Shown: piece after piece, positions 1 through 64,000 of the stretch | How positions within the stretch are numbered: position 1 is the stretch's first letter | How the letters are laid out: every line of letters begins with the position of its first letter | Assembly (NCBI GenBank): GCA_038065475.1 | Contig: JBBTQY010000005.1 | Coordinates: forward strand, 2,793 to 66,792 | Direction of reading: 5' to 3' | Source of the DNA: Patescibacteria group bacterium | GTDB taxonomy: Bacteria; Patescibacteriota; Minisyncoccia; Ryanbacterales; GWA2-47-10b | DNA length: 64,000 nucleotides | The notes under the pieces: generated by a model | The model's database searches: none | Told to the model about the DNA's origin: nothing | Seen by the model: only the letters and a program-made list of their open reading frames with translations | Position numbers and translations under genes: made by a program

Positions 1-572
1 TCGATGTTGTGTTTCGTAAAAAACGCATCAGAGATATCAGTGATAGCGATAACAGCCGAATCAACCTCAGGCTGAGGTTTAAAATACGTGCGCGAAACTC
101 GTTTTGCTATACGCGCTTTGCCATACACTTGTACGGAAAGACCCAAAAGATTCATGTCGGGTGGTTCGGCGGTGATACGTTTTGCTACTTCATACTGCAC
201 CATGAGCACGATAGTTTCAGGTCGCGCGACGCCAGATGGCGGTTCCAAAAAAGTGCGCAAAATTTTTGCGGTGATGTAATAGGGAATATTTGCGACGAGT
301 TTGTAGTGCGCGGGAAGTATACGCGCGAGATCAACTTTGAGAATATCACCCTCGATAACTTCGAGTTTTGTTTTTGAAAAATTATCGCGCATGTGTTGTG
401 CAAGCCGCGGATCTTTCTCAACTGCGATGATGCGTCCCGCGCGCCCCTGCAGTTTTTCAGTGAGCACTCCTTTGCCCGGACCAATCTCCAAAACGGTATC
501 GGTGGGTTTGATATCAGCGGCATCTGCAATAAATCCCGCAACCTCTCCTGAGCGCAAAAAGTGTTGTCCCAT
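1..572 (-). CDS. rsmA: 16S rRNA (adenine1518/1519-N6)-dimethyltransferase RsmA/KsgA, 3' end runs off the window
   Basis: Reverse-strand translation from ATG at 572-570 reads MGQHFLRSGEVAGFIADAADIKPTDTVLEIGPGKGVLTEKL...ANIPYYITAKILRTFLE. The GQHFL, EIGPGxGxLT and NIPYxIT motifs identify KsgA. There is no stop codon before position 1, which is why it is absent from the ORF track. Confidence 0.8.
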   Translation of the reverse strand, partial: MGQHFLRSGEVAGFIADAADIKPTDTVLEIGPGKGVLTEKLQGRAGRIIAVEKDPRLAQHMRDNFSKTKLEVIEGDILKVDLARILPAHYKLVANIPYYITAKILRTFLEPPSGVARPETIVLMVQYEVAKRITAEPPDMNLLGLSVQVYGKARIAKRVSRTYFKPQPEVDSAVIAITDISDAFFTKHNI

Positions 573-606
573 AAGGGTATTTGCCCTAAACGGTTTTTCG
601 CTACCC

Positions 607-2541
607 TCAAAAGATGTCGACAGATTCTTCTTCATATGACGAATCTTGAGGCACTTGGTGTGCAAGGTCAATGCCTGCGATAAGATGCTCGGGAATTTCT
701 GATAAAAAGCGTGATGGATCGTTAAATGAAGTCTCCCCCCACAACATACGTCTGCGTGTAAGTGTAATCATCACTTTTTCGCGCGCGCGCGTGACCGCTA
801 CATAAAAAAGTCTTCGTTCTTCTTCGATCTCACTTGGTGTTTGCGAAAGACTATGCGGAAATAATCCTTCTTCAAGTCCTGCGATGATCACCACATCAAA
901 TTCTAAGCCTTTTGCTGCGTGTGCCGTCAGTAAAATAACTTGCGAATCTTTATCTTCGACTTCGGTATCTTGTGTGGCGAGTGATGCCTCTGACAAAAGT
1001 CGTTCAATGCCCTCGGGTGGGGCAAGCGCATCAAACTTTTTGGCAACACTCAAGAGTTCCTTCACGTTTTCTTGGCGGTCAACCTCCAACTTATTGCCTT
1101 TATAATATGCTTCAAATCCTGCGCGCCCGATGACGGCGGTGAGCGCATCGGTTGTATTTTTTGTTGCCACTGCCTTTTTGATATCCTCCATGATCGCCGT
1201 AAATATATCAATCTTTTCCTGCTCTTTTTTTGAGAGTACATCACTGGCAAAGTGCTTGAGTGTGAGCACCTTGCCAATACCGCGTGCCGGAGTGTTCAAA
1301 ATACGCTTTTTAGAGAGAGAATCGTCGGGATTTAAGGCGTATTTGAGATATCCGAGCACGTCCTTGATCTCCTTGCGCTCATAAAACTTAACACCGGCTA
1401 TGAGGCGATAAGCTATATTGCGCTTTAAAAAAGCCTCTTCAATGGCGCGTGATTGGGCATTGGTACGAAAAAGTACCGCAATCTGCCCCGGTTTGACCCC
1501 TCGCTCAGCAAGAGCTTTGACATATTCGGCGATAAACATGCCTTCCTGCTTCTCATTTTCGAGTACCGTAAGGCCGATTTGCTCTCCTTCTGCCTTGGTA
1601 GAGCGCAATGTTTTTTCTCTGCGCTCGGTATTGTTGGTGATAACGGCATTTGCAGCCTCGAGAATTGCCTTGGTTGATCGATAGTTGTTCTCAAGCGTAA
1701 TAATCTTCGCGCCATGCCAATCGAGCTCAAACTGCAAGATATTGCGCCAATCAGCGCCTCGCCATGAATAAATTGCCTGATCAATATCTCCTACAACGGC
1801 GATATTACGATGTTTGCCCGCAAGTAGACGCGAAAGGATATATTGAGCCTTGTTGGTGTCTTGGTATTCATCGATATGGATGTAGTGCCAACGTTCTTCA
1901 TAAAAGGCGCGTACCTCGTCGGACGACTGCAAAAGCATGACGGTTTTCATCAAAAGATCATCAAAATCAAGACCTTTGACCTTTTGGAGGCGCGCCTCAT
2001 AGGCAGCATAAAGGTTGCGCAACGCCCTCTGAAATGGGCTATTATCTTCGGTTTGGGCAAACGTTGAGGCGTCGATCATCTCTTGTTTGAGGCTGGATAT
2101 GGCGTTTTTGATGCGCGGTGGTGTATAAGTGTCAGGATCAAGCTCAAATTCAACGATAAGGTCTTTGATGATTTGGCGCGTATCTTCCTCATCAAGAATG
2201 GTAAAAAAACGCGGAATACCAATAGCGCGGCCATGATTTTTGAGAATATATACGCCCAGCGAGTGAAAAGTGTCAATAAAAGGCTCATGACCTGTGTGCA
2301 CGCGGATATGTTCGCGCTCCAAAAGGGCATAGATGCGTTCACGCATCTCGCCCGCGGCCTTGTTGGTAAAGGTAACTGCCAAAATTTTATCGGCAGGGGT
2401 GCCCGATTGGATGATATGAGCGACGCGATGCGCAACCGTCTTAGTTTTACCTGACCCCGCGCCCGCGATAATCAGCAAAGGGCCGTCTTTTGCCAGTACG
2501 GCTTCTTTTTGAGCTTCATTGAGCCCGTCAGTGATTGCCAT
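607..2541 (-). CDS. UvrD/PcrA/Rep-family ATP-dependent DNA helicase
   Basis: Walker A motif AGAGSGKTKTVAHRVAHII, motif II DEYQDTN, and C-terminal helicase motifs (VTRAREKV). 644 aa. Confidence 0.85.
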   Translation of the reverse strand: MAITDGLNEAQKEAVLAKDGPLLIIAGAGSGKTKTVAHRVAHIIQSGTPADKILAVTFTNKAAGEMRERIYALLEREHIRVHTGHEPFIDTFHSLGVYILKNHGRAIGIPRFFTILDEEDTRQIIKDLIVEFELDPDTYTPPRIKNAISSLKQEMIDASTFAQTEDNSPFQRALRNLYAAYEARLQKVKGLDFDDLLMKTVMLLQSSDEVRAFYEERWHYIHIDEYQDTNKAQYILSRLLAGKHRNIAVVGDIDQAIYSWRGADWRNILQFELDWHGAKIITLENNYRSTKAILEAANAVITNNTERREKTLRSTKAEGEQIGLTVLENEKQEGMFIAEYVKALAERGVKPGQIAVLFRTNAQSRAIEEAFLKRNIAYRLIAGVKFYERKEIKDVLGYLKYALNPDDSLSKKRILNTPARGIGKVLTLKHFASDVLSKKEQEKIDIFTAIMEDIKKAVATKNTTDALTAVIGRAGFEAYYKGNKLEVDRQENVKELLSVAKKFDALAPPEGIERLLSEASLATQDTEVEDKDSQVILLTAHAAKGLEFDVVIIAGLEEGLFPHSLSQTPSEIEEERRLFYVAVTRAREKVMITLTRRRMLWGETSFNDPSRFLSEIPEHLIAGIDLAHQVPQDSSYEEESVDIF

Positions 2542-2772
2542 AAACCGAGTATAGGGGCCAGCGCCTCATAAAGAAAGGATGGCAAAAAGTCCTAAAAATC
2601 GTTTACTGGCAACGATAAGCTATCTCCACACTCTATCCACAAACACTTCCTAAAAGTGTCAAAATGGGGTAGAATAGCCCCACGAGCCTTACTCAAAGAC
2701 CCGATGAGTCTATGACAAGACGATTTGGGCTCGCATGCATCTCGATCGCTGCGTTTCTCTAACTTGGTATCT

Positions 2773-3804
2773 ATGAGACCTTTACTACGGCATTTTTTTC
2801 TATTTGCAGTAGCGGCCGCAGTTTTGATGCCGCTTTCTACCTCCGCGTTTAGTATCGGCGGTTTTTTTAGAAGTATATTTGGTGTCTCGCAAGCTGATGA
2901 AATAACCCGTGAGCAGCTAGAGCCGATAACCGACCCTACTCAAAAACCATTCCCCTTTTTGTCATCAGAACCGCCAGCCGACCCCCATCAGATTGACACT
3001 CAAATTGTCGATGATACGGCTATCGCATCGTCAGTAGGTCCGTTGGGTAATGTCGCAGAAGCTGCCGAGAGTAGTATTTCATATAAAATTTCTACCTATA
3101 CGGTGCGCAGTGGTGATACGCTTTCACTTGTCGCGGAAACATTCAATGTATCTACACAGACTATTCGTTGGGCCAACGATCTTCCACGAAGCGGCGTTCT
3201 TAAAGAAGGCCAGGTGCTCGTTATCTTGCCGGTTTCGGGTGTAAAGCACACAATTGCAAGGGGCGATACCGCTGCATCTATCGCTAAAAAATATGGCGGT
3301 GACCCCGACGATATTATTGACTTCAATAATCTCGATCCCAAAGAACCACTTGCTGTCGGTACCGTCGTGCTCGTGCCGGATGGTGAAGTTACTGCCCCAT
3401 CAGCACCATCATCAACAGTATCACAACCAGTCATAGTTCGTGGAAGCGGGCCCGAGCTTATTGGATACTATTTGCGGCCACTCGTGGGTGGCACCCGCTC
3501 ACGCGGCATTCACGGGTATAATGGCGTTGATATCGCAGCTCCTCGTGGCACACCTGTTCGTGCATCAGCTGCGGGTACGGTTATCGTTGCACGTGGTGCA
3601 GGTTGGAATGGTGGATATGGTAGCTACGTGGTTATCGCGCATGCAAACGGTACACAAACTCTCTATGCTCATATGAGTGCGGTAAACGTCTCGGTAGGTC
3701 AATCGGTCTCGCAAGGTCAAAGTTTGGGCGGCGTAGGATCAACGGGCAAATCAACCGGCAATCACCTGCACTTCGAAGTTCGCGGTGCCAAAAATCCATT
3801 TTAA
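2773..3804 (+). CDS. LysM-domain M23 family metallopeptidase (peptidoglycan hydrolase)
   Basis: Two LysM-like segments (YTVRSGDTLSLVAE..., HTIARGDTAASIAKKYG...). C-terminal M23 motifs HGYNGVDIAAPRGTPVRA...GYGSYVVIAHANG...GSTGKSTGNHLHFEV. N-terminal hydrophobic signal; the start is probably the MRPLL methionine at 2773 rather than 2725. Confidence 0.8.
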   Translation: MRPLLRHFFLFAVAAAVLMPLSTSAFSIGGFFRSIFGVSQADEITREQLEPITDPTQKPFPFLSSEPPADPHQIDTQIVDDTAIASSVGPLGNVAEAAESSISYKISTYTVRSGDTLSLVAETFNVSTQTIRWANDLPRSGVLKEGQVLVILPVSGVKHTIARGDTAASIAKKYGGDPDDIIDFNNLDPKEPLAVGTVVLVPDGEVTAPSAPSSTVSQPVIVRGSGPELIGYYLRPLVGGTRSRGIHGYNGVDIAAPRGTPVRASAAGTVIVARGAGWNGGYGSYVVIAHANGTQTLYAHMSAVNVSVGQSVSQGQSLGGVGSTGKSTGNHLHFEVRGAKNPF

Positions 3805-3827
3805 AAAATATTTATAAAAACAAAAAA

Positions 3828-3858
3828 CTCCCCCGCAGCTGCGGGGGAGTTTTTTTTA
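3828..3858 (+). terminator. rho-independent terminator (A-run/hairpin/T-run, potentially bidirectional)
   Basis: CTCCCCCGCAGCTGCGGGGGAG perfect hairpin followed by TTTTTTTT, and preceded by AAAAAA. Confidence 0.7.
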
Positions 3859-4122
3859 TTTCCCAAAACTTTAGAGAAACCAATAACTTGCCTAACAGAG
3901 AATCTGAACAGCCAATCGAAAAAAAATCTTGCTGGATATGTCTGAGTAAATTATTGGCTTTTCTAAAGCCTTGCGGGCCCAACTTTGGGCGAGAAATTTT
4001 CTCTATTTAGTATATGCAGTATAGCATCTCTAAAAAGATTTGTCAATAGTGCTGCATTACGAATTTTTTTATAAGTTGTTAGTTATTCTTTTCGTAACCA
4101 TTGTAAATAAATTAATAGAATA

Positions 4123-4758
4123 TCATATAAAATCTATTCCATTGTCGCGCAGATATTTTCTTGTTTTGGCATTCGCGCTATTTTCCCAATTTGGGCGGCA
4201 CACCCAAACTTCCTGTATATTCTCAGGAGGAAGCAATTCAGCGATATCCATTTTTTCTAGAAACATTTTCTTCTCTTCCAGTGCATATTCAGCGATCTCC
4301 TCACTAATACGTGTGGCAGCTATCAAAGCAAAGAATCTATGATTTCCGTCCATTATTTCATATTTTTCGATTTCATTCGGATAGAGAATTGGAGGTTTGG
4401 GAAAAATTCTGTGTTTAACTATATATTTAAGACTTCGGTGAAATCTTCTCCTCCCATTCTCTCCGAGGTCACGTGAATAAGGATTTTCTTTACCTTGAAT
4501 GTACGCTTCATGGAGGCCTTGCATTGTATCAAAGTAGCCAGGTGAATAGGGCAGCGATGGAAGATGAAGTTTTTCTTTTTTCCATGTTGCATCATTCCAA
4601 AATGCGATTGACTCTCCCCCTAATCTTAAATTCCATATGCGACCCGATGGCGGCCACCCCAGAGTCTTTACCCAAGGAAGAAGCCATAATCGTACAACTT
4701 CTTCCGGGATATTGGGCACGCTAGATTGAACTTTATTGTATGCTTCCAAATCATCCAT
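4123..4758 (-). CDS. hypothetical protein with a DGNHR motif (possible ParB/Srx-like fold), in an AT-rich segment
   Basis: 211-aa ORF in a locally AT-rich block (3860-4780) between GC-normal neighbours. Motif MDGNHRFFALIAA resembles the ParB-type DGxHR motif. No other recognisable domain. Confidence 0.45.
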   Translation of the reverse strand: MDDLEAYNKVQSSVPNIPEEVVRLWLLPWVKTLGWPPSGRIWNLRLGGESIAFWNDATWKKEKLHLPSLPYSPGYFDTMQGLHEAYIQGKENPYSRDLGENGRRRFHRSLKYIVKHRIFPKPPILYPNEIEKYEIMDGNHRFFALIAATRISEEIAEYALEEKKMFLEKMDIAELLPPENIQEVWVCRPNWENSANAKTRKYLRDNGIDFI

Positions 4759-4783
4759 GTGGTCAAGCTAGCATTTTTTATAG

Positions 4784-6310
4784 CTAGCTCAAAAACAAAT
4801 CTTTTTTGGGGCGATATTGAAGGGCTTCCAAAAGATGTTCGCGCAAAATATTTTTTGCACCAGCCAAGTCCGCAATCGTACGCGACACTTTGAGTACGCG
4901 ATGATATGCGCGTGCCGAAAGATCCAAACGCTTTGATGCATCTTCCAAAAGTTTTTTCTCCGTATCTGCAAGTGCGCAGTGTGTTTTGATATCGCGCAGT
5001 GTCATCTCACTATTCGTCGCAAACTGCGCGTCACCAAATCGCGCGCGCTGCATCTCTCGCGCTGATGTCACACGTACACGCACTGCGGTCGATGTCTCCC
5101 CCACTTCTGCATCAGAAGATAATTTTTCGTATTCTACTTGCGGCATTTCCAGCCACATATCGATGCGATCAACAATCGGGCCTGAGAGTCTTCGCGCGTA
5201 GCGTTCGAGCGCGCTGTTGCTGCACGTACAAAGTTTTGTCGAACCCTTGTTGCCACACGGGCACGGGTTCATGGCGGCGGCAAGCATGATGTGTGCGGGA
5301 AACGTCATCGAACCTTTTGCGCGTGAAATGGAAATCATACGATCTTCAAGCGGTTGGCGAAGTGTTTCAATCACACGTCTATCAAACTCAGGAAATTCAT
5401 CGAGAAACAATACGCCACCATGCGCGAGCGTCACCTCACCGGGGCGTGGCACGGTACCGCCACCTACCAGTGAAACATACGAAGATGTATGATGTGGGCT
5501 TCGAAAAGGCCGTTCGCGTACAACGCCATCACGCAAAACACCTGCCGCACTATGAATTGATGTGATATCAAGCGCTTCATCAAACGAGAGTGGAGGGAGT
5601 ATTGATGCGAGTGCTCGCGCAAGAAGTGTCTTACCGGTACCGGGCGGACCGATAAATGCTACATGATGATTGCCGGCCGCTGCAATCTCAAGGCCGCGTT
5701 TGGCAAACTCTTGGCCTTTGATGTCGCGCAAATCAAGTTCAGGATTTTCAAGCTTTGGTGAAAACAGCGCCTGTTTCACTACTTCAAGATTTTTTTCTTG
5801 CATCAAATGTTTAGTGATGTCAGAGAAATGCGATGCCGCAAAAATATTGATGCCACCCACAAGTGCCGCCTCATCACGATTCCCCTCCGGTATATAGGCC
5901 TCAGTAAATCCACGCGCGCGTGCCGAGAGTAAGAGCGAGACAACGCCGCGTACCGGTCGCAGCGATCCTTCGAGCGCGAGTTCTCCGACAAAAAATTTTT
6001 TGTCGGGATCAAATTTTATCTGACCTGATTCAGCGAGATACGCGAGCGCTATCGGCACATCAAAAAATGCTCCTTCTTTTGGTAGATCTGCGGGTGCGAG
6101 GTTTACCGTGATGCGATTATTTTTCTTTTGTGGTGGACGAAAGCCAGAATTTTTTATGGCAGCAGAAACACGTTCGCGTGCTTCTTCTACTGCTTTGTCG
6201 GGCAGGCCAACAATCGAGAGGCGATGAAGCCCCGGTACCATATCAATTTCAACTTCGATAGGAAATCCTTTGAGACCGACAATTTGTCCCGAGTGGATTT
6301 TTGTCGCCAC
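4784..6310 (-). CDS. comM: YifB/ComM family Mg-chelatase-like AAA+ ATPase
   Basis: GPPGTGKTLLARALASILPPLSFDEALDITSIHSAAG. N-terminal Lon-protease-like domain and C-terminal ChlI-like region. 508 aa. Confidence 0.85.
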   Translation of the reverse strand: MATKIHSGQIVGLKGFPIEVEIDMVPGLHRLSIVGLPDKAVEEARERVSAAIKNSGFRPPQKKNNRITVNLAPADLPKEGAFFDVPIALAYLAESGQIKFDPDKKFFVGELALEGSLRPVRGVVSLLLSARARGFTEAYIPEGNRDEAALVGGINIFAASHFSDITKHLMQEKNLEVVKQALFSPKLENPELDLRDIKGQEFAKRGLEIAAAGNHHVAFIGPPGTGKTLLARALASILPPLSFDEALDITSIHSAAGVLRDGVVRERPFRSPHHTSSYVSLVGGGTVPRPGEVTLAHGGVLFLDEFPEFDRRVIETLRQPLEDRMISISRAKGSMTFPAHIMLAAAMNPCPCGNKGSTKLCTCSNSALERYARRLSGPIVDRIDMWLEMPQVEYEKLSSDAEVGETSTAVRVRVTSAREMQRARFGDAQFATNSEMTLRDIKTHCALADTEKKLLEDASKRLDLSARAYHRVLKVSRTIADLAGAKNILREHLLEALQYRPKKDLFLS

Positions 6311-6313
6311 AGT

Positions 6314-6670
6314 TTATTGAGAAGAATGTTTGATACAAGTTGTTGCTGCAGGGTTTGCCTCGAGTCGCGCTTCATCAATCTCTTCACCATCAACCGCGCA
6401 TTTACCAAACGTACCCTCACCAATGCGACTGAGTGCCGCATCAATTTCGCGCAACTTTTCTTCAAGAGCATTTTCTACACCAAGTGCATTATCAAATTCT
6501 TCTACTTCATCAGCCATGTCGTTGCGATCTGATGGATCAACATTGAGATCGGGATAGGTTGGCTCCCAGTCACCTGGTACATTGGGATTTTTTGTTCCCA
6601 CTGACGAAAGAGTTTTTTCGATTTGCTGTTTTTCCTCGCGAAGAAGTTTTTCAAACTTTGCTGTATTCAT
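6314..6670 (-). CDS. DksA/TraR-family zinc-finger-like protein (degenerate Cys pattern)
   Basis: C-terminal GTFGKCAVDGEEIDEARLEANPAATTC matches the G.YG.C..CG..I...RL...P.A..C consensus, with two of the four Cys missing. N-terminal coiled-coil. Confidence 0.55.
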   Translation of the reverse strand: MNTAKFEKLLREEKQQIEKTLSSVGTKNPNVPGDWEPTYPDLNVDPSDRNDMADEVEEFDNALGVENALEEKLREIDAALSRIGEGTFGKCAVDGEEIDEARLEANPAATTCIKHSSQ

Positions 6671-6682
6671 ATCTCAAGTTTA

Positions 6683-7540
6683 TCATCGTACGACGAGGCG
6701 TTCAATCGCAGCTTTGAGCGATCGCTCTGAGGTGGCGATAACCAAAAGTTCTTTGCGAGCGATGCCATAACCCACTATGCGCTGCGATGCCTCCCCGTAG
6801 CGTCCGAAGCGCGCATCAGTATTTCGTATGATGGTGTCATTGAATTCAATAATGCCCGGATCACGCTCTCGCAAGAGAGATGCAAATTGCCGCATGAGGG
6901 TAGTTTCCCACGAAAACATGGTACCGCGTATCGCTCCCTCATTCTTGATGCCAAATATAAAAACAAGATCAGACCCATAGTAATAGGTATTCCACTCGCC
7001 TGTGAGATTGGTATAAAAATCACCCGACGGCGGAAAAATTTCGAGTGTTTCCAAAAATTCTTTTGGGCTCGTGAGCGCGTATTCTTTGCCCGCGTCTGCA
7101 CTCAACACTGGCAGATAGACAAACGTATTGTCTGCATTTTGTCTACCAAAGCGTTCGAGCTCTTGGAAAAGTCCGGTACGGTCTCCTCGGCGATATTGTA
7201 TGACTGATGTTGTCTGCGAATTGATGATGGGCCGTGGGTATTCGGGTCCTGCAATAGGAGCGCCTCCCCCGCCCGCATTTGGATTTTTGAGTACAAAAAA
7301 ATAATATCCGCCGCCCGCGGCTCCCAAAAGAAGCATGATAAAAAGAAAAACTCCCAAGATGCGTGGCGCGATACCGGGCGCACTTCGCCGAGGTGCTATT
7401 TGATAGTCGCCCGCCTTGATTGATTTTTGCTGCTGCGCATAAATATCAGCAAACGATACTTGATCGCGCTGCAGCAATTGCTCCGCATCGGTTTTCATCG
7501 TGCGGATAAATACATCTCTCCGCTCTTGGTTCGGAGGCAT
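6683..7540 (-). CDS. hypothetical single-pass membrane protein
   Basis: Hydrophobic segment ILGVFLFIMLLLGAAGGGYYFFVL. No recognisable domain. Confidence 0.5.
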   Translation of the reverse strand: MPPNQERRDVFIRTMKTDAEQLLQRDQVSFADIYAQQQKSIKAGDYQIAPRRSAPGIAPRILGVFLFIMLLLGAAGGGYYFFVLKNPNAGGGGAPIAGPEYPRPIINSQTTSVIQYRRGDRTGLFQELERFGRQNADNTFVYLPVLSADAGKEYALTSPKEFLETLEIFPPSGDFYTNLTGEWNTYYYGSDLVFIFGIKNEGAIRGTMFSWETTLMRQFASLLRERDPGIIEFNDTIIRNTDARFGRYGEASQRIVGYGIARKELLVIATSERSLKAAIERLVVR

Positions 7541-7564
7541 AGTTTTTTTGGAAAAGAAAAAAGA

Positions 7565-9763
7565 TTACCTGCGGGGTGGGCGGCCACCTCCACCGCGGGG
7601 GCGATCACCGTCTCGGCGCGGGCGGCGCTCTTCTTTCTCAGCTGTGCGTGCTTCAGTCTCCTCAGGAGTTTCTGTCATCGCACGGATAGAAAGATTGACG
7701 CGACCCATTTGATCAATGCCGGTGATTTTTGCTTCTACTTCGTCCCCTACATTCACTATATCGGTTACCTTGCCCACACGGAAGCCAGCAAGCTCTGAGA
7801 TATGTACGAGACCTTCTTGGCGAGGAGCATACTCAACCATGGCGCCAAATTCAAAGACACGTGATACTTTACCGCGAACAATTTCACCCGCAGTATATTC
7901 TTTGGTGATACCGGCAACGCGAGCCTGGGCTTTCTCAGCCGCTTCTTGGTTTGTGCCGGTGATGTAGACGATTCCTGTCTGTTCGATGTCGATGGTAGCG
8001 CCGGTCTCAGCGATGATTTCGTTGATAACCTTGCCGCCAGGACCGATGACGTCGCGGATTTTGTCTACGGGAATAGTCATTTTGATGACGCGAGGTGCGT
8101 GTGCAGGAAGAGTTGCGCGAGGTGCAGGCATGGCTTTGAGGATGACATCCATGATGCGCAATCGTGCATCGAGCGCGTCAGCGAGTGCATCACGCAAGAT
8201 TTGGAGCGTTACTCCACCTACTTTGACATCCATCTGTACGGCGGTTACACCCTCAGAGGTTCCGGCTGCTTTAAAGTCCATATCACCATGATGGTCTTCA
8301 GGTCCTTGAATATCGGTAAGAACTTTATACGTATTTTCGTCCTTCATCATGAGGCCCATGGCGATACCGCTGACGGGGCGTCGGATGGGAACTCCCGCAT
8401 CCATAAGTGCGAGGATTGATGCACAAACCGAACCCATCGATGATGAACCATTTGATGAGAGTGTTTCTGATACAAGGCGTACGGTGTAGGGAAACTCTTC
8501 TTTGGGAGGAATGACCGCCTCAAGTGCTTTTTCTGCGAGTGCACCATGGCCAATCTCACGTCGTCCTGGAGAGCCCATGCGGCCTGTCTCACCTACGGAA
8601 AACGGCGGGAAGTTGTAGTGATGCATGAAGTGCTTCTTGGTGCGTACATCCATACCTTCGATCAAGAGTTCGTCGCCAGGTGCGCCCAAGGTTACTACTG
8701 ACAAGATGTGTGTATCACCGCGGAAGAAAAGACCTGAGCCGTGGGTACGTGCGAGAAGTCCGGTTGATGCAAAAAGTGAGCGCAATTCTTTCATGCCTCG
8801 GCCGTCGGGGCGGCGATCTTTTTCGATCGCGTTTGTGTGTACGATATCATTGATAGCTTCCTCGTACATATCCGATGCGGTTCCTTTTGAGAGAGTTGGA
8901 AACTGTTCTTTGGTGGCAGTCATCCATTCAGTTTTTAAATCACCAAGCGTGTGACTGCGATGAATCTTATCAGGCATAAAGAGCGCGTCTTCCAAGCGCG
9001 GCATAAAATGCTTTTTCAAAAGTTTCTCAGCCTCTTCGGGGGCTTCTTCGATTTTTGGTGCAAATTTTTTCTTAGAAATTTTTGAGAAAATTTCACTCTG
9101 GAATTCGTTGAGTTCGTTAATGTGTTTGAGCGCAAGCTCTATCGCTTTGGCAAATTCTTCTTCGGGCATTTCTTTTGCTTTGCCCTCCAACATGTTTACT
9201 TTGCCGTCACATCCAGACACCACAAGATCAAGTACATGTGCTGCGCGTTCAGTGTCAGTTGGGTTGATGATAAATGAGCCGTCAGTCTTGCCTACGCGCA
9301 CTGAGCTTACAGGCCCTGCCCACGGGATATCAGAGGTGCCAAGTGCCAGGGACGCAGCCAAAACGGCCAAAATATCGGGACTATTTTCTTCGTCGAGTGA
9401 AAGGGTCGAGGTAACTACCTGTACATCATGACGAATGCGATGATCAAAAAGTGGGCGGATGGTGCGATCGATAAGGCGACCGATCAAGATCGCTTCCTCG
9501 GACGGACGTCCTTCGCGGCGCATAAAGCGTGAACCCAAAATGCGGCCTGCCGCATAATACTTTTCCTCGTAATCGACAGTGAGGGGAAAATATTCAACCG
9601 TTTCGCGTGCGTTGTGCGACATGACGGCGGTGGCAAATACCGTAGTACCGCCAACGGTTACTATCACCGAGCCATTGGCTTGGGATGCGATATTGTTAAA
9701 CTCGACAGTTATGGTTTTGCCAGCGATGTCGCGTGTGAAGATTTGTTTTTCAAGAGTTGTCAT
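7565..9763 (-). CDS. pnp: polyribonucleotide nucleotidyltransferase (PNPase)
   Basis: 732 aa with two RNase PH-like domains, KH and S1 (GEIVRGKVSRVFEFGAMVEY...), and an Arg/Gly-rich C-terminal tail RPRRDGDRPRGGGGRPPRR. Confidence 0.9.
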   Translation of the reverse strand: MTTLEKQIFTRDIAGKTITVEFNNIASQANGSVIVTVGGTTVFATAVMSHNARETVEYFPLTVDYEEKYYAAGRILGSRFMRREGRPSEEAILIGRLIDRTIRPLFDHRIRHDVQVVTSTLSLDEENSPDILAVLAASLALGTSDIPWAGPVSSVRVGKTDGSFIINPTDTERAAHVLDLVVSGCDGKVNMLEGKAKEMPEEEFAKAIELALKHINELNEFQSEIFSKISKKKFAPKIEEAPEEAEKLLKKHFMPRLEDALFMPDKIHRSHTLGDLKTEWMTATKEQFPTLSKGTASDMYEEAINDIVHTNAIEKDRRPDGRGMKELRSLFASTGLLARTHGSGLFFRGDTHILSVVTLGAPGDELLIEGMDVRTKKHFMHHYNFPPFSVGETGRMGSPGRREIGHGALAEKALEAVIPPKEEFPYTVRLVSETLSSNGSSSMGSVCASILALMDAGVPIRRPVSGIAMGLMMKDENTYKVLTDIQGPEDHHGDMDFKAAGTSEGVTAVQMDVKVGGVTLQILRDALADALDARLRIMDVILKAMPAPRATLPAHAPRVIKMTIPVDKIRDVIGPGGKVINEIIAETGATIDIEQTGIVYITGTNQEAAEKAQARVAGITKEYTAGEIVRGKVSRVFEFGAMVEYAPRQEGLVHISELAGFRVGKVTDIVNVGDEVEAKITGIDQMGRVNLSIRAMTETPEETEARTAEKEERRPRRDGDRPRGGGGRPPRR

Positions 9764-10292
9764 TTTCGTTTGTTGTAGATCGTTGTTTTCTAATTCTCAT
9801 AATATATTTATTTTCCGCGCCGAGGTCGATAAACTCGTCAGCTGATTCTTTAAGTTTGAGTGATGTGCTGCGGCCAAATGACATTACTTCAACGCGGCGG
9901 CCGTTGTTTTTCAAATATTCAACAAGTGGTACAAAATCGCCGTCACCCGAGCAGATAACAATCGTATCTACGGTGTTTGCGGTACGCACAGCGTCGATCG
10001 CGAGACCCACATCCCAATCAGCTTTTTTGGCGCCGCCATAAAATTCTTGGAGTTCTTTGGCGCGTGTTTCAATGCCGAGGGTGACAAGTGCATCAAAAAA
10101 TCCTTTTTCTTCACCGGTCTTGGTGCTGATGACGTATCCAAATGCACGGATGAGCTGGCGGCTTGCAACAGCAGTTTTCAAAACTTCTTTAAAGTTTACT
10201 CGTGCGCCGAAAAGAGAGCGCGCTGAATGATACAAATTTTGCGCGTCGATGAAAACAGCGACGCGCTGATCTTTATGCTTTCTCAAGTCCAT
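9750..10292 (-). CDS. NYN-domain (LabA-like, PIN-related) protein
   Basis: VAVFIDAQNLYHSARSLFG ... TIVICSGDGDFVPLVEYL, the typical NYN/LabA signature. Overlaps the pnp start by 14 nt. Confidence 0.75.
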   Translation of the reverse strand: MDLRKHKDQRVAVFIDAQNLYHSARSLFGARVNFKEVLKTAVASRQLIRAFGYVISTKTGEEKGFFDALVTLGIETRAKELQEFYGGAKKADWDVGLAIDAVRTANTVDTIVICSGDGDFVPLVEYLKNNGRRVEVMSFGRSTSLKLKESADEFIDLGAENKYIMRIRKQRSTTNENDNS

Positions 10293-10594
10293 TATTTTTT
10301 GATGCCGAAGTGTCGTTGGAGCTCCAAAAGCTTTTTCGAATCACCTTTGGCGAGATACTCGAGCAGCGACTTGCGCTTTGCGACCATTTTCAAAAGACCG
10401 CGGCGAGAGTGGTTGTCTTTGCGGTATTTTTTAAGATGATCGGCGAGTCGATCGATTTGCGCACACAAAAGGCCGATCTGAACTTCCGAAGAGCCCGTAT
10501 CCGTCTCATGGACGCGGTGCTTTTCAATAAGTTTTGTTTTCTTCACTGTTGTCAGCATGGAAAACATTCTAACAAACCTTTGGTCTTTTGACAA
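10292..10594 (-). CDS. rpsO: 30S ribosomal protein S15
   Basis: TGSSEVQIGLLCAQIDRLADHLKKYRKDNHSRRGLLKMVAKRKSLLEYLAK. The N-terminal extension suggests the true start may be the internal Met at ~10567. Confidence 0.9.
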   Translation of the reverse strand: MSKDQRFVRMFSMLTTVKKTKLIEKHRVHETDTGSSEVQIGLLCAQIDRLADHLKKYRKDNHSRRGLLKMVAKRKSLLEYLAKGDSKKLLELQRHFGIKK

Positions 10595-10660
10595 GTCCCC
10601 CGTTTTTTTCTATACTGCCACTGGATCGCGCTCCGCAACTGGGCGTGATGCTCCTCCAAA

Positions 10661-10748
10661 GGGTGGTTCCGGTCCGCGCATACGGCGCAGATCACCGGCT
10701 CCGGCTTCCCTCCCCGGAGCTGGTCTCTTAGGGGCCGGAACCACCCCC
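10661..10748 (-). ncRNA. candidate small SRP RNA (ffs)-like long hairpin; strand not certain
   Basis: GGGUGGUUCCGGUCC (10661-10675) pairs with GGGGCCGGAACCACCC (10731-10746), closing an ~88-nt hairpin. On the minus strand the apex reads CAGCUCCGGGGAGGGAAGCCGGAGCC, resembling SRP domain IV CAGGUCCGGAAGGAAGCAGCC, and the 5' end is GGGGG. A T-run follows on the plus strand, so the strand is ambiguous. Confidence 0.35.
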
Positions 10749-10785
10749 TTCTCAGTTTTTACCGCTCAAGCGGGCGCACTATAAA

Positions 10786-10822
10786 GGCGAGTCTGATCAC
10801 AGGCTCGCCTTTCCCATTTTTT
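10786..10822 (+). terminator. hairpin plus T-run just upstream of the recombinase gene
   Basis: GGCGAGTCTGATCACAGGCTCGCC followed by TTTCCCATTTTTT. Confidence 0.5.
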
Positions 10823-10842
10823 GCTATACTGATTGTAATATT

Positions 10843-11730
10843 GTGCGACCCATGACGATTGAAAAAATAACACGCGAATTTTTGGAAGATTTGGAGCTCG
10901 AGCGCGGGCGTTCACCAAAAACGATAGAAAACTATGATCACTACCTCAAGCGTTTTTTTATGCACGCCAAAGTTTCCAACCCCGCGCATATTTCTGACGA
11001 ATTAGTTAGATCATATCGTCTCGCACTCAACCGCACAGGACTTTCTCCTCGCACGCGCAATTATCATCTCATCGCGTTGCGTATGTTTTTAAAATATTTA
11101 GCCAAGCGCGATATCAAATCACTCGCACCCGAACGTGTGGAGTTAGCGAAACTCGGCGATCGAGACATCGATATACCGCATGAAGGAGACTTAGATCGAT
11201 TACTGGGTGCGCCAAAAACTGATGCCCTGCAAGGACTTCGCGACCGCGCGATCTTAGAACTTTTATTTTCAACTGGACTTCGTGTATCAGAACTCTGCGC
11301 GCTCAATCGCGACTCACTTGATCTGGGGCGTGATGAATTTTCCGTGCGCGGCAAGGGTTCAAAAATTCGTATCGTGTTTCTTTCAAAGGATGCCAAAGAT
11401 GCAATCCGTGCGTATCTTGCAAAACGCGGCGATATGTCAGATGCGCTTTTTGCAGGCACGCAAAAGAAAAATCCGGCGCGACTCACCTCGCGTCAGATTG
11501 AACGTCTTGTTAAACGCTACGCGATTGGCGCGGGCATTCCAGGAAAGGTGACACCCCATACATTGCGACATTTGTTTGCGACTGATCTTTTGCTCAATGG
11601 TGCTGATATCAGATCAGTACAGGCAATGCTTGGTCATTCATCGATCACGACGACGCAAATCTATACACACATGACCGACAGACAACTTCGCGAAGTACAT
11701 AAAGCTTTTCACGGGAAGCGCAGAAAATAA
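10843..11730 (+). CDS. tyrosine site-specific recombinase, XerC/XerD-like
   Basis: HTLRHLFATDLLLNGADIRSVQAMLGHSSITTTQIYTHM (R-H-R-Y catalytic region). N-terminal SAM-like core-binding domain (KTIENYDHYLKRFF). 295 aa. Confidence 0.85.
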   Translation: MRPMTIEKITREFLEDLELERGRSPKTIENYDHYLKRFFMHAKVSNPAHISDELVRSYRLALNRTGLSPRTRNYHLIALRMFLKYLAKRDIKSLAPERVELAKLGDRDIDIPHEGDLDRLLGAPKTDALQGLRDRAILELLFSTGLRVSELCALNRDSLDLGRDEFSVRGKGSKIRIVFLSKDAKDAIRAYLAKRGDMSDALFAGTQKKNPARLTSRQIERLVKRYAIGAGIPGKVTPHTLRHLFATDLLLNGADIRSVQAMLGHSSITTTQIYTHMTDRQLREVHKAFHGKRRK

Positions 11731-11762
11731 TTTTTAAAAAATATTTGAGTATAAAAACGTAT

Positions 11763-12237
11763 GGCGGGGAGCTCTGGTGAGCTCCCCGCCGTGCCTTCAT
11801 CGACGGATCTCTAGGATCTCTCCTCCTCTACGTCTGAGGACCTTCTTCGGCGCGTTCGTTTCTCTGGCAGGCGCTGTGTCTCTCCTCGGGCCGTCGAGTA
11901 CTCGGAAATGATCTCCGTCTTCGACGCCCCGTGCACAGTCCCGCGAGAAATCACTTGTAGCGGTAAGTGTCCAACCCATCTTCCCCCTCGTAGTGCTGGA
12001 TTCCCTCCGGAACCCTCTTTGAAGTGCCTTACCTTTCCCCGTGCCGTAGTGGGTACGAGACTTGCCTCTCCCCTTCACGATCGGTAGCTACTTCTTCCCT
12101 GAATTGCGGAACCCTCCCTTTGTTCCGACGTTTTTTGGGAAGTAGATCGCTACGTGCTCGCGCGAAGAGATGGCCGTTTCCTCGCCTCATGCACCCTCCT
12201 TGCGGGGTTCGCCAGCCCTGAGGGCCAGCTTGGTTTC
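11763..12237 (-). ncRNA. candidate large structured ncRNA of unknown class (GC-rich, purine-rich transcript)
   Basis: About 475 nt with no ORF longer than 93 aa on either strand, about 60% GC against a ~48% background. Strong strand asymmetry: plus is C/T-rich and minus is G/A-rich. Minus-strand promoter-like TTGCAA-16-TAGAAT (plus 12246-12273) and a minus-strand intrinsic terminator GGCGGGGAGCUC-ACCA-GAGCUCCCCGCC plus AUACGUUUUUAU (plus 11763-11790). Internal repeats GGGUUCCG (x2) and CACUACG...GGGG (x2). No match to RNase P, tmRNA or 6S consensus that I could recognise by eye. Confidence 0.3.
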
Positions 12238-12347
12238 TGTTTAGTATTCTATACCTGCCTTAAAATATTGCAACAAAGCTCAAAGTATGGTCTTTTGCGT
12301 AGTCAAGAATATGTTGAAAAATAAGGGTTTTTAGGTGCTTTCGATAC

Positions 12348-12376
12348 TTGACTTTTCTTCTATTATTTGGTATAAT
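12348..12376 (+). promoter_or_regulatory. sigma70-type consensus promoter for the three-gene operon
   Basis: TTGACT (12348-12353), 17-nt spacer, TATAAT (12371-12376). About 110-nt leader containing hairpin AAGCCC-CAAAA-GGGCTT (~12418-12437). Confidence 0.65.
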
Positions 12377-12492
12377 AGATGTAGAAATCAGTAACGACCG
12401 TTCATTGACTATGAACTCAGAAAAGCCCCAAAAGGGCTTGAAAATAAAGAAAAAAACGATAACAACGATGCGCAGATGCGCGCGGAGGAAGA

Positions 12493-13287
12493 ATGAGACA
12501 GGGAAACAGAGGCAATAGCCGTGGGCGGAGCAATCCACCCCAACTCACTGTGGATCTCAAAGTTGACTTCGAAAAAGTCGGCGATGAGGTTCATGTCACC
12601 CTTAGCGCCCTTGTTCATCAAGGGAAGGAGCTCGTATCAGGTACGAGCGTCCAGTTCTTCACCCGCGGTACGAAGGTCGGTTCACCCAAAGTGACCGATC
12701 CGCAGGGTCGTGCGAAAGCCGTCTATGCTTACTCCGGCGATTGCATTGCTGAAGTACAGATCGTGGACAAGGCAGTGTGCGATTCCGAACCTGTCCGCTT
12801 ACCCGACGAATTCAAGTCGAAGCGGGCGAAGCTCCCGAACCAGATCCATGTGAGCCCAGCAGGGCGTGGCCGAGTTTTTGTCTCGGTGGCAGTTCTCGCT
12901 CAGGACGATGCGCCTATCAATGGTGCGGCCGTCAATATCTTCGAGGCGGGAGAGTCGCGTGATCCGAAAGTGATCAAGCGAAGTATTCCACTCGAGACAT
13001 TGACGACCAATGAGCGCGGTGCGCTCGATCCGGTGCCGTACTTCGATGTAGCACTGATGCAGGGCAAGCGTCGCCTGTTCGTTCATGTGGCTGGCACGAA
13101 GCTCCAAGCTTTCGTGACCTGTCGCGCATCGAGCATTCGGCCGCCCAAGGCGCCCGCGGATCTCCCGCGGGTTGCCGCAGCTTTCAGGAGGAAACTCTTC
13201 GGTACGCGTTCGATTCGTGCGTTCTTGCACGGTATCCGTATGGGTGGCGAGGCTCTTCGTGAACAGAGAAAGGGAGGCTCAAAGTGA
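12493..13287 (+). CDS. hypothetical protein (Arg-rich N-terminus, probable beta-rich domain), GC-rich
   Basis: 264 aa, about 60% GC. RBS GGAGGA upstream. No recognisable motif. Stop overlaps the next start (ATGA). Confidence 0.55.
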   Translation: MRQGNRGNSRGRSNPPQLTVDLKVDFEKVGDEVHVTLSALVHQGKELVSGTSVQFFTRGTKVGSPKVTDPQGRAKAVYAYSGDCIAEVQIVDKAVCDSEPVRLPDEFKSKRAKLPNQIHVSPAGRGRVFVSVAVLAQDDAPINGAAVNIFEAGESRDPKVIKRSIPLETLTTNERGALDPVPYFDVALMQGKRRLFVHVAGTKLQAFVTCRASSIRPPKAPADLPRVAAAFRRKLFGTRSIRAFLHGIRMGGEALREQRKGGSK

Positions 13288-14465
13288 TTCGGATCAATCT
13301 CCTTGGCGGGAAGTTGTCTCCGGCTCATAGTGGGCCGCCTCAACCAAATCCTCTCCCCCGTGGAGAGGTGCGTTCAGTGCTTGAGCAAGGTGCCTTTCTG
13401 ATCTGCATCGCGGTCCTCTCTTTTCTGGGGGCTGTCGCTGCGATCGGTTGGTGTCTCAATTCGGTATACGTTGGGAATGGCGCGTCATGGCCTGCGATCA
13501 TTATCGCGGCCGCACTGCTGTTCTTGATGTACCGCGTCGTCGTCATCGCTGATAGGCGTTGGTGGGAGAGCAAGCGAGCAAAGGTACTTGCGGGTGCGGT
13601 CGAGGACGAAAGTCCCGAGCCGACTCTCCTCAAGCCTGAGGATCGGATATTCGATGAAGTACTCGCAGATGATGAATTGCCTCGGCGTTGGAGAAAAAAG
13701 AAGTATCCACGCTACAAGGTGTGGTGCCGAGCGAAGCGGATCCGCAAGATTCGCCGCAAGCAAAGTCTCAAGACGTGGTTTGCCAAGCAGAAGCAACGCT
13801 TCGTAAACCTCTGGGGCTGGGTAAAAGGCTCCTGGAAGAAGAAGCGGAAGAAGAGCAAGAAAAAGGAGACGCCGTCTCCCTTCCTTGCATGGTTCATGCA
13901 TCTGGGATTCACGCTCCGCGTGAGCAACAATGCACGAGCGACGCTGTTTCTACTCGTCTCCGCATTCTGGTTCTGCATCAACGTCGTCACGCTCATTGCG
14001 AGCTTCGTGTTCGCACCGAACAGGCTGACGGATACACAGGAGCAGAGCTACAACTACATGCTCCATGGTGTGCGAGCAACCGATCTCGAGATGTCATCAA
14101 CCCTCACCCAGGTTCTTACGTGGTGTTGGTCGATCGTCTCGTCTCTGTTCGTAAACCCCTGGTCATGGATTCTCTGGTTCTCCTTCGCACTCTTTAGCTT
14201 CGTCTACTTCGTAGTAGCACAGCGCGAAGAGTTCGCGGAGGTAATCGATAGTGCGCGTGAGACGGTCTCGCAGCGCGCCACAACCGACTTGCCCGACCAA
14301 CCGTCTGGGCAGCCGAGCGCTCATCCGCCGGCAGGAGCTGGTGGTGGAGCGCTCGGAAACTTCTTGAAGAATCGCGCGCGTTTCGCCGTAGAAGATCTTT
14401 CGTGGGATCTCATCACGAGGGGCTTCCAGAGAGGCATAGGCGCGCTGCGTAGAGGGGCAATATGA
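13284..14465 (+). CDS. hypothetical polytopic membrane protein with a highly basic loop
   Basis: 393 aa. N-terminal IRINLLGG (PilN-like N-terminus only). Four or more predicted TM helices. Lys/Arg-rich segment RRWRKKKYPRYKVWCRAKRIRKIRRKQ...SWKKKRKKSKKKE. Translationally coupled (ATGA) to both neighbours. Confidence 0.55.
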   Translation: MIRINLLGGKLSPAHSGPPQPNPLPRGEVRSVLEQGAFLICIAVLSFLGAVAAIGWCLNSVYVGNGASWPAIIIAAALLFLMYRVVVIADRRWWESKRAKVLAGAVEDESPEPTLLKPEDRIFDEVLADDELPRRWRKKKYPRYKVWCRAKRIRKIRRKQSLKTWFAKQKQRFVNLWGWVKGSWKKKRKKSKKKETPSPFLAWFMHLGFTLRVSNNARATLFLLVSAFWFCINVVTLIASFVFAPNRLTDTQEQSYNYMLHGVRATDLEMSSTLTQVLTWCWSIVSSLFVNPWSWILWFSFALFSFVYFVVAQREEFAEVIDSARETVSQRATTDLPDQPSGQPSAHPPAGAGGGALGNFLKNRARFAVEDLSWDLITRGFQRGIGALRRGAI

Positions 14466-15988
14466 CGATTTCGAATCGTGTTCTCTCTGGCCTCGGCGTT
14501 GCCGCGGCCCTACTTCTCTGGTTTTCCGGTCTCTTCTCGGCCTGGTTGCTTTGTCTGGCCGCGGCGGTTGTCATCATTGGCTTCCTTGCGGCGCAGCTGA
14601 CCCCGACGTTCACGCGTCCTATCCTCATCGCTACGGCAGTTATCATCGTCGTGGCGTTGGGGGTGGAGGCCTTTCGTACAAGCTTCTTCACGAACGAGGA
14701 CGACCGTTTTTCCTACACCGCACTCGGCAACTCGGAACTCGAGGCTGACATGGTGTGGGCGGAAGGGATCGATCCTCATGCTCGGGAGCTTCGCGGACGT
14801 CTTGCGACCAAGTGTCGAAATACGGAAACCGAAGTGACCGAGCAGATCGACAAGAGGATGCAGGCGATCAATGCAAAGAACTTTCTGCGTCCTGCGCAGG
14901 TCAAGCGCGTACGGCGCCAGATCACTCGCCTTCAGGAGTTTCGCGCACTGTGCCGTGAGGCTATCGTGCAGTCGGAGGCGCCAGAGGAAGTGACGCCGGC
15001 AGTCTCGGCATCAAGCGGTGCGAGTATCACGGGATGGATCCCGGCGTTCTCGTTCGCTTGGCCCAGCATGCTGGTGCTCACAGGTATCGTGTTTCTCGTG
15101 TGGTGGTTTCTGCCGCGTGGCAGTGCTACCGCGGGAATCACGAAGCTCGCCGGGTTCGCGCTACTCGTTTTATTGGTAGCGCAGGGCTGGCAGCACGTTC
15201 TTCCGGAGTATTGGAAGGATGCGCTTGCTCGCCGCGGGCTCACGACGAGCCTGCATGCGGTGACCGCGATCGATTCGCCCACAGCTCCCGCGCGAGACTA
15301 CATCCGCGATCGTTGTGAGGCGAGACTCCAAGAGAAGACGGAGGCGCTCAAGGTCACTTACCCGACGCTCTCGGATGAAGCGGCTCTCGAAGAGGCCGGC
15401 AAAGAGCTTGCCAAGATCGAGAGCTTCGGCTACGAGTGCGGTGCACTCGTAGCGCCGCGGGTCACGCCCCAGCTCGCTGAAAGCGTGCCGAGTCAGGCAA
15501 TCTTTCCGATCGCCGTCGCGGTCGGTCTGATATTGGTACTGCTCCTCGCCGCACTTTGGGGCAGGGGTAGTGCACTTGGCACCACCGTGTCGGCGATGCT
15601 CATCATCGCGGCCATGGGTGTCATCTTCTACTACGTCAGTATGAGAGTCAGCAGCCCCGAGATTGCACTACCCGAACTCAACATGGCGGAGTTCGAAGAG
15701 ACTGCCTTGAACGCTCCGCAATGGGGAATCGTATCGGTGACCTTCAGAATACCTCCTCATAAACATGTAGGAGAATTCCAAATCGGGCGTCTCAAGCTCA
15801 CGCTCAAAGACGCCAAGATCGGGGGTAAGAACTACAAGTTCATCGCTCAGGGGCCCGCTCCACGCAACGAGCAGCTCTACGCTGGCCCGTCGGCAAGTCT
15901 GCCATCAGGGACAGCTCGAATGTTCCTCACCAACGACGGCAACGAGCCGATGAAGGTCACTCTCCGTTTCCAGAAGCACACAGTCTGA
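14462..15988 (+). CDS. hypothetical polytopic membrane protein
   Basis: 508 aa, six or more hydrophobic helices, C-terminal soluble domain (LKLTLKDAKIGGKNYKFIAQGPAPRNEQLYAGPSASLPSGTARMFLTNDGNEPMKVTLRF). GC-rich. Confidence 0.55.
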   Translation: MTISNRVLSGLGVAAALLLWFSGLFSAWLLCLAAAVVIIGFLAAQLTPTFTRPILIATAVIIVVALGVEAFRTSFFTNEDDRFSYTALGNSELEADMVWAEGIDPHARELRGRLATKCRNTETEVTEQIDKRMQAINAKNFLRPAQVKRVRRQITRLQEFRALCREAIVQSEAPEEVTPAVSASSGASITGWIPAFSFAWPSMLVLTGIVFLVWWFLPRGSATAGITKLAGFALLVLLVAQGWQHVLPEYWKDALARRGLTTSLHAVTAIDSPTAPARDYIRDRCEARLQEKTEALKVTYPTLSDEAALEEAGKELAKIESFGYECGALVAPRVTPQLAESVPSQAIFPIAVAVGLILVLLLAALWGRGSALGTTVSAMLIIAAMGVIFYYVSMRVSSPEIALPELNMAEFEETALNAPQWGIVSVTFRIPPHKHVGEFQIGRLKLTLKDAKIGGKNYKFIAQGPAPRNEQLYAGPSASLPSGTARMFLTNDGNEPMKVTLRFQKHTV

Positions 15989-16048
15989 GTTCACAGAAAA
16001 ATATCGTCGCCCCTGCAGTATAGGGGCAAACCAAAAAACCGAGGCGTC

Positions 16049-16092
16049 GCATGAATCATCGTGCGGCGCCTCTTTCCTTTTTATGCGACCCT
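16049..16092 (+). terminator. operon terminator
   Basis: GAGGCGTCGCA...TGCGGCGCCTC hairpin followed by TTTCCTTTTTAT. Confidence 0.55.
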
Positions 16093-16143
16093 TTTCCCGT
16101 GCTACTATATATGGTATAAGAGTTAGGTAAATCAAGGGCACGA

Positions 16144-16215
16144 GTCCTCGTGGTGAAATGGATATCACGACTGGCTTCGAACCAGTTATTGGGGGTTCGA
16201 GTCCCTCCGAGGACA
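16144..16215 (+). tRNA. tRNA-Arg (anticodon TCG)
   Basis: Cloverleaf: acceptor GTCCTCG/CGAGGAC, D-arm GTGA-AATGGATA-TCAC, anticodon arm ACTGG-CTTCGAA-CCAGT, T-arm GGGGG-TTCGAGT-CCCTC. CCA not encoded. Confidence 0.8.
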
Positions 16216-16293
16216 CAGCTGAAAGCTGTTCTCATATAGGAGGGACGAGAACGGAGCAAAGGATTTTGCTCCGCGGGGTTTGCGAGAAGCAAA

Positions 16294-16315
16294 CGAGTCC
16301 CTCCGAGGACACAGC
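16294..16315 (+). repeat. 22-bp direct repeat of the tRNA-Arg 3' end (copy of 16198-16219)
   Basis: CGAGTCCCTCCGAGGACACAGC occurs at 16198-16219 (tRNA T-arm/acceptor plus 4 nt) and again at 16294-16315. Confidence 0.8.
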
Positions 16316-16339
16316 GATACTTTTTTATTTTTTTAATTT

Positions 16340-16412
16340 CCACTCGTAGCTCAGTTGGTAGAGCAGTCGCCTCTTAAGCGAACGGTCGTAGGTTCGATCC
16401 CTACCGAGTGGA
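16340..16412 (+). tRNA. tRNA-Lys (anticodon CTT)
   Basis: Acceptor CCACTCG/CGAGTGG, D-arm GCTC-AGTTGGTA-GAGC, anticodon loop CTCTTAA, T-arm GTAGG-TTCGATC-CCTAC. Preceded by a T-rich run and a TGGTATAAG-type extended -10 further upstream. Confidence 0.8.
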
Positions 16413-16512
16413 CAATAACCAAAGTTATTGTCCACGGCAGCTCCTCGCGCGATAGCGCGACGATATGAAAAGCTGCCGCAACAATAAGCCGGGGGCGTAG
16501 TTCTATATAAAT

Positions 16513-17970
16513 ATGTCAAAAATTCCAAAAGAAATAATCTCTATCATCCAAACTTTAGAGGGCGCCGGCTTCGAGGCGTTTGCAGTTGGCGGTTGCGTGC
16601 GCGATCTTCTCATCGAGCGCAAACCGAAAGATTGGGATGTCACCACGAGTGCGATACCCGAAGATATTTTGCGCTTGTTTCCTGATAGCAAATATGAAAA
16701 TGATTTTGGTACGGTGTGCGTATTTTCTCAAAATCCGTCTGAGGCATCGCTTGCGATGATTGAGGTGACCCCCTATCGTACCGAGGCACAGTACTCGGAC
16801 AAGCGCCACCCTGACCGCGTTGAGTTTGGTAAATCACTCGAAGAAGATTTGGCGCGGCGCGATTTTACCATCAATTCACTGGCACTTAATGTAAAAACTG
16901 ATGAGGTGATAGATTTATTTTCTGGCAAGCGCGATTTTCGTGAAGGGCTTATCCGTGCAGTTGGCAATGCCGAAGAACGCTTTTCAGAAGACGCGTTGCG
17001 CATCATGCGCGCATTGCGCTTGTCAGCCGAGCTTGGTTTTCAGATTGAAGACGCGACACTCGCCGCCATCAAAAAAACCGTAAAACTTTTACGTTTCATT
17101 GCCAAGGAACGTATTCGCGACGAGTTTTCAAAGATCATCCTCTCCCCCACTCCGCACGAAACGCTCGAGCTTATGCGCGCGTTGGGTATTTTAAAACTCG
17201 TGTTACCAGAGCTCGAAGAAGGTGTAGGCGTGGGGCAAAATAAGCATCATGTCTATACCGTGTGGGAGCATAATCTCTACGCGCTCAAATACGCGGCGTC
17301 CAAAGAATGGTCACTCGAAGTGCGTATGGCAGCCCTTCTTCATGATGTAGGTAAGCCACGCTCAAAGCGCGGTGATGGACCGGACTCTAGTTTTTATGGT
17401 CATGAAATAATTGGTGCCAAAATGACTACGACTATTTTGGGTCGTCTTAAATATTCAAAACAGTTTATCGACAAAGTATCAAAACTCGTGCGCTATCACC
17501 TCTTTTATTACAATGTCGATGAGGTTGGCGAAGCATCAGTACGCAGGCTCATACGCAAGGTAGGTCCCGAAGATATGGAAGACTTGATAAAAGTGCGCTT
17601 CTGCGACAGGATTGGTTCGGGAGTGCCCAAGGCTGAACCATATAAATTGCGTCATTTTCGTTTTGTTATCGAGAAGCTTTCACGCGATCCAATCTCGGTC
17701 AAAATGCTCAAAGTAAACGGCGGCGATATCATGAAGATTGCGAATCTCGAACCAAGCCCCAAAGTTGGCCAACTGCTCAATATCTTGCTTGAGGAAGTGC
17801 TTGATGACCCCAAGCGCAACACTAAAGATATTTTGCAGGCGCGTATAAAAGAGCTTGCGGGCATGACCGAGCGCCAGCTCAAGGCACTTGCTGATGGCGC
17901 CAAGAAAAAATCATCAGCACTCGAAGAAGAAGAAGTGACGAAAATAAAAGGAAAACACAGGGTGAAGTAA
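16513..17970 (+). CDS. cca: CCA-adding tRNA nucleotidyltransferase (PolyA polymerase/CCA family with HD domain)
   Basis: GGCVRDLLIERKPKDWDVTT head domain, RDFTINSLA, HD-domain motif HDVGKP. Consistent with seven of the eight tRNAs here lacking an encoded CCA. Confidence 0.85.
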   Translation: MSKIPKEIISIIQTLEGAGFEAFAVGGCVRDLLIERKPKDWDVTTSAIPEDILRLFPDSKYENDFGTVCVFSQNPSEASLAMIEVTPYRTEAQYSDKRHPDRVEFGKSLEEDLARRDFTINSLALNVKTDEVIDLFSGKRDFREGLIRAVGNAEERFSEDALRIMRALRLSAELGFQIEDATLAAIKKTVKLLRFIAKERIRDEFSKIILSPTPHETLELMRALGILKLVLPELEEGVGVGQNKHHVYTVWEHNLYALKYAASKEWSLEVRMAALLHDVGKPRSKRGDGPDSSFYGHEIIGAKMTTTILGRLKYSKQFIDKVSKLVRYHLFYYNVDEVGEASVRRLIRKVGPEDMEDLIKVRFCDRIGSGVPKAEPYKLRHFRFVIEKLSRDPISVKMLKVNGGDIMKIANLEPSPKVGQLLNILLEEVLDDPKRNTKDILQARIKELAGMTERQLKALADGAKKKSSALEEEEVTKIKGKHRVK

Positions 17971-17973
17971 AAA

Positions 17974-18044
17974 CGGAGCGTAGTATACCGGTAGTACGCG
18001 CCCTTCGGGAGGGCGTAGACTGGGTTCGATTCCCAGCGCTCCGA
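17974..18044 (+). tRNA. tRNA-Pro (anticodon CGG)
   Basis: Acceptor CGGAGCG/CGCTCCG, short 3-bp D-stem GTA-TACCGGTAG-TAC, anticodon arm CGCCC-TTCGGGA-GGGCG, T-arm CTGGG-TTCGATT-CCCAG. Starts 4 nt after the cca stop. Confidence 0.7.
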
Positions 18045-18117
18045 CATTTATATAAAATACCCCAGCACACGCGTGGGGCATTTTATATTTTTGTATTGAG
18101 TTATATACTGATGGCAC

Positions 18118-18651
18118 ATGAAAGGCGAAGAAGTTCCAACGACTGAGGAGGGACAAGAGATGCAACAATCCCCCGAGCGTCCTCCCGTCATCAATACTCA
18201 TGCGCCGCTCTTGCGTGCGCATTTTGAGGGTTATGCGGGCGAACAAGTCTATGAAAATGGCGAGGAGGATCTCGATCCAATTCGTAAGGAGATAGCTGCG
18301 TACTACGGCGTGCCGCTCGATGAACAGCACATGCTCATCATCGAGAACGAAATGATCGAAGATCATCGCCACCAACGGGCGTTTTGTGTCGTTCAGCATT
18401 CAGCTCCCGATGGCATCAAGGAGTCGTGGTACATTGACGGACGTACCGGCCACGCGGTCATGTTGAGGCGTTTGTATGCGTATTACAAAGTCCCCGATGA
18501 TCCAGAGCACAACGAGATTCATTTGGGGTTCTTGAGCGACGAAGCCTTCTCCGACGTACCCAAGATGCAGCAGCTCGCAGATGCCGGCAAGCCACTCAAA
18601 TGGTTTGTGCGCGACACTGCACACGGTTTAAGTCCCAGTGACTTTCTTTGA
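18118..18651 (+). CDS. hypothetical protein
   Basis: 177-aa acidic protein with no recognisable motif, followed by a strong terminator. Confidence 0.5.
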   Translation: MKGEEVPTTEEGQEMQQSPERPPVINTHAPLLRAHFEGYAGEQVYENGEEDLDPIRKEIAAYYGVPLDEQHMLIIENEMIEDHRHQRAFCVVQHSAPDGIKESWYIDGRTGHAVMLRRLYAYYKVPDDPEHNEIHLGFLSDEAFSDVPKMQQLADAGKPLKWFVRDTAHGLSPSDFL

Positions 18652-18675
18652 GTAGACCTTTTATGCTCAATGTCC

Positions 18676-18744
18676 GACCGTGTCTGTACACGGTCTTTTT
18701 CTTAAAAAAAATAAAAAGGCCGCTACGATGTTACGGTAGCGGCC
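18676..18744. terminator. pair of convergent intrinsic terminators
   Basis: Plus strand: GACCGTGT-CTGT-ACACGGTC followed by TTTTTC (18676-18702). Minus strand: GGCCGCTACCGTAACATCGTAGCGGCC followed by TTTTTATTTTTTTT (18718-18744, overlapping the stop of the minus-strand ORF). Confidence 0.7.
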
Positions 18745-19106
18745 TTGGCCTCGTAGGCCTGTTTGAAATAGCTCGCGAGATGGGCAAGCCCATCATGCAT
18801 CACAAGCACTTTCGTGGCCCACACGCTCGCGGTCTTGTTGGCGGTAAGACAGATGCGCAGACGCGATTCGATGTATGCGAGCCTCTTCTCCGGTTCGACC
18901 TGCGGATACGCAGGTGTGCGAATGGTCATGAGAACGATCTTGCGCGCAAAGGCGCTATCATCAGCACTTGGGGTTGCCAGATACATGTGTATGGGCGCAC
19001 CCGTGGCGATACTGAGTAGGATTTGAGCTATCCCCGGAATCATGGTTGTCATGGTAAGAACCTCCGTTTCTAAACAATGAATATCATATTTTATATATAA
19101 AGTCAA
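18723..19106 (-). CDS. hypothetical protein
   Basis: 127-aa ORF ending inside the terminator hairpin. No recognisable motif. Confidence 0.4.
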   Translation of the reverse strand: MTLYIKYDIHCLETEVLTMTTMIPGIAQILLSIATGAPIHMYLATPSADDSAFARKIVLMTIRTPAYPQVEPEKRLAYIESRLRICLTANKTASVWATKVLVMHDGLAHLASYFKQAYEAKAATVTS

Positions 19107-19229
19107 TAGTTCTGTTGCTCTACCGCGACAGCTAGTGTATAAAGATAAAGTTATCGGGCCAGTGGCGCTTCGCTTGCAGGCCCGGCGTTCGGAGAAAAAT
19201 TATGCAAGCACTCTTTTTGTTTCTTACTT

Positions 19230-19300
19230 GGGCCTGTAGTTAAGTGGTATAACGGCGCATTCGCATTGCGCAAGCGGGAGTTCGATTCTCCCCAGGTCCA
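19230..19300 (+). tRNA. tRNA-Ala (anticodon CGC)
   Basis: Acceptor GGGCCTG/CAGGTCC with a G3-U70 wobble pair, an alanine identity element consistent with this call. D-arm GTTA-AGTGGTA-TAAC, anticodon arm GCGCA-TTCGCAT-TGCGC, T-arm GGGAG-TTCGATT-CTCCC. Confidence 0.75.
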
Positions 19301-19358
19301 CAAATATATAACTATAAAACCGCCCAGGGAGAGGTTTTATAGTTATTGCAGAATTTCC

Positions 19359-19688
19359 ATGAAGTTTTATAATTGTCATATGTCCATAGAAAACTCATCG
19401 AAACCTGAACTATCAGAAACTGGCTTGGCCGGAATTATAGCTTTTTCCAAAAGACCCGAAGAAGACATTAAAACTTTTATGGAAACGGCCATGTCGGCGA
19501 AAATTGAAGGAAGTGCGACTGAACAATCAAAAGCTATCCTGGAAGCGTCCGAACTAGAGAGATTCATAGCCCGTGACCAATTCGAGTCCGCAATTTCTGG
19601 CCTTGCTCGACGCTTAGAAGATGGAGACGATAAATCAGCGCTTGAATATTTGGTACGTCTAGGCTTGAACATAGTTGAGAATCACTAG
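19359..19688 (+). CDS. hypothetical small protein (AT-rich segment)
   Basis: ORF downstream of tRNA-Ala. The longer upstream extension overlaps the tRNA, so the start was placed at Met 19359. No motif. Confidence 0.35.
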   Translation: MKFYNCHMSIENSSKPELSETGLAGIIAFSKRPEEDIKTFMETAMSAKIEGSATEQSKAILEASELERFIARDQFESAISGLARRLEDGDDKSALEYLVRLGLNIVENH

Positions 19689-19748
19689 AACTCGTGTCAA
19701 TTTTTGTATAATACCTAGAAAGCCGTTCTCAAAGCTTGCTAGTTTCAT

Positions 19749-19961
19749 GTGAAAAGACCAAAAATCGGGTCAGTTATCGTGTGGGGATCTAAAACATTTA
19801 AAGCAAGCGGTGAGGCGCACAAGCATATAGGGTTTTATATCGGACACAATATGGCCGTTAGCAATAACTATAGAACTGGCCGTATTTACAAGCATTCTTG
19901 GGATTTTAATGGAAAAAGGGTCGTCGATTCGTTATATTGGTACGGCTCATTCTCCTCTTAA
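19749..19961 (+). CDS. hypothetical 70-aa protein, possibly an NlpC/P60- or CHAP-like hydrolase remnant
   Basis: GTG start lying inside a TTTCATGTGAAA palindrome. HIGFYIGHNMAVSNN resembles the C-terminal His region of NlpC/P60-type hydrolases. Probably a fragment. Confidence 0.3.
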   Translation: MKRPKIGSVIVWGSKTFKASGEAHKHIGFYIGHNMAVSNNYRTGRIYKHSWDFNGKRVVDSLYWYGSFSS

Positions 19962-20046
19962 ATATGGTATTTCACGTGAAATATCGGACATTTCTGTGGA
20001 TATCTATTGGACATAGTGGATAAAAGACACGATTTAATGTCTTTTA

Positions 20047-20565
20047 GTGTCTTATATGCCTAAATACAGCGAAAAACGCCAGATTGGTAATATTGCCGAA
20101 GATATCTCGGCGATGTTTCTCGTGAAAAGCGGTCACAAGATTTTAGATAGAAACTATCTAAAGAAGTGGGGTGAGCTCGATATCGTATCGGTTGACCGAT
20201 CCGATACCATTCATTTTATAGAGGTTAAGTGTAAGACTATCTGGTTTTCACGGGAAACATTATCAGAAAACACTAATAATTTAGTTTCACAATATGTTTC
20301 ACAAAAAAGTTTCACGAAAGATAGTTTTAAAATAGAACTTTCACGTGAAAGCTATAATGAAGAAAACGACGAATATCGTCCTGAAGACAATGTCCATTAT
20401 CACAAGCAGAAGCGCATGATGCGAGCAATCGAGTCCTACATGATGGAAAATCAAGATAAAATGGGGGAAAGGGAATGGCAGATCGATGTTTTGGCTGTAG
20501 CTCTCGATTTTTCACGGGAAACAGCTATAATGAGGCATATTGAAAATGTGATATTTGATATATAG
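20047..20565 (+). CDS. YraN-family (UPF0102) endonuclease-like protein with a repeat-derived ~60-aa insertion
   Basis: GNIAEDISAMFLVKSGHKILDRNYLKKWGELDIVSVDRSDTIHFIEVKCKT plus C-terminal YHKQKRMMRAIESYMMENQ...WQIDVLAVALD match YraN. The central insertion is encoded by repeated TTTCACG(T/G)GAAA units, giving FSRET/FSRES/FTKDS repeats. Confidence 0.6.
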   Translation: MSYMPKYSEKRQIGNIAEDISAMFLVKSGHKILDRNYLKKWGELDIVSVDRSDTIHFIEVKCKTIWFSRETLSENTNNLVSQYVSQKSFTKDSFKIELSRESYNEENDEYRPEDNVHYHKQKRMMRAIESYMMENQDKMGEREWQIDVLAVALDFSRETAIMRHIENVIFDI

Positions 20566-20578
20566 GTTTCACATGAAA
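20246..20578. repeat. cluster of 12-bp palindromic repeats TTTCAC(G/A)(T/G)GAAA
   Basis: Copies at about 20246, 20339, 20510 and 20567, plus GTTTCAC x3 at 20284-20315. Further copies at 19743 and 19970. Located both inside the YraN-like CDS and in flanking DNA. Confidence 0.7.
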
Positions 20579-20672
20579 AGAAACCTTAATCAGCCGGCAT
20601 CGGTTGTACCCCAGTCGATAGGATGTCGCATTTCATGCGACGACTAGGGCGAACCATGCCCCCGGCATGGTT

Positions 20673-20743
20673 CGGAGTGTAGTATACCGGTAGTACGTCT
20701 GCTTTGGGAGCAGATAGACTGGGTTCGATTCCCAGCACTCCGA
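20673..20743 (+). tRNA. tRNA-Pro (anticodon TGG)
   Basis: Same scaffold as the 17974 tRNA (CGGAGTG...TAGTATACCGGTAGTAC...CTGGGTTCGATTCCCAG CACTCCG). Anticodon arm TCTGC-TTTGGGA-GCAGA. Confidence 0.7.
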
Positions 20744-20773
20744 CAATTTGGTTTTAGCTGCTAGTATATATGT

Positions 20774-22228
20774 ATGGCCAATAAACAGCTTTTGGATTAT
20801 GTCCAAAAATCACTCCAAAGCGGATATTCAGCTCAAGAAATAAGCCCTGCCCTTGTCGATAAAGGATGGGGGACGAGCGAGGTGCACGAGGCAGTTCTTG
20901 CTGCGCAAGAACTGATACGCCAAAAACCAGCGTTGCCACCACTTCCACCACCTCCATCAAAAGCATCAGAATGGACCATTGAGCTCAAGAGTTTGTCTGC
21001 TTCACAGATTTTACTATATCTTGGCGGACTCATTGTGGTACTCGCAGGACTTATTTATATCGGTATCAATTGGCAGCAGTGGGGATCTTTGGGGCGTATT
21101 TTTGCTATCTTTCTGCCAATGTTTATTTGCTATGCGCTCGGTACTCCACTCTTTTTTAAAGAGGAATATAAAAAACATGGCATTGTATTTGTAGTTGTTG
21201 GATCATTGTTGTTTCCGCTTTTTCTTTCGATTGTATTTGTGGAGATGAAACTTTTTGGTAAGTTTTACGGAAATAGTTTTGGTATGGCGGTTTCTTTGCC
21301 TACGTTTTTACTGTATAGCATGCTCAGTTTTGCGTTTCGGTTTCCTATTTGGGCAGGGCTTTATCAAGGTGCGGGGTTGTTTGTATATTTTTATTTTTGG
21401 AAACTATTGGGTGTTGCCGATTTTGATAAAGAGCCAGTACTCGCGTGGCTCTTTTTGATACTGGGTACTGCGTACATGGTGCTCAGTTTGTGGTATGAGC
21501 GTCTTGAGAAAAAAATAGAGGCGTGGCATTCGCATATCTTAGGGTCGCTGGTTGTCGTATGCTCGCTTGCGCGTATTTTTGTTGAAACACTTGATCGCGC
21601 GTATTTCTCATGGATCTTGATCGTGCTTGGTATTGGTTACTTTGCTTTTGGTGCGTGGGTTGAGTCAAATAAGATAAAAAAATATTGTTCGGTCGCATAT
21701 TTTATAGGCGCGGGGCTCGTGTTTTTCTCGCTGTTGCGATTAGGGCTCGACGGAACTCTTTTGAAAGATATCACTGCTACGCGGGGATTTGATCAAGATA
21801 TTATTGGTTGGTCAAATATTATTGTTGGCGTTTTGTATCTTGCACTTAGCGCGCTTTTGTCGCAACTTAGTAAATTTGGTTTGCAGGAAGGGTCTCGATA
21901 TAAAGAATTTTTTGATTTGGCAGGACCCGGACTTGTACTCAGCGCCGTTTTCTTTTTGGGGCTTGATGGATCAAAGCCGATTTATGAGACATTGTTGTTG
22001 CTTGCAAGTCTCGGATTTATCTTTGGTAGTATCCCAAAACGTTCACGTCAATTTTTGTACCTTGGTACATTGTTTTTGATTGTTTATATTTTCTCCATTG
22101 GTGGAGAATATTTTGAAAACGATGTTGGTTGGCCAATTATTTTGTTTGTGGCTGGCTTTGTCTCAATGGGTATTGGCGTGGGGATTGAAAAAGTACGACG
22201 AAAATATTTTACGGCCTCAAAAGGTTGA
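20774..22228 (+). CDS. hypothetical polytopic membrane protein with a soluble N-terminal domain and Pro-rich linker
   Basis: 484 aa. The N-terminal ~60 aa are followed by PALPPLPPPPS, then about 12 hydrophobic helices. Confidence 0.6.
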   Translation: MANKQLLDYVQKSLQSGYSAQEISPALVDKGWGTSEVHEAVLAAQELIRQKPALPPLPPPPSKASEWTIELKSLSASQILLYLGGLIVVLAGLIYIGINWQQWGSLGRIFAIFLPMFICYALGTPLFFKEEYKKHGIVFVVVGSLLFPLFLSIVFVEMKLFGKFYGNSFGMAVSLPTFLLYSMLSFAFRFPIWAGLYQGAGLFVYFYFWKLLGVADFDKEPVLAWLFLILGTAYMVLSLWYERLEKKIEAWHSHILGSLVVVCSLARIFVETLDRAYFSWILIVLGIGYFAFGAWVESNKIKKYCSVAYFIGAGLVFFSLLRLGLDGTLLKDITATRGFDQDIIGWSNIIVGVLYLALSALLSQLSKFGLQEGSRYKEFFDLAGPGLVLSAVFFLGLDGSKPIYETLLLLASLGFIFGSIPKRSRQFLYLGTLFLIVYIFSIGGEYFENDVGWPIILFVAGFVSMGIGVGIEKVRRKYFTASKG

Positions 22229-22418
22229 TGAAATAAGAAAAACACTCACTCGGCTTTCTAGAGAGGAGGTCTGCAGGATTACGCGAAGTCTTGTAAAAAG
22301 TCTGATTTTGTGCTATAGTTTCTCCGAACTTAGAACCTCGATAACATAAATTTCTAGTTGAAACACCCGCATCTAAAGCCGAAACTGCTTTTTGATGCCG
22401 AGATTAGGAGGAAGGGAA

Positions 22419-24077
22419 GTGAAGAGACTTTTAATTCTCTTGCTCGCACTTGCGAGCTTGAGCTTGCGACCGCCCGGGACGGCGGCGCAGAGTTCGATCA
22501 ACGTCCCGGACGTGACGGGCGACCAGCTCGTCATGTTCTACGACGCGCGCTCATCGCGCGTGCCGTTCATGACCATCTCGAACCCGGCGCTCGAGCGTGT
22601 CGTTCTGAGGGCTGACTTCTACAACATCGACCTCACTTTCGTCATCGCCTCCGAGACCATTGTTCTCGAAGGCGGTAGTAATGTCGTCATCGATCCGACC
22701 GGAGTCGATGGTGGCATCGTCAACGGCAACGCAGGTCTTGCGGTCATCACTCCCACGCGGAGCGAGACCGACATCCAACCGGTGGTACCTCCAGCGCCCC
22801 TCATGGGGAATTGGACCTTGGCGAATCTCGATCTCGCCTCTGCGTTCGGCGAGAACATCTTCGGGCGTCTCGCGGTGCGGCAATCGGGCGAGCGGGCGAG
22901 TGCATGGAGTACCGTCGATGGTGATGCGGTGCGCTACCAGCGCATCGATCCTCACGCCGTGGTCATCCCTGCGCACTACAATCCCCAAGACTTGGGTCCT
23001 GTGGAGTTCGATGGTAACCGCGTGGTCATTGCGGTCTTCCGTGACGTCTACGACGGCGGCTTTCGTCTCGCTCCGCAGTTCGAGCGATTCGAAGCTTCAT
23101 TCATCGAACGCTTCGGATACCAGGTGGCCAAGACCCAGATCAACGTCGATGGCGTGCTGATGAGCGATCTCGTTTCGCTCGCTGGTGCGCAGCTTCGTTC
23201 GTCTGGAAAGGTGTTCTTCCGTCGTCTCGACCGTGCAAGCGGCGGGAACGCATTCGGCGTCTTCAGTCAGTCGCTCGGCACATTCGGTGCCGGTGGCCGC
23301 ATGATCGCCGTGGAGAACGTGCCGGATTTTTCACAAGCTCCAGCGCCTACTGGGACGCCGACGCCGGAGCCTACTGATCGTCCGACTCCGCGTCCCACCC
23401 CTACCTTCACGCCTCGGCCTACGCCGAGCCCGACACCAATTCCGACTCGGACGCCACAACCTACGGCGACTCCGAAGAAAACTCCGGCACCGACCGCAAA
23501 ACCTACGCAGACCCCGCGGCCGACGGCAACACCGAAGCCGACGGTGACTGCAAAGCCAACGCCGAGTCCCACACGGACGCCGTCGCCTACGGCGATTCCG
23601 ACCAACACTCCGCGGCCTACGGAAACTCCGAGGCCGACGGTAACACCGATCAAGACTCCGACGCCTACTCCGACCAGGACACCCACTCCGTCGCCGAGTC
23701 CAACGCCTACAATGACTCCGACCCCAACGCCGTCTGCAACTCCAACGCAGACGCCAACTCCGACACCAACGCAGACTCCGTCGTGTATCGACAACGACAA
23801 CGACGAGTACTGTGCGGGAAGCGGCCCCAGCAAGGACTGCAATGACTCGAATGCATCGGTAAACCCCGGTGCGACCGAGCAATGCAACAACATCGACGAC
23901 AACTGCCGCAATGGTACTGACGAGGACTTCCCCGAGAAGGGAGGAGTGTGCTGGCGCCTCGTTGGCACTGCCTGCTGGCGTGGCGAGAAGCGCTGCGCGC
24001 AAGGAGGTGGCGGGGGAGGCAACACCATCCAGTGTCTGCCGCTCTCGATAGAGCCTGACTCAAACCAGTGCAACTAA
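22419..24077 (+). CDS. secreted protein: N-domain + Thr/Pro-rich linker + MopE-like Cys-rich (putative metal-binding) C-terminal domain
   Basis: Probable GTG start 8 nt after AGGAGG (22405-22410). Signal peptide [23 protein letters not shown]. About 140 aa of (T/P) repeats. C-terminus [49 protein letters not shown]...CWRGEKRC matches the DCDDxNxxxNPGAxExCNGxDDNC MopE-like motif. GC-rich (~62%). Confidence 0.7.
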
Positions 24078-24296
24078 AGAAACAATCATAGGAGGGCGAT
24101 CATCATCCTCCGAATCATGGCCCAGTACGCGTTCCACGCGCGCTGGGCTTTTTTAATACAATGACTTGCAAAAAAGCTGATTTTATGATATAGTTTTTCG
24201 GAACTTCAGGTCCTTGTTAATTCCTAGTTTTTGAGAAGAAAAAAATCGCACCCCAGAGATAAGGGTGCTCAACCATTCAACCGAAGGAGAGAAACC

Positions 24297-25781
24297 ATGA
24301 AGCGTTCGCTGTTTGGATTGCTGATCGTTCTCGCGCTGTTCATGCCCCTGCTGGCCTGTGCCAGCGACATGCCGCGTGAGCTCGATGACTACTGCGTCTT
24401 CGCCAACAAGAAGTTGGTGCTCGGCACCAACGCGGCCGTGCTCGATGGTAGCGCTGGCGTCAACAAGTCGAGTGCGCGTGCCTCGAAGGTCCTCATGACC
24501 ATGAGGCCGTACTCGATCGTCGATCCGGATTTCCCGACCGCCGCATCGAGCGTCAAGATGGCAACGTACGCGACAGTAGGGGAGTTGTTCCGCAACTTCC
24601 TGACTTTGTCGGGGCCTGTGAACATCGACGAGGAGTATAGTGGGACGTTCCCCGTGCTCACTCTGCCCGAGCTCCCGTTCTTCTTGCCGGAGGACGACCA
24701 CATCATCCTACAAGAAGGGACGAAGTGGCTCGGTCCCGGGCAGTACGGGTTTCTCGAGGTAGGACCTGGGGCCACCGTCATCCTGACGGGCGGCGAGTAC
24801 CACTTTCTGCAGACCTGGTTTCGCTCGGGCTCTCAGCTTTACTACGAGAGTCCAGTCGACGTTCGTGTCCAGGGAAAGTTCATGGGTGATGAAGGGATCG
24901 TGATGCGTCCGGCCCTTTGGGCTGATGTATTGCCTCACGAGGCAAGCTTCGCGATTGGTGGGCCGATGGTGACCTTCGGGCCACTCGGCTCTTACGAGGG
25001 GATGTTCTATGCTCCTCGCAGTACCGTTCGAGTTCAGAGGCAGACGACGATCACCGGCCAGTTGGTCGGCAACAAGATCCGATTTGCCGACAACGCACGG
25101 TGCGTCTGGGCTGCGGCGGAAATCACGACGACTCCAACCCCCACGCCAAGTCCAACACCAACCCCAACGAGGACTCCAAGTCCAACGCCAACGTTGACAC
25201 CGACAGCGACTCCGTCGCCAACACCGACGAAAACGCCGACCCCAACTCCGACTCGTACACCAACCCCGACCCCGTCGGCAACACCAACATCCGTTCCCAC
25301 GCTGTCGCCAACGCCAAATCCAACGGCGACCCCGACTCCTTTGCCGACGGCCACGCCAACGCCCACACCGACCAGGACGCCGACCCCCGCGCCGACGCAG
25401 ACGGCGACGCCAACCGCGATTCCCACCCCAACACCCTCGGTAGCGCCGACGGCAACTCCCACCCCGACTCCCGTGCAGTCACCCATCTGCGTCGACAACG
25501 ACAACGACGAGTACTGTTTAGGGCAAGGGCCGGGGAAGGATTGCAACGATGCGAACGCATCGGTGAACCCCGGCGTCGTCGAACAATGCAACAACATCGA
25601 CGACAACTGCATCAACGGCACCGATGAGGACTTTCCCGGCAAGGGTGCGGTGTGCTGGCGCCTCGTCGGCACTGCTTGCTGGCGCGGCGAGTCACGCTGT
25701 GCCCAGAGTGCTGGCGGGGGAGGCAACACCATCCAGTGCCTACCTCTGACGTCTGAGTCAGATTCTTCCAAATGCAACTAG
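24297..25781 (+). CDS. lipoprotein paralogue: different N-domain + Thr/Pro-rich linker + near-identical MopE-like Cys-rich C-terminal domain
   Basis: RBS AAGGAGA. Signal [21 protein letters not shown] with LLAC lipobox. C-terminal ~100 aa are about 85% identical to the 22419 protein ([41 protein letters not shown]...). Confidence 0.7.
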
Positions 25782-26038
25782 GAAAATCATAGAAGGGTAG
25801 CAATCTACCTTTCGAATCACAGCCCAGTACGCGTTCCACGCGCGCTGGGCTTTTCTTTATCTAAAACTATTGACCCCGTTAGAGTAAATTTTTACTCTAA
25901 CGGGGTTGACTTTTTATATAAAAAATGTTAAAGTTTCTCCGTTATATCGGCTCCTTAAAAACTTCATAACGACGAGCAAGATACTAAATTTCAGCTACAA
26001 AACTATTACTGGATTCAAAAAACTAAGGAACCAAAAAT

Positions 26039-28225
26039 ATGAAGAAAGGAATACTTGCTGTATTCTTTTCTCTTGTTCTTGTTTCAATGCCATTCTTTGC
26101 ACTAGCAGAAGGCGACGCGGCACCAGAGGTGCAAGCCGAACCGCAGGTTGAGACACTTGTTGAAACCGAATCTGCTCAAGCGATTGCTCAGCTTGTCGTT
26201 ACAAATCATGCACCAACTATCGAAGGACCATCTGGCGCCACTGGCGTTGTTGGGTCTTTGGTATCGTTTGTCGTGATTGTGACCGATCAAGATGGTAATC
26301 CTGACGCAAATGGCAATATCGTCACTACTACTACCAATTTGCCTGAAGGTGCTGTGTATGATCCGATTGACGGTTCATTCGCATGGGTACCGACGGCTGC
26401 TGGTAATTATGTCGCAACATTTAACGCAACTGACAGCATCGATACAACGGTGCACGAAGTTGAAATTGAAATAACAGAAGGAAATCGCTTACCCGTCATT
26501 GAAGGACCGACATACGCTTCAACAACTGTTGGATCGATGGTCGAGTTTTTCATCATCGTCACAGATCCCGACGGCAATCCGGACGCCCAGGGAAATATTG
26601 TGGCCGTGACCTCTGAACTTCCTGAAGGAGCCTTGTATGATGCCGGCGCCTCACAATTTGTGTGGGTACCGACGACAACGGGCACTACCACAGTAACGTT
26701 CTTTGCGTTTGACGGTACAGGTACGACTACTCACGAAACGATCATCGAAGTGTTTCCTGCGGATTCCGCGGCAAATCTTCCGCCGTTCTTCGTGAACTTC
26801 AACCCGCCCCTCGTGGCGACTTCAACTGAGGCTTACGCCTATGATGTTGAAGCTCAGGATCCTGAGAATGATACATTAACATTCTCGCTTGACCTTGCTC
26901 CCGTAGGTATGACGATCGCATCATCAACTGGTGTGATCTCATGGACTCCTACGTTGGCACAGGCATCAAGCACCTCGTACTCTGTAATTGTTGGCGTTTC
27001 CGACGCAACTCACACTGCAACTACAACCTATACAATTTTGGTAAACGAACCGTCTGTCGTTACAGGCAATCGATTGCCGATAATTGAAGGTCCCACGCAT
27101 GCGACTACCACGGTAGGTACACTTCTTGAACTTGTGTTCATTGTGACCGATCCCGACGGTAATCCTGACGTGTTTGGTAACGTTGTTGAAGTCTCAACTG
27201 CGTTGCCGCTTGGTGCTACCTATAGCACCAGCACCTCTTTGTTCTCGTGGACCGCGACATCTACGGGAACCTATCTCGCAAAACTCTTTGCGTTTGACGG
27301 CACGGGTACGACTACCCATGAGCTCATCATTGATGTAGTTTCAGGTAATCGTCCGCCGGTCATCGAAGGCATCACGAGTATTGAGAGAAAAGTGAATGAA
27401 GCCATCGACTTTGTGATTATCGTCAGCGATCCTGACGGAAATCCTGATGCCGAAGGTGATATCATCACTGTGACGACGATGTTACCGCATGGAGCAACGT
27501 TCGCTACCAGCACTGGACTCTTTTCTTGGTCGTCTTCTGAGGCAACAACCACAGAAGCGATCTTTAAAGCGTTTGATGGTGAGGCGACGACGACTCATAC
27601 GGTACTCATAACAGTACGCGCCGCAGATACTCCACCACCACCCCCACCGCCACCCGGCGGAGGAGGAGGCGGCGGTGGGGGAGGAGGCGGAGGTGGTGGT
27701 TGTTCAAATTGTGGTAGCAATGGTCCTCCCGGACTTATTGGCCCTACCCCAATCAACCCACCACCAACTTCACTTCCACCCCCACCTGCACCGAGTACTC
27801 CCGTAACTAATCCAGTTCCTTTACAACCTAGCCCCAGCCCACGACCCGTGCAGCCACCGCCGGTCTATCGACCAGCACCTGCACCAGATCTTGCTCTCGT
27901 GTCTACCACGACTCCAACGACAGCGCCCGCTGAAGGCCCGTCGCTTGCGTCTGTATTACTTGCGGGATTATTCAACTTCTTGGATTGGATCCGCGCAAAT
28001 TGGTGCATCCTTGGTTGGTTGCTCTGGCTTCTGACTCTTCTTGCATTCATCCTCTATGTGATCTTTACGAACACCGATGAAGATGACGAGAATAAAGAAG
28101 CAGTGCCACCCTCAGGGTTGCCCATAATGCCATTCGACGATGAGTCGGACGGAACTATCAAAGAAGCTGTATCGGAGAATACGCTCAGCGAATACTGGGA
28201 AACAACTCCACAAGAGAATAAGTAA
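26039..28225 (+). CDS. cell-surface protein with five tandem putative-Ig (He_PIG/cadherin-like) repeats, Pro/Gly stalk and C-terminal TM anchor
   Basis: Signal peptide MKKGILAVFFSLVLVSMPFFALA. Five ~100-aa repeats of the form N(R/H)xPxIEGP...VxFxxxVTDPDGNPD...FxWxPT. Then PPPPPPPP-GGGGGGGGGGGGGGG, a Pro-rich segment, a TM helix (ILGWLLWLLTLLAFILYVIF) and an acidic tail. Confidence 0.75.
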   Translation: MKKGILAVFFSLVLVSMPFFALAEGDAAPEVQAEPQVETLVETESAQAIAQLVVTNHAPTIEGPSGATGVVGSLVSFVVIVTDQDGNPDANGNIVTTTTNLPEGAVYDPIDGSFAWVPTAAGNYVATFNATDSIDTTVHEVEIEITEGNRLPVIEGPTYASTTVGSMVEFFIIVTDPDGNPDAQGNIVAVTSELPEGALYDAGASQFVWVPTTTGTTTVTFFAFDGTGTTTHETIIEVFPADSAANLPPFFVNFNPPLVATSTEAYAYDVEAQDPENDTLTFSLDLAPVGMTIASSTGVISWTPTLAQASSTSYSVIVGVSDATHTATTTYTILVNEPSVVTGNRLPIIEGPTHATTTVGTLLELVFIVTDPDGNPDVFGNVVEVSTALPLGATYSTSTSLFSWTATSTGTYLAKLFAFDGTGTTTHELIIDVVSGNRPPVIEGITSIERKVNEAIDFVIIVSDPDGNPDAEGDIITVTTMLPHGATFATSTGLFSWSSSEATTTEAIFKAFDGEATTTHTVLITVRAADTPPPPPPPPGGGGGGGGGGGGGGGCSNCGSNGPPGLIGPTPINPPPTSLPPPPAPSTPVTNPVPLQPSPSPRPVQPPPVYRPAPAPDLALVSTTTPTTAPAEGPSLASVLLAGLFNFLDWIRANWCILGWLLWLLTLLAFILYVIFTNTDEDDENKEAVPPSGLPIMPFDDESDGTIKEAVSENTLSEYWETTPQENK

Positions 28226-28239
28226 TACTCTTCCAAAAA

Positions 28240-28262
28240 CCACCCCGAGGGGTGGTTTTTGG
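28240..28262. terminator. bidirectional intrinsic terminator between convergent genes
   Basis: AAAAA-CCACCCCGAGGGGTGG-TTTTTGGTTTTT. Confidence 0.7.
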
Positions 28263-28265
28263 TTT

Positions 28266-28778
28266 TTAGTCGCTACACTTCCATCCCGGTTCACGGTTTG
28301 CTTTCCAGTAGAAGCTTCTTGTAGATTCGAGTGTTGCGCTTAGCGAGAGTGTATTGTCGGCAATATAACAATGATATCTGTATGTTAGAGACGGCGTGAT
28401 TATAGGCGGTGGGATGCACGGTTCATTTGTTGGATCGCGGGGAACTGCACCGCCAAAATAGGGTTCGAGAAATTTGAGCCAAGGATCATTTATGCCATTA
28501 TTTGCTTGATCGTTGCTATAATCCCATTGGCCACAATCAGAGTCACCACCTAAACCACCACCAAAACCATCGTTTATGGTGCGTGGGAGATATCCGTTTG
28601 TATCATAGTACAAATGCAGTGCGGTATAGATGCTGTGCAGATCTTCTTTACGCCGTGCGTCGCGCGCTTTTACGCGAGCCGAATTTACGCCTGCGAGTAC
28701 GATGGACGACAAAAGGCTGATGATCGATACTACAACCATTAGCTCAATCAGCGTAAAGCCATGTTGCTCACGGCGCAT
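28266..28778 (-). CDS. type IV pilin (prepilin with class III signal peptide); candidate major pilin
   Basis: MRREQHG|FTLIELMVVVSIISLL has the canonical GFTLIE cleavage and methylation motif. 170 aa. Isolated from the main pilus locus. Confidence 0.8.
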   Translation of the reverse strand: MRREQHGFTLIELMVVVSIISLLSSIVLAGVNSARVKARDARRKEDLHSIYTALHLYYDTNGYLPRTINDGFGGGLGGDSDCGQWDYSNDQANNGINDPWLKFLEPYFGGAVPRDPTNEPCIPPPIITPSLTYRYHCYIADNTLSLSATLESTRSFYWKANREPGWKCSD

Positions 28779-29001
28779 GAATCTAGAAAAAAAAGAAGAA
28801 ATAAAGCGAGATCAAAAAGGTGCATATCGAGAATGCAGCAAGCACCATAGCTGCTGTCGCCTCACTCTCAATTTGTAACTTATGCATTACCCAGCGCACC
28901 ATAGGAGAAGAGTTCCCTTCTGGCTCCTTTGGCGGGTGCCAGTCATTGTATACATGAAAATCGCCGCTCATTTTTCTAGCGTATCATATTTTCTTACATA
29001 G

Positions 29002-29073
29002 TGCGGTCGGCGGGAGTCGAACCCGCGTCTGCTGCTTGGAAGGCAGCCATAATAGCCGTTATACGACGACCGC
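29002..29073 (-). tRNA. tRNA-Gly (anticodon TCC)
   Basis: Reverse complement: acceptor GCGGTCG/CGACCGC, anticodon arm GCTGC-CTTCCAA-GCAGC, T-arm GCGGG-TTCGACT-CCCGC. Confidence 0.75.
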
Positions 29074-29135
29074 AAATGCCGCCTTCATCCCCTTCGGGAG
29101 AAGGGTTTACAGCGGCATCGGTATCGTAACATGCG

Positions 29136-29423
29136 TTAGCGAATTTCGAAAGATGAGTATTCGCCACTGTACTCACCCCATGCGGTTTCACACTGATCAA
29201 CCGTTGAGAACTCAGGGCCTCGTGCAACCCATACGGCTAGTTTTTCGAGTGCTGCTCGGTCTCCCTCGGCAATAATATCTACCGAGTCATCGGGGTTATT
29301 TTTCACGAAACCTACAAGATGCAGCTCGTCAGCTTTTTGCTTTGTGTAAAATCGAAACGATACCCCCTGTACGCGGCCGGTTATCTTGATCATGATGCGC
29401 CCTTGCGGTTTCATTGGTTTCAT
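29136..29423 (-). CDS. acyP: acylphosphatase
   Basis: GRVQGVSFRFYT...GFVKNNPDDSVDIIAEG signature motifs. The true start may be the MIKITG Met at 29393. Confidence 0.8.
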   Translation of the reverse strand: MKPMKPQGRIMIKITGRVQGVSFRFYTKQKADELHLVGFVKNNPDDSVDIIAEGDRAALEKLAVWVARGPEFSTVDQCETAWGEYSGEYSSFEIR

Positions 29424-29476
29424 TAAAACAAAAATACCTCGCGGGTGCGAGGTATTTTTGTATAGTGGTCGATAGT

Positions 29477-29749
29477 TTACTTGACTGCGTCTTTGAGGCC
29501 TTTGCCTGCGCGAAACTTTGGAACTTGCATTGCAGGTACTTGTACTGCAGCGCCCGTGCGCGGGTTGCGTGCGGTGCGAGCTTGGCGTTTCTTGGTAAGA
29601 AAGGTGCCAAAGCCTGATACCGCGACCTCGTCTCCCTTTGAGAGAGCCTTTGTGATTGAATCGAATACTGTGTCAACCGCTTCTTCAGCACCTTTTTTGG
29701 TGCCGCCGATCTTGTTGAAGACTGCTTCGATCAAGTCGCCTTTGTTCAT
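29477..29749 (-). CDS. hup: DNA-binding protein HU
   Basis: MNKGDLIEAVFNKIGGTKKGAEEAVDTVFDSITKALSKGDEVAVSGFGTFLTKKRQARTARNPRTGAAVQVPA. The ORF-track start at 29866 is an upstream extension, and the start was placed at MNKGDL. Confidence 0.85.
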   Translation of the reverse strand: MNKGDLIEAVFNKIGGTKKGAEEAVDTVFDSITKALSKGDEVAVSGFGTFLTKKRQARTARNPRTGAAVQVPAMQVPKFRAGKGLKDAVK

Positions 29750-29997
29750 GTGAGAAAAATTATTTGAAAACTGATATGAGGTGCCCCGAACGGTCGGGGC
29801 GCGACCTTTTTCGCTTGCATGAAATGCTAGAGATATAGTATCACAAATCGTTTGTTTGCAACACATTTTACACTTTCATTATGCACAGGGTGGGTGGGCA
29901 CAAAAAAAGCTTTTCACGACTGGTTGGAGGCCACTTTATTTTGAAATAAAGTAAGGATCTTCTCCAAAGGTCGCAAAAAGCTCTTTTCGTCTACTCC

Positions 29998-31527
29998 CTA
30001 GCGGGCGTATTCGATGGACCTGGACTCGCGGATGACGTTTACCTTGATCTCGCCAGGGTATTTGAGTTCTTGCTCAATACGATCAGCGATATTACGGGCG
30101 AGTTTCTTGGCTTCCAAGTCTGTAATCTTCTCAGGGGTGACAAACACGCGGATCTCGCGGCCTGCTTGAATAGCGTAGGATTTCTCAATACCTTCAAAGG
30201 ATCCTGCAATGCGTTCAAGGTCTTCGAGGCGCTTGAGGTAGTTTTCTACTGAGTCACGGCGCGCGCCTGGGCGTGAGGCCGAGATCGCGTCAGCGGTTTG
30301 TACAATGATCGATTCGAGTGTTTCGTACGGGTATTCTTCGTGGTGCGACTGCATGGCTTGCACCACTGAGTGATCAACGCCAAACTTTTGGAGGATACGG
30401 CGGCCAATCTCGACGTGAGTACCCTGTACTTCGTGGTCGACTGCCTTGCCGATATCGTGGAGGAGTGCACCTTTTTTGGCGATAGCGATATCAGCGCCGA
30501 GTTCAGAGGCAAGCATACCCGAGATGTGCGTCATCTCGACTGAGTGCTGGAGCACGTTTTGTCCGTAGCTCGTGCGAAAGCGCAGGCGACCCAAAAGCTG
30601 CATGAGGCGGGGGTCAAGGTCAAAGATGCCGACCTCATAGCAGGCGGCGTCTGCCGCGTCTTTCATGATTTTTTCTACTTGCGATTTTGCTTTATCGACA
30701 GCTTCCTCAATACGGGCAGGTTGAATGCGCCCATCAGTAATCAAGTCTTCGAGCGCCATCTTGGCGATGTGGCGGCGCACGGGATCAAAGCCGGAGATGA
30801 TGATGGTTCCCGGTGTGTCATCGACAATGATTTCAACGCCAGCCGCACGCTCGAGCGTGCGAATGTTGCGGCCTTCGCGACCGATGATCTTTCCCTTGAG
30901 TTCTTCAGAGGGGATTACGACGCTTGTCGTAGTAACCTCTGATGCGGTTGATGTGGCGACGCGTTGGATGATGGCTGCTAAAATATCGCGCGCTTTTTTG
31001 CCAAGGCGGTCTTCGCCTTGGAGCTCAAGCTTGTGGAGGCGGCCCATGATGTCCGACTCGTATTTCTTCTCAACGGCACCAATAAGCTGTTCTTTGGCGT
31101 CTTCTTGCGAGAGTTGTGCTACACGTTCGAGTGCGGCGCGCTGCTCTTCTTCTTTGTTTTTGAGTGCTTCCTGCGCTTGGCGGATGCGCTCTACTTTTTC
31201 GCGCAGACCTGATTTTTCATCTTCAAGGTCTTGCGACTTTTTTTCTAGAGTTTCTTCTTTGCGCAGGGTGCGTTCTTCCCATTTGTGTATTTCAGCTTCG
31301 CGTTCTTTGATTTCTTTCTGGGCTTCTTCGAGGACGGTAGTAGCTTTTGTCTTTGCCTCGAGGATTACTTGTTGACCTTCGGTCTTAGCTTCGAGAAGTT
31401 TTTTCTGAATCTCGAGCTCGATCGAGTTTTTTTGTTGTTGAGCAATGAATTTGCGCAAGACATACCCGATGCCAACGCCCGCCAGAAGCACCAAAGCCGC
31501 AACGCCGAGTTGCGAGGTGAGGTACAT
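29998..31527 (-). CDS. rny: ribonuclease Y
   Basis: N-terminal TM helix, coiled-coil, KH domain (GKIIGREGRNIRTLERAAGV) and HD domain (LLHDIGKAVDHE). 509 aa. Confidence 0.9.
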   Translation of the reverse strand: MYLTSQLGVAALVLLAGVGIGYVLRKFIAQQQKNSIELEIQKKLLEAKTEGQQVILEAKTKATTVLEEAQKEIKEREAEIHKWEERTLRKEETLEKKSQDLEDEKSGLREKVERIRQAQEALKNKEEEQRAALERVAQLSQEDAKEQLIGAVEKKYESDIMGRLHKLELQGEDRLGKKARDILAAIIQRVATSTASEVTTTSVVIPSEELKGKIIGREGRNIRTLERAAGVEIIVDDTPGTIIISGFDPVRRHIAKMALEDLITDGRIQPARIEEAVDKAKSQVEKIMKDAADAACYEVGIFDLDPRLMQLLGRLRFRTSYGQNVLQHSVEMTHISGMLASELGADIAIAKKGALLHDIGKAVDHEVQGTHVEIGRRILQKFGVDHSVVQAMQSHHEEYPYETLESIIVQTADAISASRPGARRDSVENYLKRLEDLERIAGSFEGIEKSYAIQAGREIRVFVTPEKITDLEAKKLARNIADRIEQELKYPGEIKVNVIRESRSIEYAR

Positions 31528-31650
31528 AGAAGTGAATTAATCCTTGGTTCATAAATAACGACAATATAAAGGTAGCTTCACTGTACGATTTTTTGGCGGT
31601 TTCGTCAATAAACTGTGCGCACCAAACACGCCTTGTGATACACTTGAAAT

Positions 31651-33228
31651 ATGAATTTTAAGCCCATTGTTCTTGCTGTACTCGACGGTTTTGGTATCAA
31701 TACGTTGCCAGGCGAATCGCCTTTGCAGATGGCGAAAAAACCGACTTTTGATGATATCCACCAGTTCTATCCATTTACCACATTGCAGGCATCGGGTTTG
31801 GCTGTTGGCTTGCCATGGGGCGAGGAGGGGAACTCGGAGGTAGGTCACCTCACCATCGGTTCGGGGCGTGTGCTGTACCATCATTTACCGCGCATCATCG
31901 TCTCAATTCAAGACGGTACCTTTTTTGAAAATCCTGCGTTTCTTGATGCACTCGCACACGCGCGCTCAAATAAGGGCACGCTGCACATCGTGGGGTTGTG
32001 TTCGTCAGGTTCCGTGCACGCATACATCGATCATCTCTATGCGCTTTTGAATTTTGCTCGTCGTGAAAATGCCGAGAAAGTCGCGGTGCATATTTTTGGC
32101 GATGGGCGCGATGCCGCTGCCCGTGAACTTAAGACTTTTTTGCCGCAGCTCGAAGAACGCATGCGTACCGAGTGCCCTAATGCGTTTATCGCATCTATTT
32201 TGGGGCGACATTTTACGATGGATCGTGAAGAGCGCTGGGAATTAACTGCGCAGGCATATGATTGTTTGATTGGCAAAAAAGGCGCTGCGTTTGAATTTCC
32301 AAAAAAATATATTGATGATCAATATGCGGCAGGCATTACTGATGAATTTTTCACGCCCGCGTGGCGCACCAATGAAAAAGGGGAGCCACAAGGACGCATC
32401 CGTGAGGGTGATGCGGTAATCTTTATGAATTTTCGTGAAGATAGCGAGCGGCAGATGGCGCATGCATTTGTGGATCACGATTTTACCAAGTTTGATCGCG
32501 CGTTTATACAAAATTTATTTTTTGTGACCATGACTGAGTATGAAAAAGGTTTGCCCGCGCACGTGGCGTTTCCACCCCTCAATCTCGAGTGGCCGCTCGC
32601 GCGCGTGATCTCATACGCGGGTCGCAAGCAGTTTCATATCGCCGAGACTGAAAAATATGCGCACGTGACCTATTTTTTTAACGGTGGCAAAGAACAGCCG
32701 TTTCCCGCCGAAGAGCGCAAATTGGTGCAGTCTGCGCGCGTACCGTTTGACCAAAAACCAGAAATGTCCGCGCGCGAGATTACCGACGCTGTACTCGAGA
32801 TCTTGCCCCAATATGATTTTGTGCTGATCAATTTTGCCAATGCTGACATGGTGGGTCACACCGGCAATTTTGATTCGACTGTCAAAGCCATCGAGACGCT
32901 CGATGAATGTTTGGGTAAGCTGAAGGCAAAAATTGATGAGTTGGGTGGTGCGCTGGTCGTCACCGCTGATCATGGCAATGCTGAGGAAAAACGCTACCGA
33001 CTGACCGGCGAGCCGCGCACAAAGCACTCGGCGAATCCCGTACCGTTTTACTTGGTGGCAAATCAATTTCGTAGAAAAGAGGCGCGATCGCAACAAGAAA
33101 TTGATGCCCGTCTCAACCAGATCGAAGGCGTACTCTCAGACGTTGCCCCCACGGTACTCGACCTCATGGGTCTCTCGGTACCCGCCGAGATGACGGGGAT
33201 TAACTTATTGCCAAGGTTACTCGTATGA
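31651..33228 (+). CDS. gpmI: 2,3-bisphosphoglycerate-independent phosphoglycerate mutase
   Basis: VLAVLDGFGI...SEVGHLTIGSGRV, ...ADHGNAE. 525 aa. Confidence 0.9.
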   Translation: MNFKPIVLAVLDGFGINTLPGESPLQMAKKPTFDDIHQFYPFTTLQASGLAVGLPWGEEGNSEVGHLTIGSGRVLYHHLPRIIVSIQDGTFFENPAFLDALAHARSNKGTLHIVGLCSSGSVHAYIDHLYALLNFARRENAEKVAVHIFGDGRDAAARELKTFLPQLEERMRTECPNAFIASILGRHFTMDREERWELTAQAYDCLIGKKGAAFEFPKKYIDDQYAAGITDEFFTPAWRTNEKGEPQGRIREGDAVIFMNFREDSERQMAHAFVDHDFTKFDRAFIQNLFFVTMTEYEKGLPAHVAFPPLNLEWPLARVISYAGRKQFHIAETEKYAHVTYFFNGGKEQPFPAEERKLVQSARVPFDQKPEMSAREITDAVLEILPQYDFVLINFANADMVGHTGNFDSTVKAIETLDECLGKLKAKIDELGGALVVTADHGNAEEKRYRLTGEPRTKHSANPVPFYLVANQFRRKEARSQQEIDARLNQIEGVLSDVAPTVLDLMGLSVPAEMTGINLLPRLLV

Positions 33229-33944
33229 GATTTTTTAAATCTTTATTCAAGAAGCCGAAAGTTTTATGGCTCGCGGGAGTGTTTATCGTCTTACTTATTT
33301 ATGGAGCGCCTGGGTTCTTGTTGTGCGATAAGTCATTTGAACAAAAACTTTATCTCGCTTTTAACAATATTATTGCGAAGACAGTTTTTTATATTCTTCT
33401 CATCCCGACCCCGCTTATAGTTTTGTGGTGGAGAGAGATGCGAGGTAACATTTCACTATGGAAGAAAATTATTTCCAGTATCGCGGTGCTTGTACTCATG
33501 GGGATTTCGTATTTACTTTTTTATGCGTTGGTACTTTGTCCTTATTGCAACATTGGGGGAGGTGTCGCACATGTAGCAAGTGGTGGCATTGATCGACCCC
33601 GAGTTTCTTTTATGAGTAATATGCGTATTACCATGGAGGTTTATTACGATGAAAACAATAACCGTTATCCAAGTACGCTTGACCAATTAGTACCAAAGTA
33701 TTTAGAAAAATCCCCCAAAGATCATATTACGGGGGAGCCATATGATTACAGGGTCTCCGAGGATGGGCAGCAGTATGTCATCCGTTCATTGCTGGGAGTC
33801 GCAGGATCCGGATGTAAGAGTAAACTTATTTTTGCGCCGATATCTTTATCGGTAAATCAGAGCTCACTCAAGGGTGACGCCGATGGGGAAGTATTGGGTC
33901 TCAATTGCGACGATCCCTATTATTGCCTTTCGGAAAAATGGTAA
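33225..33944 (+). CDS. hypothetical membrane protein
   Basis: 239 aa with three or more hydrophobic helices. Overlaps the gpmI stop (ATGA). Confidence 0.5.
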   Translation: MRFFKSLFKKPKVLWLAGVFIVLLIYGAPGFLLCDKSFEQKLYLAFNNIIAKTVFYILLIPTPLIVLWWREMRGNISLWKKIISSIAVLVLMGISYLLFYALVLCPYCNIGGGVAHVASGGIDRPRVSFMSNMRITMEVYYDENNNRYPSTLDQLVPKYLEKSPKDHITGEPYDYRVSEDGQQYVIRSLLGVAGSGCKSKLIFAPISLSVNQSSLKGDADGEVLGLNCDDPYYCLSEKW

Positions 33945-33952
33945 AACAAAAA

Positions 33953-33976
33953 AGCCCCGTGCGGGGCTTTTTCGTT
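33953..33976. terminator. bidirectional intrinsic terminator
   Basis: AAAAAA-GCCCCGTGCGGGGC-TTTTTCGTTTT. Confidence 0.7.
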
Positions 33977-34005
33977 TTACAAGAAAATAAAAAATCGCTT
34001 GGTAG

Positions 34006-34380
34006 CTAGTGGACTGGGTGTCTGTCGCCGCCAAGCGGAAGCAATTGATAGTCTTGCAGCGCATGCTCTCCCGAGTCGAGCTTGCTCTGTATCTCTTGGA
34101 CGAAGAGCATTGCCTCCTCGTCGTCCGAGAAGTGCTCGGGTAGAGGGGCTCTCTGTCGGCACGAGGAGCACTCGTGTTCGGATGTCGGCGAGAGCACGAG
34201 GAATGTTCCCTTGTCGGTTGTGATGTGAATAATGTAGATGTCTTTCAAGAGCGTTGCATCGCAGGAGCAAGTGAGTTCATCTGTGTGGGATATTTTCGCG
34301 CGCATCGTCACGGTTTTGTCCTCCAATACAAAAAGAATCCGTTGCCATATTAGCAACAGGTCCTTTCGGTTGTCAAGCAT
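34006..34380 (-). CDS. hypothetical protein (Cys pairs CSC...CSSC)
   Basis: 124-aa ORF downstream of clpP. No recognisable motif. Confidence 0.4.
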   Translation of the reverse strand: MLDNRKDLLLIWQRILFVLEDKTVTMRAKISHTDELTCSCDATLLKDIYIIHITTDKGTFLVLSPTSEHECSSCRQRAPLPEHFSDDEEAMLFVQEIQSKLDSGEHALQDYQLLPLGGDRHPVH

Positions 34381-34382
34381 AC

Positions 34383-34961
34383 TTATTTTTTCTTGACTAC
34401 TTCGTCGATGATGCCATATTTTTTTGCTTCATCAGGATCCATGTAAAAGTCGCGGTCGGCATCTTTTTCAATCTTGTCGAGTGATTGGCCGGTATGTTTT
34501 GCCAGGATTTTGTTGAGACGATCTTTGACTTTGAGAATATGACGCGCATTGATCTCAATATCAGATGCCTGACCTTCCGTCCCACCCAATACTTGGTGGA
34601 TCATGATATCAGCATTGGGAAGTGCGTAGCGTTTGCCTTTTTGTCCTCCGGCAAGGAGTATCGCACCAGCAGACGCTGCCATGCCCACACAAATGGTAGC
34701 CACATCAGGCTTGATGTGCTGCATGGTGTCATAGATAGCGAGCGCTGAGGTGACGGACCCACCCGGTGAGTTTATATAAAATGAAATATCTTCTTTGGGG
34801 TTTTGTAGTTCCAAGAACAAGAGCTGCGCGATAATCGCGTTTGCTACTTGGTCATTGATTGGGCTGCCCAAGAAAATAATGCGGTCTTTTAAGAGACGCG
34901 AGTAAATATCGTAGGCGCGTTCGCCGTAGCTTGTTTTTTCGATGACGGTTGGTATAAGCAT
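34383..34961 (-). CDS. clpP: ATP-dependent Clp protease proteolytic subunit
   Basis: [24 protein letters not shown]...[14 protein letters not shown]...MIHQVLGG (Ser-His-Asp catalytic context). Confidence 0.9.
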
Positions 34962-34962
34962 A

Positions 34963-35976
34963 TTATTGAATCTCCAAGAGTTCTATTACTTTTTCATTTC
35001 GTAAGACGCCTTTAGCGTACTCCTCCACTCGACCGCGGTCAATCTGAGCTCGGTCCTTTTCTTCGTAGGGTCTGAGCATTACCTCGACTCGCCTGGCGAC
35101 TTCGTCTGCGGTTGCTTCGGTCGCCTCAGTGCGTGCAATCTCACGGAGTGTGAGTGATACGCGTACACGACGCGCCGCATCTTCTTTAAATCCAGTGCGG
35201 ATTTCGGCTTCAGGCTTTTTGAGGTGAGCGAGATATTCGTCCCACACGAGGCCCATCTCCTCAATACTATGACGCAGCTCATCGAGCATTTTGGTCTGCT
35301 CAGCATCAATCATGATGTCGGGAATTTCAACGGTGGCAGCCTTAGCTACTTCTTCGATGAGAAGCATGCGGTGCGCATCACGTGCTTTGCCATTTTTTTC
35401 TTCCAAAATACCTTGCTTGATATTATCTTGTAATGCTGCGAGCGTCGCAAAGTTTCCAAGAGATTGCGCATAGGCATCATCGAGCGGGGGAGGTGTCTGC
35501 CCTTCGGGCGTACGAACGCGTTGAATGTAGTTAAGCGTATCGGTTATTTCTTTTTCTGTTACCTCGAGTGTGAGCGTTTCTTTTTTGCTATTTATCTCGT
35601 GTGCTATTTTGCGGAAGTCAGGCAAGGTAATATCAGGCATGACTGCTACGCGCGCCGTCCACTCAAGAGGATTGCCACGCGCAAGCTTGGTGATATGAAA
35701 TTCGGCGGGGCCAATAGCTTCAATCTTTTGTTCTTCCAAAACTTTCGGCCATTCGTTTTGCAGTGCGGCCTCTGCCGACTCCTGCAAGATTTTTTCCTCA
35801 CCAATTTTGTCGACAACCATTTTTTCAGGCGCTTTGCCTTTGCGGAAGCCATCAAGCTCTGCATCGGCTACAACCCTGGTGGTTGTCTTCAATATGTACG
35901 AGTCAAAGACATGGGTATCAATAACACCCTTTACCTCAACGCGTGAACCTTCGATTTTTGTAACCGTTGTGCTCAT
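34963..35976 (-). CDS. tig: trigger factor, short form (337 aa)
   Basis: N-terminal ribosome-binding signature DGFRKGKAP. tig-clpP synteny. About 100 aa shorter than canonical TF. Confidence 0.75.
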
Positions 35977-37950
35977 TTAGCTCAAAAACGGGATGATAAG
36001 GAGCGCTACGATGTTGACCACTTTGATCATGGGGTTGATGGCAGGGCCGGCAGTGTCTTTGTATGGGTCGCCAACTGTGTCGCCAGTGACTGCTGCCTGG
36101 TGGGCAAATGATTTTTTGCCGCCATGGTGACCGTCTTCGATATATTTCTTGGCGTTGTCCCATGCAGCACCACCCGCGGTCATGGAAAGACCCACGAAGA
36201 GTCCTGTAGTAATAACGCCGATGAGAAGACCGCCCAATGCTTCAGCACCAAGCGCAAAAGCGACGATAAGGGTGACTAAGATTGGTAAGAGCGCAGGCAC
36301 TACCATCTCGCGAAGTGCTGCCTGGGTCACAATATCTACGGTGCGAGCATAGTCGGGTTTTGCGGTACCTTCAGCCAAACCTTTGATAGTGGTCCACTGT
36401 CGGCGCACTTCGTGTACCACGGCACCCGCAGCATTGCCTACCGCACGCATAGCGATTGAAGCAAAGATATAGGGGAGAGCAGCACCGATGAAGAGACCCG
36501 CGAGTACTACGGGATCAGCCATGTTGAGAAATACCGCTTTGCCGAGGCGTGAGGCTTCATCGAGATATGCCGAGAAGAGTACGAGAGCTGCAAGACCTGC
36601 CGATGCGATGGCATAGCCTTTGGTAACTGCTTTAGTGGTGTTGCCTACTGCATCGAGAGGATCAGTGTTTGCGCGCACTGATGATGGAAGGTTTGCCATC
36701 TCAGCAATACCTCCTGCGTTGTCAGTGATAGGACCAAATGCGTCGATTGTGACGATGATGCCGGCGAGTGAAACCATGCTAAATGCAGCAATAGCTACGC
36801 CATAAAGGTCTGCGAGCGCATAGGCGCCAAGCATGCCAGCAACGATAATAATAATTGGCACAAAGGTTGCCTCAAGCCCAACAGAGAGACCAATGATGAC
36901 ATTGGTACCATGACCTGATTCTGACGCTTTGGCGATTGATTTTACCGGACGGAATTTTTTTGAAGTATAGTATTCAGTCGCGACTACCATGGCGAGTGCG
37001 ACGGCGATGCCGATAGCAGCGGAAAGAAAGATTTCCATAGCGTCACGCACGAAGAACATGCGAGTGACGGGGATGAAAAATACCGCGGTAAGAATTGATG
37101 TCGCAACAAGTGATTTATAGAGGCCCTGCATGATGGTTGCCTCGCCTTTGATCTTGGCGAAGAAAAAGCCAATGATCGATGCGATGAGTGCCGCACCACC
37201 CAAGACGAGCGGATAGAGCTGCAAAGATGTTTCGTTTGATGCGAGAAGCAAGACGGCTACAAGAGTTACCGCATAGGTCTCAAAAAGGTCAGCTGCCATA
37301 CCAGCATCATCGCCCACGTTGTCGCCAACATTGTCAGCGATAACCGCAGGGTTTCTCGGATCATCCTCAGGAATACCAAGCTCGATTTTACCTACAAGAT
37401 CAGCACCTACGTCAGCACCCTTGGTATAGATACCACCACCAAGGCGCGCAAATACTGAGATAAGTGAGCCACCAAAACCAAGACCGATGAGACCATCAGC
37501 AAGATTTACTGATCCTGCGTATGCGGCATAGAAAAGCGTTACTGCTAAGAGTGCGAGGCCCGCTACCAAAAATCCGGTAACCGCACCTCCTTTAAAGGCT
37601 ACGTTGAATGCCGGTTTGATGCCATCGCGTGCGGCCTCCGCCGTGCGAACATTTGCCATGACGGCGGTTTGCATACCGATAAATCCAGCAAACGCGGAGA
37701 AAACCGCGCCGATCAAGAATCCAAGCGCTGCGTGCACTGAGTAAACAGCTGCAAGCACTACAAAGAGTATCGCCGCTACAATGCCAACGGTGCGGTACTG
37801 GCGCTTGAGGTATGCGTACGAACCTTCGCGGATAGCAGTTGCGATCTCGCGCATGCGCTCATTGCCTTCAGGAAGTTTGGCGATCTGCATGCGAAGCAAA
37901 AATGCAAAGGCGATCGAGATAAGACTAGTGATAATTGCGAATGTAATCAT
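35977..37950 (-). CDS. hppA: membrane-bound proton/sodium-translocating pyrophosphatase
   Basis: 657 aa, polytopic. [35 protein letters not shown] and [12 protein letters not shown] motifs. Confidence 0.9.
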
Positions 37951-37982
37951 AGTTGTGTGATCAGTATACTAATAATGAATTT

Positions 37983-39191
37983 TTATGATTCTTCTTCGGT
38001 TGAAGTATCCTCAGAAGTTTCTTTGGTATTTTCAGATTCCTCGTCAGTATCGTGAGCTTCACGCCCTTCTCGGGTTGCAATATCAATCTTCCAGCTGGTA
38101 AGTTTTGCTGCCAAGCGCACGTTTTGCCCGTTGCGGCCGATGGCGAGTGAGAGTTGTGAATCGTCAACGAGTACGGTTGCGGTATGAGTTTCTTCGTCGA
38201 TAGTGACATCAAGAGCTTTAGCGGGGGAGAGTGCATTGGCGATAAACTTGGTAGGATCTTCAGACCATTCAATAATATCGATTTTTTCGCCGCCGAGCTC
38301 GGCAATAACGGTACCGACACGTACACCTTTTTGGCCGACGAGTGAACCTACAGGGTCGATGCCCGCATCATGCGAGATAACGGCAATCTTTGAGCGAGAG
38401 CCGGCCTCTCTAGCGAGACCCTTGATCTCAACGATACCTTGGCCAATTTCTGGTACTTCTATCTCGAAGAGTTTGCTAACAAAGCGTGGGTGAGAACGCG
38501 AGAGATACATAAGCGGCACGCGTGCTTGACGCTCACTCATGAGCAAAAGCCCTTTAATGCGCTCGCCGATGCGATAGCGTTCGTGTTGCACTTGCTCTTC
38601 GGCGGGAAGGAGTGCCGTTGTGCGGCCCAGATCGAGGTAGACATTGCGTCCCTCGATACGTTGGACGATACCGCTGACAACTTCGCCCTGTTTTTCTTTA
38701 AATTCTTCATAAATAGCTTCGCGCTCAGCCTCACGGATGCGCTGGATGATAACCTGTTTTGCGGTTTGGGCGGCGATACGACCATAATCAGCATGTAGCT
38801 CAAGAGGGAAGACGAGCTCTTCACCTGGCTGGGCGTCTTTTTTGATTTTTTGCGCTTCGTCTACCATTATATGGCGCTCAGGGTTGAAGCGGACGCGTTT
38901 TTGCTCACCTTCCACCTCTTCTTCTCGTTCGGGGCGCAGAGAAGCTTCTTCAGCGGCTACTTCTTCTTCTGATTTGAGCATTGATTCATCGACAACGATT
39001 TTGACCTGCGAGAATGAGATTCCACCTGAATCGAGATCAAAAGTGGCGCGTACAATTTGCCCGCGCTTACCATAGTCACGTTTGTAGGCGGCGGCGAGAG
39101 CCATCTCAATAGTTTCGATGACCTTGTCTTTTGATATTCCCTTTTCTTCGGCGAGCTCTTCGAGCGTCGCTTTGATGATCTTCAGATCCAT
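37983..39191 (-). CDS. nusA: transcription termination/antitermination factor NusA (with acidic C-terminal tail)
   Basis: N-terminal domain, S1 and two KH domains. C-terminal EESENTKETSEDTSTEEES. Confidence 0.9.
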   Translation of the reverse strand: MDLKIIKATLEELAEEKGISKDKVIETIEMALAAAYKRDYGKRGQIVRATFDLDSGGISFSQVKIVVDESMLKSEEEVAAEEASLRPEREEEVEGEQKRVRFNPERHIMVDEAQKIKKDAQPGEELVFPLELHADYGRIAAQTAKQVIIQRIREAEREAIYEEFKEKQGEVVSGIVQRIEGRNVYLDLGRTTALLPAEEQVQHERYRIGERIKGLLLMSERQARVPLMYLSRSHPRFVSKLFEIEVPEIGQGIVEIKGLAREAGSRSKIAVISHDAGIDPVGSLVGQKGVRVGTVIAELGGEKIDIIEWSEDPTKFIANALSPAKALDVTIDEETHTATVLVDDSQLSLAIGRNGQNVRLAAKLTSWKIDIATREGREAHDTDEESENTKETSEDTSTEEES

Positions 39192-39317
39192 AGATATTTA
39201 GTTGTTTTTGGATAAAAAATGGCCCGTTTCAGACGGACCACCATAACAATCACATTGACTCTTCTATTATAGCAGTTTTCTTTTCACAGTCAAGCACCCT
39301 CCACGCGCCCGCCCGCA

Positions 39318-39335
39318 GGGTGTATACTAAAAGCA
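39318..39335 (+). promoter_or_regulatory. extended -10 promoter element GGGTGTATACTAAAAGCA upstream of the histidine kinase (near-identical copy at 53371)
   Basis: TGTATACT (TGn plus TATACT) lies 17 nt before the ATG. The same 17-mer with one extra A precedes pilM. Confidence 0.5.
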
Positions 39336-39344
39336 CCAGTTCTT

Positions 39345-40298
39345 ATGAATACTTTTCACGTCATCTCACAATGTCGCAAATATAACGTTTCGTTGTGGAC
39401 TTGCCCGCCTTTTCTCTTTATTGTCATGGGGTTCGTCAATATCGCAGGTATGTTCACAACGGCTATTGCCGCTCAGCGCTTTTCTGATGATCCTGCGATA
39501 GTTATTATCTCGGTTTCGATGATGGCAGCCTTTCTCTTTGTCGTTGGCAATGCGGTAGTTTCGTCATTTCAACGCTTGGCAGATGCCTCTCGCATCAAGT
39601 CAGAGTTCGTCAACATCGTCTCTCACCAATTGCGCTCGCCACTCTCAGCTATCAAGTGGCAGCTCGAACTTATGCTCGACCAGATGAAGTCGGTGACAGG
39701 AGACGTGGCGGTTACTATGGGTACGATTAGCCGGCAAAATGAGCGCATGATCGCGCTCGTCAATGATTTGCTCGAGGTTAATCGCATTGAAGATGATCGT
39801 GTCATCTTGCGTCCGACAAAAATAGCTATCGATAGTTTTGTCGAACAGATTGCCAATGGTTATAAGCCGCTTGCAGAGCAGACAAACGAAAAACTGACGT
39901 TTGTGAGCGAGGCCAGGCCCCTCATAGTATTTGCCGATGAGACAAAGTTGCGCTGGGTAACCGAAAATCTTATCGATAATGCTATACGCTATACAAAGGC
40001 GGGTGGAGATGTGACGGTGAAAGTATTGCGCGCCAAAAATATGGCACGTGTTGAAGTGACCGATTCGGGTATCGGTATCCCGGTAGGCGATCAAGCTATG
40101 ATCTTCCAGAAATTTTTCCGATCAGAAAATGCCGTACGAGCGCGCGCAGAAGGTACAGGTCTCGGGCTCTACCTTGTGCGTTCGCTGGTAGGTGCTATGG
40201 GCGGCAAAGCAGGTTTTGCCTCTATGGAAGGTAAAGGGTCGACATTCTGGTATACGCTCCCGCTCGTCGAGAACAGCGAGCCACCCCAGAAAAAATAA
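39345..40298 (+). CDS. membrane-anchored sensor histidine kinase (no extracytoplasmic sensor domain)
   Basis: Two TM helices, then the HisKA H-box VSHQLRSPLSAIKWQLELM, followed by HATPase_c N, G1 and G2 boxes (NLIDNAIRYT, DSGIGIP, GTGLGL). Confidence 0.8.
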   Translation: MNTFHVISQCRKYNVSLWTCPPFLFIVMGFVNIAGMFTTAIAAQRFSDDPAIVIISVSMMAAFLFVVGNAVVSSFQRLADASRIKSEFVNIVSHQLRSPLSAIKWQLELMLDQMKSVTGDVAVTMGTISRQNERMIALVNDLLEVNRIEDDRVILRPTKIAIDSFVEQIANGYKPLAEQTNEKLTFVSEARPLIVFADETKLRWVTENLIDNAIRYTKAGGDVTVKVLRAKNMARVEVTDSGIGIPVGDQAMIFQKFFRSENAVRARAEGTGLGLYLVRSLVGAMGGKAGFASMEGKGSTFWYTLPLVENSEPPQKK

Positions 40299-40319
40299 TT
40301 ATAAGGTTATATATTTTGT

Positions 40320-40685
40320 ATGAAAAAACTTCTCATTGTTGAAGACGAAGCAGCACTCCAAGACGCTCTTCAAAAAGTATTTACCACAGAAGGCTACGAG
40401 GTATCGCAGGCGTTCGACGGCGAAGAAGGCATTAAACTCGCAAAAGAAAAGAAGCCAGATATGATTTTACTCGATCTCATTTTGCCAAAAAAACACGGCT
40501 TTGAGGTACTCCAGGAAATCAAAGCTGATGCATCGCTCAAAGATGTCCCGGTATTGGTACTCACCAATCTTGAAGAAAGCACTGAGGTGATGAAAGCAAT
40601 CGAGCTTGGCGCACGCGGATATTTGGTCAAAGCAAACTACGCACTCAAGGAAGTTCTTGCAAAGGTAAAAGACATTCTCGGATAA
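40320..40685 (+). CDS. stand-alone response regulator receiver (CheY/PilH-like)
   Basis: LLIVEDE...DMILLDLILP...K; 121 aa, no output domain. Confidence 0.85.
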   Translation: MKKLLIVEDEAALQDALQKVFTTEGYEVSQAFDGEEGIKLAKEKKPDMILLDLILPKKHGFEVLQEIKADASLKDVPVLVLTNLEESTEVMKAIELGARGYLVKANYALKEVLAKVKDILG

Positions 40686-40698
40686 GGATTATTCCAGG

Positions 40699-42453
40699 AT
40701 GAGAATCGATTCGGGGCAACTCAAGGCGTTTCTGTTAGATTCGGGGCTTGTCTCCGAAAAAGACATTGACGCCGCACTTAAAAAATCCAAAGAGCAGGAT
40801 TCGCGTCCCGGCGATATTCTTGTCGCTCAAGGGAAGATAACTCAAAAAGACCTCGAGCGTGTATACGGCTACATCCTCGGGATTCCTTTTGTAAATCTTG
40901 AAGGGGAGAAGATTGAGCCCGAAGTGTTGCATATGGTGCCGGAACCCATCGCGCGAGCTCATAACGTTGTCGCCTATAAAAAAACCGGTAAAGATTTGGA
41001 GGTAGCCATGCTTGATCCGGAGGATCTCGAGACTATTGAGTTCATTCACAAAAAATCAGGGCTGACCATCAAGCCGCGCATGACCAACGAGAGCTCGATG
41101 AAATATCTTCTCTCGCTCTATCAAAAGAGTTTGGAGGCGGAGTTCGGCGAGATTATCAAGGGCGAGTCTGATGGTCTCGTCACCAGCGCTGCAGTTGTTA
41201 CAGAGGCGGGAGAGAGTGGTGAAGATCTTGAAAAAGTTGCTCAAGAGTTGCCTATCATCAAGATCGTCGATACTCTCATACGTCACGCGATTTTGCAGAA
41301 AGCGTCCGATATCCATATCGAACCGCTTGAAAACGAATTGTTGGTACGTTATCGCATTGACGGTTTGTTGCGTGATGCGATGGTGTTGCCAAAAAAAATT
41401 GCCTCAGCAGTTATCGCGCGTGTCAAGGTGCTCTCGAGTCTCAAACTCGATGAAAAGCGTTTGCCGCAGGATGGTCGTTTTAAAATCGAATCACCCGAAT
41501 ATAAGTTTTCAACTCGTGTATCGGTGTTGCCGGTTTACGATGGTGAAAAGATCGTCATGCGTTTGTTGCCTGAGAACGCGCGCGGGTTTACTCTCGAATC
41601 GTTGGGTTTTCATGGTGAAGGCCTCGAACTCTTGCATCAGAGCATAAAAAAATCCGTTGGTATGATTTTGGCGACCGGTCCTACGGGTTCGGGTAAGACA
41701 ACGACGCTCTATACTATGATGGATTTGATTAATACTCCCGATGTAAATATTTCTACTGTCGAAGATCCTATTGAGTATCGCATGCCGCGTATCAATCAGA
41801 CACAGGTACGCCCCGACATCGGGTTTACCTTTGCCAACGGGCTTCGTAGTCTCTTGCGTCAAGATCCCGATGTGTTAATGGTAGGTGAAATCCGTGATGC
41901 CGAAACCGCAGGGCTCGCTATCAACGCAGCACTCACTGGTCACCTTGTACTCTCAACACTTCATACGAACTCTGCGGCGGGCGCTCTGCCCCGCCTCATC
42001 GATCTTGGTATTGAACCGTTTCTTATCGCATCAACCGTCAATATTATCATCGCCCAGCGTTTGGTGCGCACGCTCTATAAATCGCGCGAAGAGTATCATC
42101 TCAATAAAGATCAGATAGCTCAGCTCGAAAAGATTATTGATATGGAGCGCATGCTTAAATTTTTGCGTGACGAAAAGATTATCCCACCTCAAGCGAAGAT
42201 AGAAGAGGTTCCCTTTTACAAACCTGTGCCAACGCCCGATGTGCCAGATGGCTATCAGGGGCGTATCGGTGTGCATGAGGTAATGATTGTCACGCCCGCG
42301 ATGCGTGAGATGGTGATAAAGAATGCGAGTGCAGGCGAACTTGATGCGATTGCGCGCAAATCGGGCATGATGAGCATGCTCGAAGACGGCATCTTCAAAG
42401 CGGTACAGGGTATCACGACGGTCGAAGAAGTGCTGCGTGTGACACAAGAATAA
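40699..42453 (+). CDS. pilB: type IV pilus assembly ATPase PilB (GspE family)
   Basis: N-terminal GSPII_E_N domain. Walker A ILATGPTGSGKTTTLY. Asp box, His box, Walker B. Confidence 0.9.
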   Translation: MRIDSGQLKAFLLDSGLVSEKDIDAALKKSKEQDSRPGDILVAQGKITQKDLERVYGYILGIPFVNLEGEKIEPEVLHMVPEPIARAHNVVAYKKTGKDLEVAMLDPEDLETIEFIHKKSGLTIKPRMTNESSMKYLLSLYQKSLEAEFGEIIKGESDGLVTSAAVVTEAGESGEDLEKVAQELPIIKIVDTLIRHAILQKASDIHIEPLENELLVRYRIDGLLRDAMVLPKKIASAVIARVKVLSSLKLDEKRLPQDGRFKIESPEYKFSTRVSVLPVYDGEKIVMRLLPENARGFTLESLGFHGEGLELLHQSIKKSVGMILATGPTGSGKTTTLYTMMDLINTPDVNISTVEDPIEYRMPRINQTQVRPDIGFTFANGLRSLLRQDPDVLMVGEIRDAETAGLAINAALTGHLVLSTLHTNSAAGALPRLIDLGIEPFLIASTVNIIIAQRLVRTLYKSREEYHLNKDQIAQLEKIIDMERMLKFLRDEKIIPPQAKIEEVPFYKPVPTPDVPDGYQGRIGVHEVMIVTPAMREMVIKNASAGELDAIARKSGMMSMLEDGIFKAVQGITTVEEVLRVTQE

Positions 42454-42456
42454 GCC

Positions 42457-43704
42457 ATGGCACGATTTCAATTTCGCGCACGCGATCGCCAAGGTGTCGA
42501 ACAGTCGGGTCTTCGTGAGGCAAATGATCGCTTTGAGCTTGCGCGCTTCTTGCGCACCGAAGGACTTTTGATGCTTGAAGCAAATGAAATAGGATCCGGA
42601 GGTACCGGTTCAGCACCATCAAAGGGGCTCAAAAAAGATATTTCTTTTGATGTCAATAAATATTTACGCCGCGTCACGCTTTCAGATAAGATTGTATTTT
42701 CAAAAAACCTTGCAGTCATGATTGGCGCGGGTTTGCCGCTCACGCGTGCGCTCGATGCACTCTCACGCGAATCTCACAATCCCAAATTTAAGACCGCTAT
42801 TTTAGACATTGAAGATCAGATCAGGCAGGGTAAGACATTTGCTGAATCTCTCAATAAGCATCCAAAAATTTTCCCGCCACTCTATATTTCAATGGTTGAA
42901 GCGGGTGAAAAATCAGGAAAACTCAGAGAATCACTTACTATCTTGGCGTCGCAGATGCAGGCAGATTATGACTTGGTACATAAGGTGAGGGGGGCGATGA
43001 TGTACCCATCGATCATTTTGGCGGCGATGCTCCTCATCGGTACGCTTATGATTATCTATGTTGTGCCGACGCTCAGCGCCGTGTTTAAAGAGCTTAACGT
43101 TGAGCTACCTGCTTCCACGCAGTTTATTATCAGTCTCTCTGATTTTTTTATTAATCATTTTATTTTGGTGATTACTGGGTTTATAGCTTTTGTTATAGGT
43201 ATTATTGCGTTTTTGCGCACCACTTTCGGCAAGCATTTGATGGATAATGTAATCATTCGCATCCCAGTGATCGGCCCACTCGCCAAAAAATTCAATGCCG
43301 CCCGCGCTTCACGTACCCTTTCCTCTCTTTTGTCATCAGGTGTACAGGTCATGGAAGCGCTCGAAATCTCTGCGCGTGTTGTGCAAAATCATTTGTACGC
43401 GTCTACGCTCATTGATGCGAAAAAATCGATCCAAAAAGGCGAGACCATATCAAAAGTTTTTTTGGCAAACGAACAATTATATCCGTCGCTGGTAGGCGAG
43501 ATGCTCTCAGTGGGTGAAGAGACAGGTGAGAGCTCGCGCATGTTGGGAGAGGTCGCGTCATTCTACGAACAACAGGTAGCCGATGCCACAAAAGATCTCT
43601 CAACGATCATTGAGCCAGTGCTCATGATTGTTATTGGCGCCGTTGTAGGCTTTTTTGCTGTTTCAATGATTACGCCGATGTATTCTCTGGTGGGAGCTAT
43701 CTGA
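42457..43704 (+). CDS. pilC: type IV pilus platform protein PilC (GspF family)
   Basis: Two GspF repeats and three TM segments. 415 aa. Confidence 0.9.
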   Translation: MARFQFRARDRQGVEQSGLREANDRFELARFLRTEGLLMLEANEIGSGGTGSAPSKGLKKDISFDVNKYLRRVTLSDKIVFSKNLAVMIGAGLPLTRALDALSRESHNPKFKTAILDIEDQIRQGKTFAESLNKHPKIFPPLYISMVEAGEKSGKLRESLTILASQMQADYDLVHKVRGAMMYPSIILAAMLLIGTLMIIYVVPTLSAVFKELNVELPASTQFIISLSDFFINHFILVITGFIAFVIGIIAFLRTTFGKHLMDNVIIRIPVIGPLAKKFNAARASRTLSSLLSSGVQVMEALEISARVVQNHLYASTLIDAKKSIQKGETISKVFLANEQLYPSLVGEMLSVGEETGESSRMLGEVASFYEQQVADATKDLSTIIEPVLMIVIGAVVGFFAVSMITPMYSLVGAI

Positions 43705-43705
43705 T

Positions 43706-44302
43706 ATGCGTCGCGCATTTACCATAGTAGAGCTTCTTATCGTAGTCGGCATCGTAGGTCTTTTGGCAGCACTTCTCATACCGGTTTTTGGGACGTGGCG
43801 TGAACGGAGTGTTGTGCGATCTGCCGCACGCGATATCGAAAGTATTTTAAAGCTCGCACGTTCAAAGTCTCTTGCGTCTGAGGGAGGTGCAAAATATGGA
43901 GTGCTTTTTTATGATGGTGCTGCAAACTTTTCTCTTTGTAAGAATCCTGCCTATATTCCCGATCCGGTTGTTCCCAGTTCTTACAATGTGTATTCGTGTG
44001 GCACGCTTATCAATAGCCATACTCTCGGTAGCTCGCTTTCTTTTTGTGCTCCTTACACATCGAGTACCGAGCTTAAAAGTCTTGCTCCCGGTTGGGCGGT
44101 TGTACCCGGAGTTTTTTTCTCAAAACTAACAGGTGAGTATGAAAATATCGATCCTGCCTCTACCGAAGGTGTGATTTACTTCTATAATAAGAATAAGATT
44201 GCGAGTCCCTGCGGTGATCAACCCGCACTTGATGCGTGTCTTGCTGCAAAAACATGTGGGGGAGTCGTCATCACCAAGTCAGGCGTGATTTATGAAAAGT
44301 AA
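43706..44302 (+). CDS. prepilin-type minor pilin/pseudopilin
   Basis: MRRAFTIVELLIVVGIVGLLAALLIPVF N-terminal cleavage/methylation motif. 198 aa. Confidence 0.7.
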   Translation: MRRAFTIVELLIVVGIVGLLAALLIPVFGTWRERSVVRSAARDIESILKLARSKSLASEGGAKYGVLFYDGAANFSLCKNPAYIPDPVVPSSYNVYSCGTLINSHTLGSSLSFCAPYTSSTELKSLAPGWAVVPGVFFSKLTGEYENIDPASTEGVIYFYNKNKIASPCGDQPALDACLAAKTCGGVVITKSGVIYEK

Positions 44303-44789
44303 TATACAACGCGGATTTTTATTTCTCGAACTTTTAGTAGCGGTAGCGCTTATCTCTACTGTTTTTGTGACGCTCTTTTTTTTGCAGTCAAAACTTTTGC
44401 AGATCAAGCAAGATGGCATCATGAAAGTACGCGCAACATACTACGCAGAAGAAGCTATCGAGGCGCTTCGGTATGCGCGCAACGCTAACGGATGGAATGC
44501 GATCTCAAGTCTTTCCAATAATCCTACGACATATTATGTGTCGCTCGTCAGTAATGTTTGGGTAATCAATACAACGGCCGTATCACCTGATGCACCTGCC
44601 AATCTTTTTGCGCGAACCATTCAGCTTGAAGCCGTCAATCGTCAGGGCGATCAGCAAGGGGCGATCGATCCCGCAGGTAGTTATGCTGACTCGGGTACAC
44701 GTAAAGTGACTGTGACGGTGAGCTGGGATAGTGGTGCCAAGCAGGTCGTGCTTGATACGTATCTTACTGACTGGGCATCAAGTCTATGA
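44292..44789 (+). CDS. prepilin-type minor pilin/pseudopilin
   Basis: QRGFLFLELLVAVALISTVFVTLFF N-terminal motif. 165 aa. Confidence 0.65.
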   Translation: MKSNIQRGFLFLELLVAVALISTVFVTLFFLQSKLLQIKQDGIMKVRATYYAEEAIEALRYARNANGWNAISSLSNNPTTYYVSLVSNVWVINTTAVSPDAPANLFARTIQLEAVNRQGDQQGAIDPAGSYADSGTRKVTVTVSWDSGAKQVVLDTYLTDWASSL

Positions 44790-45319
44790 AGAATCGCGCC
44801 TTTACTCTTATTGAGCTTTTGGTATACGTAGGAGTGCTCATATTGGTGCTCGGAACTATTTTCTTTTTTATCGTTAATATTGTAAGCAACGAACGATCGA
44901 TCGGAGATCGTGTACGCATGATGGATGAAGCAGATTTTGTTATGCGCCAAGTGATCGACCAAACGCGCGGAGCAAAATCAATCGACCGGTCAACACAATT
45001 TGCGGCCGGTGGTAATGGAGGTCAACTCGCACTCATCAAAACCAGCTCAACGGTAAATTTTTATGTTGATGTCTCCGATCCGTTACAGCCAAAGTTGATG
45101 ATGGTGGACAGCGTAGATCCCAGCTACATACGCACTCTTACCTCTCCGCGTGTAGCAGTTGATATATTTGCGCTCACCTGTGTTGGTAGTCCGAGCTCCG
45201 CGTGTGCCGCCCTACCGACCTCCGATCCGCAAGGTGTACGCATCACCCTTGGTCTTCGCGATGTTACTACAAATCAGTCCACGGTTATTACTACCAGTGC
45301 TACACCACGCGGCTATTGA
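44786..45319 (+). CDS. prepilin-type minor pilin/pseudopilin
   Basis: MKNRAFTLIELLVYVGVLILVLG. 177 aa. Confidence 0.7.
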   Translation: MKNRAFTLIELLVYVGVLILVLGTIFFFIVNIVSNERSIGDRVRMMDEADFVMRQVIDQTRGAKSIDRSTQFAAGGNGGQLALIKTSSTVNFYVDVSDPLQPKLMMVDSVDPSYIRTLTSPRVAVDIFALTCVGSPSSACAALPTSDPQGVRITLGLRDVTTNQSTVITTSATPRGY

Positions 45320-45321
45320 TC

Positions 45322-48150
45322 ATGAAATATAACGGATACAACAAAGGACTTGCAGCACTGACGACAACCGTTATCGTGCTTGTTGTTTTGGTCATACTTA
45401 TCGCAAGCTACGGGCTTATTACTTCGAGTGCCGCGCGACAATTTTCAAACGTATATCAATCAGCAAAATCGTTTTATGTCTCTGAGGCAGGTATTGAAGA
45501 TGGTCTCGCGCGATATCTGCGCTCAGGCGGCACGGTTACTGGTAGCTGGACACTCGCGAGTCTTTCATCGGGTACGACCGATGTTGCGATCAACGTAAGC
45601 ACACAGGCGACCCTCACGAGTGCAGGTGATGTAGGTACGCGCCAGCGCAGTATTCAGGTAACGATCAACCAAAACCCTATCTATACTTACGCGGGCATTA
45701 TAGGAGACGGTGGTCTTTGGATGTCAGATAGAACCGATATCAAGTGTGTGAGTGGTTCAGGTTGTAAGGGGGTTGATGAGGCGGGAGACGCCGGTACCAT
45801 TTGGGTCAACGGCCCGATTTGGGCCAACGGTACCGATGCGAGCGGCAAGTACGGATCTGGATCTGGTGACGCTCGTATCGTTGGACATGCGTATACTATT
45901 GGCAAAGTAGATATCCGACCATCTGAGAAAAAAGAGCCAAGCCCAAATACTGCCGAGCATAAGTTTGTATGTTTGGGGGTCGGTATTACCGATAGTGCAT
46001 GTACCATCAAAGCAACGGCTATCGCTCAAAAAGTTCGTATCCATGAAGGTGACAATATAACAAAGCGTTTTGGGTTTCGTATTGCGTATCATGGCAATGC
46101 GCATCAATTGCCAGGTACAAAGGCCTATCCAGTGCGACAGTCAGGGAGTGTTTGGGAATTTCCTCAGCGCATAAAACTTGATGCTGATATTGGAACCACA
46201 GCGCAAGATGAACGGCTATTTGCAAAATTTAAGATTGATACCAACCACGATGGTGTAGGGGAGACATTGCCAGCTGATACTCCCGATTGGGTATATTTCA
46301 GTGTACCGAGCGGCGGGCTTGCAGAAGTCGATGATGATGAGTCGGTATATATCGTGTTGCAGGCAGAGTCGTCGGGCGGTGACGCAAATAGTTATTATAA
46401 AATTTATTATGATGACAGCTCAGCGCCCGGATATATTCATACCGGCGGACAAGGGCAGTATATTACCAGCGGTACTTTTTGTCCGCCATCAGGTGCTTCT
46501 GATGATTGCTATTCAACATTGACGAGTGCGAGTACGCCAAAATTGCAAGATGACCAAGGAAATGACCGCGCCGATTTTCATTTTCGTCTTTACTCGCTTG
46601 GTTCGGAAGATGATGATTACGAACATTCATTGCAAGTGTTTGGTGAGCTTCATGCTGATGAGGCGATCGGCGCAACGGTTGTGGGTGAAGGATCTTCAGC
46701 TTCAAATAAAGATATAGCTTTTGTTGGGCGTCGTTTCGCATCTGCCTTTTGGAAAGATCGTAATGCAAACCATATGATTTGGGGATATAGTTTTGTCCAA
46801 CAGCTTGATAATTGTGATTTGGGTGGTGCGGGCACCGAGACCGTGGGAGACGATCTGGAGACGCGCCGTGGGTATCGCACGTTTTGTGATTCACAGGTAC
46901 GCAACGTACAAGATCCATCAAGTTTAAAATATGGTGGTTCTAATCAACGTCGTTTCTCAAACGGTGCCGCCTACCCAGTGCTGACTGGTTTTTATTGCAA
47001 TCCGTATAAAAATGCAAACAATGTCGAGTACGGTGGCAATCAAAATTCTTGCGTTCAAGATACCAATGGCGCGAGCGGGCTCGATCCCAACGGCCGCACC
47101 CCGTACCAGTTCAATGCACTTGCCAATTCAAGCGGTCGTGGGTGTTATGTCGCATGCGGATCCGGATTAAATAGTAGCTGCGGCGCACAAGATATTTTTA
47201 AAACACATTATGTATATCCCAGCCCCGATGCAGGTGCGTATGGTGAGCATCCATATAATTTTTGTAAGTATGCGGGCGGCACGCTCGATGAAGGATACGC
47301 GAGCGAGGCAGCTTTTAAATCTATGCTTGCGAGTGTGTATGGCATTGCAGCTGATGTACAAGATCTTTATCTTCCCAAGGCGCCGCCGCCAAAGGGCCCA
47401 TGGCCAATTTCTGATACAAAGATCAATGGGTGGGTTAGTTCTCTTTTTACCAATACTGCTCTCACAGACGGAAGCGCGGGAGATGATACTATTGGAGACA
47501 ATGCTTATACAATTAGGTCTTCACGCTCATGGCCTCCCGCAGGACAATCGACAGCGCCTGTAAAGATTACCGGTAATCTCGTCATTCGCAACGGTGCAAA
47601 ATTAACTCTCAACAAGGGCGCACATATTTATGTGACGGGTAACTTGCATCTTGTTGACGACCCTAACAAACTAGGAGGTACCATAGAAATGAACAATTCA
47701 AGTGGTGCGTCTGGTTGGGATGCTAATAATGTTGGTTTGGTAATAGTCGACGGTTTTGTAGATACCGAGAGTGATACTCAGCTTCTTGGTGGTAGTAAGT
47801 CACAAGATGAATATATGCTGGTTATTTCGCGCTCGACCAATATGGGCGAATTTGATCCTTATGATTGGGCGGCAGGAGGTGTACCGGCTGCGACTGAGTA
47901 CGACAAGGCAGCGATTTATGCACTGAGTCATCAAGACGATGGGGCCACGGTATCGTATTATGCTCCCTACGGTTCGGTGGTACTAGAGAATGACAGCAGC
48001 AGACCAAATGCTATGCAGATTGCAGCACGTAAATTGGTAATGCGAAGAGACACAGAGATATCATATGATTATGGTGTGCTCGATATGGTTTTCCCTGGGG
48101 GACCCGCGAGCGCTACCGGAATAAGTGACTATGATGAAATCGCGCCATAA
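45322..48150 (+). CDS. giant PilX_N-domain minor pilin / putative tip adhesin (~942 aa)
   Basis: Start reassigned to the ATG at 45322 (TGATCATG junction). N-terminus NKGLAALTTTVIVLVVLVILIASYGLITSSAARQFSNVYQSAKSFYVSEAGIEDGLARY matches the PilX N-terminal pattern. Long Gly/Asp/Ser-rich beta-type body. Confidence 0.7.
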   Translation: MKYNGYNKGLAALTTTVIVLVVLVILIASYGLITSSAARQFSNVYQSAKSFYVSEAGIEDGLARYLRSGGTVTGSWTLASLSSGTTDVAINVSTQATLTSAGDVGTRQRSIQVTINQNPIYTYAGIIGDGGLWMSDRTDIKCVSGSGCKGVDEAGDAGTIWVNGPIWANGTDASGKYGSGSGDARIVGHAYTIGKVDIRPSEKKEPSPNTAEHKFVCLGVGITDSACTIKATAIAQKVRIHEGDNITKRFGFRIAYHGNAHQLPGTKAYPVRQSGSVWEFPQRIKLDADIGTTAQDERLFAKFKIDTNHDGVGETLPADTPDWVYFSVPSGGLAEVDDDESVYIVLQAESSGGDANSYYKIYYDDSSAPGYIHTGGQGQYITSGTFCPPSGASDDCYSTLTSASTPKLQDDQGNDRADFHFRLYSLGSEDDDYEHSLQVFGELHADEAIGATVVGEGSSASNKDIAFVGRRFASAFWKDRNANHMIWGYSFVQQLDNCDLGGAGTETVGDDLETRRGYRTFCDSQVRNVQDPSSLKYGGSNQRRFSNGAAYPVLTGFYCNPYKNANNVEYGGNQNSCVQDTNGASGLDPNGRTPYQFNALANSSGRGCYVACGSGLNSSCGAQDIFKTHYVYPSPDAGAYGEHPYNFCKYAGGTLDEGYASEAAFKSMLASVYGIAADVQDLYLPKAPPPKGPWPISDTKINGWVSSLFTNTALTDGSAGDDTIGDNAYTIRSSRSWPPAGQSTAPVKITGNLVIRNGAKLTLNKGAHIYVTGNLHLVDDPNKLGGTIEMNNSSGASGWDANNVGLVIVDGFVDTESDTQLLGGSKSQDEYMLVISRSTNMGEFDPYDWAAGGVPAATEYDKAAIYALSHQDDGATVSYYAPYGSVVLENDSSRPNAMQIAARKLVMRRDTEISYDYGVLDMVFPGGPASATGISDYDEIAP

Positions 48151-48700
48151 TTATTATCTCGCAAAAGGCGTTTCTCTTATGGAGGCTGTAGTTGTGATGG
48201 CAATTTTTGCCGTTATCGTGGGTATCGTTGTTGTATCATATAGAAATTTTCTTGATGCCCAGCGATTGAACGCGGGGGTGGAGGGGACGATCTCAATGAT
48301 TCAAAAGGCTCGAGAACGAACACTTTCTTCTCGTGATGAAAGTGTTGGTGGTACTGGCAGACAGTATGGCGTGAGGTTTAATGCATATACGGTTGGTACC
48401 TTGCCAAACACGGTACAACTTCTCGATAAGACTACCGGGCTCGAGGCGGAAGACTCCGGAAGCCCGGGTCCCAAGGAAGAGACAAGATTTGCTATGCCGG
48501 CGGGAGTAAACATACAGACGGTATCCATCTTTCCCGCAGTAGTAGGAAATTTTGATATTTACTTCAAGCGTATTAGTGGTGATGTTACCAATTCTGCCAA
48601 CTCAGCGCTGTTTGCTGCAATTATCCAAATTCAGTCGAAAAATTCTGGTAAGTATAAAAGTATTACCGTTTATTCGACAGGTGTCGTCGAGGTTCAGTAA
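48125..48700 (+). CDS. prepilin-like protein
   Basis: LAKG|VSLMEAVVVMAIFAVIVGIVVV (Gly then Glu at +5). 191 aa. Several in-frame Met starts within the first 4 codons. Confidence 0.6.
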   Translation: MTMMKSRHNYYLAKGVSLMEAVVVMAIFAVIVGIVVVSYRNFLDAQRLNAGVEGTISMIQKARERTLSSRDESVGGTGRQYGVRFNAYTVGTLPNTVQLLDKTTGLEAEDSGSPGPKEETRFAMPAGVNIQTVSIFPAVVGNFDIYFKRISGDVTNSANSALFAAIIQIQSKNSGKYKSITVYSTGVVEVQ

Positions 48701-48741
48701 TATACCATTCTCAGAAGGGGCACAGCTGGTATAATAAAACC

Positions 48742-50007
48742 ATGCAAAGCTTGCGTGGTTTTTCTTTGGTAGAGGTTCTGGTTGCGATAGGTATTTTTGT
48801 TGCAGTTGCTATTTCATTTTTTGGAGCGACCGTTATCGCATTTGACGCCGCTTCACAAGCGGGAGACAAGATTGAGGCAGCTTTTCTTCTTGAAGAAGGT
48901 GTTGAGGCAGTAAAATTTATGCGCGATTCAAGTTGGCTGACCAATATTGCTCCGCAAGATATTTTTTATGAACAATGCCTCCGGGTAGAAAATACGACGC
49001 CCCCGGCCGCTCCAGGTGTGCAATTCACAACCAAACCCGTTGGGCTCAAGTTTTTGATGCATATGGATGCGACAGGAGGAACTGCGACTGTGGCGAGCGA
49101 CTCTTCGGGGGGCAATCATCACGGTATTATTCATCCTTCTGTTATCGTCAATGGTACTTTTGTTGGCCCTCGATACACAGCATTTAATTTCAACGGGGTG
49201 CAATCTATAGAGATCCCAGCTCATACTGATTTTACAAACCTCGGTTCTTTTACTGTTTCTGCATGGGTGAAGACTGCCAATGCAGGCTCAGGGTTGAGGC
49301 GAATTGTCTCTCAACAGTTTCTAACTAACTACTGGTATCTTGGTTTAAGAGATAACATTATCGAATTTGGTTCTTCCAACGATGCTCTCCAAATAACTAA
49401 AGGGTCTGCAATCAGTAGCAATCCTCCTGTCTGGCACCATGTTGCCGTCATCAGAGATATCGCGAGTCCATCCAAGAAGCTTTATTGGTATTTGGACGGT
49501 GTTTTAATAGGTTCCGAAGATATTTCAAGTACAGCGGTTTACAATATGAGTACCGCGCAGATTTTTATTGGAGGCAGAAATTTTGTGGGAAATAACTGTA
49601 CATTGAATTGTTACAACGGAGATTTGGATGAAGTTTCTCTCTATGATCGCGCACTCAGCTCTCTCGAGATTGAGTTATTGGCAAAACACAATATTCCCGC
49701 ATGTGGTTCTGAGCTCGGTTCTTTTATTCGTTCTGTACGCTTTACCAATGTATGCCGCACTGAGAGCGCGCAATCTATCCACGGCATTGCATACGCTGTT
49801 GATGATATTGTTGGTACAACGACTGCCACAACACTCGGCGATAATCTTTGTGGTTTTCCGGGGGCTCTCGCAAATAGCACGACGCTCGATCTCGATACGA
49901 AATATGCGCGTGTACGCACCGCATGGAAAAGAAAAGATAAATTCTTTGAAGAGGCAACAGAGTTCTATTTTGCTAATCTTTTTTCAGAAAGCAATGGAAA
50001 CAATTAA
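48742..50007 (+). CDS. prepilin-type protein with LamG/concanavalin-A-like lectin domain
   Basis: MQSLRGFSLVEVLVAIGIFVAV N-terminal motif. LamG-like segments GSFTVSAWVKTANAG...YWYLGL...LDEVSLYDRALSSLEI. Confidence 0.7.
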   Translation: MQSLRGFSLVEVLVAIGIFVAVAISFFGATVIAFDAASQAGDKIEAAFLLEEGVEAVKFMRDSSWLTNIAPQDIFYEQCLRVENTTPPAAPGVQFTTKPVGLKFLMHMDATGGTATVASDSSGGNHHGIIHPSVIVNGTFVGPRYTAFNFNGVQSIEIPAHTDFTNLGSFTVSAWVKTANAGSGLRRIVSQQFLTNYWYLGLRDNIIEFGSSNDALQITKGSAISSNPPVWHHVAVIRDIASPSKKLYWYLDGVLIGSEDISSTAVYNMSTAQIFIGGRNFVGNNCTLNCYNGDLDEVSLYDRALSSLEIELLAKHNIPACGSELGSFIRSVRFTNVCRTESAQSIHGIAYAVDDIVGTTTATTLGDNLCGFPGALANSTTLDLDTKYARVRTAWKRKDKFFEEATEFYFANLFSESNGNN

Positions 50008-50548
50008 GCTCCTCCCCGTAAAGTCTTTGCGGATAAAAAGCGGGCAAGCGGGATCTACGTTGTTTGAGGTTCTGGTATACGTCGCTATTTTTGTTCTCAT
50101 GAGTATCGCCGTCGCTCGAGGGTTTGGGCAGGCAGGAAGTCTTTTTACGGTATCGCGCAATGAACGCCGCGCGTCGAGTGTTGCTCAGGTGACGCTCGAT
50201 CGAATTGTCCGCGAGATACGTCTTGCCTGTGACGTCGAGAGTGTTACGCCGACGAGCATTCAACTGCGTTCCTATAGTGATTTTGAGCCCGCCACAGGGC
50301 AGGCTTGTAATACTTCAAAAACCATTAGCCTTGCGTCCCAGCGAATCTCACTCAATGGAGTACCGTTGACGCCTCTCGGAGGCGTCAGTATCAATGCGCT
50401 TCAGTTCCAATCAGTCGTGATGCCCGCGAATTTTGCGGGGTCACAAGCGGTACGTGTCGGTATTTCGGTGATTGCAGGATCGGGAAGCGGGCAGATTTCT
50501 CGGATGTATTATGCGACAGCGGTTTTGCGCCAAAGCTATGCTCAATAA
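49994..50548 (+). CDS. prepilin-type pseudopilin (184 aa)
   Basis: Start reassigned to METIKLL (49994). The ORF-track 49628 start overlaps the previous gene out of frame for 380 nt. GSTLFEVLVYVAIFVLMSIAVA motif. Confidence 0.55.
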   Translation: METIKLLPVKSLRIKSGQAGSTLFEVLVYVAIFVLMSIAVARGFGQAGSLFTVSRNERRASSVAQVTLDRIVREIRLACDVESVTPTSIQLRSYSDFEPATGQACNTSKTISLASQRISLNGVPLTPLGGVSINALQFQSVVMPANFAGSQAVRVGISVIAGSGSGQISRMYYATAVLRQSYAQ

Positions 50549-53339
50549 CACAAGAAAAAATAGGGCAGAAAACAGGGGTCACGTAGCAATTTTTACGGTT
50601 ATTCTTTTTCTTGCTGTTTCTCTGGTCATGATGGGCACCTTTAGCACGTTGGCGTTTTCTCAGTTGCGAGCGGCGCGAGAGATGATCAAAGGAAAGGCTT
50701 CATTTGCTACAGCCGAGTCGGGAGCCGAAGATCTTTCATATCGAGCACTCAAGGCTTTAAGTTTGCCGGTCAATGGGTCAGGTAAAAAACAGGCGATCGT
50801 GAGGCTCAATGGGGGAAGCGCTACTGCGGTCATGGATATTGATGGTTCGGCGAGTTCCAATTATCCGAAAAACTTTGAACTGTCTTCTTCTGGCAACGTT
50901 TCAAGTCGCTTTAGAAATATAAAATTACGATTTGAGATTCCCGACCCCAATCTTTCAGTAACCATTCGAGGTGCTATTGAGGCGGGTTACTTAGGTCTGG
51001 TGCTCGGAGGTGACGCGCAAATTCATGGTACCGGCGGATATGGCAAAGGTGATGTATTTTCAAATGGCAATATTGTGAGCTTGGGTGGTCGCCCTGTGAT
51101 CAACGGTACCGCCACAGTCGCGGAAGGTATCGGAGCCATTCCCCAACAGATTCATAATAATACTCTCGCTACCGCACCTACGTGTGCGGGATGTAAATTT
51201 CAAATTAGAGGTAATGATTTAGCCCAGGCGTTTCTTTCCAATACTACCGCTGAGATTTTGAAAATAAGGCTTTTTATGCAAAGAGTACAAACCCCAGCAG
51301 CTGGTATCGAAATAAAAATTCGTAGAAATATGCGGGTCAGAAAATCTGATGGCGCGACGTGTATACGTAAGGAGAATGCTAGCGGGGTGATGGTTGATTA
51401 TGTTGGAGGCGCTGAGCAGGTAGCTGGAGTATGCCAAGACTTTCCTGCGACGACAGGCAATGATGTCGCAAGTGCAAATTTCGCCGCAGGTGTTATGAAT
51501 GGTGCTACAAAATTACCTAATCCAAATGAATGGCGATGGGTTAATTTTGACATTACCTCCCCGGGTGCTCAGGACAATATGACGATGGATGAAAAGTTTT
51601 GGATCGTTATAGATGGGCAGTGTTTAGGATGTACCACGGCATACTATGAGATCGGCGGAGTTGACGGGGGTTACGGGTATGGAGGCGCAGACAAAGATGG
51701 TTTGGTGAATGTTGATTACGACACAGATCAAGGTGATGCCCCAGTGCTTTATTCGATGACTGCTTGGTCTCTTTTCCCCGCTCCCTATCCTACAGCTGTT
51801 ACTCCAGCTGCTGTAGACCTTGCGTTTGAGGTGTATATGGGGAATGTTGATACGGAGATTAATGCTGGGAATATTACTGACAATAATCTGCCTCTGCAGC
51901 GAGGAGTGGCAAATACGGGAGGTAACTCTTTGCAAATTGTTGGGAATGCGTTTGCTGAGAAATTACGAGCTGTGGCTGTTGGCGGATATGCGTGGTATAA
52001 ATTTCTCGATCCCGCTCAACCCACAGGTGAGGTAAAAGCCGGGGGTGATTATAATCTTGTGAGTGGGATAATCACGCCTCATGTGTCGCCTCCAAATCCC
52101 TATCCTAGAAGTACGTGGGTTGATGCGCTGGTTTTAGGGAAGGCCTATCATGATTTGGATGCTAACCAATATGTTTGTCATGATGAGTTTAACCATATAA
52201 ATGCGCAACCCTTGAGTAATCCGCCGGGTATCGGCGTATCTAATCAGGCGTATAAAAAACCGTGGGCGTCTACAGCGGGTGCTTGTAATCAGCCTCGCTA
52301 TACAACAGATGCACGCTGGTACTGTTGGGATTTTTATTGCTCGTGCAATTGGGCGGGTTCAAATACTGTCGCCGATGGACCAAGCGACACAGATGGCATC
52401 GATGATCCTTTTTGTCAGTATATTCCAACGTCACCTATAGATGATCCAGACGACAAAATCCCAGCCCCCACCGAACCTTTTGGTATCAAAGGCAAGAGAC
52501 TTCATGTCGACGAATTAAATAAATGGCGCGCTATGGCAAAGAGTATGGGAGTAGTTAATGTTGCAGCGGAGGCTCCGGGTGGGGGCACGCTTACTCTCAA
52601 TACACCAGCCGGCGTGCCTACCCTTACCGAAATACCGGGCACCACTCCTCTTACTATGACCCCCAATAATTGGCCCATTAAGGGCGCATATCTCGATGGT
52701 AATTTGACATTGGGAACTTCTGCTGAAATTCGGCTTACAGGATATTTAGACGATGCGACAAGAGTTAAATTGGGCTTGGGTCCACAATATACAGGCAAAT
52801 GCCCCTATATGTATGATACGTACCCTGTGGGCGACTCTCGGCGTGATAAACCATGCTATGTGCTATGGATTACGGGAGATCTTATCTTAAATGGAGAAGC
52901 AAACAGAATCACCGTAAAGCTCCCTTCAGGTAATAGCCCACAAATATCACCCTGGGCATTAGGGCAGGATTTTAATTCAAGTGTCGCGATTGTTGTAGAG
53001 GGAAAGGTAGTTATTAGTGGAGATACCACCATTATGGAGCCGCCTCCATCTATCGATAACGATAACGCTTTTTACATCGTATCTCTTAGTCCGAAAACTG
53101 GAGATACCGATCCCGCTATTTCTCTGAGCGGAGACCCAGAAGGATCTACGTTCTTTGCATATCGTGGTGGCATTAAACTTCTCGAAACCGTAAAGGTAAA
53201 GGCGCTCGCAGGGCAGGAGATACGCGCTACCGGTAACGTAAAGATATTCTTTGATGAAGGATTGCGTCAGCCAAACGAGGTAAATGGGACTAAATCTATC
53301 AGTGGGGCAAATATTACCCAGTATTACGAGAAGCAGTAG
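50538..53339 (+). CDS. second giant PilX_N-domain minor pilin / putative tip adhesin (~933 aa)
   Basis: Start placed at MLNNTRKNRAENRGHVAIFTVILFLAVSLVMMGTFSTLAFSQLRAAREMIKGKASFATAESGAEDLSYRAL, a PilX_N-like region. Overlaps the previous stop. Long beta-rich body. Confidence 0.7.
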   Translation: MLNNTRKNRAENRGHVAIFTVILFLAVSLVMMGTFSTLAFSQLRAAREMIKGKASFATAESGAEDLSYRALKALSLPVNGSGKKQAIVRLNGGSATAVMDIDGSASSNYPKNFELSSSGNVSSRFRNIKLRFEIPDPNLSVTIRGAIEAGYLGLVLGGDAQIHGTGGYGKGDVFSNGNIVSLGGRPVINGTATVAEGIGAIPQQIHNNTLATAPTCAGCKFQIRGNDLAQAFLSNTTAEILKIRLFMQRVQTPAAGIEIKIRRNMRVRKSDGATCIRKENASGVMVDYVGGAEQVAGVCQDFPATTGNDVASANFAAGVMNGATKLPNPNEWRWVNFDITSPGAQDNMTMDEKFWIVIDGQCLGCTTAYYEIGGVDGGYGYGGADKDGLVNVDYDTDQGDAPVLYSMTAWSLFPAPYPTAVTPAAVDLAFEVYMGNVDTEINAGNITDNNLPLQRGVANTGGNSLQIVGNAFAEKLRAVAVGGYAWYKFLDPAQPTGEVKAGGDYNLVSGIITPHVSPPNPYPRSTWVDALVLGKAYHDLDANQYVCHDEFNHINAQPLSNPPGIGVSNQAYKKPWASTAGACNQPRYTTDARWYCWDFYCSCNWAGSNTVADGPSDTDGIDDPFCQYIPTSPIDDPDDKIPAPTEPFGIKGKRLHVDELNKWRAMAKSMGVVNVAAEAPGGGTLTLNTPAGVPTLTEIPGTTPLTMTPNNWPIKGAYLDGNLTLGTSAEIRLTGYLDDATRVKLGLGPQYTGKCPYMYDTYPVGDSRRDKPCYVLWITGDLILNGEANRITVKLPSGNSPQISPWALGQDFNSSVAIVVEGKVVISGDTTIMEPPPSIDNDNAFYIVSLSPKTGDTDPAISLSGDPEGSTFFAYRGGIKLLETVKVKALAGQEIRATGNVKIFFDEGLRQPNEVNGTKSISGANITQYYEKQ

Positions 53340-53370
53340 ATCTTTTTATACTACGAAGGGTGGCAAGACT

Positions 53371-53388
53371 GGTGTATACTAAAAAGCA
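53371..53388 (+). promoter_or_regulatory. extended -10 element GGTGTATACTAAAAAGCA immediately upstream of the pilM ATG (likely a leaderless or near-leaderless start)
   Basis: TATACT at 53376-53381. The ATG at 53389 is 7 nt downstream, with no Shine-Dalgarno sequence. Confidence 0.5.
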
Positions 53389-54453
53389 ATGAAGCCGTTT
53401 TCATTTCCGGCAATTGGTGTCGATATATCTGACGAATCATTTAAATATATGCGATTTGCGGATATAGAGAAGCGTCGTGCTATCGGATTTTTTGGCGATC
53501 ATGATTTGCCAAGCGGATTGATTGTGGAAGGTGAGATCAAGGATGTACCCGGAGTCGCTAAAATCTTAAAAGATACCCTTCGCCCATTTCATCGCCATAC
53601 GCCTTACCTTATTTGCTCGCTGCCCGAAGAAAAGGGATTTTTGCGTCTTGTACGCATGCAGAAGCTGCCTGCCTCCGAGGTGCGCCAAGCACTCGAGTTT
53701 CAACTCGAAGAGCATGTGCCCTATCCACCCGGCGATTTGTATTTTGACTATCAGGTTTTACCGCAGGGTGCCGTACCCAAAAATGATATGCAGGTGGTGG
53801 TGACGGCATACCCAAAGGCTCTTATCGAGTCATATATTCAAGTGGTCGAACAGGCGGGTTTTATCCCTGTTGTCTTTGAGCTGGAATCGCAGGCGGTTGC
53901 ACGCGCCGTCTCGCCTCGCGGGAGTGCCGAGGCGATTTTGGTGGGTGATATTGGTCGCACGCGTACTACTTTTTCTATCGTGTATCACGGCAATGTACTT
54001 TTTACCTCAACTGTAAAAATGGGCGGCCGCGATCTTGATGCGACACTTCGCGATTCTCTCCATATCACTGAAGAGCAAGCGCGTGAGATCAAGATTGGCC
54101 GCGGTATCGATTTTTCATCAGAAGAAATTATAAAATCAATGTCACCCGCGCTTGCCGTACTCAAGACAGAGGCAGAGCGGCAGATTCATTTTTGGGAGAG
54201 GCGCCGCGAAGAGGGGGAGCCTGCAATCACCACGGCATATCTTTGCGGGGGAGATGCGCATCTCAAAGGGTTACCTGAGTTTCTCGCTCGCGATCTTGGT
54301 GTGACGGTTGAACGTGCCAAAATTTGGGAAAATCTATTTGATCTTACTCACTATGTGCCTCCGATGCGTGCGCACACCACGATGCGTTATGCGACCGCTT
54401 TCGGTCTTGCGATGCGGGGTGATGATGATTTGTTTTCCGACATACATATATAG
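53389..54453 (+). CDS. pilM: type IV pilus assembly protein PilM (actin-like ATPase fold)
   Basis: IGVDISDESFKYMRF..., 354 aa, actin-like fold typical of PilM. Confidence 0.85.
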   Translation: MKPFSFPAIGVDISDESFKYMRFADIEKRRAIGFFGDHDLPSGLIVEGEIKDVPGVAKILKDTLRPFHRHTPYLICSLPEEKGFLRLVRMQKLPASEVRQALEFQLEEHVPYPPGDLYFDYQVLPQGAVPKNDMQVVVTAYPKALIESYIQVVEQAGFIPVVFELESQAVARAVSPRGSAEAILVGDIGRTRTTFSIVYHGNVLFTSTVKMGGRDLDATLRDSLHITEEQAREIKIGRGIDFSSEEIIKSMSPALAVLKTEAERQIHFWERRREEGEPAITTAYLCGGDAHLKGLPEFLARDLGVTVERAKIWENLFDLTHYVPPMRAHTTMRYATAFGLAMRGDDDLFSDIHI

Positions 54454-54455
54454 AT

Positions 54456-55007
54456 ATGAATTTACTCCCTCCCCATTACAAAGCAGGTTTGCGCCTCGAG
54501 GCATGGAGACGGTTTTTGGTATTTTTCGGCATATATCTATCTGTTATTGGTGTTGCTGCGGTCATGCTGCTTTTGCCTTCATATTTTTTCTTGCAGTTCC
54601 AAATCGATGAGCTCAAGGCACTTGAGGAAACTACCAAAGCTTCTCCCGATTACAAGAGTATGGAAGAGGGCAAAAAGACAGTTAGTCGCGTCGGGCGGCT
54701 TCTTTCTACTACCAATCAGTTTTTTGTGAGCGATACCGAGGCGACCCCACTGATCGAAGATATTGTCTCCCGCATGCCTGCTTCAGTATCATTGTCAGAT
54801 TTTTCCTATTCGCGCGCCGAGGGTGCGCCTGCCACTCTCAAGTTGACTGGTATCGCGGGGCATCGTGATGATCTTACAAAATTTGCAGAAGATTTGCAGA
54901 AGAGCCCGTATATAAAAGAAAAAATATCTGTACCCGAGTCTAGTTACTTGCGAGAGTTTGATACACCGTTTGCGCTTTCGATTACCATCAGCCCTGCAAA
55001 ACAATGA
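54456..55007 (+). CDS. pilN: type IV pilus assembly protein PilN
   Basis: MNLLPPHYK N-terminus (INLLP-type), single TM, coiled-coil. Confidence 0.75.
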   Translation: MNLLPPHYKAGLRLEAWRRFLVFFGIYLSVIGVAAVMLLLPSYFFLQFQIDELKALEETTKASPDYKSMEEGKKTVSRVGRLLSTTNQFFVSDTEATPLIEDIVSRMPASVSLSDFSYSRAEGAPATLKLTGIAGHRDDLTKFAEDLQKSPYIKEKISVPESSYLREFDTPFALSITISPAKQ

Positions 55008-55528
55008 GCGATTTCCGAAAAAACTTTTTTATAACATTAGGAGTAGTCATCTTAGCCGCGTGTGTTTTCTTGGGTGTATTTTTGTATTTATTTTTGGGCA
55101 TTATATCACCGCTTTCCGGCGAGTTTCGTTTGGTGCAAGAAAATATTAAGATTGCAGAAGAGCGCATTGCCGATTTTAAAGGTCGCGTAGCGCCCGCATT
55201 GCTGCGCGAAGAGGCAGATATGGTAAAGATCGAAAAATCATTTTTTGTCTATTCTCCCGATACTGCAAAAGAGTTTATTATTTTTCTTGAAAATGCCTCA
55301 GCCAGAAATAATTTAAAGGGCGATATAGGAAGTCTTCCGCAGGCGACCTCGCCCATTGTCACCATGAATCTTTCTGGTAGTTTTCGCGACATTATTACGT
55401 TTTTGCGAGAGATTGAAAATGGGCCGCTTTTGCTGGCGATCAATAGTGTTTCTCTTCGTGGCGCGGGAGAGTCGATTGCGCTTTCTATCCAGATGCGCCT
55501 ACCCGTTCCTCCGCAGGGTTCGCAATAA
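55004..55528 (+). CDS. pilO: type IV pilus assembly protein PilO-like
   Basis: Single TM (ITLGVVILAACVFLGVFLYLFLGII), then a coiled-coil and an alpha/beta domain. Position follows pilN, with an overlapping stop and start. Confidence 0.6.
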   Translation: MSDFRKNFFITLGVVILAACVFLGVFLYLFLGIISPLSGEFRLVQENIKIAEERIADFKGRVAPALLREEADMVKIEKSFFVYSPDTAKEFIIFLENASARNNLKGDIGSLPQATSPIVTMNLSGSFRDIITFLREIENGPLLLAINSVSLRGAGESIALSIQMRLPVPPQGSQ

Positions 55529-55536
55529 TATTTTAT

Positions 55537-55878
55537 ATGGCAATAAATTTAAACATAGATTTCAACTCGCTTTTTAAAAAAAGAAAGGCAACCGCCCATT
55601 CTTCCGATGCTCTCATACCGGCGACAAAAAAAGTATGGCGTTTTTCTATTATGTTTCTTGCCATTTTTGCCATATTGATTGTGGCCTATGACGGCTATAT
55701 TTTTTGGGAGTATGTCTATAACCAGCAAGATGTTGATATCGGTGGTCAGGGTACGGTAGAGGGTATCAACCGCGCGCTTTTTGACAACGTATCAAAATCA
55801 ATTGATGAGCGCGCATCGAAGTTTAGAGAAGCAAGGGGAGCAGAGGTATTTAAAAACCCTTTTCATACGAGCAAGTAG
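55537..55878 (+). CDS. hypothetical single-TM protein at the end of the pilMNO operon
   Basis: 113 aa with a TM helix (FSIMFLAIFAILIVAYDGYIFW). Possible PilP analogue. Confidence 0.45.
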   Translation: MAINLNIDFNSLFKKRKATAHSSDALIPATKKVWRFSIMFLAIFAILIVAYDGYIFWEYVYNQQDVDIGGQGTVEGINRALFDNVSKSIDERASKFREARGAEVFKNPFHTSK

Positions 55879-55894
55879 TTTTAACCTTTAGCTG

Positions 55895-55966
55895 TGCCCC
55901 GGGAGGGAATCGAACCCCCATCAACGGCTTAGAAGTCCGCTGCACTATCCATTGTGCTACCAGGGC
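55895..55966 (-). tRNA. tRNA-Arg (anticodon TCT), with one mismatch in the anticodon stem
   Basis: Reverse complement: GCCCTGG-TA-GCAC-AATGGATA-GTGC-A-GCGGA-CTTCTAA-GCCGT-TGAT-GGGGG-TTCGATT-CCCTC-CCGGGGC-A. Confidence 0.6.
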
Positions 55967-56049
55967 TTAAAATGCTGGGAGCATTTTAAGCAGTTGGTGA
56001 CCGTGCGACAGCACGGCATATAACCACCAACTGTACCTTATCATATATC

Positions 56050-56580
56050 CTAGAGTGCTCTCAATTTTTTGTATACCTTGTATACAGTACGCGCACCATT
56101 AATGGCGCGGTGGGGCATCGGTTCTTTTTCAATGCCTAGTCGTTTGCAGAGACCCGTGAGTTTGAGGGTAAGGTCTGCTTCATGTCGCAATTTTTCGTAG
56201 GCAATGCCCACTACGTCGAGCGTATGGTAGTCCAAAGGATTTTTGATGCCGAGGCGGCGGTAGGTTTCCATAAGAAAGCTCCAGTCAGATGGTGTATTCC
56301 AAGCGGCAAACATAGCGCCTTGCGTGAGTGCTGAGTATTCGGCGAGCGCTTCTTGTATTGATATGGCGTCTTTCCAGAGCTCATCGCGATATCCCAAAAA
56401 TACAAGCGATTCACCATCAGCGTTCTCAGGGCGCTCCATGCGCACCTTTTTATCCATCTCCGCAATTACTTCAAGAGTTTCGGCATCAGCAACCACCGCA
56501 CCAAATTCAACAATGTCGTGACGCAAAGGGTCGAGGCCTGACATTTCAAAATCAGTAAATGCTATTTTAGAAAAACTCAT
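56050..56580 (-). CDS. DEDD-family 3'-5' exonuclease (DnaQ/oligoribonuclease-like)
   Basis: FTDFEMSGLDP...EFGAV (Exo I), H...DV (Exo III HTLDVVG). 176 aa. Confidence 0.75.
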   Translation of the reverse strand: MSFSKIAFTDFEMSGLDPLRHDIVEFGAVVADAETLEVIAEMDKKVRMERPENADGESLVFLGYRDELWKDAISIQEALAEYSALTQGAMFAAWNTPSDWSFLMETYRRLGIKNPLDYHTLDVVGIAYEKLRHEADLTLKLTGLCKRLGIEKEPMPHRAINGARTVYKVYKKLRAL

Positions 56581-57188
56581 ATGCCAATGATAAGCTTGAT
56601 GATAAATTCACTCACCGTGCTGACAATGCCTGAGAAAAAGAAAATAAAGATAAGGAGCAATACAAAGCCGTATTGTTCGAGGAGCGCTTCATATCGATGC
56701 CAGTAATAGGGGAAGAAGCTAAAGAGTACTTTGGAGCCGTCGAGCGGAGGGATGGGTACCATGTTAAATACCGCGAGTACCACGTTGACGACAGTAATCA
56801 TGCCGCAAATCTGTAAAAATGCGATTGGTAGCGCGCCATCACCAAAGCGCAAGATAAGGCCAAATACGAGCGCGAGCAAAATATTTGAGAGGGGACCCGC
56901 CGCACCCACAATCGCTGAGCCCCACTGTTGGTTGCGCAGGTTGTAGGGGTTATATGGTACGGGCCGAGCCCAGCCGATTAAAAACGGACTGCCCGTTGCT
57001 ACCAAAAGGAGTGGCAGGGCAATCGAGCCGATGGGATCGAGGTGCGGTATGGGGTTGAGGGTGAGGCGCCCTGCATATTGCGCGGTCTTGTCACCCTGCG
57101 CATAGGCGGCCACGCCATGAGAAACCTCGTGGATGACGACCGACATCACAAGAATGGCTACCTGAAAGAGAATATCTATTGCGTCCAT
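56577..57188 (-). CDS. site-2 protease family (M50) zinc metalloprotease
   Basis: HEVSHGVAAY HExxH motif inside a TM helix. Polytopic. LDGS motif (IPPLDGSKVLFSFF). Confidence 0.75.
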   Translation of the reverse strand: MDAIDILFQVAILVMSVVIHEVSHGVAAYAQGDKTAQYAGRLTLNPIPHLDPIGSIALPLLLVATGSPFLIGWARPVPYNPYNLRNQQWGSAIVGAAGPLSNILLALVFGLILRFGDGALPIAFLQICGMITVVNVVLAVFNMVPIPPLDGSKVLFSFFPYYWHRYEALLEQYGFVLLLIFIFFFSGIVSTVSEFIIKLIIGI

Positions 57189-57228
57189 AAGGAGAATATG
57201 ATATACATAATATGTTTTCTAGTGACTT

Positions 57229-57417
57229 ATGGCAACTAAAACTTGTACAATTTGCGGCAAAGGATCGATGATGGGCGGCAAGCGCAAGCTTCTTCGCGGT
57301 CACTACAATCCTGTAAAATGGGAGCGCAAGCACCCAAATCTCCAATGGCTCCGCGTGGGTAAGACTCCGCGTGTTTTGGCGTGCACGACGTGCATCCGTA
57401 AACGCAAAACTGCGTAA
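57229..57417 (+). CDS. rpmB: 50S ribosomal protein L28
   Basis: MATKTCTICGKGSMMGGKRK...PNLQWLRV...CTTCIRK. 62 aa. Confidence 0.8.
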   Translation: MATKTCTICGKGSMMGGKRKLLRGHYNPVKWERKHPNLQWLRVGKTPRVLACTTCIRKRKTA

Positions 57418-57446
57418 TAAAAGCGAATTATGCTCCCAGCATAATT

Positions 57447-57520
57447 CGGAGTATGGGGTAGTGGTAGCCCGCGTCCATGGGGTGGATGCAGCCTCAGTTC
57501 GATTCTGAGTACTCCGACCA
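57447..57520 (+). tRNA. tRNA-Pro (anticodon GGG), 3' CCA encoded
   Basis: Acceptor CGGAGTA/TACTCCG, D-arm GGGT-AGTGGTA-GCCC, anticodon arm CGTCC-ATGGGGT-GGATG, T-arm CTCAG-TTCGATT-CTGAG, followed by ACCA. Confidence 0.65.
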
Positions 57521-57889
57521 ATGAAAAAGAAACTTTGGTTTCGGGCAAAAGATTACGGATGGGGGTGGCAGCCGTGCTCATGGCAGGGCTGGCTCATTAT
57601 CGCCGCATATATTGCGGGTATGTTTTTTATCGCTTTGCGTATTGATACACGTTCACACTCGGCGAGTGATGCGCTCATAAGTTTTATACCACTATCAATC
57701 ATTCTGACAGCGATTGTTATCTGGATTTCTTCGGCATACGGTGAACGCCCCGAGTGGCGCTGGGCGGGTAAACACGTGCCCGCGCACGTAGTGCTTTTTA
57801 AGTCAGTGATTTTGGTAGCAATTTTTTCCATACTCATAGCAGGTATCATACTGGTGCTCAACGCACTTGGCCTAACTATTTCAAAATAA
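57521..57889 (+). CDS. hypothetical membrane protein
   Basis: 122 aa, three or four TM helices, Trp-rich N-terminus. Confidence 0.5.
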   Translation: MKKKLWFRAKDYGWGWQPCSWQGWLIIAAYIAGMFFIALRIDTRSHSASDALISFIPLSIILTAIVIWISSAYGERPEWRWAGKHVPAHVVLFKSVILVAIFSILIAGIILVLNALGLTISK

Positions 57890-57900
57890 TTTTATACTGA

Positions 57901-58416
57901 TTGCATAAACATGTAGAGACAGGCATAGTATTTGCAGACTTTGTGTTGTTTGCTATGCGCCACCGGCGCAGTGGAGGCGATATGGCCGCAGAACCCTTCG
58001 AACTCAAGCCTGAAGACATCGGGTACTGGACGACAAAGGGGCACAGAAGTGTACGTGCCCTGGTCAAACTCTCGCGCGGCGGTCTCCCTGCCGAGGGAAA
58101 TGCCGAGGCCGATGATCTTGAGTCGGCTGTGATTGCCGCGATCATGAAGGCTCTCGGAAGATGGTACGACACGGTACCGTTTACGTACCAAGGCTATCAG
58201 CACGGGAGTCGAGACATCGGCGCTGGGAGATGGATCTTCGTACACGCATCAGATGGCAAGCGCATGATGAGCGGCCGTGCGGAACGCAAAGACCTCTTCA
58301 AGGCCGTAGGTCAGGCGTTCATTGCTGCTATCAACGGCCTCTGTGGCGTGGACAATCATGCCGCAGTTCCCACCGGTGATGGACGCGTGCGCCCGTTTCC
58401 TCCAGTCACAATGTGA
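57901..58416 (+). CDS. hypothetical protein (GC-rich); likely start at the MAAEPF Met (57979)
   Basis: Protein-like composition, GC-rich block, strong terminator downstream. Confidence 0.45.
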   Translation: MHKHVETGIVFADFVLFAMRHRRSGGDMAAEPFELKPEDIGYWTTKGHRSVRALVKLSRGGLPAEGNAEADDLESAVIAAIMKALGRWYDTVPFTYQGYQHGSRDIGAGRWIFVHASDGKRMMSGRAERKDLFKAVGQAFIAAINGLCGVDNHAAVPTGDGRVRPFPPVTM

Positions 58417-58427
58417 TCACATCCACC

Positions 58428-58456
58428 GCCTAGAGCAACCCTCTAGGCGATTTTTT
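58428..58456 (+). terminator. intrinsic terminator
   Basis: GCCTAGAG-CAACC-CTCTAGGC followed by GATTTTTTT. Confidence 0.7.
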
Positions 58457-58495
58457 TATGTAAATTTTATTGACTGGGTGTTATAATGATGAGGT

Positions 58496-59098
58496 ATGTA
58501 TAAGAGTCTCGCAATCTTGCTATTGTGTTTCATTGGTATCGTATTCGCAATGCCAGTTCATGCGCACTATTCACCTCAGAATCCATACGGAGGCTATTCG
58601 ATATTGCCCGCACCAGATTTTATGACGGAGACGAATCTAAGATTGGGGGCGCAGTCTTTGTATTTTGCCGGAATACCTTTGTTGGCTTTTGTCGTTTCCT
58701 TGTTTTACTTTTTTGCCGCACTGCGCGCTCAAGGATACAGGGCAGGTATTGGCGTACGCATTTCTATTTTAATTTGGCATATTGTTGCCGGTATAGCCGG
58801 CTTCGTCGCAGGTTTCATGGTGACAGCAGACATTGGCGGATCACTCACACCTCCATTTTTTGAAATATTCTTTTTTGATGTAGGTTTGCTTATCGTATTT
58901 TTCATACGGGCTATTATCAGTATTGTCATCCCGTGTTTCTTTGGTTTTGTTGCTCTTACAACAATAAAAAACCTTACATGGTCACAGCGCAAAAATATTC
59001 TCTCTACGTACTGTCTTGCATTTAGTCCGTTTTTCTTTCCTATCGGCTTCGTGATTGGTTTTATGCGTATTCGTTTTGCGCAGCGAACACGGCGTTAA
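58496..59098 (+). CDS. hypothetical polytopic membrane protein
   Basis: 200 aa, five or six TM helices. Confidence 0.5.
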   Translation: MYKSLAILLLCFIGIVFAMPVHAHYSPQNPYGGYSILPAPDFMTETNLRLGAQSLYFAGIPLLAFVVSLFYFFAALRAQGYRAGIGVRISILIWHIVAGIAGFVAGFMVTADIGGSLTPPFFEIFFFDVGLLIVFFIRAIISIVIPCFFGFVALTTIKNLTWSQRKNILSTYCLAFSPFFFPIGFVIGFMRIRFAQRTRR

Positions 59099-59504
59099 AT
59101 TGATACAAGCAAAAATTCTCTCCATTTGCGACGGGTTGCTATTGATCTCGGGTAGCCTTTTCGCGGCACATGTTTTCGGCTTGAATCAATTTATATATTT
59201 TATATTTGATGATTACTTTTTTGGATATACAATAAAATATCTTTATTTATTGTACGTTGTAGATATTTTGATAATATTCTTAGTCATTTGGCTTATGAAG
59301 CGCGCTGAGAAGTTAGCAAATAAACTTTTAATGTTCTGGGCCGTTTTTAATATTGTTGAGGCACTCTTTGATATTTTCCACTTTTCGTATGACCCCCATT
59401 TTCTTTTTGAAGAGGTCTTTTTTCTAGGGCTCTATATATATCTTTTCAGACTTTCAGAGCGAAGCTGTGCGGTCAGCAGACGTGTTTCAGTCTCAATGCC
59501 CTAG
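59055..59504 (+). CDS. hypothetical membrane protein
   Basis: 149 aa, AT-rich, hydrophobic. Start uncertain. Confidence 0.4.
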   Translation: MVLCVFVLRSEHGVKLIQAKILSICDGLLLISGSLFAAHVFGLNQFIYFIFDDYFFGYTIKYLYLLYVVDILIIFLVIWLMKRAEKLANKLLMFWAVFNIVEALFDIFHFSYDPHFLFEEVFFLGLYIYLFRLSERSCAVSRRVSVSMP

Positions 59505-59900
59505 GTGATTTTTCTTTTTCGTTTATCAGTAATATGTTTTAATAAAAAATGTATGGATCAAGCAATATTTTTAAGAAGGCAATTTATTTCAGTTTTTTTT
59601 CTGATATTTCCCGGAATTATACAATTGTTTTCCTATCCTTTTCGTGAATTTTTAGTCTCAGACCTTGTAGGTGTAAATATTCTTATTGCACTTGGGTTTC
59701 TTGGTTTTCTTTCCAGTCTTATCGCTCTCAAGCGTTTTATAACAGACTATAGAAGAGAATTAGGTTTTTCCCGCTCGATCTTTGCAATATTTATTGTGTT
59801 GGCTGTCGGCGGTGTGTATTGGACGGGATCTCAATTTCTTGCGTATTCAGGGCTTGTATTCTTCTTCGCTGCTTGGCTTTTCGGCTCATCAGGGTTTTAA
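59505..59900 (+). CDS. hypothetical membrane protein
   Basis: 131 aa and hydrophobic. Possible start at MDQAIF (59553). Confidence 0.4.
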   Translation: MIFLFRLSVICFNKKCMDQAIFLRRQFISVFFLIFPGIIQLFSYPFREFLVSDLVGVNILIALGFLGFLSSLIALKRFITDYRRELGFSRSIFAIFIVLAVGGVYWTGSQFLAYSGLVFFFAAWLFGSSGF

Positions 59901-59943
59901 ATAAAAAATCCGCCTGGCTCATGTCGAGCAGGCGGGGTGGTGG

Positions 59944-60273
59944 TCACGAGGTGGCGCGGAAGGCCTCGCAAATCTCGTCTTTGCTGGCGAAATCGCGCTC
60001 CTCCCAGTCGAAGTGGATGCGCTCGGTGAGTAGGACGCTACAGGCAAACATGAAGCCATGGTCGCTTGCCCAGATGGTCTTGCCTTTCATGCGAAGCGTG
60101 AAGGAGGTTGTGGGGATCCCACCGATTCGGACGAAGGTAAGCGCTCCATCTTCATCCGGCTCTTCACGCAGCGTGTGGCCGCCGTAGGCACCCTCGTGTG
60201 TTGCCGCTGCACGCAGCAACGCCTTGAGCCCTTCCTCGTTCTTGTCGCGTGCCGTGATGATATTCATCCGCAT
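59944..60273 (-). CDS. hypothetical protein (GC-rich) with its own minus-strand terminator
   Basis: 109 aa. Minus-strand terminator CCGCCTGCTCGACATGAGCCAGGCGG followed by ATTTTTTATTT at 59904-59935. Confidence 0.5.
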   Translation of the reverse strand: MRMNIITARDKNEEGLKALLRAAATHEGAYGGHTLREEPDEDGALTFVRIGGIPTTSFTLRMKGKTIWASDHGFMFACSVLLTERIHFDWEERDFASKDEICEAFRATS

Positions 60274-60452
60274 CAGCGTTCTCCTCCTTTTCTGTAAAGA
60301 GGGTAGCGAAAAGTTTCCTCTTTTTCAACTCAAACTAGGCGATTTCTCTTTTATACAGTACTTTATGAGGTGGACTTGGATAAACAAAAAAACCGCGGTC
60401 CATGCGGTTTTGGTTACGGCACTTTGAAAACTAAGTGATACTTCTTAGGATA

Positions 60453-60722
60453 TTACCATGGACCCATTCCGAGAAGAGCTAGAGTTGCTACGCCAAAAAC
60501 AATCATCCAGAAGCTAGCAACAAGTCCAATGGGTATTGCAACCCAACGATGCCATCCAGAATGTTTAATGACAGTCCAAAGACTAAAGATAAAACCAAAA
60601 GCACCAGCTATCGACAAGAGGAGGACGATTGTTAAGTCATTAAGCGGCCTTTGTAAAAACAGAGGCAAACTCGAAAGGATAAGGAAGATGAAGGCGATGA
60701 AAAGTTTGGTATTTGCGTTCAT
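60453..60722 (-). CDS. possible small membrane protein (divergently overlaps the start of the next gene by ~25 nt)
   Basis: 89 aa, three TM-like segments, plausible protein composition. Confidence 0.35.
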   Translation of the reverse strand: MNANTKLFIAFIFLILSSLPLFLQRPLNDLTIVLLLSIAGAFGFIFSLWTVIKHSGWHRWVAIPIGLVASFWMIVFGVATLALLGMGPW

Positions 60723-62655
60723 GGTGTTGATTGGCGCGTGCTCGTCGAGCTACGCGTATAGCATCATGGCTCACCGGTATTTTGCCTGCAAAGCTCTCGC
60801 TGGGCTTGGTGGGTATCCAGATGCCGAGGCCGAGCTGCGCGCCCATGCCTACTGCAATGATTGTACTATCTTCGGCGCATGTAGTCGATATCCGCTCAGG
60901 CGCGACCCTTTCCCGCAGTATTACAAGTATCTGAGTGAGAGTCAGTCTTCGCTGTCCGCAACAGTAGATGCTGTCTGCAAGGGGGCTGATGTTGCAAACT
61001 ACTCACCCCCCGAACAAACTTCTTACAAGGCAATACATATTGATTATCCAGGTGATGATATTCTTATGGGCGCAATCGAAGAAGATGGTGGATCAGTGGT
61101 TGATCATATAATGGGTATGCGCATCCCACGGTATCTGACTCATTTTTGGGATCCCGATCTTGATCCAACCGGTGCTCAAGGAGGGCTTTCACTTGGATTG
61201 CGGCCGGGTAAAAATCTAAACGACATTCTCAAAAAACTAGGGTCCCCACTCTGTCCAGAGGCAGACCAGCCATCTTGCGAAGAACGAGAAACGGCGCTCA
61301 GTCGCGCTAGGTCTCTCTGGAGTCACGCCTTAAATCTCTATCGGGCGGGCAACAAACGCGAAGCTTACTATGTCTTGGGGCGAGTTGCTCATCTTCTCTC
61401 AGATCTCACGGTACCCGCGCATGTGCATAGTGATGTGCACGGCGGGGCGATCGCGGGTGCACTGATTGCCGACGCGTGCTGCGGAGGCAAGCAACACGCC
61501 GAGAAAGATAAAGACACGCTTGAGCTGCGCACAAAGAATGCCGCGCTTCTCAAGAGCTTTGATGACATAGACGTGATGCCTTATCATCACGAGACTCTTC
61601 TCGACGACGCGCTCTGGGCGAGTGTCACTGACAATCCATCCGACGGACTCTTTCGTCTTTTCTGGTTCACCGCCCAGAAGACGCAGTATTGGGCAAGCGA
61701 TGGCGACAAAGATCCATCGCCTCCTATTACCGTGTCCGGTGGGCGCTGCGAGGCTCCTGATTTTCTGAAGGATGCCAAGCAAATCTGTATCGAGTATGCC
61801 AAACAGAGCCCCGCATTCTATCGCGCAAAAGATGGTTCCCCAGGTTTCCTCCCAGCTGATCTCTGGGCCGCAGAAGGGATGCCGCTCCATCAACCGTGCG
61901 AGATTAGGTCTCTCACCGCCAATGAAGAAAAAGTCATGGCGCGAGCACTCGCGACTCATGCACTCTCAGCGGTTTCCGGCCTCTATCGGCTCTTCTGGGA
62001 TCAGACGCATGATCAGGACGGCGATGGGTACGGCGTAGTCACTGACTGTGATGATGCCAACCCCGCCATGTTCCCCGGCAATACCGAGGTGTGCACTGAC
62101 GCGCTCGACAACGATTGCGACGGCGAGGCCAACGAAAACTGCGCGTCGTTTGCAATCACCCACAGCCCCTACGCCCATGATCCTGATGGTGATGGCGACC
62201 ACGACCCTCACCAACTCTCTGACATTCGAGTCGCTGAATCGTCAGGCGGTGTCTCGTCTCTCGTCACATTAAGTCTCGAGGTTACAGGAGGTTTTGCAGA
62301 AAACGTTCTTCTGCGGGTTGCAGGTATTGCCCCAGATGACAGTCCGGTGCACATGCCCGACGGTCCAGACGATGACCTGCTGCCAGATGACTATGGTGAT
62401 GGCGTGGCAGATGGCCCGTACAATGCTGATTTCACGCTACTTTTCAGCCCGCGCTTTGGTCCGGGTGCGGGCACAACAACAAGAACCATCCCCGCAGGGG
62501 GTTCTACCGAGTTCAAGCTTCGTAGGCTCGCCACACTCGCGCCCGGGCGGTACATGCTCAAGATTGAGGGCGTGAGCGCGGTGACCTCACTGACACGCTC
62601 TGCCGAACTCGTGCTGGTGATCGGTGAGAATACGCCGGGGTACACTCCCCGCTAG
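60697..62655 (+). CDS. secreted zinc-dependent phospholipase C / P1-nuclease-superfamily-like protein with MopE-like Cys motif and C-terminal beta domain
   Basis: Start placed at MKSLVFAFMVLIGACSSSYAYS (signal peptide, RBS AAGGAAG 9 nt upstream). HFWDPDLDP and GRVAHLLSDLTVPAHVH resemble Zn-PLC metal-binding motifs. DGYGVVTDCDDANPAMFPGNTEVCTDALDNDCDGEANENC is a MopE-like motif. GC-rich. Confidence 0.6.
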   Translation: MKSLVFAFMVLIGACSSSYAYSIMAHRYFACKALAGLGGYPDAEAELRAHAYCNDCTIFGACSRYPLRRDPFPQYYKYLSESQSSLSATVDAVCKGADVANYSPPEQTSYKAIHIDYPGDDILMGAIEEDGGSVVDHIMGMRIPRYLTHFWDPDLDPTGAQGGLSLGLRPGKNLNDILKKLGSPLCPEADQPSCEERETALSRARSLWSHALNLYRAGNKREAYYVLGRVAHLLSDLTVPAHVHSDVHGGAIAGALIADACCGGKQHAEKDKDTLELRTKNAALLKSFDDIDVMPYHHETLLDDALWASVTDNPSDGLFRLFWFTAQKTQYWASDGDKDPSPPITVSGGRCEAPDFLKDAKQICIEYAKQSPAFYRAKDGSPGFLPADLWAAEGMPLHQPCEIRSLTANEEKVMARALATHALSAVSGLYRLFWDQTHDQDGDGYGVVTDCDDANPAMFPGNTEVCTDALDNDCDGEANENCASFAITHSPYAHDPDGDGDHDPHQLSDIRVAESSGGVSSLVTLSLEVTGGFAENVLLRVAGIAPDDSPVHMPDGPDDDLLPDDYGDGVADGPYNADFTLLFSPRFGPGAGTTTRTIPAGGSTEFKLRRLATLAPGRYMLKIEGVSAVTSLTRSAELVLVIGENTPGYTPR

Positions 62656-62696
62656 TTTCATTGTCCAGAGATTCACTCTCTGGGCATTTTTCTTTT

Positions 62697-62727
62697 TATA
62701 GTGTAAAGTATACTTAACATGTCGAAA
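62697..62727 (+). promoter_or_regulatory. promoter/operator of the XRE gene: near-palindrome TGTAAAGTATACTTAACA containing -10 TATACT, 5 nt before the ATG (leaderless)
   Basis: AAGTATACTT is a perfect palindrome. Shares the 14-mer TGTAAAGTATACTT with the 24-bp palindrome at 63266-63289. Confidence 0.55.
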
Positions 62728-62922
62728 GAAGTACTCAAAAACCGTGTGTATGATCTGCGCACAGCAGCCGAGGCGACCCAAGAAGAATTGGGTGATGCGG
62801 TGGGCGTGACGCGGCAGACTATCATCGCCATCGAGCGGGGCAACTATACACCCTCGGTAACATTGGCGCTCAAGCTCGCGCGGTTTTTCAAAAAATCAGT
62901 AGAAGATATTTTTAAATTATGA
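62719..62922 (+). CDS. XRE-family (Cro/CI-type) helix-turn-helix transcriptional regulator
   Basis: LRTAAEATQEELGDAVGVTRQTIIAIERGNYTPSVTLALKLARFF. 67 aa. Confidence 0.85.
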   Translation: MSKEVLKNRVYDLRTAAEATQEELGDAVGVTRQTIIAIERGNYTPSVTLALKLARFFKKSVEDIFKL

Positions 62923-63269
62923 AAGAGATTGTCGTAGGTATTGCCGTATTTATTCTTCTCGTAGCGGTTGTAAATCCGTTTGAGATTTGGATGCCTGATA
63001 TGTTTGTTATGACGCTTGTGGCATTGCTTGCCGCAGCCACCGCGCTTTTCGCAGTATTCATACTCTCCGAGCGTGGGGGAGACGAGCGTGATGCGTTTCA
63101 TCGCATGCTGGCTGATCGCTATGCGTTTTTAGCGGGTGCAGGCGTGCTCGTAGTAGGTATTGTTGTTGAGAGTTTTCGACATTCGCTCGATATATGGCTG
63201 CCACTCGCGCTTGGCGCGATGGTGCTTGTAAAGATTGCGAGCCTGCTTTACGGCAGGCGAAATTATTAA
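62919..63269 (+). CDS. small membrane protein co-transcribed with the XRE regulator
   Basis: 116 aa, three or four TM helices. Start overlaps the XRE stop (ATGA). Confidence 0.6.
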   Translation: MKEIVVGIAVFILLVAVVNPFEIWMPDMFVMTLVALLAAATALFAVFILSERGGDERDAFHRMLADRYAFLAGAGVLVVGIVVESFRHSLDIWLPLALGAMVLVKIASLLYGRRNY

Positions 63270-63289
63270 CAACAATATGTAAAGTATAC
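63266..63289. promoter_or_regulatory. 24-bp perfect palindrome ATATGTAAAGTATACTTTACATAT (operator-like; embeds TATACT)
   Basis: Perfect inverted repeat immediately after the membrane-protein stop, about 40 nt upstream of the thioredoxin-like gene. Confidence 0.6.
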
Positions 63290-63325
63290 TTTACATATTT
63301 TATATTATTCGTTAGTCTGATACTT

Positions 63326-64000
63326 ATGATGTACTCAATTCACACGTCACGCGGCATAGCTCTTCCCGCTGTGCTTATCGTCATCGCAACCCTGCTTGTG
63401 GTGGGAGGCGGTTATTATTATTTTGCTGGTAGTGCACTCGAGCAAGCGCAATGTCCTGCCGATGCAAAGCTCTGCTCTGACGGCTCAGCAGTGGGTCGCA
63501 CGGGCCCCAACTGCGAATTTGCTGCGTGTCCGGGTGACGACGCCATGAAAAAAGATGATGCCATGATGAAGGACGACGAGGCCATGATGAAAGAAGATGG
63601 CGCCATGATGGACACAAAGGATGATGCAATGATGCAAGAAGGCGATTCCATAATGCTTCAGCTCTCAGGCACGGTTCTTGCAGGATCAAAAGCGCCGCTC
63701 ATTGATTTCAATAAAGCTGACTATGACAAGGCGATTGCGTCTGACAAGCTTGTGGTGCTGTATTTTTACGCTGATTGGTGCCCGATTTGCCGCGCTGAAT
63801 TTCCAAAGATGCAACAGGCATTCCATGAACTCTCGACTGACAAGGTAGTAGGTTTCCGCGTGAACTACAAAGACGACTTTACCGATGCTGACGAGATGGC
63901 TCTTGCCCGTCAGTTTGGTGTTGCCTACCAGCATACAAAAATATTTTTGAAGGGAGGTCAGCAGATACTCAAAGCTCCCGATTCGTGGGAGAAGGCACGC
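63326..64000 (+). CDS. membrane-anchored thioredoxin-fold protein (WCPIC active site) with (D/E)DAMMK tandem repeats; 3' end beyond the window
   Basis: Manual translation: MMYSIHTSRGIALPAVLIVIATLLVVGGG...CPADAKLC...DDAMKKDDAMMKDDEAMMKEDGAMMDTKDDAMMQEGDS...VVLYFYADWCPICRAEFPKMQQAF. Absent from the ORF track because there is no stop codon within the window. Confidence 0.7.
   Translation, partial: MMYSIHTSRGIALPAVLIVIATLLVVGGGYYYFAGSALEQAQCPADAKLCSDGSAVGRTGPNCEFAACPGDDAMKKDDAMMKDDEAMMKEDGAMMDTKDDAMMQEGDSIMLQLSGTVLAGSKAPLIDFNKADYDKAIASDKLVVLYFYADWCPICRAEFPKMQQAFHELSTDKVVGFRVNYKDDFTDADEMALARQFGVAYQHTKIFLKGGQQILKAPDSWEKAR

Follow-up and report, generated by a model that had tools for sequence, protein, structure and literature searches.

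We show here that two neighbouring genes of an uncultured, ultra-small Patescibacteria/CPR bacterium are a duplication of one chassis that carries different N-terminal domains. Gene A (22419-24077, 552 aa) and gene B (24297-25781, 494 aa) lie in tandem on the plus strand of the 64-kb stretch of DNA analysed here (the window), and seven such cassettes are found in five related Patescibacteria contigs. In order, the chassis consists of promoter, 5'UTR, Sec signal peptide, N-terminal payload, Pro/Thr spacer, ten-Cys module, 3'UTR hairpin and terminator (Table 1). Both open reading frames lie where a preliminary description had placed a duplicated cassette, and comparative data strengthen that claim. 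The anatomical and evolutionary layer of our explanation we hold with high confidence; the explanation as a whole, in which anatomy, evolution, an origin by horizontal transfer and a docking function are blended, lies slightly on the probable side.

Members of the CPR/Patescibacteria are mostly uncultured episymbionts, and it is believed that they attach to a host by means of proteins that are secreted or exposed at the surface. To our knowledge, almost none of these proteins has been characterised. The locus described here offers two uncharacterised payload families, N_A with a confident AF2 model, and shows an apparent single-unit MopE-type Cys knot that serves as common tail. Its expression chassis is conserved and includes RNA hairpins that covary, and the locus gives direct sequence evidence of module swapping between strains and of gene conversion. 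Modular shuffling and concerted evolution are well known in surface proteins. The gene pair belongs among the known modular surface proteins, and its function we infer.

Table 1. Features of the gene A/B locus (positions in the window).
Feature	Position	Strand	Remark
tRNA-Pro(tgg), upstream boundary of variable region	20673..20744	+	ARAGORN, Rfam
Promoter, gene A: -35 TTGTAA, 17-nt spacer, extended -10 TGcTATAGT	22291..22319	+	conserved in 7/7 cassettes
5'UTR stem-loop, gene A (GCATC...GATGC), ~20 nt upstream of RBS	22368..22397	+	MFE folds
Sec signal peptide, gene A	22419..22490	+	read from sequence, cleavage site inferred; conserved in orthologues
N_A payload domain	22491..23333	+	44 homologues; AF2 pLDDT 90.9; uncharacterised family
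Pro/Thr linker, gene A, 150 aa, 68% P+T	23334..23783	+	
C1 module, gene A: 97 aa from first Cys, 10 Cys, plus stop	23784..24077	+	
3'UTR hairpin 1, gene A, then conserved GAATCA	24091..24111	+	covariation in 7 cassettes
Intrinsic terminator, gene A (GCCCAGTACGCG TTCCA CGCGCGCTGGGC plus T-run)	24120..24154	+	
Promoter, gene B: -35 TTGCAA, 17-nt spacer, extended -10 TGaTATAGT	24166..24194	+	
5'UTR stem-loop, gene B (GCACCC...GGGTGC)	24248..24268	+	MFE fold
Signal peptide, gene B, ending in lipobox LLA|C	24297..24356	+	Cys specific to this genome
N_B payload domain	24357..25124	+	homologues found only in Patescibacteria
Pro/Thr linker, gene B, 121 aa, 74% P+T	25125..25487	+	
C1 module, gene B: 97 aa from first Cys, 10 Cys, plus stop	25488..25781	+	
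3'UTR hairpin 1, gene B, then GAATCA	25792..25813	+	covariation in 7 cassettes
Intrinsic terminator, gene B, stem identical to that of gene A	25822..25856	+	

Expression and export signals of the gene pair

Gene A most likely starts at the GTG at 22419, with an AGGAGG ribosome-binding site 7 nt upstream, and this GTGAAGAG start is kept in all A orthologues. Gene B starts with the ATG at 24297. The promoter that the two genes had been said to have in common proved to be more extensive than first seen, as the likeness runs from the -35 box over the 17-nt spacer and the TGnTATAGT extended -10 to ~10 nt further downstream. This pattern occurs twice in the window, where 0 matches are expected. Both genes are driven by strong promoters of the sigma-70 type with extended -10. 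Scanning GTDB species representatives for the pattern gave no match, and the same scan of JGI metagenomes recovered only the three lineages already known. In the 5'UTR, which is ~95 nt long in the chassis, a hairpin is seen at the equivalent position in 7/7 MFE folds, and its stem sequences differ between cassettes.

A common terminator had been proposed as well. The terminators of A and B are identical in 29/29 positions and occur only these two times in the window, where chance would give 0; similarity of the terminator regions reaches 40/42 nt (family D6). An internal bulge in the stem caused a simple terminator scanner to overlook both. Across the seven cassettes the 3'UTR structure has changes on both sides in 9/19 pairs and 94.6% of cells paired, values that 0/500 shuffles reach, while slid controls are 25-56% paired. 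The compensatory changes in the stems, together with the T-runs, are those of a Rho-independent terminator. Promoter, UTRs and terminator are common to all seven cassettes, and an Rfam search with the UTRs found no family at the gathering threshold or at E<=1.

The signal peptides noted on both proteins are found in all seven cassette proteins. In 7/7 sequences we read an n-h-c organization of MKR, a hydrophobic core and AAQ/ACA/ASA, and all seven proteins are predicted to be Sec-exported by this N-terminal signal. The gene B product had further been called a lipoprotein. In window gene B, the sequence LLAC agrees with the lipobox criterion [LVI][ASTVI][GAS]C, but the Cys is replaced in both B orthologues, by Ser in P0045 and by Gly in P0046; hence any lipidation is not conserved across the family. 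In neither protein sequence can a membrane anchor at the C-terminus or a sortase signal be seen. Exact-sequence look-ups for window gene A and for P0047 returned no record of either.

N-terminal payload domains

The N-terminal domains had been called unrelated, and BLASTP detects no similarity between them (best E=12, nothing at 1e-3). The AF2 model of N_A is all-beta with two sandwich-like lobes. N_A has no match in Pfam and represents a family without a Pfam model. With its model, Foldseek found nothing in the PDB at E<=0.001, the sole local match being TM1070, and among viral structures every match had a TM of <=0.25. PDB sequence searches with N_A and N_B were both empty, and an NCBIfam search with A and B gave no match.

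For N_B we found no homologues outside Patescibacteria. Over its final ~35 residues it bears a weak resemblance to the last part of DUF7305 (PF23981; profile positions 139-173 of 185), with a beta-solenoid-like sequence pattern. The score of 22.7 bits (E=9.9e-5) is below the gathering threshold of 27, and we do not assign N_B to this family; all three N_B orthologues match about as weakly. AF2 on full-length B from 5 sequences reached a pLDDT of 30.6.

The C-terminal module and the Pro/Thr linkers

The C-terminal module, C1, is laid out as a DNDNDEY loop, a MopE motif and a Cys-rich cap. Between A and B it aligns without gaps over 98 aa, with 79/98 identical residues (81%), 228/297 identical nucleotides (77.6%) and 10/10 Cys aligned. 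Near-identity of a ~100-aa C-domain is thus confirmed, although at 81% and not at the ~85% first given. Running the Pfam MopE model, a check that had been suggested, supports the motif in both proteins. PF11617 (Cu-binding_MopE; 30 model positions, gathering cut-off 27 bits) scores 35.5 bits in gene A (residues 472-501, model 1-30) and 30.8 bits in gene B (residues 415-444, model 1-30), and it is also matched by orthologues of A and B. The description of the tail as MopE-type and Cys-rich stands for this 30-residue motif; it does not extend to a detectable relation to the solved MopE protein. A C1 profile run against all PDB chains, among which the published crystal structure of MopE should be, had no match at E<=1.

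Methanotrophs are described as secreting copper-binding proteins of the MopE/CorA type (Helland et al., 2008, as cited in PMC3278476; PMC6189053). The short Pfam motif and export are common to them and the A and B proteins, but homology is limited to this motif, with none detectable outside it, and we do not count A and B among the MopE/CorA copper-binding family. The copper site of MopE reportedly consists of His plus kynurenine; no counterpart of it is identifiable in A or B.

Judged from its sequence, C1 is one complete MopE-type unit followed by a Cys-rich cap. A profile search of a 1.84-billion-protein library gave 9,632 matches, dominated by multi-repeat proteins, and among the best 150 of these 9,632 the whole module is matched only by window gene B. 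P0052 aligns with C1 positions 18-88 through its last unit. Multi-repeat MopE-related proteins, which occur in Myxococcota and other high-GC bacteria as PF11617 arrays, are built from the same unit (DxDxDxY loop, DCxDxNxxxxPGAxExCNxxDDxCxGxxDE and Cys-rich hairpin), repeated 8-50 times in tandem in 800-3,700 aa. The A and B proteins differ from them by a lone C-terminal unit plus cap, preceded by an unrelated payload and a PT spacer. As window A and B each have a single unit, they do not form an array of the Myxococcota type; gene A of the related contig L001 has two MopE units with a PT linker between. When contigs were scanned on the basis of C1, a Myxococcia MAG and a Euryarchaeota MAG came up, each with no more than distant MopE motifs.

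Within the window, C1 is carried by genes A and B only, and looking for the domain on other proteins, as had been advised, yielded no further carrier. The sole other MopE protein (60691-62655) has its motif mid-protein, where identity to C1 is 34-38% over 42-47 aa, and we reject the idea that C1 is a general sorting signal in the window. The Asp/Asn-rich loops of C1 (DNDNDEY and NIDDNC..GTDE) look like Ca2+ sites, and the ten conserved Cys of the exported module more likely form disulfides.

The linkers had been taken as the same T/P stretch of ~140 aa. Both are indeed Pro/Thr-rich, with linker lengths of 50-150 aa across the cassettes, but DNA identity between A and B is 0.64 at the true offset, compared to up to 0.675 at other in-phase offsets. 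The linkers are therefore alike in composition only, and we reject homology between them. In the same comparison the C-domain reaches 0.776; the C-termini hence align better than the linkers, and the result that had been named as refuting a shared domain did not occur.

Module exchange and gene conversion in sister genomes

Sister genomes carry one or two cassettes. These are located just downstream of tRNA-Pro in 4/4 contigs that reach far enough (window, L001, L002 and L004/L008); the L010 contig ends short of the tRNA-Pro position upstream. In L001 the A/B pair is located as in the window, gene order and junctions recur in independent assemblies (ENA, JGI, NCBI), and a gene for an Ig-repeat, membrane-anchored protein, at 26039-28225 in the window, always adjoins the cassettes. 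Combining either N-domain with one of two tails, C1 or C2, gives four arrangements, and 4/4 exist: N_A and N_B with C1 in the window and L001, N_B with C2 in L002, and N_A with C2 in L004 and L010. C2 is 73-83% identical between N_A and N_B carriers.

The C1 copies within one genome have been partly homogenised by gene conversion. Nineteen C1 sites group by genome, 17 of them in a central tract at nt 98-187, and ten group by orthologue, of which eight are in the 3' tail at nt 198-271. This division of the module, by genome in the centre and by gene in the tail, indicates gene conversion. The dS between the L001 paralogues is 0.55, compared to 1.84 between B orthologues. The locus downstream of tRNA-Pro is thus recombinationally active, and domain shuffling and concerted evolution, earlier offered as alternatives, are both seen. 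Inverted repeats are absent from 22000-26200, there is no recombinase among the neighbouring genes, and no Rfam family is matched. With neither inverted repeats nor a recombinase, the locus does not qualify as a site-specific variable surface-protein system with an invertible promoter or integron cassettes.

Possible function of the common tail

Known systems follow a similar plan. PT-box glycanases of the Cellulomonas fimi CenA/Cex type join varied functional domains, through a Pro/Thr linker, to a terminal module of ~100 aa that is conserved, an architecture that is a classic outcome of domain shuffling. The A and B proteins are alike in architecture, but their tail is a ten-Cys MopE unit and not a CBM, and promoter, UTRs and terminator are common as well; Pfam and NCBIfam detect no glycoside-hydrolase or CBM family in them. 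Dockerin-bearing cellulosomal enzymes attach many payloads, each through a linker, to one kind of small C-terminal module with Ca2+ loops. The logic is like that of the A and B proteins, with the module type tracking the genome, yet the resemblance is architectural only, with no dockerin match in Pfam or NCBIfam. A and B further differ from dockerin enzymes by a probably disulfide-rich fold, and no cohesin-like partner was identified in the CPR genomes analysed here.

Tentatively, we propose that the C-module may serve for docking and link various payloads to the same single partner, a reading that we regard as possible but short of probable. The module would be stabilised by Ca2+ and disulfides, and a stiff, probably glycosylated PT spacer would keep payload and dock apart, in a logic resembling dockerin- or CBM-bearing enzymes. 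The partner could sit on the envelope of the symbiont, be the neighbouring Ig-repeat surface protein, or belong to the host cell. Three points speak against docking: C1 is found on only two proteins within the window, among the 150 best library matches none but window gene B covers the whole module, and the concerted evolution of the tail could be neutral gene conversion and not selection for a common partner.

Alternatively, the C-module might bind or scavenge copper or another metal, so that the proteins would serve metal or nutrient acquisition. PF11617 is above threshold in both proteins, an N_A homologue (P0031) is fused to a plastocyanin/azurin domain, and N_A paralogues at the Binatia-like locus L012 lie directly downstream of a TonB-dependent receptor gene. 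However, PF11617 is a 30-residue Cys/Asp motif without the His or Met typical of Cu sites, no solved MopE chain is found by the C1 profile even at E<=1, and the loops and Cys rather suggest Ca2+ sites and disulfides, which makes metal acquisition unlikely. We also think it improbable that both products are released as free effectors or adhesins to act on the host cell of the episymbiont, with a tail that is a mere stabilising knot or binds the surface of the host and not the envelope of the producer. The lack of a visible C-terminal anchor would fit such a role, as would the N-terminal lipid anchor in window B alone, a dN/dS 5-8 times that of housekeeping neighbours, the range of linker lengths and a locus that differs between strains; the Ig-repeat, membrane-anchored protein always encoded alongside is, however, a plausible candidate partner on the producer cell, as docking would have it.

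Composition, selection and origin

Both coding sequences have a GC content of 61-62%, as described before (~62%). Their GC3 is 0.69 and 0.72, compared to 0.34-0.60 in nearly all other open reading frames of the window, the one exception being a cluster at 12493-15988 with up to 0.69. The promoters are AT-rich (~40% GC), and in the L004 and L010 cassettes GC3 goes down to 0.45-0.51. Between the window and L001, N_A and N_B have a dS of 0.79-0.86, with flanking genes at 0.38-1.26, and a dN/dS of 0.12-0.17. A dS as in the flanking genes together with a dN/dS of 0.1-0.2 indicates that the genes are functional. Purifying selection acts on genes A and B, and their inheritance has been vertical from the split of the window and L001 lineages onwards, if not for longer.

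Outside the CPR, N_A homologues are found on contigs of 71-75% GC from Binatia/"Deltaproteobacteria"-type MAGs, and in an NJ tree (unbootstrapped) the CPR copies form one clade inside this high-GC family. The location of these other relatives suggests an old horizontal acquisition of N_A; for N_B, which lacks homologues outside Patescibacteria, composition is the sole argument for a foreign origin. We consider it fairly probable that the coding parts came from high-GC bacteria, Binatia- or Myxococcota-like, by horizontal transfer. They would then be expressed from AT-rich signals unlike the coding sequence. Counting against this explanation, a GC3 of ~0.7 has lasted through a dS of ~0.8 in two lineages, which is not predicted by simple amelioration. 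That N_A is linked to high-GC, Binatia-like bacteria could be a hint that genes have moved between CPR members and the bacteria that live alongside them or host them. In L012, three tandem genes with different N-domains have a common C-domain of ~140 aa (E 1e-17 to 1e-20). Like the A/B pair, they combine an N_A domain (50% identity), PT/PS linkers and one common tail; unlike in the pair, this tail is unrelated to the MopE motif, the genome has 72% GC, and the genes are in an operon with the TonB-dependent receptor. The logic of a shared tail is thus older than the CPR copies.

A more far-reaching idea is that the tRNA-Pro-adjacent locus serves recombination-driven surface display, with UTRs and PT repeats as homology arms for the exchange of heads and tails, and with modules captured from, and targeted at, a high-GC host (Binatia- or Myxococcota-like). 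We give it only a slim chance. If true, cassette content would determine host range and mark host identity, and the lasting high GC3 would reflect GC-biased gene conversion at a hotspot. Two separate recent transfers from one donor, in place of in-situ duplication with replacement of the N-domain, would explain the equally atypical GC of both coding sequences. This is highly improbable, as the AT-rich promoter, 5'UTR, 3'UTR hairpin and terminator are found in both A- and B-type cassettes throughout the genomes examined, the window/L001 dS equals that of flanking genes and the pair is at the same position in L001. An artefact, be it low-complexity likeness, which describes the PT linkers, or chimeric assembly of a GC-rich block, has a negligible probability given the ungapped C-domain with its ten aligned Cys and scores above the Pfam threshold, the low dN/dS, and gene order and junctions that recur in independent assemblies, which leads us to reject a chimera.

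Gene pair and expression signals

The region 22297-25860 of this Patescibacteria (CPR) MAG holds two ORFs on one strand, gene A and gene B. They are a genuine and well-delimited pair of genes for modular exported proteins, built on a chassis that has been duplicated. For gene A the most plausible start is GTG 22419; AGGAGG lies 7 nt upstream, and this start is kept in all A orthologues. The duplicated cassette proposed in the preliminary description is borne out. The N-terminal halves (heads N_A and N_B) show no similarity to each other in BLASTP (best E=12; nothing at 1e-3), and the C-terminal 98 residues (module C1) align without gaps, with ten of ten Cys in register. Identity of these tails is 79/98 aa (228/297 nt), lower than the ~85% claimed. 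Both proteins exceed the gathering cut-off of PF11617 (Cu-binding_MopE, 27 bits), with 35.5 bits for A and 30.8 bits for B, as had been expected. The Pro/Thr linkers (150 aa in A, 121 aa in B; Pro+Thr 68-74%), described as the same, are alike in composition only, since their DNA identity of 64% at the true register does not exceed what other in-phase registers give (up to 67.5%). For the C-domains the figure is 77.6%; the tails are truly homologous, and their likeness is not low-complexity similarity. Public annotation of the pair appears incomplete: MEK7649610.1 at NCBI ('MAG: putative metal-binding motif-containing protein [Patescibacteria group bacterium]') holds the C-terminal 292 aa of gene B from an internal Met, the full 494-aa version is present in a Logan assembly, and gene A is absent from the protein collection under its GTG start.

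Features of the window and of two other contigs
Contig	Feature	Position	Strand	Remarks
window	ORF cluster	12493-15988	+	three consecutive ORFs; GC 56-59%, GC3 0.60-0.69; just upstream of tRNA-Arg
window	DUF2157-like membrane protein gene	20774-22228	+	42% GC, host-like; between tRNA-Pro and cassette A
window	gene A	22419-24077	+	552 aa; GTG start
window	gene B	24297-25781	+	494 aa
window	palindrome	25870-25909		perfect, 18-bp stem; between gene B terminator and Ig-repeat gene promoter
window	Ig-repeat protein gene	26039-28225	+	728 aa; He_PIG/Big_9 repeats; C-terminal membrane segment
window	same-strand cluster	40699-55528	+	several ORFs with prepilin-type N-terminal sequences (e.g. 43706, 44292, 44786, 48742)
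window	third MopE-motif protein gene	60691-62655	+	PF11617 at 41.3 bits, motif mid-protein
L001	gene A orthologue	8022-9785		extra MopE motif
L012	TonB-dependent receptor gene, then four genes	682-8960		72% GC Binatia/'Deltaproteobacteria' MAG

The similar upstream element noted before proved to be a whole sigma-70 promoter common to A and B (TTGYAA, a 17-nt spacer and TGnTATAGT, plus ~10 nt downstream alike). Likewise, the terminator stem is identical at 29 of 29 positions and occurs within the window at these two places only, as do the cassette motifs in general. Homologue searches and contig look-ups gave a total of seven cassettes from five related lineages, and all seven have this promoter. 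Their 5'UTRs measure 85-110 nt and contain, in every MFE fold, a hairpin at the equivalent relative position, the stems of which vary by cassette (GCAUC/GAUGC, GCACCC/GGGUGC, GCAUCCA/UGGAUGC and others). In each 3'UTR a first hairpin is followed by an invariant GAATCA and then the terminator. In the 3'UTR alignment 94.6% of cells are paired, against 25-56% in slid controls, and nine of 19 pairs are altered on both sides; the observed values were reached in 0/500 shuffles. Terminator stems carry compensatory changes between genomes. An Rfam search returned nothing matching the cassette UTR elements.

Module shuffling and gene conversion

Upstream of gene A lie, in order, a CCA-adding enzyme, a UPF0102 (YraN) protein, tRNA-Pro and the DUF2157 membrane protein; downstream of gene B follow the Ig-repeat protein, a pilin-like protein and RNase Y. 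The related contigs carry different head and tail combinations at this locus. C2, an 82-aa ten-Cys MopE-type tail distinct from C1 and homologous to it in the core only (~30% identity), shows 73-83% identity when genes with an N_A head are compared with genes with an N_B head.

Gene order around the cassettes
Contigs	Order
window	YraN, tRNA-Pro, DUF2157, [N_A-C1], [N_B-C1], Ig
L001/L007	YraN, tRNA-Pro, [N_A-extra MopE-C1], [N_B-C1], Ig
L002/L003/L009	YraN, tRNA-Pro, [N_B-C2], Ig
L004/5/6/8	YraN, tRNA-Pro, [N_A-C2], Ig-like
L010	[N_A-C2]; contig carries no genes upstream

Thus, all four combinations of N_A or N_B with C1 or C2 are present, which is direct evidence of module shuffling at one tRNA-adjacent locus. 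Linker length ranges from 50 to 150 aa. In the L001 gene A orthologue a complete MopE motif, GCIDNDGDGRGQFCPLGPDCNDNDSRIFPGNREACDGVDNDCDGQTDEGGVCP, stands mid-linker, giving that protein two MopE units.

The suggested concerted evolution also found support when the C1 DNA of both window genes was compared with that of both L001 genes. Nineteen informative sites unite paralogues within a genome (17 at nt 98-187), ten unite orthologues (eight at nt 198-271) and four show the cross pattern, a mosaic characteristic of gene conversion, with the tract at the module centre. The dS values are 0.55 for the L001 paralogues and 1.84 for the B orthologues. Between window and L001, dS of N_A (0.86) and N_B (0.79) falls inside the range of flanking genes (0.38-1.26), and dN/dS is 0.17 and 0.12, compared with 0.02-0.03 for housekeeping genes; the pair is therefore older than the window/L001 split and encodes functional, fast-evolving proteins.

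Composition and origin

There is evidence for a horizontal origin of the pair in addition to module swapping and gene conversion. The coding sequences have 61-62% GC, as estimated earlier (~62%), and their promoters and UTRs ~40%. A and B have the highest GC3 of the window (0.69 and 0.72); almost every other ORF falls within 0.34-0.60, except in the cluster at 12493-15988, the last ORF of which reaches 0.69. The uncharacterised N_A family (44 matches, no Pfam model) includes relatives outside the CPR copies at 39-52% identity, some labelled Deltaproteobacteria or Candidatus Binatia, and inside it the CPR copies group as a single clade (NJ tree, no bootstrap). Three contigs retrieved for such relatives (L011-L013) have 71-75% GC, and the N_A genes on L011 and L012 have GC3 of 0.91-0.94. 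Three tandem L012 genes share one homologous ~140-aa C-terminal tail (E 1e-17 to 1e-20) behind differing heads, namely a distant N_A relative with a PT/PS linker (~150 aa), N_A, and an unrelated Cys-rich domain. Hence, the design of different heads on the same tail in tandem is older than the CPR copies. N_B homologues were found by homologue search in Patescibacteria only. The C1 profile matches 9,632 proteins, and most of the matches listed are giant proteins with 8-50 MopE units in array. In one multi-repeat protein (P0052) the match of the last unit to C1 runs on through the Cys-rich cap; C1 is thus a single complete repeat with its cap, lifted from a MopE array. Cassette GC3 is intermediate and varies by lineage (0.72 to 0.45), which fits partial amelioration; however, this does not fully account for GC3 held at ~0.7 through dS ~0.8.

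Structure and possible function

The AF2 model of N_A is confident (pLDDT 90.9, pTM 0.86) and shows an all-beta fold, apparently made up of two sandwich-like lobes. Against solved structures N_A gave no significant match by fold or by sequence, and viral structures matched weakly (TM <=0.25). In three of three orthologues, N_B has a weak match to the end of DUF7305 over its last ~35 residues. A search of solved structures returned no relative of C1. PF11617 spans just a small region of MopE/CorA and is without specificity (PMC6189053), and teneurins and gametolysins carry similar Cys/Asp motifs (PMC3278476). Judged from sequence, both proteins would be exported by the Sec pathway, with a predicted lipid anchor in gene B of the window alone, a probably extended spacer, and a tail that may fold as a disulfide knot and carry Ca2+-type loops of Asp/Asn.

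The mechanism we prefer, albeit tentatively and at less than even odds, is that a common docking tail would display different heads. It is favoured because tail type tracks the genome and not the head, and because the donor-like lineage has the same design. Two rival readings stay live, one of metal scavenging and one of free secretion toward a host. A MopE/CorA protein, a dockerin or a CBM as identity of the pair was rejected, as was a site-specific variation system as identity of the locus. The pair is a variant within known modular surface-protein evolution, in a phylum that is itself poorly understood.

Neighbouring features

The Ig-repeat protein, which contains a poly-Pro and poly-Gly tract (PPPPPPPPGGGGGGGGGGGGGGG), is the downstream neighbour in four of four contigs examined (window, L001, L002, L004) and is a candidate partner of the cassette proteins. 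The palindrome TTGACCCCGTTAGAGTAAATTTTTACTCTAACGGGGTTGA, flanked by duplicated TTGAC, occurs once in the window, is absent at the equivalent spot of L001, L002 and L004, and looks like a small palindromic insertion. The DUF2157-like gene is likewise found in the window genome only, missing at that position in the same three contigs. The cluster at 12493-15988 is a second compositionally atypical block; its ORFs match no Pfam family, and three called genes of L001 without Pfam match correspond to it by position upstream of tRNA-Arg. The third MopE-motif protein has a lipoprotein-like signal (VLIGAC), an HxxxD/H-rich N-domain without Pfam match and a different C-terminal domain after the motif; it was ruled out as a C1 carrier (34-38% identity to C1 over 42-47 aa). 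A type IV pilus-like system is expected in an episymbiotic CPR bacterium, and the cluster at 40699-55528 looks like one from its prepilin-type sequences.

Follow-up and report, generated by a model that had tools for sequence, protein, structure and literature searches.

Genomes of Myxococcus xanthus and of cyanobacteria encode more than one set of core minor pilins (bioRxiv 10.64898/2026.02.12.705559; PMC7248040), and in Synechocystis two minor-pilin sets independently prime two pilus types (bioRxiv 10.64898/2026.02.12.705559). In Thermus thermophilus ComZ and cyanobacterial PilX the pilin fold is interrupted by a β-solenoid resembling that of ice-binding proteins (PMC6561018; bioRxiv 10.64898/2026.02.12.705559). 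PilX2 of Nanosynbacter lyticus TM7x, a member of the Saccharibacteria, is required for efficient host binding (PMC11623550), and in Streptococcus sanguinis the modular pilin PilC carries a lectin module of the concanavalin A-like kind (PMC9934059). The locus described here is a variation on this known biology, in which there are precedents for more than one minor-pilin set, for ComZ-like tip pilins and for pilins that bear a lectin domain.

The window, a stretch of 64,000 nucleotides, lies on a contig of a Patescibacteria (CPR) organism from the 0.1-µm filter fraction of Hainich groundwater. Positions 39345 to 55878 (+) form a 16-gene type IV pilus (T4P) operon for a histidine kinase (HK), a receiver (RR), PilB, PilC, eight pilin-like proteins, PilM, PilN, a PilO-like protein and a 113-aa membrane protein. 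An initial annotation had recognized a T4P locus of a CPR organism without secretin, and this stands, as do the positions and sizes of all its ORFs; it overlooked the 113-aa protein and counted six prepilin-like genes where we count eight, six with Glu5 and two giants without it.

The kinase (39345..40298, +; HisKA, 2.8e-13; HATPase_c, 1.7e-27) has two N-terminal transmembrane (TM) helices joined by a loop of ~7 residues, and neither domain searches nor the sequence revealed an extracytoplasmic or cytoplasmic sensor domain, in agreement with its first description. Its neighbor (40320..40685, +) is a CheY-like stand-alone receiver without output domain, as annotated, since the Response_reg match (3.4e-25) spans all 121 aa. 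PilB (40699..42453, +; T2SSE, 5e-120; N-terminal MshEN domain, 1.2e-14), PilC (42457..43704, +; T2SSF, 1e-53, two repeats), actin-like PilM (53389..54453, +; PilM_2, 2.1e-37) and PilN (54456..55007, +; 2e-6, 28.2 bits against a cut-off of 22.8; one N-terminal TM helix) have Pfam matches above cut-off, which bears out their annotation. The call of pilO (55004..55528, +) is less secure, with weak GspM (1.1e-3) and T2SSM (0.1) matches only; the position, size and single TM helix of the predicted product fit PilO. The last gene (55537..55878, +) encodes the 113-aa single-TM protein, for which a Pfam/NCBIfam-type profile search found no family; it is 66-70% identical in relatives and has a counterpart in the outgroup locus L009. 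The only other ORF in the window with a class III signal peptide besides the operon pilins (28266..28778, −; 170 aa; N-terminus QHG/FTLIE, the slash following position −1) is a canonical prepilin that passes the N_methyl cut-off (3.4e-9, 36.3 bits) and, as proposed before, is the candidate major pilin.

No Peptidase_A24 domain, PilT-type ATPase or secretin was found among the ~30 other ORFs of the window, and no secretin, prepilin peptidase or PilT within ~10 kb past either window end on the source contig, so that their reported absence extends beyond the window. Since this range contains neither a recognizable prepilin peptidase nor PilT, we assume that processing and retraction are encoded elsewhere. 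The order HK-RR-pilB-pilC-minor pilins-pilMNO with unlinked pilD and pilT is the norm for Parcubacteria-type loci, and this layout is no peculiarity of the genome studied here.

The eight pilin genes, all on the forward strand, make better sense as two sets of four, equivalent in position, each of which resembles the core minor pilins GspH-I-J-K/FimU-PilV-PilW-PilX. Set 1 consists of H-like mp1 (43706..44302; 198 aa; MRRA/FTIVE; GspH, 9.3e-6), I/PilV-like mp2 (44292..44789; 165 aa; QRG/FLFLE; PilV over the whole profile, 2.1e-6), J-like mp3 (44786..45319; 177 aa; NRA/FTLIE; ComGF/HpsC) and G1 (45322..48150; 942 aa), a K/PilX/ComZ-like giant and putative tip pilin. Set 2 repeats this order with H-like mp4 (48131..48700; 189 aa from ATG; AKG/VSLME; GspH, 0.017), I-like modular mp5 (48742..50007; 421 aa; LRG/FSLVE; GspI, 7.5e-5, and ComGE, 3.9e-5, at the N-terminus), J-like mp6 (49994..50548; 184 aa; QAG/STLFE; GspI, 0.003, and GspJ, 0.034) and the K/PilX-like giant G2 (50538..53339; 933 aa), another putative tip pilin. 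The mp4 ORF opens at a GTG at 48125, and mp4 also has a sub-threshold match to Verru_Chthon cassette protein D (2e-4). All six small pilins have Gly or Ala at −1 and Glu5; both giants keep Gly at −1 and have Thr (G1) or Phe (G2) at position 5.

The family hints given in parentheses are all sub-threshold: none of the operon's pilins passes an H, I, J or K family model at curated cut-offs, all six small ones fall below the Pfam N_methyl cut-off, and of these only mp1 (18.8 bits against 16.3) and mp5 pass the NCBIfam GFxxxE model. The hints run H, I, J in both sets alike, and profile-profile comparison with hhalign paired mp1 with mp4 (97.2%), mp2 with mp5 (95.2%), mp3 with mp6 (94.0%) and G1 with G2 (91.8%, over 177 columns) as reciprocal best matches; without the N-terminal helix, the two sets correspond weakly to each other (27-43% probability). 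A joint mp1-mp4 profile matched pilin α1 helices (3.7e-9) and FimU (0.11). The locus resembles FimU-PilV-PilW-PilX and GspH-I-J-K in its H-I-J-K order and in having the largest subunit, K, without Glu5, and resembles multi-set systems in that two sets would serve one machinery. It differs in that the two sets follow one another within the machinery operon, flanked by pilC and pilM, that there is no PilY1, that the K subunits reach ~940 aa, that one of the sets has been replaced among close relatives, and that H/I/J/K membership is sub-threshold only.

The initial annotation called both giants PilX_N proteins and named failure of the N-termini against PilX_N/prepilin models as evidence against this, and both giants do fail PilX_N: G1 scores 12.2-13.7 bits against the PilX_N cut-off of 25.5, and G2 has no Pfam or NCBIfam match, PilX_N included. 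The PilX-type assignment nevertheless holds, since profile comparison links the giants to genuine PilX_N proteins and the AlphaFold (AF2) model of G1 contains a pilin fold predicted with confidence. The G1 family profile drew 581 clusters, mostly of 400-620 aa, that match at positions 1-190 and 690-929, and of 50 members sampled, 14 have a PilX_N match (best, 1.7e-10). In BLASTP, short K proteins span G1 residues 1-165 and 678-940 end to end, and other giants share these ends only. G2, a near-orphan in a search of 5.8 billion proteins, has BLASTP links at either end to short K proteins from other Parcubacteria and matches the G1-family HMM with 28.9 bits in three collinear patches. By sequence, both giants belong to a widespread family of ~420 aa and carry lineage-specific, cysteine-rich inserts of ~500 aa, for which no relatives were detectable outside the clade.

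The AF2 model of G1, moderate overall (pLDDT 66), predicts a helix (6-67) and sheet (74-116) at pLDDT ~90, then a β-rich C-terminal part with the last strand at the C-terminus; residues 469-660 are unmodelled. This predicted arrangement of pilin helix and sheet, large β-rich domain and final C-terminal strand is that of ComZ and cyanobacterial PilX, and the GspK-like place in the gene set and the predicted fit at the tip only agree as well. ComZ and ice-binding proteins are also the nearest solved sequences, yet non-significantly (E 0.08-0.5; 0.08-0.3 for G1), and the two giants, with their additional insert, have almost double the length. A structural search with the model gave no significant match; its Foldseek neighbors, jelly-roll capsids and carbohydrate-active enzymes, resemble those published for TM7x PilX1. 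TM7x PilX1 and PilX2, likewise from a CPR bacterium, agree with G1 and G2 in exceeding the other minor pilins of their loci in size, in having accessory domains, in lacking a canonical PilD signal and in their proposed role as tip adhesins (PMC11623550). In contrast to our locus, the machineries of TM7x are two, each with its own locus, and locus 1 includes pilD and pilT; the accessory domains of its PilX proteins are a jelly roll and a β-propeller.

The LamG pilin reported before is mp5, whose residues 153-310 match Laminin_G_3 (2e-22, 80.4 bits; cut-off, 27.6); among solved structures, none with detectable similarity in sequence was found. In profile-profile alignment the C-terminal part of mp2 aligns C-terminal to the LamG domain, which therefore appears to sit within an I/PilV-like pilin and not to be appended at its end. 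S. sanguinis PilC, in which the lectin module is appended, shares with mp5 the class III signal peptide, a short pilin moiety and a ConA/LamG-type β-sandwich, and the two systems would have in common a monoderm T4P and a partner of the I-like subunit in the tip complex; glycan binding by mp5 is putative.

The two sets differ widely in rate of evolution. Across all pairs of four related genomes, identity is 79-96% for the machinery (kinase, 83-91%; receiver, 90-95%; PilB, 89-96% in relatives), 65-89% for set 1 and 25-46% for set 2, and blastn homology stops at the G1 stop codon to return 7-40 nt before pilM. Set 1 is conserved in the clade, and set 2 is a variable slot beside pilM that is exchanged or has diverged wholesale among close relatives. 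Two of the four I-like orthologues have LamG, mp5 and a 390-aa protein (L003); those of 172 (L005) and 153 aa (L006) lack it. The extreme divergence could reflect relaxed constraint instead of diversifying selection or cassette exchange, and set 2 might then be a redundant copy drifting without distinct function. Such decay would account for the low identity next to ~90% identical machinery and for varying lengths (giants of 933, 883 and 703 aa; I-like subunits of 153-421 aa), but every genome examined has undisrupted set-2 ORFs in which class III signal peptides and Glu5 are preserved, the only and presumably essential set of L009 is of the G2 type, and the limits of divergence coincide exactly with gene ends, which fits replacement. 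We regard decay as improbable, the least likely of the alternatives considered here. At locus L013, slot 2 holds a G1-type set.

We propose that PilB, PilC, the PilM-PilN-PilO-like proteins and the 113-aa partner form one monoderm-type T4P machine that would polymerize the separately encoded major pilin, for which the ORF at 28266..28778 is the candidate. Assembly would be primed tip first by a four-subunit core minor-pilin complex, the equivalent of GspH-I-J-K or FimU-PilV-PilW-PilX, and the operon would encode two such priming sets in tandem, with G1 and G2 as Glu5-less K subunits of the ComZ/PilX type that serve as cap and adhesin. A ~500-aa cysteine-rich insert on this scaffold could presumably be placed only at the very tip, and two K subunits would then mean two alternative tips on the same machine. 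Set 2 with its LamG-bearing I-like subunit may be the specificity module for a host-cell or surface glycan. We give this reading as a whole a probability of about 0.55. The attachment role suggested earlier for the large tip-type pilins and the lectin-bearing pilin is plausible, and the operon may mark what these ultrasmall groundwater cells stick to.

The initial annotation instead envisaged one elaborate tip, in which all eight pilin-like proteins, both giants and the lectin pilin included, would join in a single complex. A one-start helical tip, as in the GspK-I-J structure, has one apex (PMC7248040), and a Glu5-less K-type giant caps each set here, which makes two alternative tips likelier than one. 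The split into two H-I-J-K-like sets and their very different rates of evolution also argue against a composite tip. Among 48 comparable Patescibacteria loci, window included, two sets between pilC and pilM occur only in the window; single-set relatives are the norm, so that one set suffices. The tight packing of the eight genes, with ORFs that overlap or abut, and the two bulky modular pilins modelled in one tip of S. sanguinis (PMC9934059) speak for a composite, which we nonetheless consider unlikely.

About equally doubtful is a pilus used mainly for DNA uptake, with the ComZ-like giants as DNA receptors at the tip. Binding of DNA by ComZ is known (PMC6561018), and L004, a related locus that has one set, is followed ~5.5 kb downstream by a comEC-type gene (PF03772, Competence); genes for TIM, PGK, RecJ and RNase H fill the interval. 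The link to DNA uptake was first drawn from the comM-like gene (4784-6310, −), which is present as noted but unlinked, 35 kb away; besides this it has only the weak, non-significant resemblance to ComZ behind it. The LamG lectin module and the cysteine-rich variable inserts suggest glycan or surface ligands rather than DNA, and TM7x T4P-2 pilin mutants have wild-type competence (PMC11623550).

In the two-tip reading that we prefer, the sensor-less kinase and the CheY-like receiver would most likely modulate the activity of PilB or the output of pili through protein-protein interaction, not transcription. The pair is kept upstream of pilB across Parcubacteria and lies directly 5' of it in most Parcubacteria-type loci. 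Some gene callers place the start of the kinase at 39426 (290 aa).

The gene cluster at 39345-55878 on the plus strand is a standard monoderm-type type IV pilus (T4P) operon of a groundwater Patescibacterium with two probable core minor-pilin sets, one of which appears to be a replaceable cassette. The source is a Hainich groundwater contig (304-535 kb) from the 0.1-µm filter fraction. Its sixteen open reading frames (ORFs) are contiguous or share a few bases, and the block lies between the divergently transcribed nusA upstream and a tRNA-Arg gene on the opposite strand downstream; the initial annotation listed them correctly except for the count in its title and the last gene, which it left out. 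PilB matches T2SSE (5e-120, 401 bits) and MshEN, PilC matches T2SSF (1e-53), and PilM (PilM_2, 2e-37, 129 bits) and PilN (28.2 bits) score above cut-off. The 174-aa PilO-like protein is bitopic with weak matches to GspM (1.1e-3) and T2SSM (0.1), and the final gene encodes a 113-aa membrane protein with one TM helix and no family match. A two-component pair opens the operon, comprising a histidine kinase (HisKA, 2.8e-13; HATPase_c, 1.7e-27) and a 121-aa response regulator that is a receiver domain alone, with no output domain. The kinase lacks a sensor domain, because its two hydrophobic helices are joined by ~7 residues and HisKA follows directly.

The pilin genes between pilC and pilM are ordered small-small-small-giant, repeated twice, as set 1 (mp1, mp2, mp3 and the giant G1) and set 2 (mp4, mp5, mp6 and the giant G2). 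When family profiles built from four genomes were compared with hhalign, each set-1 family and the set-2 family in the equivalent position were each other's best match (mp1-mp4, probability 97.2%; mp2-mp5, 95.2%; mp3-mp6, 94.0%; G1-G2, 91.8%), and all non-corresponding pairs scored lower. The N-terminal helix contributes most of this signal; with the helix trimmed the same pairs still rank first, weakly (27-43%). Type hints from NCBIfam, all below the curated cut-offs, run H, I, J along each set: GspH for mp1 (9e-6) and mp4 (0.017); PilV over its full profile for mp2 (2e-6), and GspI (7.5e-5) and ComGE (4e-5) for mp5; ComGF (2e-3) and HpsC (1e-3) for mp3, and GspI (0.003) and GspJ (0.034) for mp6, which is ambiguous between I and J. 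The K position of each set is taken by a giant without Glu5, and gene order and sizes fit an H-I-J-K set. The equivalence of these subunits in T2SS and T4aP is established, as is the role of K as a bulky cap initiating assembly (PMC7248040; PMC9934059). With one cap per set, the operon would provide two alternative tips for one machine, an arrangement shown experimentally in Synechocystis (bioRxiv 10.64898/2026.02.12.705559).

At 48708-48762, the best plus-strand promoter-like site of the operon (TTCTCA-16-TG-TATAAT) falls within the 41 nt separating mp4 from mp5, and a 12-bp hairpin after it overlaps the mp5 start codon. This site could allow mp5 (the lectin pilin), mp6 and G2 to be expressed separately. 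Internal matches to promoter and terminator consensus sequences are not enriched over shuffles (22 versus 27 expected and 19 versus 17, respectively).

G1 (45322-48150, plus strand; 942 aa, Gly(-1), Thr5) and G2 (50538-53339, plus strand; 933 aa, Gly(-1), Phe5) have a long hydrophobic helix after Gly(-1), and in both the Glu5 found in all six small pilins is replaced. They share the K-type trait of missing Glu5 and being the bulkiest of their set; GspK, too, reportedly lacks Glu5. The initial annotation called both giants PilX_N proteins. Against a gathering score of 25.5, the Pfam model (PF14341) gives G1 12.2 bits over the whole protein and 13.7 bits over its first 200 aa, and it does not match G2; Pfam and NCBIfam searches of the giants, whole and in four segments each, returned nothing beyond this sub-threshold match, and other Parcubacteria giants are equally unannotated. 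The assignment thus fails in a direct search, a result that the initial annotation, taken at its word, had named as refuting it, and is restored by profile homology at the family level, where 14 of 50 aligned G1-family members match PilX_N (best 1.7e-10). Some of these 50 also match DUF5649, DUF7305 or bactofilin, which we take to be beta-helix-like repeats. G1 has just ten close homologues, all Patescibacteria, and a word-indexed search with G2 returned itself and one weak match. Run against 1.84 billion representatives, the G1-family profile matched 581 clusters (E ≤ 1e-3), of which only six are full-length proteins; most are 400-620 aa long and match profile positions ~1-190 and ~690-929. 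G2 is tied to this family by a 28.9-bit match to the G1 HMM in three collinear patches, by its hhalign match to G1 (91.8% over 177 columns) and by BLASTP matches to the same short K proteins as G1.

How are the giants built? In BLASTP, short K-type proteins of other Parcubacteria (418-631 aa) span G1 residues 1-165 and 678-940 end to end, and other giants of ~900-980 aa have only the two ends in common with G1. Hence, the giants consist of a common ~420-aa scaffold with lineage-specific inserts of ~500 aa at one site. The inserts are cysteine-rich, with at least 12 cysteines conserved in the G1 family. The best-conserved stretch of that family, residues ~437-500 (window ~46630-46820; ...GELHADEAIGATVVGEGSSA.NKDIAFVGRRFASAFWKDR...QQLDNCD), sits in the clade-specific insert, outside the shared scaffold, and its conservation there suggests a candidate functional site.

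AF2 modeling of G1 was unusable with an alignment of 10 sequences (pLDDT 37) and reached pLDDT 66 with 50 sequences. The model has a pilin fold, with an N-terminal 60-residue helix (6-67) and a four-stranded sheet (74-116) at pLDDT ~90; it is beta-rich at 123-460 and 700-915, is unmodeled at 469-660 and ends in a last strand at 933-940. Foldseek found nothing in the PDB at E <0.03 for this model; jelly-roll and carbohydrate-binding module (CBM)-containing proteins top the list, and Thermus ComZ is at E 0.5. In a search of PDB sequences with the G1-family profile, ComZ comes second (E 0.083), narrowly after a ribosomal uS11 chain (0.078), and ice-binding proteins follow at 0.3-3. ComZ has a GspK-like pilin fold whose last strand is preceded by an inserted beta-solenoid resembling ice-binding proteins, and it has been argued to occur at the tip only (PMC6561018), and all cyanobacterial PilX proteins have a ComZ-type architecture according to a 2026 preprint (bioRxiv 10.64898/2026.02.12.705559). 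ComZ offers the best structural analogy for the giants, as distinct from demonstrated membership.

The second pilin of set 2, mp5, had been described as carrying a LamG domain, and the HMM search bears this out: Laminin_G_3 scores 80.4 bits against a cut-off of 27.6, at residues 153-310. Its class III N-terminus is LRG|FSLVE, and the GFxxxE model gives 17.2 bits against a cut-off of 16.3. The ~110 residues beyond LamG align with the C-terminal strands of mp2, and LamG is therefore an insertion within an I/PilV-like pilin. A search of mp5 against PDB sequences returned no match. The nearest described case is PilC of Streptococcus sanguinis, a pilin with a glycan-binding ConA-like lectin module (PMC9934059); glycan binding by the mp5 module is putative.

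We recovered four syntenic relatives (L003, L005, L006 and the 'Ca. Ryanbacteria' contig L013), all with nusA next to HK-RR-pilB-pilC-set 1-set 2. The operon runs on through pilMNO and the 113-aa gene in L003 and L005, and the other two contigs end inside set 2. In pairwise comparisons among the window, L003, L005 and L006, protein identity is 79-96% for PilB, the response regulator, the kinase, PilM and PilC, 65-82% for PilN, the PilO-like protein and the 113-aa protein, 65-89% for set 1 and 25-46% for set 2, a pattern consistent in every pair. The set-2 giants have 933, 883 or 703 aa depending on the genome, and the set-2 I-like subunit measures 421 or 390 aa where LamG is present and 172 or 153 aa where it is missing. 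Nucleotide homology with L003, L005 and L006 is continuous to 48140-48168, at the G1 stop codon (48150), and restarts with L003 and L005 at 53349-53382, next to the pilM start (53389); L006 is uninformative on the pilM-side boundary, because it ends inside set 2. Across the 5.2 kb between the G1 stop and pilM, here called slot 2, no nucleotide homology was detectable with L003 and L005, or with L006 up to its end. Every set-2 ORF is intact, which is evidence against simple decay. A diversity-generating retroelement behind the set-2 variability was also considered and rejected, since the window contains no template/variable repeat pair. In L005, an IS200/IS605-type Y1 transposase gene (17223-17879) marks the edge of the variable cassette, inserted precisely where the set-2 giant gene gives way to pilM.

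An origin of the two sets by simple, recent tandem duplication is rejected, because they diverge deeply from each other and the single set of the outgroup is of the set-2 type. This outgroup, L009, is the nearest single-set locus (PilB 77% identical). Slot 2 of L013 holds a second G1-type set instead of a G2-type one, and together these two loci indicate that slot 2 is filled by different sets in different lineages. The two sets of the window are old paralogues and do not stem from a recent duplication. The G1 orthologue of L013 (11327-14193) is split into two ORFs (528 aa and ~288-348 aa), which could reflect a frameshift, an assembly error or a pseudogene. The interval between the trigger factor gene and nusA encodes a 657-aa membrane H+-pyrophosphatase in the window (35977-37950), L005, L006 and L013; L003 has a 175-aa soluble pyrophosphatase in its place (2151-2678).

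A PilB scan of GTDB species representatives yielded 80 Patescibacteria loci, which were surveyed by ORF calling and HMM searches. The usual Parcubacteria-type layout is HK-RR-pilB-pilC, three pilin-sized genes (~285, ~162 and ~177 aa), a K gene (408-980 aa) and pilM-N-O. Both pilC and pilM are present in 47 of the 80 loci; the interval between them is empty in 17, holds one set in 28 (2.4-5.5 kb) and holds one set plus an extra ~1000-aa ORF in 2 (~7 kb). In the Azambacteria loci L044 and L064, an extra ORF (932-1063 aa) lies between the H-like and I-like genes of the single set and is another route for adding a large protein to the cassette. Giant K proteins recur in other loci, and an interval of 9.7 kb with two K proteins was found in the window only, compared with the 47 surveyed loci. 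The double set is specific to the Ryanbacteria-like lineage of the window.

In the 64-kb window, a six-frame motif scan identified exactly seven genuine ORFs with a class III signal peptide. Six encode the small pilins of the operon; the seventh is a 170-aa prepilin at 28266-28778 on the minus strand (N-terminus QHG|FTLIE), the only one to pass Pfam N_methyl (36.3 bits; cut-off, 21.2), and this is probably the major pilin. Its gene adjoins one for a 728-aa protein with He_PIG/Big_9 Ig-like repeats (26039-28225, plus strand), a possible surface adhesin. No Peptidase_A24 was found among ~45 window ORFs scanned with Pfam, and Pfam scans of ~30 further ORFs found no second T2SSE ATPase or secretin in the window. 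The initial annotation had noted that pilQ, pilD and pilT just outside would make the locus conventional; none is present in the source-contig flanks (~10 kb to the left, ~9-10 kb to the right). In the 80 related loci, the 10 kb on either side of pilB contained neither a PilT-like ORF (phmmer with the window PilB) nor a PilD-like ORF (a heuristic for membrane ORFs with a G-x-G-D-x-K motif). The survey indicates that the lack of linked pilD and pilT genes and the presence of the HK-RR pair both characterize the clade as a whole. Given the canonical G|F-x-x-x-E N-termini, a prepilin peptidase is expected to be encoded elsewhere, and PilT may be as well. The right flank (~9 kb) carries thioredoxin/DsbD genes, ribosomal proteins and elongation factors. 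To the left (L007 12767-21935, ~0.2-10 kb from the window), a TSP3-repeat protein gene and an 890-aa ORF come before a type IV secretion-like cluster (PrgI, TraC-like, VirB4/TraG-type P-loop ATPase); KsgA is encoded in the same flank. A predicted T4SS is reported to be essential in Saccharibacteria (PMC11665869).

How do uncultivated Patescibacteria recognize and bind their hosts? A recent perspective regards tip-located minor pilins as prime candidates for host binding (PMC11665869), which TM7x genetics supports (PMC11623550). The earlier observations on this locus were largely correct; their interpretation, an elaborate tip complex possibly for host-cell attachment or DNA uptake, was right in part and can be sharpened. 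From the observed gene content, homologies, correspondence of the two sets and pattern of divergence, we propose that the machinery of PilB, PilC and PilMNO builds the pilus from a major pilin encoded outside the operon, and that either H-I-J-K-like set would prime assembly and remain at the tip. The giant would cap the tip and display its insert for ligand binding. Set 1 would serve a conserved function, and set 2, including the LamG pilin, would change rapidly and set the specificity for a glycan of the host or another surface. The closest biological precedent is TM7x, in which the large PilX1 and PilX2 have no canonical PilD signal and PilX2 is needed for efficient host binding and competition (PMC11623550). 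More speculatively, the sensor-less membrane-anchored kinase may respond to an intramembrane signal, and PilB may be a direct target of the CheY-like receiver. For both there is precedent: PilS senses membrane pilin, and CheY-like regulators bind PilB1 in Synechocystis.

Going further, slot 2 might be a swappable host-range cassette, to which we give roughly three chances in ten. Much as phages swap tail-fiber modules, parcubacterial episymbionts would change their attachment targets by replacing the ~5-kb four-gene tip module (H-I-J-K-like, with lectin domains optional) by recombination between fixed boundaries, and the conserved second set would keep a housekeeping function of the pilus, for example, motility or DNA uptake. 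The general picture of T4P is unchanged, as multiple minor-pilin sets, ComZ-like tip pilins and lectin-bearing pilins have already been described, and every element of the locus has a described counterpart. The locus does show a pilus machine conserved in Parcubacteria-type genomes, a putative four-gene tip set apparently swapped wholesale among close relatives with exact boundaries, and a predicted tip cap made of a conserved scaffold bearing lineage-specific inserts. Its main value lies in testable host-specificity candidates in uncultivated Parcubacteria, namely, G2, the LamG pilin and the inserts of the giants; the content of slot 2 is a possible comparative marker to correlate with host co-occurrence in groundwater metagenomes.

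Elsewhere in the window, three secreted proteins with a terminal Cys-rich MopE-type motif are encoded on the plus strand (22392-24077, 24231-25781 and 60529-62655), one of them with a weak DUF7305 match. The first two have long Pro/Thr-rich linkers and are tandem paralogues (300-nt repeat, 72% identity), each with a 42-nt element downstream (95% identical), and the local GC content is raised (0.57 versus ~0.47). Eight tRNA genes are present (16144-20744 and 57447-57520), three of them for tRNA-Pro; those at 17974 and 20673, 2.7 kb apart, are paralogues with 84% identity.
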